The notes beneath the pieces were generated by a model. It was not told the origin of the DNA. It saw only the letters and a program-made list of their open reading frames with translations, and did not search any database. Positions 1 to 64,000 of a DNA stretch of 64,000 bases are shown here, in pieces (the stretch's first letter is position 1; each line of letters starts with the position of its first letter). Position numbers and translations under genes: made by a program. The stretch is from Lepidodermella squamata (taxonomy: Eukaryota > Animalia > Gastrotricha): contig JBLDXI010000048.1 of NCBI GenBank assembly GCA_047495785.1, positions 1,116,001 to 1,180,000 of the forward strand. Direction: 5' to 3'.

Positions 1-733
1 CCTGTCCAGATAAGTTAAAGAAAAATTAAAAAAATCTTGAACATAGTAATTAAGTATGTCAAGTAATTAGATTAAACAGTCCGGAGAAATTTGGTCCAGC
101 CGCCTAAGCCGCGTAAAACTACTGAAAAATACCAAAACCCCTATCGGGATTTTCCGTTTTATTTCGGTAATTTTCTATTTCTTTGTGGTTAAATTGCGGA
201 TAAAATATTCTCTAAGTAGGTTTAATTTAAAATGTTCTGCCAAATTAGAAACAGGTTCCGCAACTTTTCGAAGACGTTGTAGTTTTGTGAGGTCAACCCA
301 AATGGCGCGTAAAGATTCGAAGGTTTTAACCAACGTCGCTTTATCAGTCGATTTATTCAGCTTCTTCCGAGATTTAGGTAGCTTGTGGCTTGTGAACGAG
401 GTAAGCCACATTAACCTAAAAAAGCATTTCACCAGAGCGTTTTCGGATTCATTTAAAATTTGGATGAGGATGGATTCTTTGTAGAAGCGACTCCCTTTGT
501 AGGGGCGGATTGTAGCTTCGAAGCTCAATGAAACCAGTGTCTTTCCAACCAGTCAGTCACAAATTTACTCGATTTTCCGTGCTTGATCAATACAATTAGT
601 TTAAATCGGCTTGTAACGAACATTTCCCGGCACCGTACTGATGATAGAGTTTGAAGAATTAAACTCTCAACCTGATCTTACTAAATATGTGTTAAAAGTC
701 TAGCGTGTTTGTAACCACTTTTTCAAGTATCGA

Positions 734-1040
734 ATTGGGGTCTTCCTTTTACTGGAACCTAATTTGCTGTAACGGAACCAAATGTTGCAATTTTTCAGTG
801 GCCTGAAATCACTTTTCGGATATTTCTCACGGGTCAAGATAGACCACAATAAATCTACAAAAATCACCGGTAAATTCAGCATGACAGTCTCTACAAGACA
901 GAGTGTCCAATTCAGAACTCATGCTTCGCCTAAAATTGGTAGAAATATTCAAAAAATTACTCTTGGCAGGTTTCGAATTTGGTTCCGCTAAAGCTAATTA
1001 GGTTCCGCTCACGGTAAATTTGGTTCCGCTAAAAGATCCA
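734..1040. mobile_element. MITE-like insertion upstream of SOCS-box gene 1
   Basis: An inverted repeat of about 30 bp (ggaacctaatttgctgtaacggaaccaaat near 754-783 vs atttggttccgctaaagctaattaggttcc near 977-1006). The segment is missing from the paralogous upstream region of gene 2, where tatcga joins gtagtctgc directly near 2676-2690. Confidence 0.6.
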
Positions 1041-1103
1041 GTAGTCTGCTTCTGCACATATTTTCCGTTTTCTTTTCTAGTGAGGTTGCTTTACTTGGCT
1101 CAG

Positions 1104-2381
1104 ATGTTTGAGAAAACATATTGTCGTGATCATTTATGCGAGTTTTGCAAAGACTATTGTTTTCTCACGAGATACGACTTCTTGATTCAACTGATTGCTG
1201 AGTTGGGAACTTTGCTGGCAGAATATGTTGGAAAATATGTCGTAATAATATCGAATTCTTACGGCCAATGGTGGTTCCTGCAAATATTTGAAGGTCTTAG
1301 ACTCTGGCTTGACCTTAGGGGCGACAATGTTATAGTCATATTGCCTCACCAGGAGGAACGTGAAGCATTCCTGATCCCGCTGAATCAAACTCTAGCTAAC
1401 CTTGAAGAACGGGACGAGCTATCTTTCCTCATGTTGATTTTTCGAGTGCGTGTTCTGTCGAGTTTGCAAGATAAAACTCAATTAATATCGTTCCTCTGCC
1501 GAAATTGGTCGTATTTGCCGAAATGCGTCTTGTACTCAACAGTCATTCATCTGTTCGAAACCGATTGCGACATTGATACGTATCGAGCTCTGGCTGATGT
1601 TGGGATCTTCAATTATGGTTCCGGTCGGGTTTGCAGAGATGTAACTGAAATGGAATCATTTGCTGAATTCATTCGACGTCTCTGCTGGAAATGTTTAAAT
1701 TGTGTCAAGTTGGACTATCCTAAGGCGCCGCTGGGAGAGATGGACATTCAAAAAATTCGCGTTTTGACGGATTTAATCTCGCGAATTTCCGATGATGTCA
1801 AAGATCGGATCCAAAATTGGAATATATCCTTGGAATACCTTGTGGATTTCACAGACTTTGAAAACCATGTCGATGTGTTCCGCGACTACATCGATGCCTC
1901 AAATATTTATAGGAGCGAATGTTTTTTGATGGAATCATTCCTTTCCAAGAATTATTCTTTGGCGTTGGCATTACTTCAGGCTTCAAGCCCTCTCGACCGA
2001 GATGTCTCCGTTCACCTTCTACATGAATTTCAACGCGTCTTCTTTCGGAACGCGGATATTAGCAAAACTTGGGTTTTCACCGCTATTCATCAACTTAGCC
2101 GCGGATTTTCTTCGCCTCGGTGGAAAGTGCTCCCTCTTAGCCTAGTTTCATGCTGTAGACAGGTTATTCTAACCCACCTTCCGAGAGGCTGCAAGATCCG
2201 TTCCAACGCTATCAATCAACTGGGGCTGCCGCAGATGCTTTGCGATTTTCTCAACCTGCAGGATATTTGCGAACTTGCGAGCAGTGGAAATCGACCACCG
2301 CATAGAGCCTATATGACAGGTGATGATGGCGACGACGATTACTTCTACGACTACGGTGACGGCGACGAATATCATGGATAA
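1104..2381 (+). CDS. CxxC/SOCS-box family protein 1
   Basis: ATG at 1104 follows a ttttctag acceptor. Motifs: LCEFCKDYC, LPKCVL, LLQAS, SOCS box LSLVSCCRQVIL...LGLPQMLCDFL, and an acidic tail. Confidence 0.85.
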   Translation: MFEKTYCRDHLCEFCKDYCFLTRYDFLIQLIAELGTLLAEYVGKYVVIISNSYGQWWFLQIFEGLRLWLDLRGDNVIVILPHQEEREAFLIPLNQTLANLEERDELSFLMLIFRVRVLSSLQDKTQLISFLCRNWSYLPKCVLYSTVIHLFETDCDIDTYRALADVGIFNYGSGRVCRDVTEMESFAEFIRRLCWKCLNCVKLDYPKAPLGEMDIQKIRVLTDLISRISDDVKDRIQNWNISLEYLVDFTDFENHVDVFRDYIDASNIYRSECFLMESFLSKNYSLALALLQASSPLDRDVSVHLLHEFQRVFFRNADISKTWVFTAIHQLSRGFSSPRWKVLPLSLVSCCRQVILTHLPRGCKIRSNAINQLGLPQMLCDFLNLQDICELASSGNRPPHRAYMTGDDGDDDYFYDYGDGDEYHG

Positions 2382-5300
2382 TAATTCTTTGAACGTGATA
2401 AATATTAACGATAGACAGGGGTATATTTTTGTGATCAATTGATCGGTACATGTGCAAATCAAATATTTTCAGAGCATATTTCGTCTCTTTTGGCTCAATT
2501 GTTAACTATTTTGTGTTTTAGATCGAACTTGATGTATAAAATTTGTTCAACCCGGCTTGTAACGAACTTTTCCTGGCACGGTACTGATGATCGAGTTTGA
2601 AGATTAAAATTCTCAACTTGTTATTCACTTCAATCAGCAAAAAAGCCTAGCATTGTAGATACCTGTGTTTCTTCCTATCGAGTAGTCTGCTATTTTCATT
2701 ACACACTTGCAATATTTTCTATTTTTTGCCAATGTCTTTTCCAGCATAGTGCTTGCACTTGGCTCATATGTTTGAGAAAACGTATTGTCTTGATCGTTTA
2801 TGCGAGTTTTGCGAAGACTATTGTTTTCTCACGAGATACGACTTCTTAATTCAACTGATTGCTGAGTTGGAAACTTTGCTGGCAGAATATGTGGGGAAAT
2901 TCGACGTAATAATATCGAATTCTTACGGCCAATGGTGGTTCCCGCAAATTTTTGAAGACCTTGGTCTTTGGCTTGACGATAAGGGTGACAATATACTAGT
3001 CATACTTCCTCACCAGGAGGAACTTGAAACGTTCTCGATCGCGCTGAATCAAACTCTAGCTAACCTTGAAGAATTGGACGAGCTTTCCTTCCCCCTTTTG
3101 ATCTTTCGAGTGCGTGTTCTATCGAGTTTGCAAGATAAAGCTCAATTGACATCGTTTATTTGCCGAAATTGGTGGAATCTGCCGAAATGTGTCTTGTATT
3201 CTACAATCATTCATCTTTTCGATACTGATTTCGACATTGATACTTATCGAACTTTTGCTGATGTTGGGATCTTCAATTCTGGTCCCGGCCGGGTGTATGA
3301 CGATGGAACTGAAATGAAAGCATTTGTCGAATTCATTCGACGTTTCTGCCAAAAATGCTGCGTAGATCGGTTCGAGCGGTTCCGTCCCACGCGGACCCTT
3401 GAGGAGATTGACATTCAGAAATTTCCCGTTTTGACGGATTTGATCCCGCGAATTTCCGATGATGTGAAAGATTTGATCGATGATTGGAATATTTCCCTAG
3501 AATGCCTTGCGGATTACATGGACTTTGAAAATCACGGCGATTTGTTCTGTGACTTGATTGACGCCACAAAGAGTTTCAAAAATGAAAAGTTAATGTTGGG
3601 CTCACTCCTTCTTAAGAATTATCCTCTGATGTTGGTATTACTTAAGGCTTCAAGCCCTTTCGATCGAGACTTTTCTGTTCGTCTTCTTCGTGAATTTAAA
3701 CTCTACGGCTTTTGGACCAAGGATATTATTAGCAAAACTTGGGTTTTCACCGCTATTCATCAACTTAGCCGCGGATTTTCTTCGCCTCGGTGGAAAGTGC
3801 TCCCTCTTAGCCTAGTTTCATGCTGTAGACAGGTTATTCTAACCCACCTTCCGAGAGGCTGCAAGATCCGTTCCAACGCTATCAATCAACTGGGGCTGCC
3901 GCAGATGCTTTGCGATTTTCTCAACCTGCAGGATATTTGCGAACTTGCGAGCAGTGGAAATCGACCACCGCATAGAGCCTATATGACAGGTGATGATGGC
4001 GACGACGATTACTTCTACGACTACGGTGACGGCGACGAATATCATGGATAATAATTCTTTGAACGTGATAAATATTAACGATAGACAGGGGTATATTTTT
4101 GTGATCAATTGATCGGTACATGTGCAAATCAAATATTTTCAGAGCATATTTCGTCTCTTTTGGCTCAATTGTTAACTATTTTGTGTTTTAGATCGAACTT
4201 GATGTATAAAATTTGTTCAACCCGGCTTGTAACGAACTTTTCCTGGCACGGTACTGATGATCGAGTTTGAAGATTAAAATTCTCAACTTGTTATTCACTT
4301 CAATCAGCAAAAAAGCCTAGCATTGTAGATACCTGTGTTTCTTCCTATCGAGTAGTCTGCTATTTTCATTACACACTTGCAATATTTTCTATTTTTTGCC
4401 AATGTCTTTTCCAGCATAGTGCTTGCACTTGGCTCATATGTTTGAGAAAACGTATTGTCTTGATCGTTTATGCGAGTTTTGCGAAGACTATTGTTTTCTC
4501 ACGAGATACGACTTCTTAATTCAACTGATTGCTGAGTTGGAAACTTTGCTGGCAGAATATGTGGGGAAATTCGACGTAATAATATCGAATTCTTACGGCC
4601 AATGGTGGTTCCCGCAAATTTTTGAAGACCTTGGTCTTTGGCTTGACGATAAGGGTGACAATATACTAGTCATACTTCCTCACCAGGAGGAACTTGAAAC
4701 GTTCTCGATCGCGCTGAATCAAACTCTAGCTAACCTTGAAGAATTGGACGAGCTTTCCTTCCCCCTTTTGATCTTTCGAGTGCGTGTTCTATCGAGTTTG
4801 CAAGATAAAGCTCAATTGACATCGTTTATTTGCCGAAATTGGTGGAATCTGCCGAAATGTGTCTTGTATTCTACAATCATTCATCTTTTCGATACTGATT
4901 TCGACATTGATACTTATCGAACTTTTGCTGATGTTGGGATCTTCAATTCTGGTCCCGGCCGGGTGTATGACGATGGAACTGAAATGAAAGCATTTGTCGA
5001 ATTCATTCGACGTTTCTGCCAAAAATGCTGCGTAGATCGGTTCGAGCGGTTCCGTCCCACGCGGACCCTTGAGGAGATTGACATTCAGAAATTTCCCGTT
5101 TTGACGGATTTGATCCCGCGAATTTCCGATGATGTGAAAGATTTGATCGATGATTGGAATATTTCCCTAGAATGCCTTGCGGATTACATGGACTTTGAAA
5201 ATCACGGCGATTTGTTCTGTGACTTGATTGACGCCACAAAGAGTTTCAAAAATGAAAAGTTAATGTTGGGCTCACTCCTTCTTAAGAATTATCCTCTGAT

Positions 5301-5447
5301 GTTGGTATTACTTAAGGCTTCAAGCCCTTTCGATCGAGACTTTTCTGTTCGTCTTCTTCGTGAATTTAAACTCTACGGCTTTTGGACCAAGGATATTATT
5401 AGCAAAACTTGGGTTTTCACCGCTATTCATCAACTTAGCCGCGGATT
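2058..5447 (+). repeat. 1670-bp near-identical tandem duplication
   Basis: The sequence recurs at an offset of 1670 (ORFs at 2753/4423 and 2169/3839). The first mismatch I found is 3778 vs 5448. Confidence 0.92.
2768..4051 (+). CDS. CxxC/SOCS-box family protein 2 (chimera of gene 3 N-terminus and gene 1 C-terminus)
   Basis: ATG at 2768; LCEFCEDYC. The SOCS box and tail are identical to gene 1 and the body is identical to gene 3. Confidence 0.85.
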   Translation: MFEKTYCLDRLCEFCEDYCFLTRYDFLIQLIAELETLLAEYVGKFDVIISNSYGQWWFPQIFEDLGLWLDDKGDNILVILPHQEELETFSIALNQTLANLEELDELSFPLLIFRVRVLSSLQDKAQLTSFICRNWWNLPKCVLYSTIIHLFDTDFDIDTYRTFADVGIFNSGPGRVYDDGTEMKAFVEFIRRFCQKCCVDRFERFRPTRTLEEIDIQKFPVLTDLIPRISDDVKDLIDDWNISLECLADYMDFENHGDLFCDLIDATKSFKNEKLMLGSLLLKNYPLMLVLLKASSPFDRDFSVRLLREFKLYGFWTKDIISKTWVFTAIHQLSRGFSSPRWKVLPLSLVSCCRQVILTHLPRGCKIRSNAINQLGLPQMLCDFLNLQDICELASSGNRPPHRAYMTGDDGDDDYFYDYGDGDEYHG

Positions 5448-5724
5448 CTCTTCGCCTCGGTGGAAAGTGCTCCCTCTTAGCCTAGTTTCATGCTGTAGAC
5501 ATGTTATTCTAACCCACCTTCCGAGAGGCTGCAAGATCCGTTCCAACGCTATTAATCAACTGGGGCTGCCGCAGGTGCTTTGCGATTTTCTCAACCTGCA
5601 GGATATCTGCGAACTTGCGAGCAGAGGCATTCAGCCACCGCCCAGAAATGATCGTTATATGCCAAGTGACGATGGAGACGACGATCACTTCGACGACAAC
5701 GATGGCGACGATGATTATTGGTGA
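4438..5724 (+). CDS. CxxC/SOCS-box family protein 3
   Basis: Same motifs; SLVSCCRHVIL...LGLPQVLCDFL; acidic tail. Confidence 0.85.
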   Translation: MFEKTYCLDRLCEFCEDYCFLTRYDFLIQLIAELETLLAEYVGKFDVIISNSYGQWWFPQIFEDLGLWLDDKGDNILVILPHQEELETFSIALNQTLANLEELDELSFPLLIFRVRVLSSLQDKAQLTSFICRNWWNLPKCVLYSTIIHLFDTDFDIDTYRTFADVGIFNSGPGRVYDDGTEMKAFVEFIRRFCQKCCVDRFERFRPTRTLEEIDIQKFPVLTDLIPRISDDVKDLIDDWNISLECLADYMDFENHGDLFCDLIDATKSFKNEKLMLGSLLLKNYPLMLVLLKASSPFDRDFSVRLLREFKLYGFWTKDIISKTWVFTAIHQLSRGFSSPRWKVLPLSLVSCCRHVILTHLPRGCKIRSNAINQLGLPQVLCDFLNLQDICELASRGIQPPPRNDRYMPSDDGDDDHFDDNDGDDDYW

Positions 5725-5873
5725 TCGAATGTGTCAACAAAAATTCCTTTCAAGTGATGAAAACTAATGACGAGATGATATATACTTATTTTTGTGATCG
5801 AAGTGATCCATGAATGTGCAAATGAAATATTTTCTGATCATATTTCTCTTCTACTTCGTATTTTAGACATATT

Positions 5874-7118
5874 ATGAGCCAGTTTAGCTCGTGTACTATC
5901 GAACGATTTTGCGAATTTTGCAGGGACACCTGTTTTCTAGCCAAGAAAAAATTTCGCAAGGCTTTAAAACATCAACTTGCCTCATTTCTCGCGAGCGATT
6001 CCAATCTTCAAGTTGTAATTGTTGATGATAATCTTTTCGATCATGATTTCACCGGATTGCTAATCGAGACCACCATCGAATGTTGGTCGGCAAACTTGCG
6101 CGTTGTTATACTGGACCAGTCGCCTCGCCAAGAATCTTTCGCCTTCAACGATTGCAAAAAATCGGAGTTGTTGGCTAAATTTTCCGAGCATATTTCGGAG
6201 ATTGTGGAAATTCCACCGAATTTGGCTCCGTTCCTTGTTTTCGCCGCAAGTGTTTTTCAACAGGAGTACTGGCTAGAAGATCTGCGGAATCTCATCAGTA
6301 AATTCGGCCATATGATTCCTGAATGTTATCTAATGAAAATGAGCATTGAAGGTTTACCAAATCCTGAATCTTTTTTGACTTATCAAACAATTTTCGATGC
6401 CTTGCAATGTCGCATTGGCAACAGGATGAGTCACGAAGTATTCGAACGATTTCTGGCTAAATATCTTGAATCTTGCTGGAACGCTATTAGAGATGACTGG
6501 GACGAGGTGATCGAGATTCTGGTGGATCTAGTTCCAAAAATTGATAAAGAAGTGTTGAACAGCATGGGTTCAATTGCCTATAAAATGCAGCGTCTTATTT
6601 TCAATAAAATGAGGCCTTTAAGTGGCGGCCTTCTCGTAGATTACATCGATGCCTTGAAATGCTATGAAAATGCTTATCTACCTCTGGAAGCCATTGAATT
6701 TGGTCGAAACTTGGCTTTTCTACGTTTACTACAAGCCGGCTGCTCAGTCGCGTGGCTTATGAGCCTATGTGACTCGAGTTTCGATCCACCTCGTCGCCTC
6801 GTTGAATTGATTGAAGTAGTTTGCAGCGAGCTGTTGCACAAATCTGACTTAGCGTCAGTTCGCTTCATGTTCATTACGCGTAAATCAAAGCACGATCGTC
6901 CGTCCATTAATTTGTCATCGTGTTGCAGGCGTGTGATCCTTCGCAGTCTGCCGAAAGGCTGGCGGGCTCGGAAAAATGCGATCAATCAGCTTCAATTGCC
7001 GAAAATTCTTACTGATTTTCTCATGTTGCGCGACATCGCACGCGCCATCGAGTTGTATTCCGACTCTCTGTTGGTGCAGCCAAAACGGGTCCATTTCTGC
7101 CTCAATTTCTTCGATTAA
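5874..7118 (+). CDS. CxxC/SOCS-box family protein 4
   Basis: FCEFCRDTC, IPECYL, ILVDLVPKI, LLQAGC, NLSSCCRRVIL...LQLPKILTDFL. Confidence 0.85.
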   Translation: MSQFSSCTIERFCEFCRDTCFLAKKKFRKALKHQLASFLASDSNLQVVIVDDNLFDHDFTGLLIETTIECWSANLRVVILDQSPRQESFAFNDCKKSELLAKFSEHISEIVEIPPNLAPFLVFAASVFQQEYWLEDLRNLISKFGHMIPECYLMKMSIEGLPNPESFLTYQTIFDALQCRIGNRMSHEVFERFLAKYLESCWNAIRDDWDEVIEILVDLVPKIDKEVLNSMGSIAYKMQRLIFNKMRPLSGGLLVDYIDALKCYENAYLPLEAIEFGRNLAFLRLLQAGCSVAWLMSLCDSSFDPPRRLVELIEVVCSELLHKSDLASVRFMFITRKSKHDRPSINLSSCCRRVILRSLPKGWRARKNAINQLQLPKILTDFLMLRDIARAIELYSDSLLVQPKRVHFCLNFFD

Positions 7119-7743
7119 AGAACTGCTTCAAAGTCTCTGTGATTAACATTTCGCTTTCATGACTTTTTTGGTGAAGATATGGCTTGAATTTTGTGAAAAA
7201 TCAAAATTATTTATTGATTCATTTTTTGAATTCTTCTCAGAATTCTATACATCTCTCCGTTCAGAGTGATCTACAACGTTACGAGAAAACTCGAATTTTC
7301 CTGTTTTTCAGCTTTCCTATTTTTTAGAACGCATTATTATTTTAATGATCAAATAACCGAAAAGAGGTGGTTCTGTGGTGTTTTTATTGGAAATTCCCGA
7401 ACGTATAAATTGCGAGTGAACTCTCCCTTCCCGTCACGATTTTTCGAATACTTCGAATACTCTTGTTTCACGATGGATTTCAAGGTATTGGAAACCCTAA
7501 TTATCAGCGAGACAGCAGTCCTTAAATTTTTCGAATCCGATTCTTGCAGCGACGTGACATTTGCTTATCAAGCCTTTTGAAGTTGTCCTCGTCAATTTCG
7601 GTTAGAGTGAATAAGATAGCAACGTTGGGCTTACGAAAGTTGGATTTTCGAAAATTTGCATGCTCACTGAGGTCCAAACAGTCCTGATTGACTTGAACGA
7701 TTAACATGAAAACGGTTTGGCGTTTGCTCAAAATTTGAGAGCC

Positions 7744-7803
7744 ATGGCCATGTTTTCAGAACTTCATCGGCGTCTCGGCTTACAAACGGCAGCTCATTTT
7801 TGA
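7744..7803 (+). pseudogene. 5' relic of a family member
   Basis: MAMFSELHRRLGLQTAAHF* resembles the leaders of paralogs (RRLGYG, LGLGHSAKFC). TGA stands where the first Cys codon would be. Confidence 0.45.
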
Positions 7804-8102
7804 ATTCCTTGGATTCCTTGACCCTGGCATTACTTCAGACTAGCTCTTCATTCTACCTACTGGAACCGCTTTAATGCGGTAAATTAACTTGGATTCTTTT
7901 CGATTTTCTCAGCCTGAAAGATCTTGCGTAACTTCTGCTCTTTAAAATATGATCATAATTGTTGCTGTAAGAATTTCTTGATTGAAGATTGAATTGATCG
8001 ATGTGATTTCCGATAAAATTGATCCCCTAATCTTACTCCACCACGTTTTCGTTTCTAGCTTTACAAAAATTATTGAAGTATTTTTTGAGCTGGTTTTTGC
8101 TG

Positions 8103-9407
8103 ATGAATCTTTTGCATTGGCTTGGATTGGGCCATTCCGCGAAATTTTGCGAATTTTGCAATGACAAATGCTTCCTGGCCAAACGCGAATTTCGAAAAGC
8201 TCTGCTACGGGACCTTGTCGCAGTTCTCGCGACATCCGAGCGTAATCTACATGTTGTGATCGCCGAGGCGGGCAAGCAATTCGATTTCAGCAAATGGCTC
8301 GTCGATATTGAGATCAAAAGCTGGTCTACTGTGATGCGTGTCGTTATACTCGAATTATCGCCCAGCTACCCGAAATTGACTTACTATGAAACTGAACAGA
8401 AACAGTTGAATTTTTCCAGGAAACTCGCTGAATATTTGCTGGCAATTGCGAGAGGTAGCCACGAAATGACGCCGATTCTCGTTTTTCTAGTTTCCCTACT
8501 GCTGCAGAACAATGATTTCGCAAATTTGCGGTTAATTCTTCTAGAATTTGGATCGCATATTCCTAAATGTTTGCGATTGAAAATGAGCGTTCTAGCTTTG
8601 ACCAGTTGCGCAGATTCTGACCCGATTTTGACCAGCCAAGCCTTTCTGAATTTCGGACCTTATTTCGCCAATAAATCGATTTTTCTGAGGCATGAATCGA
8701 ATTGCAAAAAATGCGCTGAATTCGTTAAAATTGCGGAGAAATACATTGAATCCTGTTGTAAAATCATCGAATTTCCGAATAACGACAAAGAACTATTCAC
8801 TAGAATCGTCAAGATTCTTGTGGATCTGATTCCGAAAATTTATCCTGATCTAATTTGTGAGATGAAGCCAGCTTCCTCCCTGATTCCGATCGCCCTATTC
8901 CATCCAATGATGAAGGAGTTTGAAGATCTTTTCGTTGATTTGATCGACGCCTCAAGGTCCTATGAGAATCAAGATTTGCTGAATGTCACTATTCACTCCG
9001 AACACTATTTCGTATTTCTGAAATTGCTGCAAGCCGGCTGCCATCCGATTGCTCAAGATTCATTCGATTTAAATTTTCAGAACCTTATCCAGCGATGTAA
9101 TTCATTACCTGCCGCTTGGACTCAACTTCGCCCGATTTCGGAAACTACGACATTTCTTCTTCGTTCAGAGTCGAGCTTGAATTTTGAGACGCCGTTGAAT
9201 TTGCCCTCATTTTGCCGAAGAAAAATACTTGAAAGCCTGCCGAAAGGCTGGAGGGCTCGGAAAAATGCAATCGATCAGCTTCAACTGCCGAAGAATCTCA
9301 CTGATTATCTGATGTTGCAGGATATTGCTGAAATCACGAACCTTGAGCAAGCCGATCATAACAACAATGGTGCTCGTTCCCTCATGATTATTAATGATGA
9401 TTATTAA
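8103..9407 (+). CDS. CxxC/SOCS-box family protein 5
   Basis: First ATG at 8103; FCEFCNDKC, IPKCL, ILVDLIPKI, LLQAGC, NLPSFCRRKIL...LQLPKNLTDYL. Confidence 0.85.
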   Translation: MNLLHWLGLGHSAKFCEFCNDKCFLAKREFRKALLRDLVAVLATSERNLHVVIAEAGKQFDFSKWLVDIEIKSWSTVMRVVILELSPSYPKLTYYETEQKQLNFSRKLAEYLLAIARGSHEMTPILVFLVSLLLQNNDFANLRLILLEFGSHIPKCLRLKMSVLALTSCADSDPILTSQAFLNFGPYFANKSIFLRHESNCKKCAEFVKIAEKYIESCCKIIEFPNNDKELFTRIVKILVDLIPKIYPDLICEMKPASSLIPIALFHPMMKEFEDLFVDLIDASRSYENQDLLNVTIHSEHYFVFLKLLQAGCHPIAQDSFDLNFQNLIQRCNSLPAAWTQLRPISETTTFLLRSESSLNFETPLNLPSFCRRKILESLPKGWRARKNAIDQLQLPKNLTDYLMLQDIAEITNLEQADHNNNGARSLMIINDDY

Positions 9408-10023
9408 TGAATTCTTGACGGCTGTCGGGTTACCTAGATATTTTTGTGCTCACTTATTGACTTATTGATGTCTCTGGTTAAAATTTATTAAATTTCATCT
9501 TTATTTTTTTTAGAATTTTTATGTACAATCAATGAAAACTATGTGTCGATGTGCAACTCAGTTTCGAGAAGGTCGAGAATGAAAAAATGTAAACCCGTCT
9601 GATCAGCCGAAGCACATTTCCAGGCTTGCCTATGTTTCGTCCGCGATCGCGCTTGTATTAGTTGGAAAAATCCTTCAAAGGCTTGTACTGACGCGGTTTT
9701 ATTTCCTGGGTTTCTTTTATATCTATTTGGAATTTGATAACTTAAAATGAATCCCACTTGTGCTATATTTGGACCTAATTTTTCAATTAAATGTGGGTTT
9801 CTTCTATTTAAATGGCGAATTATTTCAATTTTTCAATTTTCAATTTTATTATTCCAAAATATTTGAAGAGTAAATTGTTCCGTGTACGTGTAGCGTCAAT
9901 ATCTTCCCGACGTTTTTTGAAACCGGCTACTTTTGTGCACTCGACGTTTCCGCACAGATTTAAATTATAGAAAATATATTTATCCTTATTATTCATTTGA
10001 AATTTGCACCCCGACTTTGTTGA

Positions 10024-10326
10024 AATTTCGTAATTTTAATTTTTTTCAATATGACATTTCCCCTCCGACAGTTGTTCATTAGATAAAATAATTATTAATT
10101 CTAAATGATTTTTCATGATTCCCATGTCGCAAAACATGTGAAGGGAGCTGCAGCTACTTTTTTCCATAAGGAGCAATCATCGGCGATTACGTCGGGCTAG
10201 TTCCCGAGACCTTCTTTGGCAACATGGAAATTATGAAAAATCATTTCGAATTAATAATTATTTTTATTTAATGAACAACCGTCGGAGGGGAAATGCCGTA
10301 TTGAAAAAATATAAAACCACGAAATT
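10024..10326. mobile_element. Foldback/MITE-like long inverted repeat
   Basis: Imperfect arms of more than 100 bp (catttcccctccgacagttgttcatt... vs ...aatgaacaaccgtcggaggggaaatg) around a short spacer. Confidence 0.75.
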
Positions 10327-10854
10327 GACGTTTATAAATTAGGCAAAAAATAGCGCCTACGTGGGACACATTCTTCGAGTCGTAATGTAAATTTGAAAGA
10401 CTCGGATGTTAGGGTTTTCCCGCAGTTTAAAATGGAAGTCTTCAATTCTTATTTAAAAACTTGTCGCTCAATTTTTTCGATTTCATTTTTAAAATTCAAA
10501 TTTGAAGTTTTTTCGCGCGGCGGGAAAATGCTATTACAGGTAGGAAATCGAGAGTTCTTATTTTTCGAAGAGGTTAGACAAATGTTGTCCACTTGCGTTA
10601 TCCCATAACTATAATGGCAACGTCAAACACATTTTCTGTTTTGAAGCAATTTAACGTGAAATTTGTACATCAAAAAACGGCAAAATTTAGCCGAAACCGC
10701 AAAAAACGGTCTTCAAAATTACTCTTCAAAACCGCAAATTCAAGCACCAAATCGAACTTGCAAAAACACGCTGCTGTATTAAATTGCAAAAGCAACTCTG
10801 AATTCTTTGCGCGCGCGTCCTGATTGCATAACAGGGCGAAATGTGCGAGGGCTT

Positions 10855-11240
10855 GGAAATGTTTACTCGATGTCGCGAGTCATTGAGCTCAATTTGCGCG
10901 CGCGACTAATCGCGTATTAGTGTCGCGCAATTAAACGCGCTAAGCGGAGGGCGCTCAAACCTGGCGCCCGATTACGCGCTCATTTCGCGCGTTTTCTTGG
11001 TACTCTATTGTTCATGTGCACACCAACATGCGCCTTTTCCTCATTGAGCAGCGGCCACCAACGGTTACGAAACGGTTACGCGCCCGCATTTTCGATTTTA
11101 ATTAATATTGCAGAACATGGCTCTTCAATCGAGTATCGGTTAATCTCTCCTGAAGATTTTCAGACCATTTGCACATCCTTCTCTATTACTCTAATTTGGT
11201 TTTTTCATCGAATATAGGTATTTATTGGCGATTTTTCATA
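10855..11240 (+). repeat. Duplicated upstream (promoter/5' UTR) block, second copy at about 13118-13500
   Basis: A near-identical CpG-rich block of about 380 bp precedes both gene 6 and gene 7. Confidence 0.85.
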
Positions 11241-11242
11241 TT

Positions 11243-12544
11243 ATGGCCACGGGTGGCGATGGCTTTTTCACGAGAATATTGCGTAGGCTTGGCTATGGTC
11301 GAAAAAAGCGTCGTTTCTGCGCAATTTGCGGCGATACGTGTTTCTTAGCGACCACGAAATTCCAAGATGCATTGAGACGAGATTTGTGTAGTTTACAGTG
11401 CGCCGATGGCCGGGAAGACGGTCATCCTGGTCTATTATGCTGGGTAATTGACTTCTGGGCAGAATATGATTTCAGCAAATGCGCTTTTGAGCTTCACCCT
11501 GAAACAAGAGCTGCCAAAACTTCGGTTGTCTTCTTGGAATTATTTACTGACAGCTGCGTAGAGTTTACAGACGAAGAACAAAAGAAGAGACGATCGGTGT
11601 CTTTCACGTTTTATGCAGAAATTACTCTTGCGAATCTTGAAAAGAAGCAAAAACAAACGCTCATTGTATTTCTTGCATGGCTTCTGCTGGAAAGCAACGA
11701 TTTCGAAAGGCTGAAAGTTCATCTCGCAAAATATGGCTCTCGTATTCCAAAATGTTTGCTAATGGAAATGAGCTTGGACGCTACATTCAAAGACAGTGAT
11801 CTCCTCCCTGATTGGACGAACTTTCAAGCTTTCGTCGATTGTGGAGCTTTTTCCCTGAAGAAGTTATCGTTGTCGAAAAGACGAAAAAGCAAAAAATTTG
11901 TTGAAATGGTTGAATTTTTGGCGGAATTCATTGAAAATTGTTGCAAGTGGGCTGAAATGAATCCTCAACATAAGCTGGCATTTACGAAAATTTCCATAAT
12001 TTTGGGCAATTTGATTCCGAAGATTGACAAAAGCATCATTGCAGAGATCTCTCCATCGTTAATGCTACGAGCGTTTTCTATTGGCATTTTGGCACAGTGT
12101 GACAATCTATTCGCTGATCTCGTCGCTGCCACGAGGTGTTATGAGGACGGAGATTTACTTCTCGAAGCTCTTAAACGCCAGCGAAAATGGACTTTTCTCC
12201 GTTTGTTGCAAGGCGGCTGTCCTATTTCTTGTCAGCCACACTTCCAATACTCCGAATAGTTTCTGCCCTTTTTTCATTACAGTCCTTTCTTTGTCACGGC
12301 TTGTACGTTGCTTCTTCCAATATCAGAAATAACTTCTCAAAATTTGATGTATGTAACTGTTGAGCGTGGAATGCCGTTGAATTTGTTATCGTTTTGCAGA
12401 CGGGCGATACTTGATCGTCTTCCGAAAGGCTGGTGTGCTCGGAAGAACACGATCGATCAGCTGGGCTTGCCTTCAGTTCTGGCTGATTTTCTCATGTTGC
12501 AAGATATTGATGAATTCCTGGAAAACTGCAACGCAACTTTATAA
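11243..12544 (+). pseudogene. CxxC/SOCS-box family member 6 with one in-frame TAG
   Basis: tcc gaa TAG ttt ctg (stop at 12257-12259) corresponds to tcc gaa TAC ttt ctg in gene 8. The frame then continues intact through the SOCS box to 12544. Confidence 0.8.
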
Positions 12545-13507
12545 GTCATCCCAGTTATTCGCGAATTAGTATCGTCCTTGGTATTTTATATGATCTAATA
12601 TGTCTCATTTCTTTGATGGCGATGATGAGAAAATTATTCACATTGGGCTATTGTATTTTCAGAGTCATCCGAGTTTTCCACGAAATCACTCGTGTCCTTA
12701 GTATTTCATAATATTAGCTACATGAAAAATGACTGAAGTTGAGCTTTTGTTTTTTAGAGCCTACTGATGAATGGTGAATTTATGAAATTTTCTAATTTTC
12801 TCGTGTTATATGATGTGCTCAGGTGGTCGTAAATTACCCATTTCTCATTATCCTAATTTTTGTGATGAAAATCGGTTGCTAGGTTAGGTTATTGCAAATG
12901 AAGCAACAATGAATAGAACTCCCAACCCAATTTTAACTTTTTCATTCTCTGCCTGATAATAAATTATGAATTTTGAGATTGCTAGTTTGAACTTCAATAA
13001 AAAAGTAGTGTCGATTTTTCTAAGATTTTGCAAGACTTTCTAAGGTATTATCGAAAATTCGCCGAATCAAATATTCAAAACCGCGCGCAAATTTCAAAGC
13101 GAAATATGCGAGGGGCCTGGAAATGTTTAATCGAAGTCGCGAGTCATTGAGCTCAATTTGCGCGCGCGACAAATTGCGTATTAGTGTCGCGCAATTAAAC
13201 GCGCTAAGCGGAGGGCGCTCAAACCTGGCGCCCGATTACGCGCTCATTTCGCGCGTTTTCTTGGTACTCTATTGTTCATGTGCACACCAACATGCGCCTT
13301 TTCCTCATTGAGCAGCGGCCACCAACGGTTACGAAACGGTTACGCGCCCGCATTTTCGATTTTAATTAATATTGCAGAACATGGCTCTTCAATCGAGTAT
13401 CGGTTAATCTCTCCTAAATATTTTCAAATCAGTTGCACATCCTTCTCTATTACTCTAATTTGGTTTTATTCATAGAATATAGGTATTTATTGGCGATTAT
13501 TCATTTT

Positions 13508-14791
13508 ATGGCCTTGCGTGGGTCTCGTTTGTGCTCATTTTGCGGCGATACGTGCTTCTTAGCGACCAGGAAATTCAAAGATGCATTGCAACAAGATTTG
13601 TGCAGTTTACGGTCCGCCGAAGGGCACGAAGCCGATCGCCCTGGTCTATTGTGCTGGGTGTTTGATTTCTGGCCAGAGTTCGATTTCAGTACATGCCTGT
13701 TCGAGATTCACCCTGAAACAAGAGCTGCCAAAATCTCGTTTGTCTTCTTGGAACTGTTCACTGAGAGCTGCGTAGAGTTTACTAATGAACAGCAAAAGAA
13801 GAGACGATCGGAGCATTCTACGGCTTTCGCGGAATGTATTCTCGAGAAGCTTGAAAATAACCAAAAGCAAACGCTCGTTGTCTTTCTTTCATGCCTTCTG
13901 CTGGAACTCGACGATTTCGAAAGACTGAGAGTTCATCTCGCGAAGTATGGCTCTCGCCTCCCGCAATGTCTGCTGATGGAATTGAGCGTCAAAGCTATGC
14001 AGAGAAACAGTGATCTTCTCCCGGATTGGACGACCCTTCAGGCTTTTTTCGATTGTGGAACTTTTTCCCTAAAAATGTCATCCTTGGCGAAGAAACGGGA
14101 AAGCAAAAAATTTGTTGAAATGGTCGAATTTTTGACGGAATTCGTTGCATATTGTTGCAAGTGGGTCGAAATGAATCCTCAAAATCAGCTTGCATTCAAG
14201 AAAGTTTCTACAATTTTGGGCAATTTGATACCGAAGATTGACAAAAGCATCATCGCTGAGCTATCTCCATCGTTAATTCAACGTGCGCTGTTAAATGGCC
14301 TGTTTGCACAATGTGACAATCTGTTCGCCGATCTCGTCGCTGCCTCGAGGTGCTATGAGGATGAAGAGTTACTAATCGACGCTCTTATGCTCCGGCGAAA
14401 TTGGACGTTTCTCCGCTTGTTACAAGGTGGCTGTCCTGTTACTCGCCAGCCAAACTTTCAATACTCCAGCAATTTCTCGCTCTTTTTTCAATTCAGTCCT
14501 TTCTTTGTCATGGCTTGTACCTTGCTTCTTCCGATATCAGAAATAACTACTCAAAATTTGATGTATGTAACTGTTGAGCGTGGAATGCCGTTGAATTTGT
14601 TATCGTTTTGCAGACGGGCGATACTTGATCGTCTTCCGAAAGGCTGGTGTGCTCGGAAGAACACGATCGATCAGCTGGGTTTGCCTAAAATTCTGACTGA
14701 TTTTCTCATGTTATCTGATGTTGTTCAGGTCGTCGAAAACTTCCCAGAATATTTCTTAATTTCACACAGAGGTGGAAACAAGTCGGGTTGA
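13508..14791 (+). CDS. CxxC/SOCS-box family protein 7 (last residues supplied by a hAT MITE)
   Basis: ATG at 13508; LCSFCGDTC, LPQCLL, LLQGGC, NLLSFCRRAIL...LGLPKILTDFL. Confidence 0.85.
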   Translation: MALRGSRLCSFCGDTCFLATRKFKDALQQDLCSLRSAEGHEADRPGLLCWVFDFWPEFDFSTCLFEIHPETRAAKISFVFLELFTESCVEFTNEQQKKRRSEHSTAFAECILEKLENNQKQTLVVFLSCLLLELDDFERLRVHLAKYGSRLPQCLLMELSVKAMQRNSDLLPDWTTLQAFFDCGTFSLKMSSLAKKRESKKFVEMVEFLTEFVAYCCKWVEMNPQNQLAFKKVSTILGNLIPKIDKSIIAELSPSLIQRALLNGLFAQCDNLFADLVAASRCYEDEELLIDALMLRRNWTFLRLLQGGCPVTRQPNFQYSSNFSLFFQFSPFFVMACTLLLPISEITTQNLMYVTVERGMPLNLLSFCRRAILDRLPKGWCARKNTIDQLGLPKILTDFLMLSDVVQVVENFPEYFLISHRGGNKSG

Positions 14792-15199
14792 CCGACCGGT
14801 AAGTCTCCCGGTCGCCGGTTGGGTATGGGTCGACTAAATTCCAGCCGGTTGACCGGTAAATTAGAATTTTCGGCATGAAAGTCTTTAGCGAATTGAACGC
14901 GGCAGTGAGACTTCCGCGAAAGATTCTTCGTGGTAGGCGTAAAAAGGAAACTTTTATCAACGAAGTGTGGCCTGCGCTAATTCATTTTTTGAATTTGGGT
15001 GATTTCATAGTGGTTAAAAGACATTTTGAATTATAAAGAGAGCAGTTGCATAATTCAAGCTATTTTTGTTTGGGAAACTTGCTCTTGAAACCGATTGAAA
15101 GCCGGTAAAAAGCCGGTAAACCTGCGTGGGTACTTGGGTTGCCGGTGGGTGACCTGGGTGCCGGTTGGGTCGAGTTTTTCCGACCTGTTTCCACCTCTG
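14767..15199. mobile_element. Non-autonomous hAT-type MITE, 433 bp
   Basis: TIRs CAGAGGTGGAAACA(a/g)GTCGG and a perfect 8-bp TSD ATTTCACA (14759-14766, 15200-15207). An 8-bp TSD with CAG ends is typical of hAT elements. Confidence 0.9.
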
Positions 15200-15535
15200 A
15201 TTTCACATACTTCCAACTAATTTATTGTGATGAATATGGACTTTTCGACGCTTACATTATGATGAAAATGTATAACCTCTCGACCCACTCATCATTAATC
15301 TGCTTAATATAAGTGCTGTTGAATTTTGAGATTGCTAGTTTGAAATAGAATGTGAAGAAGAGCAATCGTTTTTTCTACGATTTTGCCAGAATTTCTTTGG
15401 TGTTATCGAAAATTCGCCGAGGAATCGAAGATAAAATCGAAGACATTAAACTTCTAGCTTCTTCCTTCTGGATTCATCTAATTCAGCGTCATTTATATTT
15501 AAAATAGGTATTTATTTGCGATAATTCATTTGGCA

Positions 15536-16822
15536 ATGAGTGGCTTTTTCAGGAAGGTGAAACGTAGATTTGGTTTTGGTCAAAAAGACCTCTGCTGCGC
15601 ATTTTGCGGCGATACGTGCTTCTTAGCGACCAGGAAATTCCAAGATGCATTAAGACAAGACTTGTGCAGTTTACGGTCCGCGGATGGTCCGGAAGACGAT
15701 CGCCCTGGTCTAACGTGCACGGTAATTGACTTCTGGGCAGAATTCGATTTCAGCAAATGTGCGTTCGAGATTCACCCTGAAACAAGAGCTGCCAAAATCT
15801 CGTTTTTCGCGTTGGAATTATTTACTGACAGCTGCGTAGAGTTCACAGACGAAGAACAAAAGAAGAGACGATCGGAGTTTTCTACGGCTTATGCAGAAAT
15901 TACTCTTGCGAGTCTTGAAAAGAAACAAAAACAAACGCTCATTGTTTTTCTTGCATGGCTTCTGCTGGAACTCGACGATTTCGAAAGACTGAAAGTCCAT
16001 CTCGCTAAATATAGCCCTCATCTTTCAAAATGTCTGCTAATGGAAATGAGCGTCAGAGCTATGCTGAAAAGCAGTGATGTCGTCCCGGATTGGACGACCT
16101 TTCAGGCTTTTTTTGATTGTGGAACCTTTTCTCTAATGAGTTCATCATTGTCGAAGAGGTCGAAATGCAAAAAATTCGTTGAAATGGTGAGATTGCTCAC
16201 GGAATTTTTTGATTACTGTTGCCAGTTGGGCGAATTAGTTCCCAGAAATAAGTTTCTATTCAAGAAAATCTCCACAATTTTGGGAAATTTGATACCGAAG
16301 ATTGACGAAAACATCACCGCTGAGATCTCTCCATCGTTAATTCAACGTGCGCTGTTGGCTGGCATTTTGGCACAATGTGACAATTTATTCGGCGATCTCG
16401 TCACTGCCTCGAGGTGCTATGAGGACGGAGATTTACTTCTTGAAGCTCTTAAACGCCAGCGAAAATGGACTTTTCTCAGTTTGCTGCAAGGCGGCTGCCC
16501 TATTTCTGGTCGACCACACTTCCGATACTCCGAATACTTTCTGCCCTTTTTTCATTACAGTCCTTTCTTCGTAACAGCTTGTACCTTGCTTCTTCCGATA
16601 TCCGAAATAACTTCTTGGAGGCTGATGTTTGTAACTGTTGAGCGTGGAATGCCGTTGAATTTGTTATCGTTTTGCAGACGGGCGATACTTGATCGTCTTC
16701 CGAAAGGCTGGTGTGCTCGGAAGAACACGATCGATCAGCTGGGCTTGCCTTCAGTTCTGGCTGATTTTCTGATGTTGCAAGATATTGATGAATTTCTGGA
16801 AAACTGCAACGCAATTTTATAA
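15536..16822 (+). CDS. CxxC/SOCS-box family protein 8
   Basis: ATG at 15536; CAFCGDTC; SOCS box NLLSFCRRAIL...LGLPSVLADFL. Confidence 0.85.
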   Translation: MSGFFRKVKRRFGFGQKDLCCAFCGDTCFLATRKFQDALRQDLCSLRSADGPEDDRPGLTCTVIDFWAEFDFSKCAFEIHPETRAAKISFFALELFTDSCVEFTDEEQKKRRSEFSTAYAEITLASLEKKQKQTLIVFLAWLLLELDDFERLKVHLAKYSPHLSKCLLMEMSVRAMLKSSDVVPDWTTFQAFFDCGTFSLMSSSLSKRSKCKKFVEMVRLLTEFFDYCCQLGELVPRNKFLFKKISTILGNLIPKIDENITAEISPSLIQRALLAGILAQCDNLFGDLVTASRCYEDGDLLLEALKRQRKWTFLSLLQGGCPISGRPHFRYSEYFLPFFHYSPFFVTACTLLLPISEITSWRLMFVTVERGMPLNLLSFCRRAILDRLPKGWCARKNTIDQLGLPSVLADFLMLQDIDEFLENCNAIL

Positions 16823-17183
16823 GTCATCCGAGTTTTTCACGAAATCATGTCATACTTGGTATATGATCTAATATTTCTCATTTCTTTGATGGCGATCATG
16901 AGAAAATTATTGAGATTGAGCTATTGTATTTTCAGAGTCTTTTAATGAATTGCGAGGTCTCTACACTCTTAGTAATTTATTGTAAATATCGACTGGCCGA
17001 TTCGATTCTTTCAGGACAGCTCGCTAACTCGAAAAACAACGACACCTTCATGTTCACAAATTTGTCTCATAAATGCTGTTGAATCTAAGGCTGCTTTTTG
17101 GAAAAAGAACTCTCTAGTGTCAATCCAGAATTTTTCAGGACTCATCACGATACTACGTGCTATTTATTTTTTGCTCGAATTTC

Positions 17184-17767
17184 ATGCACATTTCCAGACC
17201 CGCCTATGTTTCGTCCGCGCACGCATTCCTATTGGCTGGCTTGTGCGCAATCGGTGCCGCAGTTGCTAAAACAAGGGCAAAATATTGAATATCAATTAAT
17301 CCGTCATTATAGGGCGGACAACAGAGACAACATTTTATAAATTTGAAAAATACGATTAAATACCATGCAATTCAACTTCTTGTTTCGCCGCGCGAACAAA
17401 CCTCAAATGTGACTTGTTGAAAATATTGTCGGTTTTTACGTGAAAGTACAATTTGAGCGATTCTCCGTCGATTGATTATGGAGTTCTCGTTCAAAAAAAT
17501 TAATAGGAAATTTTAATAGTTTTCATTGCACTCAAAATTTGTTGTCAAAATAAGCGCGCCCAAATTGTGTTTCGCGCATTTTGAGTGCGCGTAAACAATT
17601 TCCCTTTAATTCTTTCGAACGAGAACTCCATATTCAATCGACGGAGAATTGCTCTGAAAACCGAAAATTTGTTCGAAAAGTTACCTTTGAAAGGAATACG
17701 GGTGATTATTTGACAAATTGGAGTGCGTGCGCGAGGACGAAACATAGGCGGGCCTAGAAATGTGCAT
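17184..17767. mobile_element. MITE with TIRs of about 45 bp
   Basis: atgcacatttccagacccgcctatgtttcgtccgcgcacgca vs tgcgtgcgcgaggacgaaacataggcgggcctagaaatgtgcat. A similar end occurs near 9612. Confidence 0.75.
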
Positions 17768-17828
17768 AATTATAAACTCGGCTCTGTTCATCCAATTTGC
17801 CTTCCAATTTTTCAATTAGGCACTTTTT

Positions 17829-19115
17829 ATGACTAATTTGGCCATGAGTGGCGATGGAATTTCCACGATAATGATACGTAGACTTTGCTTGGGGCAAAAC
17901 GGTCTTTTCTGTGCATTTTGCAGTGGTACATGTTTCTTAGCGACCAGAAAATTCCAAAAGGCACTGATTGCCGACCTGTTTGATTCTCCGGATAGTTCGT
18001 GCACCCGCCATGCTATGTGCATAATACATGATTTTACGCAGGGATACGATTTCAGCAAATGCCTGTTTGAGAATCGCCTTGAAAGCAGATCCGCTAGAAT
18101 ATCGTTTGCCGCGGTGGAATTTCTGCCCGATAGCTGCTTAGATTTTACAGACAAAGAAATAAAAGCGAGAAGATCGGAGTTTTCTGAGACTTATTCGAAA
18201 TATTTGTTGAAGAAGCTTGAAATGAAACAAACAACGCCGCTTATCGTGTTCCTTGCATGTCTCCTGCTACAGCGCAATGATTTAGAAAAGCTGGAAATTC
18301 TTCTCGATCAATTTGGCTTTCTCATTCCGAAATGTCTGCTAATGGAGTTGAGTATCCAAGCTATTTTTCAAAATGTCAATTTAGTGCCTGATTGGTCGAT
18401 CTATCGAGTTTTGTTCGAATGTGGAACTTTTTCCATAGATGAATCATCGTTGTTGAAACGGCTGAAAGGCTCGAAATTCGTTGCAATGGTCGACTTTTTG
18501 ACGGAATTCATCTATATTTGTTGTCAAATGATCGAATTTCCTCTTGATGATAAGGTTCTATTCAACAAAATGTCCACAATTTTTGGCAATTTGATACCGA
18601 AGATTGACAGGCGGCTCGTCAAAGCAATCTCTCCATCGTTGATGCGACGTGCGCTTTCTAATGGCATGTTGGCACAGTGTGACAATTTATTCGCTGACGC
18701 ATCGAGGTGCTATGAAAACGGCGAGTTACTTATCGAAGCTCTTAAACGGCAGCTGAAATGGACGTTTCTCAGCTTGCTGCAAGCTGGCTGTCCTGTCACC
18801 CGTCGGCCAAATTTTCAATATTCCGAATACTATAGGCTCTTTTATAAAGTGAATCCTTATTTTGTCACGGCTTGTACCTTGCTTCTTCCGATCTCCGAAA
18901 TAACCTCTTGGCGGCTGATGTATGTAACTAAAATGCGTGGAATGCCGTTGAATTTGTTTTCGTTCTGCAGACGGGCGATTCTTGACCGTCTTCCGAAAGG
19001 CTGGTGGGCTCGGAAAAATGCAATCGATCAGCTGGGCTTGCCTAAAATTCTGGCTGATTTTCTCATGCTGCAAGATATTGCTAAAATTCTGGAAAAGTGG
19101 CAGGCAGTTCTTTAA
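17829..19115 (+). CDS. CxxC/SOCS-box family protein 9
   Basis: FCAFCSGTC, IPKCLL, LLQAGC, NLFSFCRRAIL...LGLPKILADFL. Confidence 0.85.
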   Translation: MTNLAMSGDGISTIMIRRLCLGQNGLFCAFCSGTCFLATRKFQKALIADLFDSPDSSCTRHAMCIIHDFTQGYDFSKCLFENRLESRSARISFAAVEFLPDSCLDFTDKEIKARRSEFSETYSKYLLKKLEMKQTTPLIVFLACLLLQRNDLEKLEILLDQFGFLIPKCLLMELSIQAIFQNVNLVPDWSIYRVLFECGTFSIDESSLLKRLKGSKFVAMVDFLTEFIYICCQMIEFPLDDKVLFNKMSTIFGNLIPKIDRRLVKAISPSLMRRALSNGMLAQCDNLFADASRCYENGELLIEALKRQLKWTFLSLLQAGCPVTRRPNFQYSEYYRLFYKVNPYFVTACTLLLPISEITSWRLMYVTKMRGMPLNLFSFCRRAILDRLPKGWWARKNAIDQLGLPKILADFLMLQDIAKILEKWQAVL

Positions 19116-21339
19116 AAATGCCTGTTGTGATTTTCAAGAATTCTTGCGTATTCATTTCCCAAGCTGCGATCATGGGAGTGTTAGTGAGAATGAGCGTTTC
19201 TTAAAATCGCGTATTTTTGGATCCGATAAATGATGATGCCATTGAATCAAGATTTATTTATCGATTCATTGCTTCCTTTTTTTCAAATCATGCAAAAAAT
19301 GCATACCAACGGTACCCTCTAATTGATCAATTGTTCTAATAAATGCTATTGAATTTCAAGGTTGCTATTTTAGATGAAATTACAACACGTAACTTGTCTC
19401 AATTTTTCTAGGTATTTTTGAAAGGCGATTAAATAACAAAATCGAAGTGCAATTGACTACGCTTTTGGAACCCCGTTTTTCTTTTACATAAATCGAAAAC
19501 TAGTCATCTGGCATTTCCCTAATGTTTTCAGCTTGAATTTAATGAAAAAAAGTATTTATGAAAGTTAATGTTGTCATACATAAATATGTATGAAAGTTGG
19601 CACCCTAACAAAATTTCACCGTGGTGATCCCGAAAATCGGACTTGTATCAATTTGATTGATATCTCACGGTCAAAATACAATGGTATTTATTACCATAAA
19701 CATAAACGAAGTTTTTAAGTATTGTTCTTAAAATGCGAGAATTTCTCGGGTATTCCCAATCGATGAAAACAAGGTGGCCCGATTTTTTTTATCGCCGGTT
19801 TAACAATACGAGAGGACATGTGTGATCGACAGCTGATAAAAAATATGCTATCGCCCGACCCAATGTTCACTGGTGCGCGCGCTATATTGTTCAAACGTCG
19901 AGCGCGCATGGCATTAGTGCGCGCGCCAGTGGAAGCCGGTGAGTTTTCATAGTGCTAAATGATTACGTGCGCGCCATTGGTCGAATTCAACTGTAGGCGG
20001 GAAGCGCGCTAATGCCAGTGCGAAACAAAACATCCGGCGATATATCGCGTTCGCGCGCAAGTCTAACCACGTGCCCCGTCTCATTTGCTTGCACAACAAT
20101 TAATGTTGCGCCTTCCACGTGCTATTTCTGTCGGTATTTAATTCTTTCATTTAGTTTCGGATTAAAAGCCGCCCAATTTTTTAGAAGAGAGCAATTGTCC
20201 TCGAAAGATATTTTGTGTTGATCTAAGATGCGCCCTTCAACGCTTACGCTAATACCGCATTTGTTATTGTTTTGTCTCGCTTTGTTCGCTGAGACGCGGA
20301 ATGCGACAGTATCAACGTGGGTCACGGATAGTTTTCTTCTGTTTTAGCCTTGTTTAGGTTCGTGAAATCGCGCGCGTGATTTTGTTTGCTTTCCCTCCAA
20401 TTTGTAGAGCATGACTACAATACCGGTGATATTCACAATCCTAAATACTTAATCAAGTTTAATAAATAATATGAAACTTTTGGAGAAATTTTCCATTTTA
20501 GATTTTTCCTATCGATTTAACGTCGATATTATTGAATTTATATTGATCCACATTTGTCAGTTTTAGACGAGCATTATTAAGGTGAATAATTTGCAAACGT
20601 TTCCCGTGCATATTTTCCGCTCGTGTTGGGCCGCGCTACATCTAAAAAAAGTACGATTCACTTTTTTACCGCCATGGAAGCGATATTTCTGCGAGACATT
20701 TCCACGCTGCTTCATGTTGATTTCATGCCTGGTCTTTTTATTAGGCTTTATGCGCCAGTTTTACTGCAAGAGCTTCAACATTTTGACTTGGGTCGGGCAA
20801 TTTTACACGGATTTTTGCCACCGGACGAGCGCGTGAACAATGTTAAATCCCAGTTTTTAATTCGATATCACAGCGAACACTAAAACAAACCATGTGCGGT
20901 AAAATGTGGCTCTATCTCGAGCAAAATTGCATCTAGTGCCTCATAGCCCTGTGATAAAACGGCCGCGCCCAAGACTTGAGTTAGGAAGCGCACTGCGTCG
21001 TTTCACAGTGATACATTTGACACCTCGCGAGAGTTGTGAGTGCGGGCCGGAAAACAGACAGCGATAGAGCTCAATTCGGAAACAGGAAAGCTAAATTCTG
21101 GTTATTCTGCTTTATTTGGCTAAGCTTTTATCATCAGCGAGCGCGCCTTCATTAGTTGTCAAAGGGTGACGGCAAAATTTATATTAAAATTCTTGCGACA
21201 AAAGAAAATTGACCGTTTGTCGGTAAATACTTACTGGGGCCAGGCTAGTACTATCGCGATTTGGTCATTTCCGGGCCCTGATCGTAAACAGGCTTTTGTT
21301 TTATTTATTTAGGCGTCTTTACATTGCTAATTTTGACGT

Positions 21340-22629
21340 ATGAAAGAAGAAAGTCTCGGCGTGAAGATATTGGGCAAACTCGGTTGCAGTCAAGCTGAAC
21401 ATTTCTGCGCATTTTGCAATGGCACCTGTTTCCTAGCAAAACCGAAATTCCACTCGGCATTGAGCGACGGCGTTTTATCCTGCCTAGATCCGAGCGGTCT
21501 CTGCGTTGAAATCACGATCGATGGCGCTGAGAAATCGAATTTCCGAAAATGCCTCTTCGAAAATGTCATGCAAACCATGTCTGTGAAAGCCGATGTTCTC
21601 ATTCTCGGAGTTTATCCTCATTTTACGGAAGAAACAATACTGGCGAAAAGGGACGATTTTGCTGTGAAATTAGCGAAAGATTTGTTATTCAAAGCGATTA
21701 ATATTAACGCGCCGACTCCGATTCTTTCATTTCTCGCCTGCCTTTTTTTCAAACAAGGCGATTTTGAAATGTTGACATTTCTCCTCGCTCAAGTTGGCTG
21801 TCACCTACCGAAATGTCTACTCATGAAAATGAGCCTCCAAGCTTTGCGCAAAAAGAATGATGTTACGCCTGATTGGACTTATCAAGCTTTTTCGAATTGC
21901 GGAACTTTTTCTCTGAAGGAATCTTCTCTGGCCAAAATGCGGAAAAGTAAAAAATTCGTGGCTATGGCCAGTTTTCTTACGGAATATGTGAAATCTTGCT
22001 GCGAGGTTGTTGAAGCTAGTAGCTGTAATGCGTCCAAATTCAGAAAAATTGTTGGAATTCTGGTGGATTTGATTCCAAAAATTCATAATAATCTGATCAG
22101 CATCATGGAGTCTCTTTCCTCGCCCTCATCGCTTTCGACGCTGGTGCAACGTTTATTTTTCCATGAAATGATGCGGAAATATTACGACCTGCAGATTGAT
22201 TTTATCGATGCTGCGAAATGCTATGAAAATAAGGCGCTACTCTTTCATGTAATCAAATCCGGTCGAAATTTGACGTTTTTCCGCCTGATTCAAGCCGGTT
22301 ATTCTCTTAGTTTGAAGGACAACCGAATTTTCTATTGCCAAATATTGAAATTGGGCACCAGCAGGCTTTTCGCTGCGGCTTTCATCGAGCTGTGCCCGAC
22401 TTCTGAAGCTTTATCTATCCCGTATTTAAAGAAATTGAAGCGAGGCAATCCGTCGAGCTTGTCTTCGCTTTGCCGTCGGACGATTCTTCGCAATCTCCCG
22501 AAAGGCTTGCGACCAAGAAAGAGCGCGATTGATCGGCTCGAACTGCCGAAAATTCTAGCGGATTTTCTTATGCTGCAAGACATCGCCTGGGTCAACCCGG
22601 ATTTTCCGATTGGAATTCATAATTTATAA
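21340..22629 (+). CDS. CxxC/SOCS-box family protein 10
   Basis: FCAFCNGTC, LPKCLL, ILVDLIPKI, LIQAG, SLSSLCRRTIL...LELPKILADFL. Confidence 0.85.
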   Translation: MKEESLGVKILGKLGCSQAEHFCAFCNGTCFLAKPKFHSALSDGVLSCLDPSGLCVEITIDGAEKSNFRKCLFENVMQTMSVKADVLILGVYPHFTEETILAKRDDFAVKLAKDLLFKAININAPTPILSFLACLFFKQGDFEMLTFLLAQVGCHLPKCLLMKMSLQALRKKNDVTPDWTYQAFSNCGTFSLKESSLAKMRKSKKFVAMASFLTEYVKSCCEVVEASSCNASKFRKIVGILVDLIPKIHNNLISIMESLSSPSSLSTLVQRLFFHEMMRKYYDLQIDFIDAAKCYENKALLFHVIKSGRNLTFFRLIQAGYSLSLKDNRIFYCQILKLGTSRLFAAAFIELCPTSEALSIPYLKKLKRGNPSSLSSLCRRTILRNLPKGLRPRKSAIDRLELPKILADFLMLQDIAWVNPDFPIGIHNL

Positions 22630-23000
22630 CTACCTGGTTTTGTTGGTTCATTTGTTCTATGCCATTTCGCTGTTTTAAAATTAAAAATCGTTTTCTATGT
22701 TCCATCCAGTTCTTGGCTGCTACCGGTTCAATTGATACGTCTTGCTCGAATATTATTAGTGAAAAACTTGTTTTCTCAAATCTCTCGATACTTGTCTCTG
22801 AAATTAATGTTTTTATCGTAATTTTTTCAATTTTTTTATGACTAATTCTTGGAAAAATTGATGAATTCATTGGACTGTTTCAGCTCATCTGGAATTTGAA
22901 TCCGCGATTTTGTTACTAACAATGTAATAAAAACTAATTCGGCAGTTTTAACCTGGGTGATGTTAATGCTATATATCTTTTGGTAGATAAAAACCAAACT

Positions 23001-24254
23001 ATGATGGGATTCGAAGATTGGAAACATTATTGCCAATTTTGCGAAGAAACTTGTGTTCTCACAAAAAGCGGATTTTTAAGCGAATTGGTCCCCTACTTGG
23101 AATCTAAACTATCTGCGGAGGCGACAGTGGTATTGGCGAATCCAGCTTGCGGATGGAAATACCCGCCATCTATGGTTCTCCTCGACTTGCTCCTTACAAA
23201 AAGGGGCCAGGTAATTCACGTGGTCATTCTGCGGCGTTCTCTGTTGAAGGCCAGTTATCACTCGAGAATGACAAAGAATAAAAATGAAGCTGATGCATTG
23301 GTTTCTGGATTGAACGAGACTTTACTGACGCTTGATTCTTCTGGTCGACTTTCATTTCCTATCAAGGTGTTTCTAGCGCGACTTCTCATCCACGTCAAAA
23401 AATTCCATTGCTTGAAAGAATTCATTGATAGAAACATCACAGTTTTGCCCAAATGCCTGTTGCACGATACAATCTTTGAATTATTCGATGGCAATCACTT
23501 TTTCGAGCCGATAGAGTACTATCAAGTTTTTTCAAAGGCTGGAATGTTTAGTTTTGAGTCTGCTCTAACAAGGGGCAATTCGGTTGCTATCATTGCGTCA
23601 GCCGGGTTCCTCGGCCGTTTCCTAGAATTATGCAGTCGAAGTACTTTCATACTCTTCCTTACTCCCACATTTGTCTGTGAAGACGTGATCCGACGCAGGA
23701 GTGTGCAACAAATTCGCATTGTGACCGATTTGATTCCGAAGATTCCAACTGTTGTGAGGTCGCTGATTCCCGACTACGATGAAACTATTCACCGAACGCT
23801 GCTTCGCCGTCATGTCGATGAAGATCGCGACCTTGCGGCTGAGTTTATCGATGCTACGAAGGCTTACACTTACAAATGCACTGATATTTTACCCAAACTA
23901 ATTGCCTGCTTCAGGCAAAATGTCATATTGGTTTTACTGCAAGCAGGATTCAGTATTACGGCTAAGTCGATTTCTGTTATCGATATAGATCCACGTGATA
24001 CGTGGTTCTCGTTTGTGGCTGACCAGCTTTGCCGTGAATATTCACAGACGCACGTCTTGAGCCTTACATCGCGTTGCCGCCAGGTTATCCTCGCCCATCT
24101 TCCGAAAGGCCATTCGAACCGGAAAAAAGCCATCAAATCGCTTGGGATTCCTGATATCCCGAGCGATTTTCTTAACCTTCAAGATATTGCAGACTTGCAC
24201 CGAAATTCGCCACAAATTACAACACCCCATTGCATCGGGCTGGCATATTTTTGA
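23001..24254 (+). CDS. CxxC/SOCS-box family protein 11
   Basis: ATG at 23001; YCQFCEETC, LPKCLL, LLQAG, SLTSRCRQVIL...LGIPDIPSDFL. Confidence 0.85.
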   Translation: MMGFEDWKHYCQFCEETCVLTKSGFLSELVPYLESKLSAEATVVLANPACGWKYPPSMVLLDLLLTKRGQVIHVVILRRSLLKASYHSRMTKNKNEADALVSGLNETLLTLDSSGRLSFPIKVFLARLLIHVKKFHCLKEFIDRNITVLPKCLLHDTIFELFDGNHFFEPIEYYQVFSKAGMFSFESALTRGNSVAIIASAGFLGRFLELCSRSTFILFLTPTFVCEDVIRRRSVQQIRIVTDLIPKIPTVVRSLIPDYDETIHRTLLRRHVDEDRDLAAEFIDATKAYTYKCTDILPKLIACFRQNVILVLLQAGFSITAKSISVIDIDPRDTWFSFVADQLCREYSQTHVLSLTSRCRQVILAHLPKGHSNRKKAIKSLGIPDIPSDFLNLQDIADLHRNSPQITTPHCIGLAYF

Positions 24255-24489
24255 TTGAACATTGAATTCAATGTGACTGACCGGAAATATGAAGAAATCA
24301 GGTGTAAACAATAAAATAAATGTTGAATTTGAAAGCCAGTGAGAGCCTAGCTCTGCTTTTTTCCTCCCTAGATTTCTTATCAATTGCCTAATTAGTATAA
24401 TGTGCGCGAGTTTTGTGGTGGGAAGAAGTATGATAGTACTGACCAGGGCCAGTCAGCATCACCGAGTTGCCGGAGCATCTAGAAGAAGA

Positions 24490-24680
24490 TATCGTTAACG
24501 ACGCGCTAAAACAACCACTAAGATGACTCATTCGATCGTACTTTTAGTCGCCTAGCGTAATGTAATGTAATGTAACGTACGTTAGGCCTTTTGAGCACCG
24601 ATTTTTTCATCTATCGAACGTACTTTCCTCGTAAAATCTATAAATAGTAAAGTGGTTGTTTTGGCGCGTCGCTAACGATA
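24490..24680. mobile_element. Small MITE-like element of about 190 bp
   Basis: A 30-bp inverted repeat (tatcgttaacgacgcgctaaaacaaccact / agtggttgttttggcgcgtcgctaacgata) with an internal (gtaat)n run. Confidence 0.6.
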
Positions 24681-24965
24681 TTACGTTAACGTTGGAAGGC
24701 CGTGTGAAACGACTTTGTCCATCCTGAAAATGTATTATTTATCAAACAATTTGAGGTTGAATTTCCCAATTGAAATGTATTGCGATATGTGGAATTATGG
24801 CAGCCTAATTGTTGCGTTTCTTGTTCAGCTATTTTTCTAGCTATATATCAAGAAAGCTATTTCCTGCTGGAATTCATGCCGTTTATTTTTCTCCTTAAAT
24901 CCTTCCTTAAATCGTTTGATAGGTATTTTTGTTTATTACTTCTGATTTAAATGCAGTGTTAACGA

Positions 24966-26150
24966 ATGGATGGGAATGAAGTTCCGGAATTCGACACGGA
25001 ATTTGCGAAGAAGATATGCAGCAACCTAGAAGACCTGCTAGTTCAATACACCCATGAGAAATATTGGGTTATTCTCGTCGAACACTTTGACGATTCGGAA
25101 TATGATAATGCCAGGGTTGTTCTTGACCTGGACATGGAAAATTTGGGCCTCCCTATTATTGTTAAAATAATGCGCCCTTCTACTCCTGAAGAGCCTTGCG
25201 ACTTCGAGAAGATGGAAGAAGAAGGGGAATTGATGACTGCTCAATTAAGTGAGACTTTATTGGCACTTGATGGTCAGCTTCCTGTCACCCTAATGGTGCT
25301 TTTAGCGCGAATCTTGTATCTACGCGATGCCGTGCACATGCGATCGCTGATTGAGAAAAACGGCGCGATTTTACCAAAAATTGTCTTCTGGGAAGCTTTC
25401 TATTTCGTGTTTGTGTCAGATGTCGAACCGATGGCTACTTATCAAGCTTTTTCTAAGTTGGGCTTTTTCAGCTTTGATTCTGTTGTAAAAAGTAACAATC
25501 ACGACGAAATCAGCGCTATGGCCAGGTATATGGAGCTGTTTTGCTGGGGATGCGCTCGATTCTCGGGTTCATTTCCTTTCTTTTTACTTGATTTGAAATT
25601 GGATGATCGGTCGCTTGAATATATTCGTGTTAAGAGAACTGAAGTTTTGTTAGATTTGATACCGCGAATTCCCCCCGCTGTTTTAACTTCAATGGAAGAG
25701 AGAAGATTCGACGTAACTTTGCTTCATGTGCTGATAGAATGGGACACGTTGAAACATGAGCAACTCATCGCAAATTTCATTGACATTTCAAAGGCTTACA
25801 TTTACGAGACAGTTCTTGTTAACACCGTGAGGCTGGGTGAAGGCGCCGTAACTTTGATGCTACTTCGAGCTGGATGTCCTCTTTCGCTTAACCTCTGCCT
25901 GTCTGCTTTAAAGGAAGGAAGCTATTCTCTATCTTGGACTTTCGCAGCGTTTCTGCAGTTATGCCCGGAGTTTTCGCTTTACCATGGATGGTACTGCACG
26001 CTGAGTCTGACGTCGCTCTGTCGGCAGACCATCCTTGCTCGCCTCCCAATGGGCATTTCTATGCGCCGGAACGCGATAAATCAACTAGGTTTACCGGAAA
26101 TGTTGACGGATTTTCTCAACCTGGGAGATATTGCTGAACTGCTGTTGTAG
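24966..26150 (+). CDS. SOCS-box family protein 12 (no Cys motif)
   Basis: PMATYQAF, LLDLIPRI, LLRAGC, SLTSLCRQTIL...LGLPEMLTDFL. The CxxC motif is absent and LPKI replaces LPKC. Confidence 0.85.
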   Translation: MDGNEVPEFDTEFAKKICSNLEDLLVQYTHEKYWVILVEHFDDSEYDNARVVLDLDMENLGLPIIVKIMRPSTPEEPCDFEKMEEEGELMTAQLSETLLALDGQLPVTLMVLLARILYLRDAVHMRSLIEKNGAILPKIVFWEAFYFVFVSDVEPMATYQAFSKLGFFSFDSVVKSNNHDEISAMARYMELFCWGCARFSGSFPFFLLDLKLDDRSLEYIRVKRTEVLLDLIPRIPPAVLTSMEERRFDVTLLHVLIEWDTLKHEQLIANFIDISKAYIYETVLVNTVRLGEGAVTLMLLRAGCPLSLNLCLSALKEGSYSLSWTFAAFLQLCPEFSLYHGWYCTLSLTSLCRQTILARLPMGISMRRNAINQLGLPEMLTDFLNLGDIAELLL

Positions 26151-26326
26151 CATAAACCTGAGCAATCTATGCATGTCTTGAAACTTTCGCCTTTGTTTTC
26201 GATGTTAGCAAAATTACTCTTATTAGCATGTAATAAAAAACGATAGGATTTCATCTCTTATTTGACAATATCCTTTTGTTTATTTGCATGCTAGATATTG
26301 TTAGATAATATCTCTTTTGATGTAGA

Positions 26327-27592
26327 ATTAAGTATGAAATTTGGAAGCATTATTGCCAGTATTGCGACAAAGCATGCATTCTGGGAAGAGGAAGATTTTC
26401 AAACGAATTGGTGGCCAGCCTAAAAGCCATGCTACCTGAGGAAACTGTATCCGTGGAGCTCAGCAATTTAATTAGCTGCGATAGATTGTACAAGATGGTG
26501 CTCGCCCTCGAGTTGACAGCGAAAGGACGTGTTACCCACGTGGTCATTTTTCAGCGACTTTCTTCCCCGAAGATTCCTTTCGTTTCCTCGATGACTCGCT
26601 TCGACACAGACGAGAGTGAAGAAGAAGTAGATGATATTGTTCATTTGTTGGACAAGAAATTGTCAGCTTTAGACTCTGAAGACAAACTGTCACTACCTCT
26701 GATGGTTTTCCGAGCAAGGCTTCTCATCCATCGCAAACCTTTCAAAGAATTGCGGTCATTTATCGACAAAAACCGCCAAATTTTTCCGAAATGCTTTTTG
26801 GAGGAATTGGCTGTCGATTTATTCCGAAGTGATTCTGACTTAGAGCCAATGGCAAGCTATCAACTCTTTTTAAGGTCTGGAACTTTCGATTTCGAAGCTG
26901 CCATAGCCAGAAAATCCCGAGCCGCCACGATTGCATCAGCTCTGTCCGTCGGACGTTTCATCGAGTCGTGCGCTCATTTGAACACGTTGAAAACTTGCGA
27001 CGAGATGCGACGGAGAAACCGCACTGAAACCATCCAGATTTTGACGGATCTGATTGCTCGAATTCCAAACGGCGTGATGAAACTTGCTGGTGAAACTATG
27101 TATGCTGTGCTATCTCGTCGACTGTTCAAAAAAGATGTTGACCTCGCTGTCGAATTCTGCGACGTCTTGAAGTCTTACACTTACGATCATATACTGTCAG
27201 AAGCAATCTCCGAGGATAGAAAAGCCTTCGCCTTAATGCTGCTGCGAGCTGGTAGTTCTCTCACAGCTAGTTCCAGCTCTCAGATCCTGGCCGATGTTTC
27301 AGCCAAGCAGTCGGCTGAGGACTCCTGCTGGCGTATTTTTGCTGTTGAACAGCTTTTCCGGGGAAGTTCCATCTCAACGGGGACATTTTCATCTGTGAGT
27401 CTTGTGCCTCTATGTCGTCGAAGTATTCTCGCTCAGCTTCCAAGGGGTTTCTCGGTCCGACAGCTGGCAATCAAAATGTTGGGCTTGCCCGATGTACTGA
27501 CAAGTTATCTCAACCTTGAAGATATCGAAGAGCTGCAGCGAAGCCTGGAAACTGCTGGGATATCTGATGACGAAATCGAATATGACTGTTAG
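26327..27592 (+). CDS. CxxC/SOCS-box family protein 13 (start unresolved)
   Basis: The frame is open upstream of the track start and reads IKYEIWKHYCQYCDKAC. The first in-frame ATG is at 26429. SOCS box SLVPLCRRSIL...LGLPDVLTSYL. Confidence 0.75.
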   Translation: MKYEIWKHYCQYCDKACILGRGRFSNELVASLKAMLPEETVSVELSNLISCDRLYKMVLALELTAKGRVTHVVIFQRLSSPKIPFVSSMTRFDTDESEEEVDDIVHLLDKKLSALDSEDKLSLPLMVFRARLLIHRKPFKELRSFIDKNRQIFPKCFLEELAVDLFRSDSDLEPMASYQLFLRSGTFDFEAAIARKSRAATIASALSVGRFIESCAHLNTLKTCDEMRRRNRTETIQILTDLIARIPNGVMKLAGETMYAVLSRRLFKKDVDLAVEFCDVLKSYTYDHILSEAISEDRKAFALMLLRAGSSLTASSSSQILADVSAKQSAEDSCWRIFAVEQLFRGSSISTGTFSSVSLVPLCRRSILAQLPRGFSVRQLAIKMLGLPDVLTSYLNLEDIEELQRSLETAGISDDEIEYDC

Positions 27593-27729
27593 TAAGTGAA
27601 AAGTGGCTAATTCGAATTTTAGCTTTCAATTTGCTATATGTGAGTTATGAGGGAATCAGATTACGAAAGAAACAAATTCACGATGAAGGTGTTACTTTTT
27701 CTGTTTCTTTTTTTCGATAGATTTTTTCT

Positions 27730-29100
27730 ATGTTAAATACCATGTTGTTTACTTTTGATGTTGAAAAATGGCATGTCGATTGTGATTTTTGCGATGCTCT
27801 CTGCGCCAAAATTTCCGATTTGTATCTGCATGAAATGCCTTATGAACTGTCTCGAGTTGTTAAGCTGCTGTATCCACCATTCAGCCGCAATCTTCACGTT
27901 ATTTATGGCGAGATTTCTAAGGAAAATTCAGCCGACAGTCTCGTTCTAACAACGTTGTCGCCCCTGATTTCAGAAAAATGCGTTCGCATTGTCATTCCAT
28001 GCCGTGATTTTGGAGTCTTTAAAACTCAGCTCAAATCAAAAGAGTTGGCTAAAATTGGCGAAATGGTCGAGAAAGCCCTTTCTTCTAAGCTAATTCACCG
28101 CATTTTGAAGCTGAAATGTTTCGACTCACTTACTTTCGTTTGCTTTCATTTGTGCTTGAAATTGAAGGATTTTGATAGTTTACGCTCGATCGTTCCTTTG
28201 ATCGAAAATACTGCGCCAAAATGTCTGCTGTTCAAGGTTTTCCAAACAGTATTTGACTACGAATCAGGGGATAAGTGGCCGCTCTTAACTTACCGAGCTT
28301 TCAGCCAACAAATTCGAACAGAGTTCAACAAAATTATTCCGAGGTCTTTCTATGAAAACGATTTTCTGGGACGTCGCAAATGGCGTACGAGTTTTGGCGA
28401 GGGTATTTCTCGCTTGATTTCAAGCCTTGGGTTGGAGTTCCATTCTATCAAAAGCGATTGCTTCGTTGATATTCAACGTTTCTACGTTCTTATCGATGTT
28501 CTCAATCAGGTGAAGTCCTACGTGAACCTGGCGCCTTATGTCGATAAAATTGAGCCTCAGTTGAAGTTCAGCTCGGCAATTTCTCTCCAATTGGCTCGGC
28601 GTTTTTTCGATGCGGCTCAGGCCTACCGCTACACTAAGGATTTGTTGACAATAAGTTATAACCCACGGGTTTTGTTGCTTTGCTTGCAATCAGGGTGTGA
28701 CATGAAGTTTTTGGATGGCAGGAAATTCTATACGCTCAGCTCTTACCCTGGGCTTTTCCCGTTCTTAGTTGAAATACTGCCGGATAGACGTGATTTGATG
28801 GTTCTTTATCCTGATGAAACTGAATCCCTTCTTCCCTTGAAATTGACCTCACTTTGCCGCAGAAATATTCTACGTTGCCTGCCGCCTGGTTGTCTTGCGA
28901 GGGTTCAAGCGATTCAATCCTTGTATCTGCCGGAGGATGTTGAACAATTTTTGATGCTTAGAGACATGTTTCGCGGAGTCCTGCGGACGGACGGACAGCG
29001 GGTGAGATATTTCAATCGAGCGCGTGCAACGAAGCGCCATAGCGATTTTGCAGTTTCACGACTTCCTTGCAACCAGCTAAACACCTCCCTTGGCTACTGA
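27730..29100 (+). CDS. CxxC/SOCS-box family protein 14 (divergent)
   Basis: DCDFCDALC, APKCLL, CLQSGC, KLTSLCRRNIL...LYLPEDVEQFL. Confidence 0.85.
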   Translation: MLNTMLFTFDVEKWHVDCDFCDALCAKISDLYLHEMPYELSRVVKLLYPPFSRNLHVIYGEISKENSADSLVLTTLSPLISEKCVRIVIPCRDFGVFKTQLKSKELAKIGEMVEKALSSKLIHRILKLKCFDSLTFVCFHLCLKLKDFDSLRSIVPLIENTAPKCLLFKVFQTVFDYESGDKWPLLTYRAFSQQIRTEFNKIIPRSFYENDFLGRRKWRTSFGEGISRLISSLGLEFHSIKSDCFVDIQRFYVLIDVLNQVKSYVNLAPYVDKIEPQLKFSSAISLQLARRFFDAAQAYRYTKDLLTISYNPRVLLLCLQSGCDMKFLDGRKFYTLSSYPGLFPFLVEILPDRRDLMVLYPDETESLLPLKLTSLCRRNILRCLPPGCLARVQAIQSLYLPEDVEQFLMLRDMFRGVLRTDGQRVRYFNRARATKRHSDFAVSRLPCNQLNTSLGY

Positions 29101-29889
29101 AAACACGTTGTTGGTGGATCGAAACTGGTGGCTAAAGAAATTATTTAAAACTTGAGTATTTAAAACAAGCCCACGGTTAACGTTGCCGAACATGTCGAAG
29201 TAATGATCTGACTGCAATTATTTTGTTGTGAAATCTGCGTTAGATTTGGTTTTCTATTGTAGATTATGCCGTAATAATTGAAGATTCCGAGTTTCTTGAA
29301 ACTCGCCTGTCATAATGTCATTATCAGTCTTATTTCATTAGACTGCCCGATAGTCGTTGAAATATTGCTGAATTTGTGATTTAACCGTCTATGACGAATT
29401 TTCTTTGAGAATGGTTTCAGCCTGCACTGTCAACAGATTCTGAGCTAGAAGTCTGCGTACAGCCGGCTCTGTCGACTGCCGAAGTGGCTACGAAAAACGT
29501 CCCGAAGTCATTGACAATACTTGCTGCTCCAGCTTTTGGGAATTTCTCTAATTTCAGCGATTTTGAATTGTTGCTTCCAGCTTCGAAAAACGGGAGTAGT
29601 TAAAAACGGATCCTCCGATCCCTGGTAGAGGGCGGTTCAAACAACGTTGAAGGTTCCAGTAAGATAACTAGCTATGGACTTAAATCGGAAGAACTAATGT
29701 GCAATTCCTTACACTGTGATCAATTTCTGTATAACTGCATTTCCTAGTAAGGGAGATAATTCAAAATATTATTTTTTTTTCGATTGGTGTAGTAACGATC
29801 ATGCTATTCTAACTTGTTTTAGCATTATAGTTATTGGATTGCATTAGAGTTTACCTATTTAAAGAATGAACTATCAGCCACCTGATAAA

Positions 29890-30295
29890 CGAAGCTCATT
29901 GATTAAGGCGGAAAATGCATTGCGACAGGGAGAACTATTTCAGCTCGGAGATGCAAAATTAACTGGCTTGCTCTCCATTTTATCAAGGCCGGGCTGAGAA
30001 TCAAGAAAAGATCTTCTGTGAAACTCGCCGTGCAGAAGGTTGTTGTCCTGCTAGGTGACGCTGAAGAAAACTTCGTTTTCTGGAAATATGTCCGTGAAAA
30101 CGATTCACCGATCAGCCTGATGTCGATCTGCAGGAAAGTTGTACTCAAACGGCTTCCGTTGGGTTTTTATGCCCGAAACCGCACGATTGAAGCTTTCGGC
30201 ATCCTGCGATCATTTCGGAAATCTGCGATCATTTGAAGCCGAAAGAGGTCGACGTCAACGATTCCGCAACGATACCCAAACTCAGCAAATTCTAG
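29890..30295 (+). pseudogene. 3' relic of a SOCS-box family gene
   Basis: LID*...LHFIKAG...PISLMSICRKVVLKRLPLGFYARNRTI. A short duplication of ctgcgatcattt shifts the frame in the cullin box. Confidence 0.7.
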
Positions 30296-31863
30296 ATAAA
30301 ACCTAGGTAATTATTGGACTCCAATGGAGTTGCGTGAACTCTAAAAACTTGGAAAACTTGGAAATGCTGTGATCAAGAAAACTGACGAGATGATGCAAGA
30401 CCTATTTTCTGTAAATAATTTATTGGTTTAGACAGTTAACAGTGACCAGAAGCATGGCTTCCCCGAATGTACGTTATATTCGGAGCTCGGATCCCGTGAA
30501 GCGGATTACTTGGGACGAAAATGCTGGTATTACAGGAATTGCGATGTGGGCGATGTGGAGAAAGGCCTGAGCCATATCTCTTCGATCAAAAAGCTGGGAA
30601 GTTTATGCAAAACGCTAGCTGGATATTTCATGCTTTCAGCTGGAGCATTGTGTGAGCTATGTATCGAAAAACTGTGATAGTGATAGTGATAATTGATGAG
30701 GTTTTGTACGCTACGCAGAGAATGCTTGCAGATATGTCCTGCCACTTCGCGAGCAAATCGAAAGCGTCCGCTTACGTCCGCCGACGACGATGAAGTCACC
30801 CGTAGTCGTCCTCCATGACCGCCTGTCGTCGGGCCCGCTCCCTGTCTTTGTGACTTAGTCCACCCTTTCCCCTTTATTCTTTGTATTCTCCGTCCTTCTC
30901 TTATCCTCTGTTCTGTCTCTGTCCGACTTTCTCTCTATTCCTTCCTTCTGTCTCTGTTTCTTCCTTCTCATCATTCCTGTTCATGCTCTTCTCTTCATTT
31001 CCGTTGCTCTATGTCTTCTGAACTGTTCTAGCACTTTCGTTCACTTTCCTATCTACCCGCACCCGATAACACTTGAGCTTCTGATAAATCCTTCCTTTCT
31101 GCCTCCCCAATAGTGTCATCCGCGAACTGTCTTAGACAATCGCGTGTCCTCTGTGTGCCGGCGCCTGGTCTGACATATGTATTTTCATTGTTATTATTTT
31201 CTGCCTTTAAATTTAATTTGTATGTCAACTAAGGACAAATAAAACAGATTTTCGTTCGTTTTCGTTCGTTCGTAATAATTAATTTGTGTAAAAAAATAAC
31301 TTTTTTAGGTAGTTGTTATTGGACTTACTGGACTGGATTCGCTGTATAATGGAAAGAAAAGCCGCACTCGATTAATCGCCGTAAAATCAAATAAAAAAGC
31401 ATGCGCAATAAGGGAACAATCTCTTATCAATGAATAGTCGCCGCTCCACGCCCCGCTATCAGATCACCTGCTACCTCACCTGTGCGGCCACTCCACCTGC
31501 GGGCGGCGAAAGTGCGTAAGCAATACATTGCAGATTTTTTTCATTGCTTGCGTGCTAGTTCCCGCTTTGCAGCTGGTTACTCATGTGACTCCTATAGAAT
31601 AGAGGTACCCCTCGCTTTTCTCAAGTTCATGATTGCGGTGCTGCCTAACGCTGTTTGTATACGCTCTTTGTACCTACGGTTCCAGCGTTGTCAACGGTCG
31701 CGTTCGTGGTAAGATACCGCACAAGAGAACGTTATAGCGAGAGGAATTAACCAAAAAAAGAACGCTATGCCGCGCCGCTAGCTTTGCAAAACTCGTTTAA
31801 TTATTAGTGGTAAACCTGATGGTTTAATTTCTCGAATTTCTACTTGCTAGAACCCTATAAAAC

Positions 31864-33036
31864 ATGCAAAGACGGGGCATCGCAAAACGGAGGTGCGAAT
31901 TCTGTCGCGGTAATTGCGTCATTTTACAGCCAGATTTTGAAACAAGCTTGATCTCCGACTTGAGTCGCATTTTTGCTGTAAGGGATCCTAATTTAACCAT
32001 TGCCTCCGCTGCGAAATTTTCCACGGAAGCGAGTTGCCTGGTTTCATTACCAATTGGAAGCGGTGGGTTTCTAGCTATTCCGGTCATCGATCGATCCCAG
32101 GAATTGATTGCTTCGGAGGAGAATGCTAACAAACTCATCGGTGCTTTCATGCAGGAATTTTCATCTGGACTTTCCAACTCTGCAACTGCTCTATTTGCTT
32201 GGCTCGTCGTTGAATATGTCGATGTTTTGGCAAAGGTAATTCCTTTTCGAGACATTCTCAACCTGGCTGATTTGTTGATACCAACGTGTTTGCTGGTTGA
32301 AATGGCCTGCAAAGCAGTTGGAAATCTCAAAAATAAAGCTCCATACTATTCATATGATACGTTTTCAATCTGTTGGCTGTTCAATTTCAATCGAGTTGGG
32401 AGTCAGCTAGTCGCGATTTCCAGTTTCCTCGATAGATTTTTACTGGCTTGCACTGCCACATTTCACCTCGTAAATGAGCGAGGTCTACACAAGCCAGAGT
32501 TTTCGCAACGCGTGCGCATTCTGATAGACCTCTTTCCGAAAATTCCCGGAATCATGCGCGGAAAAATGAATGAGTTGCCCACAGCAGTTCGTCAAGTATT
32601 GTTGTATCCTATGTTTGATCATCAAGACCACGGTTTGGTAATAGATTTCATCGACGTTGCGCATGATTTTTGCGACGCACTTCTTCTAACTGAACTTCTG
32701 AGTCGTGGTAAAACTAGCATAGTTGAGTATTTGATTCAGGCTGGATCGGGTTTCCAGCCTCCTGAACAATTCCATGTTCGTTACAGGCATGACAAGGACC
32801 ATTTACGCTCAGCTGAGCTGCTATCGCGAGCTCATCTGGTTTTCTCAAGCAAGGAGACGTTGCTGTCTCGTTGTCGGCAAGAAATCCTGGCTTGTTTGCC
32901 AAGGGGCTATCGAGCTCGAACCAGTGCGATCAAACGGCTTGGCTTGCCGATTGTGTTGAGCGACTATCTCTCACTCCAAGATTTCTTGCAGATCATCAAA
33001 CAGCCCATTGAGTCTAAATGTTTGCATCGCTATTAG
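31864..33036 (+). CDS. CxxC/SOCS-box family protein 16
   Basis: RCEFCRGNC, IPTCLL, ILIDLFPKI, LIQAG, TLLSRCRQEIL...LGLPIVLSDYL. Confidence 0.85.
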   Translation: MQRRGIAKRRCEFCRGNCVILQPDFETSLISDLSRIFAVRDPNLTIASAAKFSTEASCLVSLPIGSGGFLAIPVIDRSQELIASEENANKLIGAFMQEFSSGLSNSATALFAWLVVEYVDVLAKVIPFRDILNLADLLIPTCLLVEMACKAVGNLKNKAPYYSYDTFSICWLFNFNRVGSQLVAISSFLDRFLLACTATFHLVNERGLHKPEFSQRVRILIDLFPKIPGIMRGKMNELPTAVRQVLLYPMFDHQDHGLVIDFIDVAHDFCDALLLTELLSRGKTSIVEYLIQAGSGFQPPEQFHVRYRHDKDHLRSAELLSRAHLVFSSKETLLSRCRQEILACLPRGYRARTSAIKRLGLPIVLSDYLSLQDFLQIIKQPIESKCLHRY

Positions 33037-33196
33037 AATGAGCCATTCGCCTGTTCAAGCTTGCATTCATTTTTTTTTCGAAAACAGAACGTATGCTATG
33101 TGAAATGATGACCTACTGTAATAGTAAAAAAGCGAACTTGAACCGTGTTTTCCTATTAAAGTACCACGAAATTTCATTTGTAGGTAGCTTCAAAGC

Positions 33197-34267
33197 ATGA
33201 CTCCGCCTGAGCATATCGAGTATAATTCCAGCAGTACCGAAATGCGTGAATTTAAGAAAGAACTGGTTAAAACTCTTCAATCGATAATCGACCTAGATTT
33301 GGTTCCTGTAACTGTCATGGCTGCAATTCAAGTCGAAATTTGCGAACATCGAAGAGTGGGCCAACTGTACCGGTTTTGGATGCCGGAAGTCTTGCAGCCC
33401 CATGTGTACCTCATTGCGAATTCCAGCCACCAAATTGACTCCAGTTTTTGCTTTGGCCTTCGGAAATCTGTGAAAATGTGTGCGCTGACGTCGTTCCAAC
33501 ATTTGGCACCGAAGAAGATAGTTCGAATTCTGCGATCCAGCTTGGTCAACAAAGCCTTAACGTCAACTGACTTCAATCCTACCGTTCTTCTCGCGATTTC
33601 AATGTGCATGGAATCATCTGATTGGGCGATGATTCGTAAAATTTTATCAAATTTCGGAAAAATGATCCCGACGTGTATTTTATCACCCCTATTTCACTGT
33701 TCCTTGAAAGCTAAAAATGATGACTATCCAATGAAAACGTTCGAAGTGTTTATGAATGCGTGCACCGATTTCGCTGTTTTAACTTCAGAGATCCATACCC
33801 ACCCTATTGTTCTGCTGTGTTTAACACTTCAGTCATGCGTTATCGATGCTGTTTGTAATAAAAACCGTTTAGGATGTGTTGAGATAGACGGTAAAATCGC
33901 GGTTCTCCTTCGAATCCTTGCCAGCCTCGACTTTTCGAATGCTAAAGTTTCTAAACTGTTTGAACAATTTGAATTCACACTTTTTCTACGCTGGTTAGCC
34001 GAATACTCTGATAAATCGTTGATTGAAGTGTTGGGTGCCATAAATCGCGCAAATTACGATGAAATCGCTTCAGAGGCTATGCTTTTGTCTGCTCAGCCAA
34101 ATAGGCCATCTGGAGACAGTTCGAAATTCGCCAAAGTTGCGCAGGTTCTGAGGCGAATTGAAGCTGAACAGAACCCTCTGGACTGCTCGGAAATGGCTGC
34201 TAAATCAAGCAGTTTCGAACCTATTGATTCGATAGAGACCCCTTGTTTGGATGGTCGAGGCGTTTAA
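33197..34267 (+). CDS. Divergent family-related protein lacking the SOCS box
   Basis: 356-aa ORF. FGKMIPTCIL and YPMKTFEVF match the family core (FGHMIPECYL, PMATYQAF). There is no BC box and no CxxC. Confidence 0.65.
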   Translation: MTPPEHIEYNSSSTEMREFKKELVKTLQSIIDLDLVPVTVMAAIQVEICEHRRVGQLYRFWMPEVLQPHVYLIANSSHQIDSSFCFGLRKSVKMCALTSFQHLAPKKIVRILRSSLVNKALTSTDFNPTVLLAISMCMESSDWAMIRKILSNFGKMIPTCILSPLFHCSLKAKNDDYPMKTFEVFMNACTDFAVLTSEIHTHPIVLLCLTLQSCVIDAVCNKNRLGCVEIDGKIAVLLRILASLDFSNAKVSKLFEQFEFTLFLRWLAEYSDKSLIEVLGAINRANYDEIASEAMLLSAQPNRPSGDSSKFAKVAQVLRRIEAEQNPLDCSEMAAKSSSFEPIDSIETPCLDGRGV

Positions 34268-34822
34268 TGACAATGCTCAATCGATCTGAATCGCCGTCAT
34301 ATGCTCAGTGCTAATTGTATTATCTATAAATCGACGTAAATGAATAAATCAGATGCTATCAAGTCGCGGTTGTTTTTTGTCTTATCGTTGGGCAGTATCG
34401 ATGAATCAAAATTCAGACACTTGACGCACATTTAATTTAAAGTGGTTGAGAAAACACTATGAAACCAGCAGAGAAGAACTAAAAGTTGTTTGCCTAATCC
34501 TGAAGCCGCATTTGAATCAGCTGCATATCTGGTAACATTGGCCTTCCGCCCCCTCACGGGTAGTCGTACATTCGCAAATTGTACTATGATAAGCTAATGA
34601 TAAGCGGCATATTTTATCGGTTGTACTCTATATGAAGGGCTAAATTTAGCACAGCTCGGCGGGCACTCGTTGCAAGATGAATAATAAATGTTCACACTTC
34701 GCAACGCCATTAAAATAATCAATGATTACGGTCAAAATTACTCATCATTGATCTTTTTCAATATGAATCACAAACCACAATTATAAAACCACCCAAATGC
34801 CTAACTCAATTTCTCAGCCACA

Positions 34823-35716
34823 ATGGAGAGTATGATGCCTGTACCCGAGAGCGTGAATTACCATTTCACTAGAAAATGCAACTATCAGTGCGGTTTTTGC
34901 TTCCATACCGCAAAGACAAGCTATGTAGTGCCATTGGACGAAGCTAAACGGGGAATGTCTCTCTTGAAGGAAGCTGGCATGCGGAAAATCAACTTCAGCG
35001 GAGGGGAGCCTTTTCTCTACAAGGAATTCCTCGGCGAAATGGTCAAATTTTGCAAGGATAACCTCAAACTGGAGTCAGTTAGCATTATCAGCAACGGCAG
35101 CCTAGTTAACGAGGACTGGTTTCGCGAATATGGCCGGTATCTTGATATAATGGGTGTTTCATGCGACAGTTTTGTCGAGGAAACCAATGTTAAAATTGGA
35201 CGCAGCTCGAAGGGCGGCAAGAAGGCCCACTTGCAGACTTTCCGCTATGTTCGCGATTTGTGCCAGAGCTACGATGTCCTTTTCAAAGTCAACACAGTTG
35301 TCAACACGTTCAACAAACACGAAGATATGAGTGAAGGAATCTGCGAGTTGAAACCTGTTCGTTGGAAGGTTTTCCAGTGTCTGCTGATCCCTGGCGAAAA
35401 TTGTGGCGATGATGCCTTGAGGAAAGCTGAAACCTTCGTTATAAGTGATGCCGATTTCGACGCATTCATCGAACGACATCGATCAGTTGATGCAATAAGG
35501 GATATCCTAAAGCCCGAGTCGAATCAAGCTATGCGGCAATCATATTTCATCGTAGATGAATACATGCGCTTTCTTGATGGTGGTACTAAGCGACCTAGTC
35601 GTTCGATTTTAGACGTTGGCGTAGCAAACGCGTTGCCTGGTGCAAAGTTTGACGAAGCAGAATTTTTGAAGCGCGGCGGCAAGTACGAATGGAGCAAGAT
35701 CTCATATGAATGGTGA
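34823..35716 (+). CDS. RSAD2: Viperin (radical SAM antiviral ddhNTP synthase)
   Basis: [20 protein letters not shown] (CxxxCxxC), [51 protein letters not shown] and a terminal Trp. Confidence 0.97.
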
Positions 35717-35955
35717 CAAAGCTTCTCCTTGTGATCAAATATCTATTTTAGCCGGTTAGTGAAGCAAACTCAATCGGGAACTTCACCATAACTTCACCAT
35801 ATTAACTCCTCCAGATTTTTCTGATAAAGCCTTGCTTTCTCTAAAGTACCTATTAAAAACTATATAAAAAATCGAGCAAAAAATACTGCTAAAAAATCCA
35901 TCCTAATAACCAATTATTCGACAGTTCATATTGAAACTTCGCAGTAAAACAGCCG

Positions 35956-36324
35956 ATGAAAATGAAGATTGGGTCCCTCATTTTGGCTAGCATCGCCATT
36001 GTCACTGCTTGTAACTCAGAATTAGAAGATGTAGGACGGTTTCACACAGAGGGCGATGATGAGTGCCTAGATCACTGTTACGATCTACAGCTCGAGCCGC
36101 GTTTTTTCGACGGCGAGTTCCTCAACTGCAAGTGTGAAGCAAAGGAGCCCGTGTTTGAGAATATTGCTGATGAAGAGGAGTGTGCAATTTGGTGCTCTTA
36201 TTCGGCGTATGAATACCTACTAAAAGACTTGCTGCCAGATTTCGATCCGGTCACAAAAATTTGCCGATGCCACACCCCCGAGCTAGTGGAGGATAACGCT
36301 GAAACGATGCACGGTCATGAGTAG
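35956..36324 (+). CDS. Small secreted acidic Cys-rich protein with two CxxxC...CxC units
   Basis: Signal-peptide-like N-terminus; ECLDHC...CKC and ECAIWC...CRC; TATATAAA near 35861. Confidence 0.75.
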   Translation: MKMKIGSLILASIAIVTACNSELEDVGRFHTEGDDECLDHCYDLQLEPRFFDGEFLNCKCEAKEPVFENIADEEECAIWCSYSAYEYLLKDLLPDFDPVTKICRCHTPELVEDNAETMHGHE

Positions 36325-38647
36325 CAGCTAATTTTATTGGGCAGAAACCCATGCTTGTGTTAAAGCAGGTGTATCTGGAAATTTGTCATCAGTTTTAATG
36401 AATTTTAGGCGAGCGAACCAATTTTTGCATAAAGTTGCACATTCATTGCGGATAATTTTGGGCGCATATTTTTGCATACTGAACGGGATTGCGACTTTAT
36501 TTCAGTTTTTAGTCGATGATTGGGTCAACAAATTATAAACAAATGGCGCAACATCTGTTTAAAAAAACCGAAATTTCTTCACACAGCCGCATTCCACACA
36601 GTCAAAACCGCTTTTCACTTTAAATTCAGGTTGAAAAAATCAATCGTATCCTTATTCATTGTTTTTCTTCGATATTTGAGCGGATTATTGCGAGTTAAAT
36701 AGGGTGGTCGGGAAGATGATAATTTTTAAACAATTATCACGACTTATTTGATTTATTTAGCTGTTGAGCTTGTTTAGCCACTTTTAGTTTATTTTAAGCT
36801 GGATGTCGTTCAAAAATGGACTGCTGAGACTCTGTTTACCAAGTTTGCTAGCAAGCTGTGCGAGTGCGGCACATGACTGCGAACTACGCAAATGTCAAGT
36901 GTAAGCTCAACGTTGTCCATTTCCAGGCTGGAAAAAACACGATTTATTGACATTCTTTGACCATCATTTGAGGGCGAATCTCGCAAAAATGCAAATGCCT
37001 TCTAAATTTATAACCGCAGCGATGCGCAGTGGTAAAATTTATTTACTAGGCAGTTTACCGAGTAAATAAAAGCTTTATCTCTTCCCAAACAACCATTTTC
37101 GAGATTTTGATTATGTCACTCTAGAACTTGGTTAATAATAGAATTTTATAGAATTTTTTATAGAATAAAATGACCATCGTTGTTAAGTTAACTTTTGGCT
37201 ATAAACCACTCTGCGAAAATGTTTGATCGCCAAGTTACAACGTGTTGCCATTAGCTCATCTCGTCAATAGTATAATACCTGTCACCATAGATCCGAGAGT
37301 GGAGGCTTAGGAAGCATTGAATACGTGTGGCTTTAATGGGGTTTTATCTGTTTCTAGAATCCGCTTATCCCTCTCACGAAAAATCCTTCTCGGCCACATC
37401 AATCGGCTACAATTCCGCATTACAGACAGGTTCAAGTAATGAAAACGACCGACAAACGACAAACGCTGGAACTTATGTTACGAACATTGTCGCTCGAATT
37501 TAAGGCTTTCGGCTTAAGATAGCAATTTTGACCTGGGCGTCTTGGCCTTGCTTCAGACAACTCTATGCTTTCATAACCACCTCAAGTTTGAAACGGCGAT
37601 AATTTCGAAATCCTGTAGCTTGGTTTTAGCTTAGTATCAAGGTTAATGGCCCTATTTTACAAACGCTCTCATTTATGAACTTGAGGAAATATTTATCAGA
37701 TAGACTTATTTTGCATTCGATCATTTTTGGATCAATAGCGAAACCAGTATATCTCCCTATCCTAAAGCTATCTTCCTAACTATCCTACTGTGTTTCAAGC
37801 ATAAAAAATTGTGGGAAGCATAGGCAATTTAAGGCAGTTCATAAAAAAAAACGACTCACGAAGTATCTCCGCAATACTGTAAGGAACCATAAAACGACGT
37901 GTTTTTGCTCTTGGTTCTTGGTTCGAAAGGATTAGCCTTTCGAATTATCAGAATCTAAAACATCAGCGATTATTATCAGGCACCAGGCGAGCAAATATTA
38001 TTGCGCCAAAAATACAGACTCGTTTCAAGACAATATCGACGATGTGCGTCACAAGTTATAACTCTCGCCGCGTTTGTCAATAGCGCTACCATTTCCTATA
38101 GCGTGTCACGGGTGACTCCTCGAATCCAGTGCAATGGTCACGAGTTAGTGAGGTTCAATGACGCACGAAGTGTGGTATATAGAGTCCGGTAATATTAATG
38201 TAATTTATTAAGCTGTTTCATAGCATACTTGTTACTTTCGCTACGCTGTCTTGAATCTTGATACGATACATTTGCTCATCACGTCCAACAATCGTTCTCT
38301 TTAGGTCATAACTTCCTTTTAGGAAAGATTTTAGGCAGATTTTAGGAAGATTTGCTTGATTTATTTCGTGCTCTTGTTCGTTTATTGTTATTGAACGTAC
38401 AATTTTATTAAAGACAGCTGATTAGGGATCAACTGAATTCACTCGTTCCTCCCTAGTCATGACAATCGAATACCCCAGCGAGGAATTCGCTTCATACACA
38501 TAGCTAACACATAATTCACCGCCAACTTTCACCGCAAACTATTTTACTGCTCAGCATTCTTTGCATGGATAATTTACTCACAAGAAATATTTCTTAAATT
38601 GTCTTCTCTATTTCATTTTATTCTGGACTTCTAGGGATTAATAGATA

Positions 38648-40250
38648 ATGCTGTTGATTTGCGTTGCGCTACTATCGGTAGTGGCCTACCTGTACATCTA
38701 CCGCAAATTCGTTATCTTCAGGACGCTCTCGCGGGAAGGAATACCTGGCCCAGAGCCGCACTGGATCACTGGCAATTTGTGCGCATTCGCCAACCAATCC
38801 ACGCGTCACTTGGCCATGATGAAATGGGCGAAAAAGTACGGCAAAATCTACGGTTATTACGAAGGCCCTAGTCCAACAATCGTTTCGTCTGACCTCGATT
38901 TCATTTCTCAAGTTTACGTCAAACAATTCCCGTCATTCCACAGCCATAAATACTTCATGCTACAACCTGATCCTAACTCAAATGATGAGCCGCTGTCTAT
39001 CAATCAAGTCCGGGGTGAAAGGTGGAAGCGGTTGCGGACCCTTATGAACCCAATGTTCTCAGTTGCGAAGACTAAGTTGCTGATGCCTCTGTTTGCGAAG
39101 TGCCAGCAGGATTTCATGGATCTCTTAGAGCGAAAGGTCAAAGGCAGTGAAGATGGCATTGAAATTTTCGAATGCTCCCAGCTGTTGGCCATGGATACCA
39201 TTGCGACGGTTGCTTTCGGCGTCGAATTCAACGGATGCACCTCCGACCTAGGGTTGAATCATCCGTTTCTCCGCATTCTTCGTAAAAGAATGGCTGACGT
39301 AGCCGGGATTCCGATAACTTCATACTTCGCCCTCCTTCTACCGGATTTGTTTCAATTCTTCCGATCTCTGGAGTTGGTCAAAGGTCGAATCATGAATGCA
39401 GGAATGCTGATCTCGACGAGACGCATGTGGGACGTGATGCGGAACGTGATTAAAGAACGCAAAGCTGATGAATCGAAGCGACGGCCTGATATCCTACAGA
39501 CAATGATCGATGTTGAGGAATCTAACGTTGACTCCAAGTCGCTGAACGGTATGAAAGGGTTCACGACAGAAGAAATAGTCGGGCAAGCGTTTTTCCTTAT
39601 GAATGCTGGTTTTGAGGTATGTTACAACATCCCTGATTGTTATGAAATCTTACAATCTGTTTTAGACCACTGCCGCAACTTTGGCGCTATGCTGTCACCT
39701 CTTGGCTCATAATCCTGATGTGCAAAAGAAGTTGTTAGCCGAGATTGACAATGCGTTTCAGGATGAGAAGCAAGAGGTAACCTATGAATCTCTTCAGGAG
39801 CTCAAGTACCTCGGAGCAGTGATAAACGAGACGCTCCGGCTCTACCCAATCGCCTCGCAGGTTGTCCACCGACTCGCCGTGGAAGATGCGACAATCTCAG
39901 GCATCAACATTCGTCAAGGAACGGGCATAATAGCTGATGTTTGGTCCGTTCATCGTGATGCCGAGCAATGGGGTCCTGTTGATGTTGAGCGATTCCACCC
40001 TGAAAGATTCCTACCCGACTACCCAACAGCCGCGACAAGGCACGACGCAGCTTTCATACCATTCGGATTCGGACCTCGCGTATGCTTAGGCATGAGGTTC
40101 GCCCATCTGCTAATCAAAATGACTCTGGTCAATATTCTGAGGAAATACCGCGTTGAAGTTATGCCAGGCAAGGCTGAGCCATTGGTGATGAGCACAAGTT
40201 TTATCACTACCCCAAATGAAGTATGGCTGAAACTTGAAAAGCGCTATTGA
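38648..40250 (+). CDS. Cytochrome P450, clan 3-like; two exons (intron 39617-39665)
   Basis: N-terminal TM segment and PGP, AGFE|TT across a 49-bp GT-AG intron, ETLR, PERF and heme motif FGFGPRVCLG. Confidence 0.95.
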
Positions 40251-41041
40251 TATGTACACTCATTTCATGATCTGTAGAATTTCGCTTTTTTGTTGTGAAT
40301 ATGATTTGACTTTTCAGCTTTTAAGGTCTGCTTATCTCTCTCTCTCTTACGGTGACTATACTTATTAATTTTGATATGCCTTAATACGAGACATAATATT
40401 TATAAAAATATACCTGACATATAGCAATAAACAAGCTTATCTGAGCGCCGTGTTTTTTGGCTGGCGTGTCATGTGGGTTCTAATATGCCGTAATATTAGT
40501 ACTGTAGTGCGAAAACACGTGAAAAATAACGACGAGCGCACAAGCTGAACAAACAGCATACTTATACGTATAACTCTACTATATATGACCTCGACGCCGC
40601 TGTGAAAAAAATGCATTAGAGCGGCCAAAATACATACAGAAAAAAGTATTCGAACTCAACACATTTAGTCTATACATCACCTGGCCACGCGGCCTATAGT
40701 TGTTTTTCTGCCTTATTTTTCTAGAATATTCCAGCTGATTTCTCGTAAAAATCTAAATTTTTTTCCTAATTCATAGAGCGTATTTTCCAACTTACTACCA
40801 GCTGGTGTTTAGTGGCCAATTTTCATGGCACGTGCCCATATTTTTTGCCTCGAATTATTTCTCCATCATCTCAATAACAATTTTATTTATTTATGTAGTC
40901 TGCTGCTTTATCTGTACACCACATGCTGCGCTATGACTTTCCTTATATAATCTCCAATTTGGGATCTTGTGGGTTTGTGGTTTCATTTCAACGAATTTTC
41001 CATTCTATAGATCTACATTACATTCTTATCAGCAATTTACC

Positions 41042-41666
41042 ATGAGCAGCAAGCGTGAATTTGATCGTCATTCCGGTTCGAATAAGACCGGTGTCAAGGC
41101 TGTTGACAAGCGTGAAGGCGGCGGTGCCCACAACTGGGGCTCGGTTCGCGATGAAGCCGATGCCGCTATTGAAGAAATCCACGCCGAGGGTGGCGCTAAC
41201 GAAGCTCAGGTAATTGCCAAAATTAAAAAAAATTATTCTCATCTCAAAACAATTTTTTCTCGATTTTTAAAAATTCTACAAAAATTCGCCAAATATTTAG
41301 AGAATTTTAGTTTATTTTTAACAATTTATTTGTTCATTTTTTCTTGTGGAATTTTTAAAAAAATTCCAAATTTCCCACAAATTATTAATCACTTGACGTT
41401 TGGACATTTTTTCATCAGTAATTTTGATGAAATATAGAAAATAAATTATTACTAATTTTTTCTGAACTTTTTTTAAACGGTATACCAAACTGCGCTAATT
41501 CTCGAAATTTAGTAAATAATTGTTGGATTTTATCTAAATTTTCCTGAATTTTTTGCATTAATAGGATGAGGACGTCGATCTCGGTAAGCTCAAGCCGAAG
41601 GAAATCACCCTGAAGGAGTACCTCGAACAGGAGGAAGCTAAGAAGGCCGCCGCGAAAACTAACTAA
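41042..41666 (+). CDS. Short SERBP1/HABP4/VIG-like RNA-binding protein; exons 41042-41209 and 41565-41666
   Basis: [28 protein letters not shown], then after a GT-AG intron [10 protein letters not shown] (compare SERBP1 KEMTLDEW). 89 aa as modelled. Confidence 0.8.
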
Positions 41667-42830
41667 AACCCGGCAAGCCGTTCTCCCTCTCAACAGCTGC
41701 CATATTTCAAGATTCCGACGCGCGTTCTTTCCCTATAATCAATTACCGTATATACTGACTATGTTTGAAAAATGCGCAGTGAAACAGTGATAATAATAAA
41801 ATTGGTTTCTTTATCCTCGTCTTTCGTTTTTCTCGCGTTCACACACCAGTAGTAACCACTTGTGAACAGAGCCAGGGCAATCTAACAATATTCCTTCAGT
41901 TAGACAATGTTGTGCCTCTCACTCTCAGCTCGACCCTGCCCAGCGTTTACGTGAGTGTTGGAACCAGTCCATTGAATCTGTAAGAGGCATCAAGCAATTT
42001 GAACATGGACTAAGTCACTAGAAGTCATCTCAAAAGGGTAAAAAGTCGCACTCAACAGCTGGGAAGGCTTCAACGATGTTACCCGCTTGCCCCAAATGTT
42101 CAAATTGAAACTTGGCCTAGACGCAAGACGGAAAGAGTGGGAACGGCCCTGGAAAACTCGACCAGCTTGGTTCGTCGCCAGAGGGTTGGCAAGGGATGGA
42201 AAACCAGACTCACGCCTAGCATCAACCTCCTTCGAAGTTTCAGGTAAACCAGGGCAACAAATCTCTTGTAAGCCTCGGTATTACCGTCCTTAAGCTTCCA
42301 GTTCGGGTTTCAGGTTGCTGTCATTCTCGGCCTGGCACATGTACTACATAGCCATTTTACAACCGAGTTCATCAACACCCCCACAGCCGAGTTCTGTTGT
42401 CAAAAAATGAGTCCTCGCCTTCACGCTCACCGCTCGTGAAGAAGACCATGTCGGAGAAACCATCTTTGATGACGTGTTGATCACCTTCCGACTACGCCTC
42501 TGCTGTAGCCGCCTTTTTCATTATCTTGCGCATCAAATAGATTCTGAGCGTTTTCGCGACTGGTTCGGGCCAGGCCTAGACGATTGTTGGAACCCCTTGG
42601 ATTATGCATGTCGCCATAGGCTGCTCCCAAACAAAACAGCGAAAAAAGCTATAGCTGCCATTTCTGGAATTCTGAGAAATTGGAATGGTCCTCCTTTTTC
42701 GACTGTTATAAATAGTACGTTCAATGGGAGAACCTGGGCGCTATTTACATTACCCGATGACTTATTATGACCGATTTCAAGGGCTCTCATTTATTCTAGT
42801 TGGGCGTGCCCATTGCATTTTTATTAAAGG

Positions 42831-44262
42831 TTAACATTTCCGACACTTCTTCCTGTTGTAACAGTGATTTTCAGATGAAGATCTGAAATATAACGGCGGC
42901 ATATCTGGAAACTTTCGCATTTTCTTCGGCTTGAGAAGTTCATCCTTGTATTTCAGCATTGACGGGTGCCATTCGCTTAGTTCAAAGCAAACCTTGTGGA
43001 CATCTTCTTTCTTAAGCGAACAGAATGCAGGCTGAGATTCGCCAGGCCGCAAATTCCTACATTTCTCGGCAAGGATAAGTTCCCTGTTTTGACATTCATA
43101 TGCCACCTTGAAAACGGGCAGTTGCTGAATAAATCTCGTCACGTTCTCGAAATGGGCTGATAGATTCAAATAAACTGCGTACTTGGTATTGCCGCATTTA
43201 ACTAGATCAGAAATTGAAATAAAATAAATTGGAAAAACTAGATCAGAATTTCGGCAAGCTTTGTTTTACCTGGGTTTTTTCCTACAATAGTATTCGCGAC
43301 TCCGGTCAGTTGATACCGGCCTGATTTCTTGTCCTTACAAAACAAAGGACCACCAGAGTCCCCAGGGCAGATATCAGTCCATTTGTCGTTGATTTTATCC
43401 TTATAGGTACACATATTGCGTTGACGCTTGACTTCCTCTACCGTGAAGCCTTCTGGGCATTCATCTCGCAGTTTTAATTTCCCGAGCAATCCTTGATTAG
43501 TTCGAGAATTCTCCAAGCCATTTTTCCTACCCCAACCCATGGCGAAGCAGTCAAGCTCAGATGTGATGTTGTATAGGAGTTCTACTACAGAATAGTCTGG
43601 CAGGCATACATGGTTTTCTGGTTTTGCTGTTTGGTCGGTAAAGAAGCCATTTTCAAGATCGAGGTGGAGGAACGCTATATCTGCCCCTTTATCCCGATAT
43701 AGATCTTCGTAATAGCAACATTCAGGTTGATTCGAGGCAAAATGTAGACACAAACCTTGGTCCAGCATGTTGAAGTCCTGATGGTAAAAGGCGTGGTCAA
43801 CTGGAATTTCCGCGATATTATGACCGTGCAGCGGTCTACTTCCGATTCTTACGATGATTGCCGGTTTTGACGTACACCGGTCAAAATCGTTGTTCAGCCG
43901 CTCAGTACAATTGCCTGGAGATGCGTGGTTGCATTTTTGAACGCAATGTGCCGCTGTCATGACCAAGTCAGGCTTCACAAGGGCTCCAGAGCATTTTACG
44001 AATTTGTCAGTTCTTAAATAATGGTTGCTATTGCTGGAAAATTAGTTAGCATTCTGATTTCAAACCCGAATCTTGTCGAAAAGGTTTCGCCCAAGTTGTC
44101 CCGCATGAGAACTAGAACCAGCCATCCTATATTGCTTTTGTAAGGCAGTCCGTTAGCAATGCGCAAGCCAGAGACCCTCCTGAATTGTGAATTTAAAGAT
44201 TTGAATTGACATTGAATGACTCATGCAAACCTCTGGACAAGCTGTGGGTTTACACAATTCCT
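42831..44262 (-). CDS. Trypsin-like S1 serine protease, multi-exon, 5' end unresolved
   Basis: R|IANG activation site in an exon near 44070-44181, TAAHC, DIAFL and DICPGDSGGP (S1 Asp), plus a Cys-containing C-terminal extension. Confidence 0.85.
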
Positions 44263-44792
44263 GTAACCTTGATTTTCGAAGTAAAATTCCTGATTCCAAA
44301 TTTTAATGAGAACAGAAAATGCTTCATACCTAAAGTATTAGTTATTTCATATGTGTACTGACTTCCCTCTAAGAATGAATATAAATTTAGACTAAAAATC
44401 AAGATTTTCGTGAACGAAATAATCATGTTTCCTTCCGTCGAGTCAAAACTAACTCACTTGCTCCCCAGTTTTACGTTTGAGGCGCGTGATTTGAATATAC
44501 GGAATTATGTGGAAATTCCTCTCTTTCGGCAAATTAATTTTGGTTTCTTTCCATGGCTCAATGTTCCAATTTTACCCATTCTCGTTATTAAGGATTACCT
44601 CGACTTTTCCACAGTTAGCACCATCTTTTGTTTGCTTTGCTCGCACGCAATGAAACAGGTTTTCTCATAACCTGCTAGTGTAGCTGTAACATTTGCTAAC
44701 TAATGAGCTGGTCGTTTGAACAGATCAACAGCTGTGACTTACCTCGCATACTTTTGTTGTAATAACACATTCTATTTTCGAAGGTCAACTTC

Positions 44793-45474
44793 ATGGAAAT
44801 GAAGGACGAGCCGCTCGAACACGACGACGGATGTCTCGTAGCACATCATGAATCTCAGCCGATTTTGAGCAATACTATCTACCACCCTCCAATTAATGAG
44901 GATTTTCACAATCCGTACGCGCACTATCCGACCTCACCGGCTGAGAGCCCATTCCCAACCTTGGCTTCAATGTTTCCTGAGTACGCAATTCACACGTTAG
45001 TTACGTCACCTCCGCCTCCGCCACTAGTCCACTACGACTCGTTTGCTGCATCGTATGTCGAGCCTCAATATCATTTTGTAGCCCAGTCTGGTTATGGTCA
45101 GCAAGCGGAAATTTTGCCTTACTCTCCGAACAGTTCAAGTGAAAATGGGCAGGTTAATTTTGTTACTTTTTCATTGTTTATATTTCTATACGAAATTGTT
45201 CTCTCAGAACCATAGTGATGATGACAAACCTCAGTTTCCGTGCAACTATTGCCAGAAAGTTTACCGAAACAAGCAAAGTTTGCGAATTCATGTTGTAAAG
45301 ATGCATCTCGATGAGCTGCCCGGTGAACATGTTAGCTGTCCAAGCTGTTCGCGACGATTCGCTGGTGCGACATCGCTTAAACTTCACTTTGCAAGCAATC
45401 AGCTATGTGCGGCGAGGAGGGACGAGCTGGCAGGTTTGATGAACCAAGCTCAGCCTATTCATCAACAATTTTAA
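44793..45474 (+). CDS. C2H2 zinc-finger protein; intron 45153-45207
   Basis: A Pro/Ser-rich exon splices in phase 0 to CNYCQKVY...HVVKMH and CPSCSRRF...HFASNQLC. Confidence 0.85.
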
Positions 45475-45928
45475 CACCTGAATTGACTGTCGGTTGATCC
45501 TTTTCTATGTACTGAGTTTGAAAAATCAATAAAAAGCCTTTTTCACCTCATACAATCAGATTTTTTCGATTCCCCGTGTCTCAAGATTCTTGTCCTCTTT
45601 TTCGGATGAAAATATGTTTTCAACTCTCAGTGTTTTATATATCAAGTGTTCATTGTTGATTTTTCCGCAGTTTCCAACGGCTCTACTAAATATACCCGCT
45701 CGTGTTCAAGTAGGCGCGTGAAAAAAGCCCAACAGAACAGAAATTCAATGTCGTGTAAACGGTTGCACATTGTTAACTCGGCAAAAAATGAGATGTCACG
45801 CGCAGTTGGCTTAGCCTTATACAGACGTACACACCCCCGCGATTGCGTGATGAACTTTAAATTGGCGTTGATTTTGAGGTTGCATGCGGTAAATTTAGCC
45901 ACACATCCCAAGATCATTCTTGAAAATC

Positions 45929-48355
45929 ATGGCAAAAATGAGAATTCTAACTTTTTTGGTCGCAGCGTTCCCGGTTATCTGTGATGCAGTCCTTAGAGGT
46001 AAAAAATTCGAAATAGCGCTATGGTTGATCCATCAACTCTAGGATTTGTTACACGCAGAAAGGGACAGAGACTCATACGACCCACCAGTACAACAGCAGA
46101 TGGCTGTTTACGTGCCAGCCCAGAGACCTGCCTACATAGCCCAGCCAGTCTACCAACCGGCTCCACCGGTCTACATATCCCGGCCGGTGTATCAGCCGGC
46201 TCCGCCGGTCTATCAACCAGCTCCGCCGGTAAATAGTCGGCTAATCATAGAGCATTTGAAATGTCGGTTATAAAACTTTGTTTCCCTTCCCCGAGCAGGT
46301 TTACTATCCATCACCTCCATCGGTAAGCAGTAGAGAAATTCGATGAAAAGTATATTCAGTCCCTGTGTTTCATGTGGATTTAGAGACCAGTTAGCCAGCC
46401 TAGTCCGCAATGGCTGGTTCCTGCGCAGAGACCGGCGGTATGATTGTCGAATCTCTTACCTGAAAGCATCTAAAAATGTCTTACAGCCGGCTCCATCTCC
46501 GGTATATCGTCCCCCATCCTCTGGCTGGAATGACGATAGTTGGGATAACGGCCGGCCTTCGGTGAGAATCAGGTTTCAAATACATAGTCTATTACTATTG
46601 CGATTCTGAGTTTAGAACAATCGGCCAGCACCTTCCTGGCAACCTGCTCCAGTGCCAGCTCCGCAGCCAGTCTACCGACCGCCTACTTCGGATTGGAATG
46701 ATAACAGCAGAGAGAATAACTGGCGACCATCGGTAAGTTTTGTTCTTACAATTGAAGGTTTACTCATTTCCAAGTCTCATTCAGGGCAACAATAACAATC
46801 GCCCCGCGCCGTCCCCTTCATGGCGACCGTCACCTAATCCTGCTCCACAACCTGTCTTCCGACCACCTATTTCAGATGGAAATGACAATAGCAGAGAGAA
46901 CTGGCGACCGTCGGTAGTTGTCTTCTTTGCCATTCTGTATCGTTGATTAGTTGTCAATCACATTTCAGCCCAGCAATAACAACAATCGTCCTTCACCATC
47001 CCCGTCCCCATCATGGCGACCTTCACCTAATCCAGCTCCACAGCCACCATCGAGGCCTTCGGTTGAGCTCGGAGCCTAAAAATTAAGCCAATATGCCTAA
47101 ATTTCTTCTCAAAATACTTATAGCCCAGCCCATCTCCGCAATGGAATGACAACAGCCGAGAGAACAATGTATGTTCATTTTTTGTTATCAATCCCTAATA
47201 AGAGATGATTGTTATTGCAGAATCGACCAGCGGCACGGCCATCTGTTAGTTCAATCTAGAATCGATCCTGTTTTACGAATAATTCAATTCACTCCCATTT
47301 AGCCTTCACCCTCGCCTAGTTGGAACCCTGCTCCTCGGCCAGCGGTAGGCTCTTTAATTTTTTTCAAGTTATCGATGTTGTCGATTCATTAATCGAATCT
47401 AGCCACGAGAATTGAGTGGCGTACGAAATTGAAAAATATCACAGATTGATTTTTGAATAATGAATTCATTTCGCTCATTTTTCGAACAAAAATATTGAAT
47501 TTTTCATCATTCTCAATACCCTTTGATTTTGGCTTGACTTAGGATCGACTAACGTTGGTCCTCCTCCGACACTCAGTATGGTTGGAGGAACACCATCATC
47601 CTTCAGCCATACTGGGTACACCGGAGTGAATTTTATTTCGTTATGTGTACAGGTTTCTGTGTTGTCTTTTTGCTCTAAACGAAATAAAGAAGATGTTATG
47701 TGTTATGTTATGTTAGCCACGACCATCTCCATCACCGTCGCCTGTTCCTGTACCGCAGCCCGCACCTCAGCCAGCGCCTCAACCAGCGCCCCGGCCTTCA
47801 CCACAGCCAGAGCCCCAGCCAGCGCCCCGGCCTTCGCCTCAACCGGCCCCACAGCCATCACCTCCATCTCGACCTGCACCAAGCCCACCAACGGTAACTT
47901 TGAGCGATTTGTTGATACTAATCGCAAACATGGTTCTGTTGTAGTCAAACGACAGATCGAAAGAAAATGGTAACAGTGGTAATAGTGGCAACAACGGTAA
48001 CAATGGCAACAATGGAAGTGGTGGCAATGGCGGTAACAGCAGTGGTAACTCCAACGGCAGGCGTAATTTGAGAACATTCGTGCGAAAATCATTCTTTATT
48101 CATATCCCTTTACTTAAGCCAACTCCGGTGGTAACAGCAACAGCGGCAATAATGGCAATAACAATGGCAATAACGGTAACGCCTTTGGCAATAACGAAAA
48201 TGCCAATTCGAACAGCAGACGTGAGAAAAGGCTCTATGTCACCATAGTATTATCATAATCACAACTTATTTCTAGCTAATGCAAGTGGAACAAATACCAA
48301 CGGCAATGGAGGAAGTTCGAGTGCCGGTTCAAATGCCAATAGACGCAGCGGCTAA
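45929..48355 (+). CDS. Secreted Pro-rich and Asn/Gly-rich low-complexity protein with many small exons
   Basis: Signal peptide MAKMRILTFLVAAFPVICDA; PVYQPAP and RPSPSP/WNDNSREN repeats in GC-rich exons separated by 50-60 bp AT-rich introns; N/G-rich final exons ending in NRRSG*. Confidence 0.75.
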
Positions 48356-48592
48356 CACTTATTCTTTGATGACCATGACACGTGAACACACAAATGATCC
48401 AGAAAAGCCTTGTATTTATTTAAAGAATTTTTAAACATAAACTGTGAAATCGGATAATTTCCAGTAAATTGATATTTCATTAGGCTTTCTGATATAGGTC
48501 AAGACTAATTGATAATTTATGATCTATGATGTTTCGAAGTTCGATGACGATAGATTCCTTGAAGCAGCAAGTTAGACTTTTGACACAGGATT

Positions 48593-51416
48593 TTAGACGC
48601 CGTCATAGCATTTGAAAGGATCCGTGTACGGTGGTGTTGCATCTGAAACCTAATGAAAAGCAGATCATACTCACTGCTGCTACGTTGAAACGTTGAAACG
48701 CAACCCACCTCAGACTTTTTGCATCCGAAATCTGCACGTCTGCAATCGGCAAACGGCTTTCCTGGCGTGTTGCGGTAACAGCGGACGTATTTCTATATTC
48801 ATAAGAATTTATTATACCAATTTGATCGGAAATAGCGAGGCGTACCCAGTTGAGATCAGCTCGATGATTACATGCCAAAAAGTTGCGGCTGAAATAAGCA
48901 TATGTGTTGAACATCTAAAGCAATTGATGCAACATCTAATCCGCAAATATTTTCTCTCGGCCTTACGATTTTACTCTCGCCGGAAAGGCAGCCTTGGTCG
49001 CCGGAAATGCAGCGGAACGTCGAACCTTTGACGCATTTTCTGACGTTCTACAGAAAAAACGAGTTACAGAGTTGAAATATTCCAGTTCGCTGTTCACAAC
49101 TCACGCCTTTGTCGCAAGTGTCCGTGAAACGAGTTGTCCATTCTTTGAAAGGAGTTTCACCCTCCAAGCAGTAAGCCCTGCATGCTTCGAACTGGCCAGT
49201 TACCGAGTTGATGCAGCGCGAAGCTAATTTAGCTATGAATAAAACACAGGATCGGAAATTTTAGTTAGGCTATCAGTGTTAAGGTAGAATTACAAAGGCG
49301 CTATCCCCTTTATTACGAGGCAAAATATAGTATTTTACAAGAATCGAGTCCCGCGCTAGATATTGGATTAGTTGGTTTTTAGCGACAACACTCAAAAATG
49401 ACAAATAATTCAAAAACTTACTGCAGCTTTTTATTCTGTCAGAATTCTCGCAGTCGGTCAAGCCGCCGTTACGCCAGCATTGCAAAGAAGAATAAAATAG
49501 ATTACGGCACGCATTTCCAGATTGAGTGTAATTTCCCCGAGGAAGAAAAAGGTAGCGCAATTCAGACGTGGACCAGGGGGAGCAGGTTTCCCCAGTTGAC
49601 GTCTTGGTTAAGAGTGATCCTTCGTAATCAGCCGCGTTTGGCGTGATTCGGCATTCTCGGGGTAACTCGGTGGCTTTCACTCCAGGGCATGTTGCGAAAA
49701 CCGTAAGAGTGGCAGTGCCGCCCACCAGGTAAGGTATGCTTGAATAGACCAAGGCTTGATTTTTGTTGGTCGAATAAACACGACCACGAGTAGCAGTGAA
49801 ACCGCAGTATCTACGTGGAGAAAGAAATTAGCGGAAAATATCACTTCCTACCTAAAGATTACATAAATCCGGGAACTCTACTCTCGGGTCCCAGCTCTCT
49901 TATCATAATAAAGTTCAAACAGTTGACAAATCCTGAAAGGAAATGATAAGAAAAACTAATCTAAATGAATCAGAATTACAACTGAAGTATTCTAGATTGA
50001 CCCAAGTTGGGAAAGCGAACACCAATCCACTTTTGTCCCCCTGAAAGAGAAACGATATAATCGAAAAAACGCATGAATGAATAATTTCGAACCGTTGAGA
50101 CACGCCACGAACAGCTTTTAGAATTGGCAGTGCCATCTGCGGGAGTTGATATGTCAATGGTAGTGCAAGGTTTAACGTAGATTTCGCCGCCGCAGCCATT
50201 CGCCGTGTCTGTTGGGTATAGGGCTTCGCAGAAATCGCCACCGAGGCCAACCGGGCAGAAGCATTTCGTACAGTTCACGCTCGGATTCGGGTACCCGCCA
50301 TTTTGGCATGTAATTGTCGGGTTCTTGCACGGATCGGAACCTGATCAAAGTTTGGCGATCACGCCATTCTTTGGTCTTCATAGAAAATGGTTCTACTCAC
50401 TGAAGCAGTTGTAAAGCGTGTTCAACTTGACCATGTCGAACAGTGATAAGTAAGCATTCTGTCCCAAGCTTGTTACGTATCGCAGGTCGCGCGGATACCT
50501 GTCACCTACCACGAGATTACCTTGCCCATCCATAATGGGGTTGAACAGTGACTCGTAATCAAATGGAGTCGCGTTGTAATATGTTTGCGCCGAATTGATT
50601 GGGAAGCTTTAATGAAAGAAACGTGAAGAAATCTTCTTCTTAGCCAAGATGAGAGCAAACCTGTTTTCGAAGCCAGGAGACGGAGTGAGATATTGATCGC
50701 GATCCGGCCGCCTGAGTTCATACGTCAGCCCTAAGACGTAGCCGATTTTTCTTATTGCGAACTGAACCTATAACCCGAAATTCATTTATTACATTCTCTC
50801 AAGTCTTGATCTGAAAATAACCTCAAGAGCAGAATCTTTGTTGCCGTCAAAATTCATGAATCCAATGAATTTTTGGGGATATTCGACGCCATGAAATCCC
50901 CCAGCATCACTATAAAGTAAGAACATGAGCGATTACGAGTTTTAATAGGTTAAAATGCAGCTCACCCGATTCCAAAGAAACGAATCGAGTTGGATGTATT
51001 CAGGTCAATAGACGGTCTCTCTTCGAACCGCAAGCAAGTTACTGATTCAAGTTGAGCTATCGCCCTCTTCACAACGCCTTTGTCATGCTCAGCTATAAAT
51101 TTAGAGTGAAAGAAATTACAATAAGAAAAATTGCATTCATGCAAATAAAATCACATAAATCTGCATTGCCATCTGAGCCGGTATTCCAGGTTTTGTTGTT
51201 GAATACGTAGGGTATGGGCAGCGGCCACGGTTTCGCCGGTGCCTGACCGGGAGTGAAGCCGTCGTAGAAGTCCTGGTACAGGGTCATTCTTATTTTGCTG
51301 ATTGATGCGTCGACATTTGTGAATGTGACGTTGAACGCCTGTTCTTCGCTTGCAAACGACATGCGATAGAGGATCGAGCAAGCTAACAGGAGCAAGATTA
51401 GATTAGTCGCGGTCAT
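48593..51416 (-). CDS. Catalytically inactive astacin-like protein with EGF, CUB and kringle domains (multi-exon; 3' end tentative)
   Basis: Signal peptide; WPLPIPY; TCLRFEER; RPDRDQY; LGQ...LSLFDMVKLNTLYNC; EGF CQNGGYPNP..CTKCFCPVGLGGDFC; CUB GCGG...CSWRV; kringle-like DYEG..TKTSTGETCSPW...NACRN. Confidence 0.8.
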
Positions 51417-52084
51417 CGATCAAAATGGAGTAAGCACTAAATGAAAAATGTGAGAATGTTATCACTGAAATTAAAATCGAATGACTGGAGAATAAAAACA
51501 TTTGCTTTGTTTTCATCAACAGGAGCACGCGCTGAAGATTTTGATTTCACATTTTGACCGTCGCACGCGATAAAAACGCTGAAATCACGCGATAAAATCT
51601 GGTTTTATTATGAATGAGCGCTTTTTTGAAATTAAGCCACTATAAACTACGCGAAAGCAAGTAAAATGTTGTTCACATGCGGGAAACGATTAGTTTGAAT
51701 GAGTTTTCGGGATAAGCTAAAAAGGAGTTAATGACACGAGCAAGCTAATTTTAGTCTAGCAAGCGCCTTTCGAAACGGACTTTCCGCCAGCTACCAAGAA
51801 GAAAGGGCATTCACGGATGAATTAAAGATTCGATTGCTGATGCGTAACAACAAAAGCGCGGAGTCGAAAAGAGAATTCAAACACGATTGTTCGATTTTCG
51901 AATTGAAGCTGGCAGTCGGCAATTAATGAAAGCGTCGAGGAACACCCATAGACGAAAAATGGACGATCATCAAAAATAGTTACATACATGTGAATTCGCT
52001 CGCAGCTCACAGATAATTCTGCGTGGCTCTTACGCGATAGCAGCTGTGGACTAATTTATTCAGAATGAACTGTTCCAATTGTAT

Positions 52085-52240
52085 CCAGCACGAATTTCAG
52101 CACCTAACCAGCACTAATTTTTCGCACTATCCAGCACGCGTGCGATTTATCCAGCACCATTATCCAGCACCAGTCCCTAGCCATGACCGGCACGCATCCA
52201 GCACTGAATCCAGCACTAATAGCACCAGTGCTGGACAGTG
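52085..52240. repeat. Cluster of CCAGCAC motifs
   Basis: About 10 exact or near copies in about 150 bp, ending in an inverted copy gtgctggacagtg. Confidence 0.6.
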
Positions 52241-52376
52241 CAGGAAAAGGCCTAATTGAAAGCGAAAAACGAGGCGGCGGTTCCGTGACCCGATCTCGGC
52301 ACCCATCCAGCACATGTGGCGGCAAACCCTCTACACCACCGGATTCACTGTATCAAATGTGACGGTTTTTGAATAT

Positions 52377-55300
52377 AGGCCAAAATCGCGATTTCCGAAG
52401 CCGACATCGACACGATCGGCGGCGAATTTGGACAGCGGCCGCTGATAGTTTGTACAGAATTTAGAGGGCTATCCGCCGATATAAGATTTATTGACCGGCG
52501 ATACTTGGTTCGCGCTGAAATTGCGTGCAAAGTAAGTCAAATTGGCGTGCGGCCAAGGCCAAAATCGCGATTTCCGAAGCCGATATCGACACGATCGGCG
52601 GCGAATTTGGGCAGCGGCCGCGGATAGTTTGTACAGAATTTAGAGGGCTATCCGCCGATATAAGAATTATGGGCCGGCGATACATGGTTCGCGCTGAAAA
52701 TGCGTGCAAAGTCAGTCAAATTGGCGTGCGGCCAAGGCCAAAATCGCGATTTCCGAAGCCGATATCGACACGATCGGCGGCGAATTTGGGCAGCGGCCGC
52801 GGATAGTTTATACAGAATTTAGAGGGCTATCCGCCGATATAAGATTTATTGACCGGCGATACTTGGTTCGCGCTGAAAATGCGTGCAAAGTCAGTCAAAT
52901 TGGCGTGCGGCCAAGGCCAAAATCGCGATTTCCGAAGCCGATATCGACACGATCGGCGGCGAATTTGGGCAGCGGCCGCTGATAGTTTGTACAGAATTTA
53001 GAGGGCTATCCGCCGATACAAGAATTATGGGCCGGCGATACTTGGTTCGCGCTGAAATTGCGTGCAAAGTCAGTCAAATTGGCGTGCGGCCAAGGCCAAA
53101 ATCGCGATTTCCGAAGCCGATATCGACACGATCGGCGGCGAATTTGGGCAGCGGCCGCGGATAGTTTATACAGAATTTCGAGGGCTATCCGCCGATATAA
53201 GATTTATTGACCGGCGATACTTGGTTCGCGCTGAAAATGCGTGCAAAGTCAGTCAAATTGGCGTGCGGCCAAGGCAAAAATCGCGATTTCCGAAGCCGAT
53301 ATCGACACGATCGGCGGCGAATTTGGGCAGCGGCCGCGGATAGTTTGTACAGAATTTCGAGGGCTATCCGCCGATATAAGAATTATTGACCGGCGATACT
53401 TGGTTCGCGCTGAAAATGCGTGCAAAGTCAGTCAAATTGGCGTGCGGCCAAGGCCAAAATCGCGATTTCCGAAGCCGATATCGACACGATCGGCGGCGAA
53501 TTTGGGCAGCGGCCGCGGATAGTTTATACAGAATTTCGAGGGCTATCCGCCGATATAAGATTTATTGACCGGCGATACTTGGTTCGCGCTGAAAATGCGT
53601 GCAAAGTCAGTCAAATTGGCGTGCGGCCAAGGCCAAAATCGCGATTTCCGAAGCCGATATCGACACGATCGGCGGCGAATTTGGGCAGCGGCCGCGGATA
53701 GTTTATACAGAATTTCGAGGGCTATCCGCCGATATAAGATTTATTGACCGGCGATACTTGGTTCGCGCTGAAAATGCGTGCAAAGTCAGTCAAATTGGCG
53801 TGCGGCCAAGGCCAAAATCGCGATTTCCGAAGCCGATATCGACACGATCGGCGGCGAATTTGGGCAGGGGCCGCGGATAGTTTGTACAGAATTTCGAGGG
53901 CTATCCGCCGATATAAGAATTATGGGCCGGCGATACATGGTTCGCGCTGAAATTGCGTGCAAAGTCAGTCAAATTGGCGTGCGGCCAAGGCCAAAATCGC
54001 GATTTCCGAAGCCGATATCGACACGATCGGCGGCGAATTTGGGCAGCGGCCGCGGATAGTTTATACAGAATTTAGAGGGCTATCCGCCGATATAAGATTT
54101 ATTGACCGGCGATACTTGGTTCGCGCTGAAATTGCGTGCAAAGTCAGTCAAATTGGCGTGCGGCCAAGGCAAAAATCGCGATTTCCGAAGCCGACATCGA
54201 CACGATCGGCGGCGAATTTGGACAGCGGCCGCTGATAGTTTGTACAGAATTTAGAGGGCTATCCGCCGATATAAGATTTATTGACCGGCGATACTTGGTT
54301 CGCGCTGAAATTGCGTGCAAAGTAAGTCAAATTAACGTGCGGCCAAGGCCAAAATCGCGATTTCCGAAGCCGATATCGACACGATCGGCGGCGAATTTGG
54401 GCAGCGGCCGCGGATAGTTTGTACAGAATTTAGAGGGCTATCCGCCGATATAAGAATTATGGGCCGGCGATACATGGTTCGCGCTGAAAATGCGTGCAAA
54501 GTCAGTCAAATTGGCGTGCGGCCAAGGCCAAAATCGCGATTTCCGAAGCCGATATCGACACGATCGGCGGCGAATTTGGGCAGGGGCCGCGGATAGTTTG
54601 TACAGAATTTCGAGGGCTATCCGCCGATATAAAAATTATGGGCCGGCGATACATGGTTCGCGCTGAAAATGCGTGCAAAGTCAGTCAAATTGGCGTGCGG
54701 CCAAGGCCAAAATCGCGATTTCCGAAGCCGATATCGACACGATCGGTGGCGAATTTGGGCAGCGGCCGCGGATAGTTTATACAGAATTTCGAGGGCTATC
54801 CGCCGATATAAGATTTATTGACCGGCGATACATGGTTCGCGCTGAAAATGCGTGCAAAGTGAGTCAAATTGGCGTGCGGCCAAGGCAAAAATCGCGATTT
54901 CCGAAGCCGATATCGACACGATCGGCGGCGAATTTGGGCAGCGGCCGCGGATAGTTTATACAGAATTTCGAGGGCTATCCGCCGATATAAGAATTATGGG
55001 CCGGCGATACATGGTTCGCGCTGAAATTGCGTGCAAAGTCAGTCAAATTGGCGTGCGGCCAAGGCCAAAATCGCGATTTCCGAAGCCGATATCGACACGA
55101 TCGGCGGCGAATTTGGGCAGCGGCCGCGGATAGTTTATACAGAATTTAGAGGGCTATCCGCCGATATAAGATTTATTGACCGGCGATACTTGGTTCGCGC
55201 TGAAATTGCGTGCAAAGTAAGTCAAATTGGCGTGCGGCCAAGGCCAAAATCGCGATTTCCGAAGCCGATATCGACACGATCGGCGGCGAATTTGGGCAGC

Positions 55301-58300
55301 GGCCGCGGATAGTTTGTACAGAATTTAGAGGGCTATCCGCCGATATAAGAATTATGGGCCGGCGATACATGGTTCGCGCTGAAATTGCGTGCAAAGTCAG
55401 TCAAATTGGCGTGCGGCCAAGGCCAAAATCGCGATTTCCGAAGCCGATATCGACACGATCGGCGGCGAATTTGGGCAGCGGCCGCGGATAGTTTATACAG
55501 AATTTAGAGGGCTATCCGCCGATATAAGATTTATTGACCGGCGATACTTGGTTCGCGCTGAAATTGCGTGCAAAGTAAGTCAAATTGGCGTGCGGCCAAG
55601 GCCAAAATCGCGATTTCCGAAGCCGATATCGACACGATCGGCGGCGAATTTGGGCAGCGGCCGCGGATAGTTTGTACAGAATTTAGAGGGCTATCCGCCG
55701 ATATAAGAATTATGGGCCGGCGATACATGGTTCGCGCTGAAAATGCGTGCAAAGTCAGTCAAATTGGCGTGCGGCCAAGGCCAAAATCGCGATTTCCGAA
55801 GCCGATATCGACACGATCGGCGGCGAATTTGGGCAGCGGCCGCGGATAGTTTATACAGAATTTAGAGGGCTATCCGCCGATATAAGATTTATTGACCGGC
55901 GATACTTGGTTCGCGCTGAAATTGCGTGCAAAGTAAGTCAAATTGGCGTGCGGCCAAGGCCAAAATCGCGATTTCCGAAGCCGATATCGACACGATCGGC
56001 GGCGAATTTGGGCAGCGGCCGCGGATAGTTTGTACAGAATTTAGAGGGCTATCCGCCGATATAAGAATTATGGGCCGGCGATACATGGTTCGCGCTGAAA
56101 ATGCGTGCAAAGTCAGTCAAATTGGCGTGCGGCCAAGGCCAAAATCGCGATTTCCGAAGCCGATATCGACACGATCGGCGGCGAATTTGGGCAGCGGCCG
56201 CGGATAGTTTATACAGAATTTAGAGGGCTATCCGCCGATATAAGATTTATTGACCGGCGATACTTGGTTCGCGCTGAAAATGCGTGCAAAGTCAGTCAAA
56301 TTGGCGTGCGGCCAAGGCCAAAATCGCGATTTCCGAAGCCGATATCGACACGATCGGCGGCGAATTTGGGCAGCGGCCGCGGATAGTTTATACAGAATTT
56401 CGAGGGCTATCCGCCGATATAAGATTTATTGACCGGCGATACTTGGTTCGCGCTGAAAATGCGTGCAAAGTCAGTCAAATTGCCGTGCGGCCAAGGCCAA
56501 AATCGCGATTTCCGAAGCCGATATCGACACGATCGGCGGCGAATTTGGGCAGCGGCCGCTGATAGTTTGTACAGAATTTAGAGGGCTATCCGCCGATATA
56601 AGATTTATTGACCGGCGATACATGGTTCGCGCTGAAATTGCGTGCAAAGTGAGTCAAATTGGCGTGCGGCCAAGGCAAAAATCGCGATTTCCGAAGCCGA
56701 TATCGACACGATCGGCGGCGAATTTGGGCAGCGGCCGCGGATAGTTTATACAGAATTTCGAGGGCTATCCGCCGATATAAGAATTATGGGCCGGCGATAC
56801 TTGGTTCGCGCTGAAATTGCGTGCAAAGTAAGTCAAATTGGCGTGCGGCCAAGGCCAAAATCGCGATTTCCGAAGCCGATATCGACACGATCGGCGGCGA
56901 ATTTGGGCAGCGGCCGCGGATAGTTTGTACAGAATTTAGAGGGCTATCCGCCGATATAAGAATTATGGGCCGGCGATACATGGTTCGCGCTGAAAATGCG
57001 TGCAAAGTCAGTCAAATTGGCGTGCGGCCAAGGCCAAAATCGCGATTTCCGAAGCCGATATCGACACGATCGGCGGCGAATTTGGGCAGCGGCCGCGGAT
57101 AGTTTATACAGAATTTCGAGGGCTATCCGCCGATATAAGATTTATTGACCGGCGATACATGGTTCGCGCTGAAAATGCGTGCAAAGTGAGTCAAATTGGC
57201 GTGCGGCCAAGGCCAAAATCGCGATTTCCGAAGCCGATATCGACACGATCGGCGGCGAATTTGGGCAGCGGCCGCGGATAGTTTGTACAGAATTTAGAGG
57301 GCTATCCGCCGATATAAGAATTATGGGCCGGCGATACATGGTTCGCGCTGAAAATGCGTGCAAAGTCAGTCAAATTGGCGTGCGGCCAAGGCCAAAATCG
57401 CGATTTCCGAAGCCGATATCGACACGATCGGCGGCGAATTTGGGCAGCGGCCGCGGATAGTTTATACAGAATTTAGAGGGCTATCCGCCGATATAAGATT
57501 TATTGACCGGCGATACTTGGTTTGCGCTGAAAATGCGTGCAAAGTCAGTCAAATTGGCGTGCGGCCAAGGCCAAAATCGCGATTTCCGAAGCCGATATCG
57601 ACACGATCGGCGGCGAATTTGGGCAGCGGCCGCGGATAGTTTATACAGAATTTCGAGGGCTATCCGCCGATATAAGATTTATTGACCGGCGATACTTGGT
57701 TCGCGCTGAAAATGCGTGCAAAGTCAGTCAAATTGCCGTGCGGCCAAGGCCAAAATCGCGATTTCCGAAGCCGATATCGACACGATCGGCGGCGAATTTG
57801 GGCAGCGGCCGCGGATAGTTTATACAGAATTTCGAGGGCTATCCGCCGATATAAGAATTATGGGCCGGCGATACATGGTTCGCGCTGAAAATGCGTGCAA
57901 AGTCAGTCAAATTGGCGTGCGGCCAAGGCCACAATCGCGATTTCCGAAGCCGATATCGACACGATCGGCGGCGAATTTGGGCAGCGGCCGCGGATAGTTT
58001 ATACAGAATTTAGAGGGCTATCCGCCGATATAAGATTTATTGACCGGCGATACTTGGTTCGCGCTGAAATTGCGTGCAAAGTAAGTCAAATTGGCGTGCG
58101 GCCAAGGCCAAAATCGCGATTTCCGAAGCCGATATCGACACGATCGGCGGCGAATTTGGGCAGCGGCCGCTGATAGTTTGTACAGACTTTAGAGGGCTAT
58201 CCGCCGATATAAGAATTATGGGCCGGCGATACATGGTTCGCGCTAAAATTGCGTGCAAAGTGAGTCAAATTGGCGTGCGGCCAAGGCCAAAATCGCGATT

Positions 58301-61044
58301 TCCGAAGCCGATATCGACACGATCGGCGGCGAATTTGGGCAGCGGCCGCGGATAGTTTATACAGAATTTCGAGGGCTATCCGCCGATATAAGAATTATTG
58401 ACCGGCGATACTTGGTTCGCGCTGAAATTGCGTGCAAAGTCAGTCAAATTGGCGTGCGGCCAAGGCCAAAATCGCGATTTCCGAAGCCGATATCGACACG
58501 ATCGGCGGCGAATTTGGGCAGCGGCCGCGGATAGTTTGTACAGAATTTAGAGGGCTATCCGCCGATATAAGAATTATGGGCCGGCGATACATGGTTCGCG
58601 CTGAAATTGCGTGCAAAGTCAGTCAAATTGGCGTGCGGCCAAGGCCAAAATCGCGATTTCCGAAGCCGATATCGACGCGATCGGCGGCGAATTTGGGCAG
58701 CGGCCGCGGATAGTTTATACAGAATTTCGAGGGCTATCCGCCGATATAAGAATTATGGGCCGGCGATACATGGTTCGCGCTGAAAATGCGTGCAAAGTCA
58801 GTCAAATTGGCGTGCGGCCAAGGCCACAATCGCGATTTCCGAAGCCGATATCGACACGATCGGCGGCGAATTTGGGCAGCGGCCGCGGATAGTTTATACA
58901 GAATTTAGAGGGCTATCCGCCGATATAAGATTTATTGACCGGCGATACTTGGTTCGCGCTGAAATTGCGTGCAAAGTAAGTCAAATTGGCGTGCGGCCAA
59001 GGCCAAAATCGCGATTTCCGAAGCCGATATCGACACGATCGGCGGCGAATTTGGGCAGCGGCCGCGGATAGTTTGTACAGAATTTAGAGGGCTATCCGCC
59101 GATATAAGAATTATGGGCCGGCGATACATGGTTCGCGCTGAAAATGCGTGCAAAGTCAGTCAAATTGGCGTGCGGCCAAGGCCAAAATCGCGATTTCCGA
59201 AGCCGATATCGACACGATCGGCGGCGAATTTGGGCAGCGGCCGCGGATAGTTTATACAGAATTTAGAGGGCTATCCGCCGATATAAGATTTATTGACCGG
59301 CGATACTTGGTTCGCGCTGAAAATGCGTGCAAAGTCAGTCAAATTGGCGTGCGGCCAAGGCCAAAATCGCGATTTCCGAAGCCGATATCGACACGATCGG
59401 CGGCGAATTTGGGCATCGGCCGCTGATAGTTTGTACAGAATTTCGAGGGCTATCCGCCGATATAAGATTTATTGACCGGCGATACTTGGTTCGCGCTGAA
59501 ATTGCGTGCAAAGTAAGTCAAATTGGCGTGCGGCCAAGGCCAAAATCGCGATTTCCGAAGCCGATATCGACACGATCGGCGGCGAATTTGGGCAGCGGCC
59601 GCGGATAGTTTGTACAGAATTTAGAGGGCTATCCGCCGATATAAGAATTATGGGCCGGCGATACATGGTTCGCGCTGAAAATGCGTGCAAAGTCAGTCAA
59701 ATTGGCGTGCGGCCAAGGCCAAAATCGCGATTTCCGAAGCCGATATCGACACGATCGGCGGCGAATTTGGGCAGCGGCCGCGGATAGTTTATACAGAATT
59801 TAGAGGGCTATCCGCCGATATAAGATTTATTGACCGGCGATACTTGGTTCGCGCTGAAAATGCGTGCAAAGTCAGTCAAATTGGCGTGCGGCCAAGGCCA
59901 AAATCGCGATTTCCGAAGCCGATATCGACACGATCGGCGGCGAATTTGGGCAGGGGCCGCGGATAGTTTGTACAGAATTTCGAGGGCTATCCGCCGATAT
60001 AAGAATTATGGGCCGGCGATACATGGTTCGCGCTGAAATTGCGTGCAAAGTCAGTCAAATTGGCGTGCGGCCAAGGCAAAAATCGCGATTTCCGAAGCCG
60101 ATATCGACACGATCGGCGGCGAATTTGGGCAGCGGCCGCGGATAGTTTATACAGAATTTCGAGGGCTATCCGCCGATATAAGATTTATTGACCGGCGATA
60201 CTTGGTTCGCGCTGAAATTGCGTGCAAAGTGAGTCAAATTGGCGTGCGGCCAAGGCCAAAATCGCGATTTCCGAAGCCGATATCGACGCGATCGGCGGCG
60301 AATTTGGGCAGCGGCCGCGGATAGTTTATACAGAATTTAGAGGGCTATCCGCCGATATAAGATTTATTGACCGGCGATACTTGGTTCGCGCTGAAAATGC
60401 GTGCAAAGTCAGTCAAATTGGCGTGCGGCCAAGGCCAAAATCGCGATTTCCGAAGCCGATATCGACACGATCGGCGGCGAATTTGGGCAGCGGCCGCGGA
60501 TAGTTTATACAGAATTTCGAGGGCTATCCGCCGATATAAGATTTATTGACCGGCGATACTTGGTTCGCGCTGAAATTGCGTGCAAAGTGAGTCAAATTGG
60601 CGTGCGGCCAAGGCCAAAATCGCGATTTCCGAAGCCGATATCGACGCGATCGGCGGCGAATTTGGGCAGCGGCCGCGGATAGTTTATACAGAATTTCGAG
60701 GGCTATCCGCCGATATAAGATTTATTGACCGGCGATACTTGGTTCGCGCTGAAATTGCGTGCAAAGTGAGTCAAATTGGCGTGCGGCCAAGGCCTAAATC
60801 GCGATTTCCGAAGCCGATATCGACACGATCGGCGGCGAATTTGGGCAGCGGCCGCGGATAGTTTGTACAGAATTTCGAGGGCTATCCGCCGATATAAGAA
60901 TTATGGGCCGGCGATACATGGTTCGCGCTGAAATTGCGTGCAAAGTCAGTCAAATTGGCGTGCGGCCAAGGCCTAAATCGCGATTTCCGAAGCCGATATC
61001 GACACGATCGGCGGCGAATTTGGGCAGCGGCCGCGGATAGTTTA
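52377..61044. repeat. 179-bp tandem satellite, about 48 copies
   Basis: Exact 179-bp periodicity (52525, 52704, 52883...), with variation by substitution only. Confidence 0.98.
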
Positions 61045-62871
61045 GGCGGGACTCCGATATTGTCTTACGCCCTATTCTCGGCCGATATTCAGCCTTTTCT
61101 CAGCCTATTCTCAGCCTATAATAGAAAATGTACTACGGCTCCCTTCCCTCTGCATCACGTGACCGAGTGAGCGCCGGGCGCGGCGTTGCGTAATTCTCAG
61201 CTGAGAATTTGATATAATGTTACGCTAATACGCGTGCGAAAGCGGCGCACCCTGATGCGCTTCTTGATGCGCGTGAATTATCTGTGAATAGTGCTCATAC
61301 CTGCAGAGTACACATTTTAAACCTATGGTATATATTTTCGTAAGCGCGCGCTCGTGATAAATGACTAACTGATAAAATAATTTGGCATGTAAAGAAAATA
61401 TGAATTTCTTAATGGTAAGGAATTTCAAGAAACAAATTAGATATTCTGATTCATCTTGAAAAGTTACATTTATGTGTCAATTTGCGCGCATTTATCTTTC
61501 AAAATGAGCGAGAAATGGGGCAGAAATGTTCATGTGTTTTAGTGCGCGCGCTCAAAAATAGTGCGTGTTCTCTCAACACTGCGCAGTATAAACGCGAGAG
61601 GCGAGAGGTTGTGCGCGCGCGTCGACACTACCAACACACAAACACAAGCGCGCGCGCGCACAAGAACAAAATGTCAATTCTTTTTCCGCGCGATTTTTCC
61701 CCCATGTTGAGTCACAATCACGCGCAAATTTACGGGAAAGATAATATTTTCACGCTGAATCCAAATATCCCATTTGTTTCTTAAAATTCCTCGCCATCAA
61801 AAACTTAACAAGGTGATGCGTTGGAAAATTCAGCCAAAATTTTACCAAAATTAATGAACCACGTCCTAGATTTTTATTCAATTATTTTATTCAAAATTTT
61901 CAAATTTCATATGTGACATCAGTGCGCACTGCACTTACTTTATAACCAACTTCGACTTTGGCGTTTTGCGCACTACGACCGTGTTTTTCATGTGTTGTAC
62001 GTACGATGGTGCGCGCACCTTTTTCGTCGTATTCTGTATTTCAGCGCGTCGTATGTGCGTCGTATGTACGACGGAAAAGTTGTACGTACGATGCAGTTTT
62101 CGTCGTACGCCTAGGGGGGCGTACGAGCGCGCGCATACGACGCGCCTTATCACCGAGCATAGATCTACGCATCTTTCGGCCTGCGCACGCGCGCGTTCGA
62201 GTTATGCGTAAATTTTGTGCGCGCTTCGATTGGTCAACGGGCCCCGGTCCCAAAATGGAACTGCGCGCCCGGTTACGAATATCAAAGAAAGCCGATTTTC
62301 GCGTTGTATTTTGTATTTCAGCGATTTGTAGTACGCGCGCTGTATGCTCTCTCGTACGCGCACGATGAGCGTACAACACATGAAAAACACGGCGAGAGTT
62401 GGAGAACGTTCTTCCTTAAAATGAGCCACCACCTAATCGCGAATATTAGCTCTTTATCGCCCCATTACACGCAATTGTGTAACCGGCTACTAGCTTAATT
62501 ACCATCTTTCTTCCCATTTCGTGGAATGAAAATTAGTAAACCACCGATCCCGATGCCGCGCGGACGAAGTCGCTTCGTTTCGCCGTAATAATAACCAAGT
62601 TTCTCAGCTGAGAATTACGCAACGCCGCTGCCCGCGCTCACCCGCGCGCTCACTCAGTCACGTGATCCAGCGCGCGAAGAGAGCGCTGTATCGCGGTTCT
62701 CAGCTGATAATTACGCAACGCCGCTCCCGGCGCTCACTCCCGCGCTCACTCGGTCACGTGATACAGCGGGAAGGGAGCCGTAGTACATTTTCTATTATCG
62801 GCTGAGAATAGGCTGAGAACAGGCTAAATATCGGCCGAGAATAGGGCGTAAGACAATATCGGAGTCTCGCC
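61045..62871. mobile_element. Non-autonomous PIF/Harbinger-like DNA transposon, 1827 bp
   Basis: Imperfect TIRs of about 165 bp beginning GGCG(g/a)GACTCCGATATTGTCTTACGCCC; TTA TSD (61042-61044, 62872-62874). Removing the element restores the satellite monomer. There is no transposase ORF. Confidence 0.9.
61979..62392. mobile_element. Nested 414-bp MITE
   Basis: Perfect 23-bp TIR CCGTGTTTTTCATGTGTTGTACG with a CGA direct repeat on both flanks. Confidence 0.75.
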
Positions 62872-64000
62872 TTATACAGAATTTCGAGGGCTATCCGCCG
62901 ATATAAGATTTATTGACCGGCGATACTTGGTTCGCGCTGAAATTGCGTGCGAAGTGAGTCAAATTGGCGTGCGGCCAAGGCCAAAATCGCGATTTCCGAA
63001 GCCGATATCGACGCGATCGGCGGCGAATTTGGGCAGCGGCCGCGGATAGTTTATACAGAATTTCGAGGGCTATCCGCCGATATAAGAATTATGGGCCGGC
63101 GATACATGGTTCGCGCTGAAATTGCGTGCAAAGTCAGTCAAATTGGCGTGCGGCCAAGGCCAAAATCGCGATTTCCGAAGCCGATATCGACACGATCGGC
63201 GGCGAATTTGGGCAGCGGCCGCGGATAGTTTATACAGAATTTCGAGGGCTATCCGCCGATATAAGATTTATTGACCGGCGATACTTGGTTCGCGCTGAAA
63301 TTGCGTGCAAAGTGAGTCAAATTGGCGTGCGGCCAAGGCCAAAATCGCGATTTCCGAAGCCGATATCGACGCGATCGGCGGCGAATTTGGGCAGCGGCCG
63401 CTGATAGTTTGTACAGAATTTAGAGGGCTATCCGCCGATATAAGATTTATTGACCGGCGATACTTGGTTCGCGCTGAAATTGCGTGCAAAGTCAGTCAAA
63501 TTGGCGTGCGGCCAAGGCCAAAATCGCGATTTCCGAAGCCGATATCGACACGATCGGCGGCGAATTTGGGCAGCGGCCGCGGATAGTTTGTACAGAATTT
63601 CGAGGGCTATCCGCCGATATAAGAATTATGGGCCGGCGATACATGGTTCGCGCTGAAATTGCGTGCAAAGTCAGTCAAATTGGCGTGCGGCCAAGGCAAA
63701 AATCGCGATTTCCGAAGCCGATATCGACACGATCGGCGGCGAATTTGGGCAGCGGCCGCGGATAGTTTATACAGAATTTCGAGGGCTATCCGCCGATATA
63801 AGATTTATTGACCGGCGATACTTGGTTCGCGCTGAAATTGCGTGCAAAGTGAGTCAAATTGGCGTGCGGCCAAGGCCAAAATCGCGATTTCCGAAGCCGA
63901 TATCGACGCGATCGGCGGCGAATTTGGGCAGCGGCCGCTGATAGTTTGTACAGAATTTAGAGGGCTATCCGCCGATATAAGATTTATTGACCGGCGATAC
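62872..64000. repeat. 179-bp satellite continued, about 6 copies, running off the window
   Basis: Same monomer, in register after the TSD. Confidence 0.98.

Follow-up and report, generated by a model that had tools for sequence, protein, structure and literature searches.

A 33-kb tandem cluster on the + strand, extending from 1104 to 34267 of the 64,000-nucleotide stretch of DNA that was analysed (the window), encodes a real and previously undescribed protein family whose members combine a highly divergent body with a C-terminal SOCS box. We consider this array quite probably to be a lineage-specific, tandemly duplicated birth-and-death family of substrate receptors for Elongin B/C-cullin-RING ligases.

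Layout and copy number of the array

Searches within the window using tblastn, hmmsearch, and nhmmer recovered 16 body-bearing paralogs (c1 to c16) and two relics (Table 1); therefore, the first-pass annotation was right in counting about 17 copies. Fourteen intact paralogs (387-456 aa) carry the C-terminal SOCS box, one (c6) carries a single in-frame stop, and one (c16) is without the box. All genes are intronless, the spacers of several neighbouring pairs measure only 137-386 bp, and acceptor-like sites resembling those of the adjacent host genes lie just upstream of the start codons. Because of its stop, c6 is a probable pseudogene, or else an assembly or allelic variant. The start of c13 is uncertain, since its first ATG (26429) lies downstream of the conserved N-terminal Cys motif, which is in the same frame. 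No Pfam SOCS_box match was found in c16, which is nevertheless a genuine but very distant homolog as judged with an HMM of the remaining copies.

Table 1 Features of the array and the two genes that follow it (positions in the window).
Feature	Position	Strand	Description
c1	1104..2381	+	Intact, 425 aa; SOCS box and acidic tail; Pfam SOCS_box 27.6 bits
c2	2768..4051	+	Intact, 427 aa; mosaic; SOCS_box 27.3 bits
c3	4438..5724	+	Intact, 428 aa; SOCS_box 25.8 bits
c4	5874..7118	+	Intact, 414 aa; SOCS_box 30.2 bits
Relic, SOCS-box coding DNA in c4-c5 spacer	7858..7937	+	nhmmer with SOCS-box DNA profile, E 1.6e-6
c5	8103..9407	+	Intact, 434 aa; SOCS_box 27.1 bits
c6	11243..12544	+	Full length in one frame with one in-frame stop; downstream piece SOCS_box 29.0 bits
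c7	13508..14791	+	Intact, 427 aa; SOCS_box 27.5 bits
c8	15536..16822	+	Intact, 428 aa; SOCS_box 25.9 bits
c9	17829..19115	+	Intact, 428 aa; SOCS_box 29.4 bits
c10	21340..22629	+	Intact, 429 aa; copy modelled by AlphaFold; SOCS_box 37.9 bits
c11	23001..24254	+	Intact, 417 aa; SOCS_box 20.6 bits, E 5e-4, under gathering score
c12	24966..26150	+	Intact, 394 aa; without N-terminal Cys motif; SOCS_box 30.3 bits
c13	26327..27592	+	Start uncertain; SOCS_box 20.3 bits
c14	27730..29100	+	Intact, 456 aa; very divergent; SOCS_box 19.9 bits
Relic, paralog C-terminal fragment with decayed SOCS box	29907..30246	+	hmmsearch E 1.6e-11; nhmmer E 2.3e-10
c15	31864..33036	+	Intact, 390 aa; SOCS_box 18.9 bits
c16	33197..34267	+	356 aa; most divergent, body recognisable; E 1.6e-10 against HMM of other copies
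Viperin (RSAD2)	34823..35716	+	Single 297-aa ORF; TIGR04278 467.8 bits; PDB 7n7h E 1e-122
Orphan Cys-rich ORF	35956..36324	+	122 aa; hydrophobic signal-like N-terminus; acidic

SOCS box and possible cullin partner

The Pfam SOCS_box model matched 14 of the 14 intact box-bearing copies. Ten copies scored 25.8-37.9 bits, above the gathering score of 23.5 bits, and four fell under it (18.9-20.6 bits, E <= 0.002). The initial identification of the products as SOCS-box proteins was thus borne out: as the array proteins carry this box, they are probably Elongin B/C-cullin substrate adaptors. Within the 50-residue box window, 15 columns were invariant in the alignment of 13 copies. Binding to Cul5 is said to depend on the LPxP core of the Cul5 box (PMC4812663); at the corresponding position, all 13 aligned copies have L-x-[L/I]-P. 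This sequence departs from the canonical core, and consequently the recruitment of Cul5 is not assured. The SOCS box would dock on Elongin C/B plus a cullin that may be either Cul2 or Cul5.

Orphan body and its predicted structure

The body comprises about 340 aa. Searches covering 5.8 billion proteins, as well as 1.84 billion representatives and metagenome contigs, brought up no relative of it; the sole match to an array protein in the 1.84 billion representatives was an ankyrin/U-box protein. A fold search likewise gave no significant structural match. These results agree with the original statement that the architecture did not correspond to a described family. The AlphaFold model of c10, built from the paralog alignment alone, was confident (pLDDT 81.6, pTM 0.82). 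It starts with a small alpha/beta part, continues as an alpha-helical solenoid (about 230 residues), and ends in a three-helix SOCS box. The N-terminal part holds the Cys motif (C-x2-C-x3-C), possibly a metal site. The solenoid is made up of about seven two-helix units spaced by about 33 residues, which equals the length of the ankyrin repeat (PMC3779351); a faint likeness to ankyrin is confined to the last repeat of the solenoid.

When the C-terminal 120 residues were compared with the PDB, nine of the ten best fold matches were ASB9, ASB8, or ASB7 bound to Elongin B/C. Furthermore, sub-threshold sequence matches were obtained to DARPins/ankyrin, which concerned the repeat preceding the box, and to the ASB9 SOCS box. 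All of these links fell short of significance (E 0.09-3.5), and together they are convergent but weak pointers towards ankyrin/ASB-type proteins. The overall plan is common to both groups: a helical-repeat body for target binding and, immediately after it, the SOCS box at the C-terminus. Unlike ASB proteins, however, the array copies gave no Pfam ankyrin match even at E <= 10 and no detectable internal sequence repeat, possess the extra alpha/beta part with its Cys motif, and do not conserve the LPxP core of these Cul5-type receptors; moreover, no ASB protein was returned by the large protein searches with array sequences.

Divergence and selection

Between subgroups, the bodies were 13-41% identical and the SOCS boxes 45-81%, which confirmed the impression of a conserved box joined to very divergent bodies. 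Identity of at least 80% was observed at 34 of 341 columns in the body and at 21 of 42 in the box, and synonymous divergence between subgroups reached saturation. Pairwise dN/dS was 0.24-0.45 for the body and, in distant pairs, 0.13-0.22 for the box; together with the open frames, these values indicate that the genes are under selection and not decaying. Pairwise counting along the body gave only scattered and inconsistent windows with dN/dS >1, and therefore the positive selection predicted for this part was not seen at this resolution.

The box identity of close paralogs was accompanied by near-zero synonymous divergence, which indicates gene conversion and not constraint alone; their box similarity is partly the product of conversion. 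The 3' end of c1 is identical to that of c2 at synonymous sites, and the dS pattern marks c2 as a mosaic with a body like that of c3 and a tail like that of c1. Copies c1, c2, and c3 share a tandem unit of about 1.66 kb, and the highest similarity in the array was found between neighbouring copies. The 3' SOCS-box ends of neighbours are kept alike by gene conversion. Birth-and-death evolution of the family is reflected in the recent duplicates, the stop-bearing copy, the box-less copy, and the two relics.

Viperin, the Cys-rich ORF, and other neighbours

The viperin gene begins 555 bp past the end of the last paralog, as had been noted (about 550 bp). Its score exceeds the TIGR04278 cut-off of 450 bits, and the protein can be aligned over its full length with solved viperins; within the ORF, it lacks the N-terminal extension of the listed relatives of 310-406 aa. 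Identity was 61-66% for the 120 best-matching animal viperins listed, and among the matches listed it did not exceed 66% for any sampled phylum. The secreted Cys-rich gene reported about 240 bp farther on was also recovered, as an ORF of pI 4.2 that starts 239 bp after viperin; its eight Cys beyond the signal-like N-terminus form two C-x3-C...C-x-C modules. No match to it was found in Pfam, NCBIfam, or the PDB.

The other neighbours in the window were an intron-bearing CYP3-like P450, a SERBP1/HABP4-like gene, a trypsin-like gene, and a C2H2 finger gene, none of them immune-specific; a satellite was also present. The G+C content was uniform (0.39-0.44) across the array and the flanking host genes, as far as 52 kb. 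No enrichment of ISRE, GAS, or NF-kB consensus sequences was seen in the DNA preceding the array, viperin, or the Cys-rich gene, and no motif, of these types or otherwise, was common to the upstream regions of the array and viperin. One apparent 7-mer shared with the viperin upstream region was rejected because it was SOCS-box coding sequence of the preceding gene.

Discussion

In Caenorhabditis elegans, ZIF-1 serves a CUL-2 ligase as a SOCS-box receptor and has no further recognisable domain. The array proteins are similar to it in size and in their plan of an unannotated body plus a SOCS box; however, ZIF-1 is encoded by a single gene and not by a tandem array, and it was not matched in searches with the array proteins or profile, so there is no evidence of homology between them. 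The expanded F-box and MATH-BTB cullin-adaptor families of nematodes and plants are likewise large, lineage-specific, tandemly duplicated, and subject to birth and death, with a conserved docking motif and a variable target-binding part (PMC8120010, PMC3030570). In contrast to these families, the array docks via a SOCS box and not an F-box or BTB domain, hence on a different cullin arm, and the strong positive selection that is their hallmark was not detected by pairwise counting.

The variable body of each array protein would bind a target, which would then be ubiquitinated, and different paralogs may take different targets. The first-pass annotation proposed a candidate antiviral island, in which a variable repertoire of receptors ubiquitinates foreign proteins and is possibly co-regulated with viperin. 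In its full form, this proposal makes the array proteins intracellular receptors for viral or other pathogen proteins and extends the co-regulation to the Cys-rich gene. Consistent with this proposal, viperin directly adjoins the array on the same strand, the signal-bearing Cys-rich ORF follows, the presumed target-binding body is an extremely divergent, lineage-specific orphan beside a conserved ligase-docking box, the array shows birth-and-death dynamics, and the short spacers and acceptor-like sites leave room for shared transcription. Nematode F-box families, for which both positive selection and a link to defence are on record (PMC8120010, PMC4334554), offer a precedent. However, the proposal rests on a single adjacency and gained no support beyond it: windows of elevated dN/dS were inconsistent, neither immune-type motif enrichment nor a motif shared with viperin was found, the remaining neighbours are the genes listed above, none immune-specific, and the Cys-rich ORF is acidic, unlike typical antimicrobial peptides, which are cationic. 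The adjacency is real, but it is weak, circumstantial evidence of function, and we regard an island of this kind as rather improbable. It is unlikely, though somewhat less so, that the receptors act on the animal's own proteins, in developmental or germline turnover like that served by ZIF-1 or in selfish or incompatibility systems, with viperin a chance neighbour. Such roles are on record for fast-evolving cullin-adaptor genes in tandem: zeel-1, which belongs to the ZYG-11 family, lies inside a toxin-antidote element (PMC3144186), and a species-specific newborn F-box gene degrades phosphoglucomutase in hybrids (PMC11573670). Average purifying selection (dN/dS about 0.4) is equally compatible with endogenous and with pathogen targets, and the lack of an immune-type regulatory motif agrees with this reading; against it, neither ZIF-1 nor the ZYG-11 family nor F-box proteins were recovered as homologs in the searches, and no toxin-like gene is linked in the window.

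A viral or horizontal origin, for example from a large DNA virus whose multigene family became endogenised, would account for intronless, tandem, orphan genes equipped with a motif for recruiting a host ligase. SOCS-box-like motifs do occur in viral multigene families; MGF505 of African swine fever virus, likewise a set of tandem paralogs with helical-repeat bodies, recruits Elongin B and Cul5 through a SOCS/VHL-box-like motif (PMC13342108). MGF505, however, is viral and counteracts host immunity, and the array protein gave neither a structural nor a sequence match to it. The array instead sits in a host chromosome, beside the intron-bearing P450, viperin, and the satellite, with uniform G+C content and with acceptor-like sites resembling those of the host genes; no spacer ORF encodes a viral hallmark gene, and a fold search against predicted viral structures returned generic helical repeats only, none at E <= 0.001. 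Such an origin is therefore highly improbable, and we find it just as hard to credit that the array arose by segmental duplication and is decaying without a function. The stop-bearing copy, the copy without a SOCS box, and the two relics would suit decay, but 14 long ORFs have stayed intact despite saturated synonymous divergence between subgroups, dN/dS stays far under 1 in body and box alike, and the paralog alignment alone yielded a confident model.

Taken together, these findings favour the lineage-specific family of Elongin B/C-cullin-RING substrate receptors. Its targets may be non-self or conflict-type, namely pathogen proteins or selfish elements, which we propose tentatively; endogenous, regulatory targets are also possible, if a little more doubtful, and it is unlikely that the array has no settled function. 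If the receptors do act on the animal's own proteins, germline expression of the array is predicted.

Tandem array of SOCS-box paralogs

By combining the ORF listing with within-window tblastn, hmmsearch and nhmmer, we found 16 paralogs (c1-c16) with a recognisable body, the part of about 340 aa preceding the C-terminal SOCS box, and two relics of the same family. Fourteen of the 16 copies were intact and terminated by a SOCS box. Copy 6 contained a single in-frame stop, being otherwise full length in one frame with an intact box; it was scanned as two pieces flanking the stop, which was entered as X in the identity comparison. The last copy, c16, was a remote but true homolog without the box. 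In copy 13, the conserved N-terminal motif was located upstream of the first ATG and in frame with it, and the start of this copy is therefore uncertain. No family member was found in bases 1-1103; hence, the array may have its left end inside the window. A 20-bp tandem repeat of 2.8 copies was situated directly upstream of c1.

Neighbouring copies were the most alike pairs in the family, and c1-c3 had arisen by recent tandem triplication of a unit of approximately 1.66 kb and showed a mosaic pattern. These features, together with the relics and the stop-bearing copy, show a family in turnover, in which copies arise by tandem duplication, are lost, and exchange sequence locally by gene conversion.

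Several intergenic spacers were just 137-386 bp long, so that polycistronic transcription is conceivable. None of the spacer ORFs had a Pfam domain. Two spacers contained palindromic (self-complementary) sequences, about 300 bp long in one and 200 bp in the other and approximately 75% matched, which may be hairpin-forming or MITE-like elements. Furthermore, a polypyrimidine-AG sequence resembling a 3' splice acceptor was observed 5-45 nt upstream of the start codon in 12 of 18 genes of the array and viperin, a frequency above the approximately 25% seen at other ATGs or random positions (p 2e-4 in a binomial test, the paralogs not being independent). These sites suggest 5'-UTR introns or spliced-leader trans-splicing.

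Features of the window and their positions
Feature	Position	Strand	Remarks
20-bp tandem repeat	976-1033		upstream of c1
SOCS-box array (c1-c16)	1104-34267	+	16 paralogs
Triplication of c1-c3	1093-5846		mosaic
Relic 1	7858-7937	+	found by within-window tblastn/hmmsearch/nhmmer
Palindromic stretch 1	10024-10326		array spacer
Palindromic stretch 2	17455-17654		array spacer
Copy 10	21340-22629	+	used for the AlphaFold model
Relic 2	29907-30246	+	found by within-window tblastn/hmmsearch/nhmmer
c16	33197-34267	+	last copy
Viperin	34823-35716	+
Cys-rich ORF	35956-36324	+	122 aa
CYP3-like P450	38648-40250		one GT..AG intron of 51 bp, 39617-39667
36-39-bp tandem repeats	46132-46212, 47763-47857, 47966-48038		coding low-complexity peptide
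179-bp satellite, block 1	52377-61044		approximately 48 copies
DNA between satellite blocks	61045-62871		approximately 1.8 kb
179-bp satellite, block 2	62872-64000		at least 6 copies

The SOCS box and its putative cullin-binding motifs

The paralogs were tested with the Pfam SOCS_box model (PF07525; gathering score 23.5 bits). Ten of the 14 intact copies scored above the gathering score (25.8-37.9 bits) and the remaining four below it (18.9-20.6 bits, E <= 0.002), while the segment of copy 6 downstream of its stop reached 29.0 bits. The Pfam model thus supports the box-bearing paralogs as SOCS-box proteins. A search of PDB sequences with the SOCS-box profile returned spurious leucine-rich-repeat designs alone. 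In the AlphaFold models, the C-terminus adopted a three-helix fold (helices 374-385, 390-399 and 404-410), with a pLDDT of 91-94 for residues 381-410.

The BC box consists of a Leu, a Cys four residues later and a hydrophobic residue four further on, in the first helix. This motif was present: L4, C8 and I12/L13 of a 50-residue window were invariant in all 13 aligned copies. The LP-hydrophobic-P core of the Cul5 box is needed for specific Cul5 binding (PMC4812663). This core was not found in the aligned copies, all 13 of which read L-x-[L/I]-P, with G, Q, E or Y in place of the first Pro; the distal L..[F/Y]-L of the cullin box was retained. Accordingly, the recruited cullin could be Cul5 or Cul2. 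In SOCS1, in which the Cul5 box is incompletely conserved, the Cul5 interaction was not detected (PMC4812663).

Divergence and selection

Between subgroups, the identity of the body was 13-41%, whereas that of the 42-residue box was 45-81%. Likewise, columns conserved at 80% or more made up about one tenth of the body versus about one half of the box. In a DNA comparison of c4/c5 with c6-c10, no stretch but the SOCS-box segment could still be aligned.

In distant pairs, dS of the box was saturated or high and its dN/dS was 0.13-0.22. This low ratio despite the high synonymous divergence demonstrates real constraint on the box in such pairs. In close pairs, dS was near zero in the box and the 3' end, against 0.36-0.41 in the body. 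The copy c2 was a mosaic of the c3 body and the c1 tail: c2 and c3 had identical bodies and different tails, and c1 and c2 had identical tails and bodies with a dS of 0.36. This pattern indicates gene conversion or unequal crossing-over. The contrast between box and body comes from two processes, constraint and gene conversion or mosaic duplication.

The first-pass annotation had predicted a constrained box and a positively selected body. The former was borne out in the distant pairs. Positive selection on the body, which is the criterion for the nematode F-box/MATH-BTB repertoires in their target-binding domain, was not demonstrated in the array, whose bodies had a dN/dS of 0.24-0.45 in all pairs (pairwise Nei-Gojobori). 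Windows of 30 codons with dN/dS above 1 were sporadic and inconsistent between pairs; the comparison was pairwise among paralogs only, in which site-level selection could go unseen.

The body of the paralogs

The body had no Pfam or NCBIfam domain. No homolog of copy 10 was found among 5.8 billion clustered proteins, and a body-only profile gave a single marginal match among 1.84 billion representatives, an ankyrin/U-box protein covering one repeat. Scanning of metagenome contigs with the SOCS-box pattern yielded no family match either. The first-pass annotation had not recognised the architecture as that of a described family. The family indeed appears undescribed, and its body is new.

AlphaFold gave a confident model of copy 10 (pLDDT 81.6, pTM 0.82), the input alignment consisting of the 16 paralogs only. 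The N-terminal part was predicted to contain three strands and a C-x2-C-x3-C motif. Approximately seven two-helix units with a spacing of about 33 residues occupied the middle of the model, and a disordered linker then led to the three short helices of the SOCS box. Searches of the whole model against PDB and predicted viral structures found generic solenoids only, and profile self-alignment detected no internal repeats in the body.

The cysteines conserved outside the box were those of the C-x2-C-x3-C motif (residues ~23-30 of copy 10) and two single ones (residues 159 and 220). The motif was present in 14 of the 16 copies, the upstream frame of copy 13 included, and each single Cys was kept in 15 of 16. 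These conserved body cysteines may constitute a zinc site; one copy gave a weak zf-FCS match (E 0.14).

We also considered whether the paralogs belong to the ASB (ankyrin repeat and SOCS box) family. When the last 120 residues were modelled separately (pLDDT 76.8), nine of the ten best PDB matches were ASB9, ASB8 and ASB7 bound to Elongin B/C, all of them weak (E 0.38-3.5, probability <= 0.75, TM <= 0.40). A profile of the same residues gave sub-threshold matches to DARPins and the ASB9 box. Three independent though weak signals thus agree on the ASB type as the nearest known architecture. However, the weak ankyrin-type matches came from one repeat only, and the 16 copies had no match to Pfam Ank-family models even at E <= 10. 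Because neither Pfam nor self-comparison revealed an ankyrin domain, we did not assign the paralogs to the ASB family.

Viperin and the Cys-rich ORF

The viperin ORF was identified unambiguously by TIGR04278 (467.8 bits; cut-off 450) and by its alignment with PDB 7n7h over residues 5-294 (E 1e-122), and it carried the radical-SAM triad C-x3-C-x2-C near the N-terminus. The ORF was intronless and began four residues before the conserved core, so no N-terminal amphipathic extension of the vertebrate type was found within it; the viperin relatives listed were 310-406 aa long. An acceptor-like site 5 nt before the ATG makes an upstream exon possible. Among the 120 best matches listed, this viperin was about equally distant (61-66%) from bivalve/mollusc, fish, bird (vertebrate) and cnidarian sequences. 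An identity look-up with its full protein sequence gave no recorded entry.

The Cys-rich ORF had a hydrophobic signal-like N-terminus followed by eight Cys residues, with two C-x3-C...C-x-C modules. Its pI was 4.2, and it had no match in Pfam, NCBIfam or PDB.

The first-pass annotation had described about 17 same-strand tandem SOCS-box paralogs with a conserved box and very divergent bodies, viperin within about 550 bp of them, and a secreted Cys-rich gene about 240 bp farther on. This description of the locus proved accurate in every detail: the 16 copies and two relics were all on the plus strand, the two gaps measured 555 bp and 239 bp, and the identification of SOCS-box adaptors (Pfam), viperin (TIGR04278, PDB 7n7h) and a secreted Cys-rich ORF (signal-like N-terminus) was supported.

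Remainder of the window

Downstream of these genes lay a CYP3-like P450, a SERBP1/HABP4-like gene, a C2H2 zinc finger and, on the minus strand, a trypsin-like gene. Exon 1 of the P450, which was compared alone without joining the exons, had a metagenome protein as its best database relative (39% identity; Capitella 33%). This low identity points to a poorly sampled animal lineage. The metagenome contig bearing the best match contained no member of the SOCS-box family.

A G+C-richer stretch contained 36-39-bp tandem repeats coding Pro/Ala/Gln- or Asn/Gly-rich peptide, and the ORFs there had no Pfam match. The 179-bp satellite consisted of copies 96% alike with a G+C of ~0.52 and a strong GC skew. 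The gene array is approximately 16 kb from a satellite block. The DNA interrupting the satellite included an ORF of 136 aa, which matched no Pfam model. No RNA family was detected in the window with Rfam. The window is chromosomal DNA of a non-human animal, with nothing resembling viral or proviral sequence.

Discussion

The present data demonstrate which domains the family contains and the pattern in which it has evolved, and the array is a solid new gene family. The best-supported reading of the sequences is that the paralogs would act as substrate receptors in ligases of the Elongin B/C-cullin-RING type. Docking on the ligase would fall to the SOCS box and selection of the target to the variable solenoid, aided perhaps by the Cys-motif part, with targets presumably differing among copies.

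Is the array an antiviral island co-regulated with viperin? The one piece of evidence for this is that the array adjoins viperin, which suggests such an island weakly; the family is in keeping with it, being an orphan, hypervariable and subject to birth and death, and nematode F-box repertoires provide a precedent (PMC8120010, PMC4334554). However, the adjacency is a single case, and since any defence-related neighbour would have been flagged, its chance expectation is probably not small. In the upstream regions of the array genes, viperin and the Cys-rich ORF, sites of the ISRE, GAS and NF-kB types matched the background in density, and the motif scan of these regions revealed no shared immune-type regulatory sites. 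A recurrent upstream 7-mer, TTTCTCA, was rejected as a shared promoter motif; it proved to belong to the SOCS-box coding region of the gene before it. Moreover, the other neighbours in the window are not immune genes, and the acidic Cys-rich ORF is unlike typical cationic antimicrobial peptides. Similar fast-turnover dynamics are also documented for adaptor genes of selfish or incompatibility systems (PMC3144186, PMC11573670). We regard the antiviral-island reading as unlikely. The fuller proposal, a novel SOCS-box receptor class whose target-binding fold would also be new, diversified for intracellular recognition of pathogen proteins and coupled physically and transcriptionally to viperin (possibly by shared or polycistronic transcription) in an under-sampled animal lineage, is somewhat less probable still.

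Two other explanations of the array are weak. A viral or horizontal origin finds a functional parallel only in the MGF505 family of ASFV (PMC13342108), and it is opposed by a uniform composition (G+C 0.39-0.45 from base 1 to ~52 kb), by the finding of no viral genes, spacer ORFs included, and by the lack of any significant match of the model in predicted viral structures. That the array is decaying fits poorly with its 14 intact ORFs, the dN/dS below 0.5 and the confident AlphaFold model.

The SOCS-box receptors known in animals, for example SOCS, ASB, SPSB and WSB, form families that are small and stable. Large adaptor repertoires with fast turnover have been described chiefly in those arms of the cullin system that use F-box or BTB adaptors. 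A tandem, fast-diverging SOCS-box family would bring repertoire-type evolution to the Elongin B/C arm, and its unrecognised body would be an additional target-binding scaffold. The locus would also be a rare animal case of clustered innate-defence genes, provided that its link with viperin is functional.
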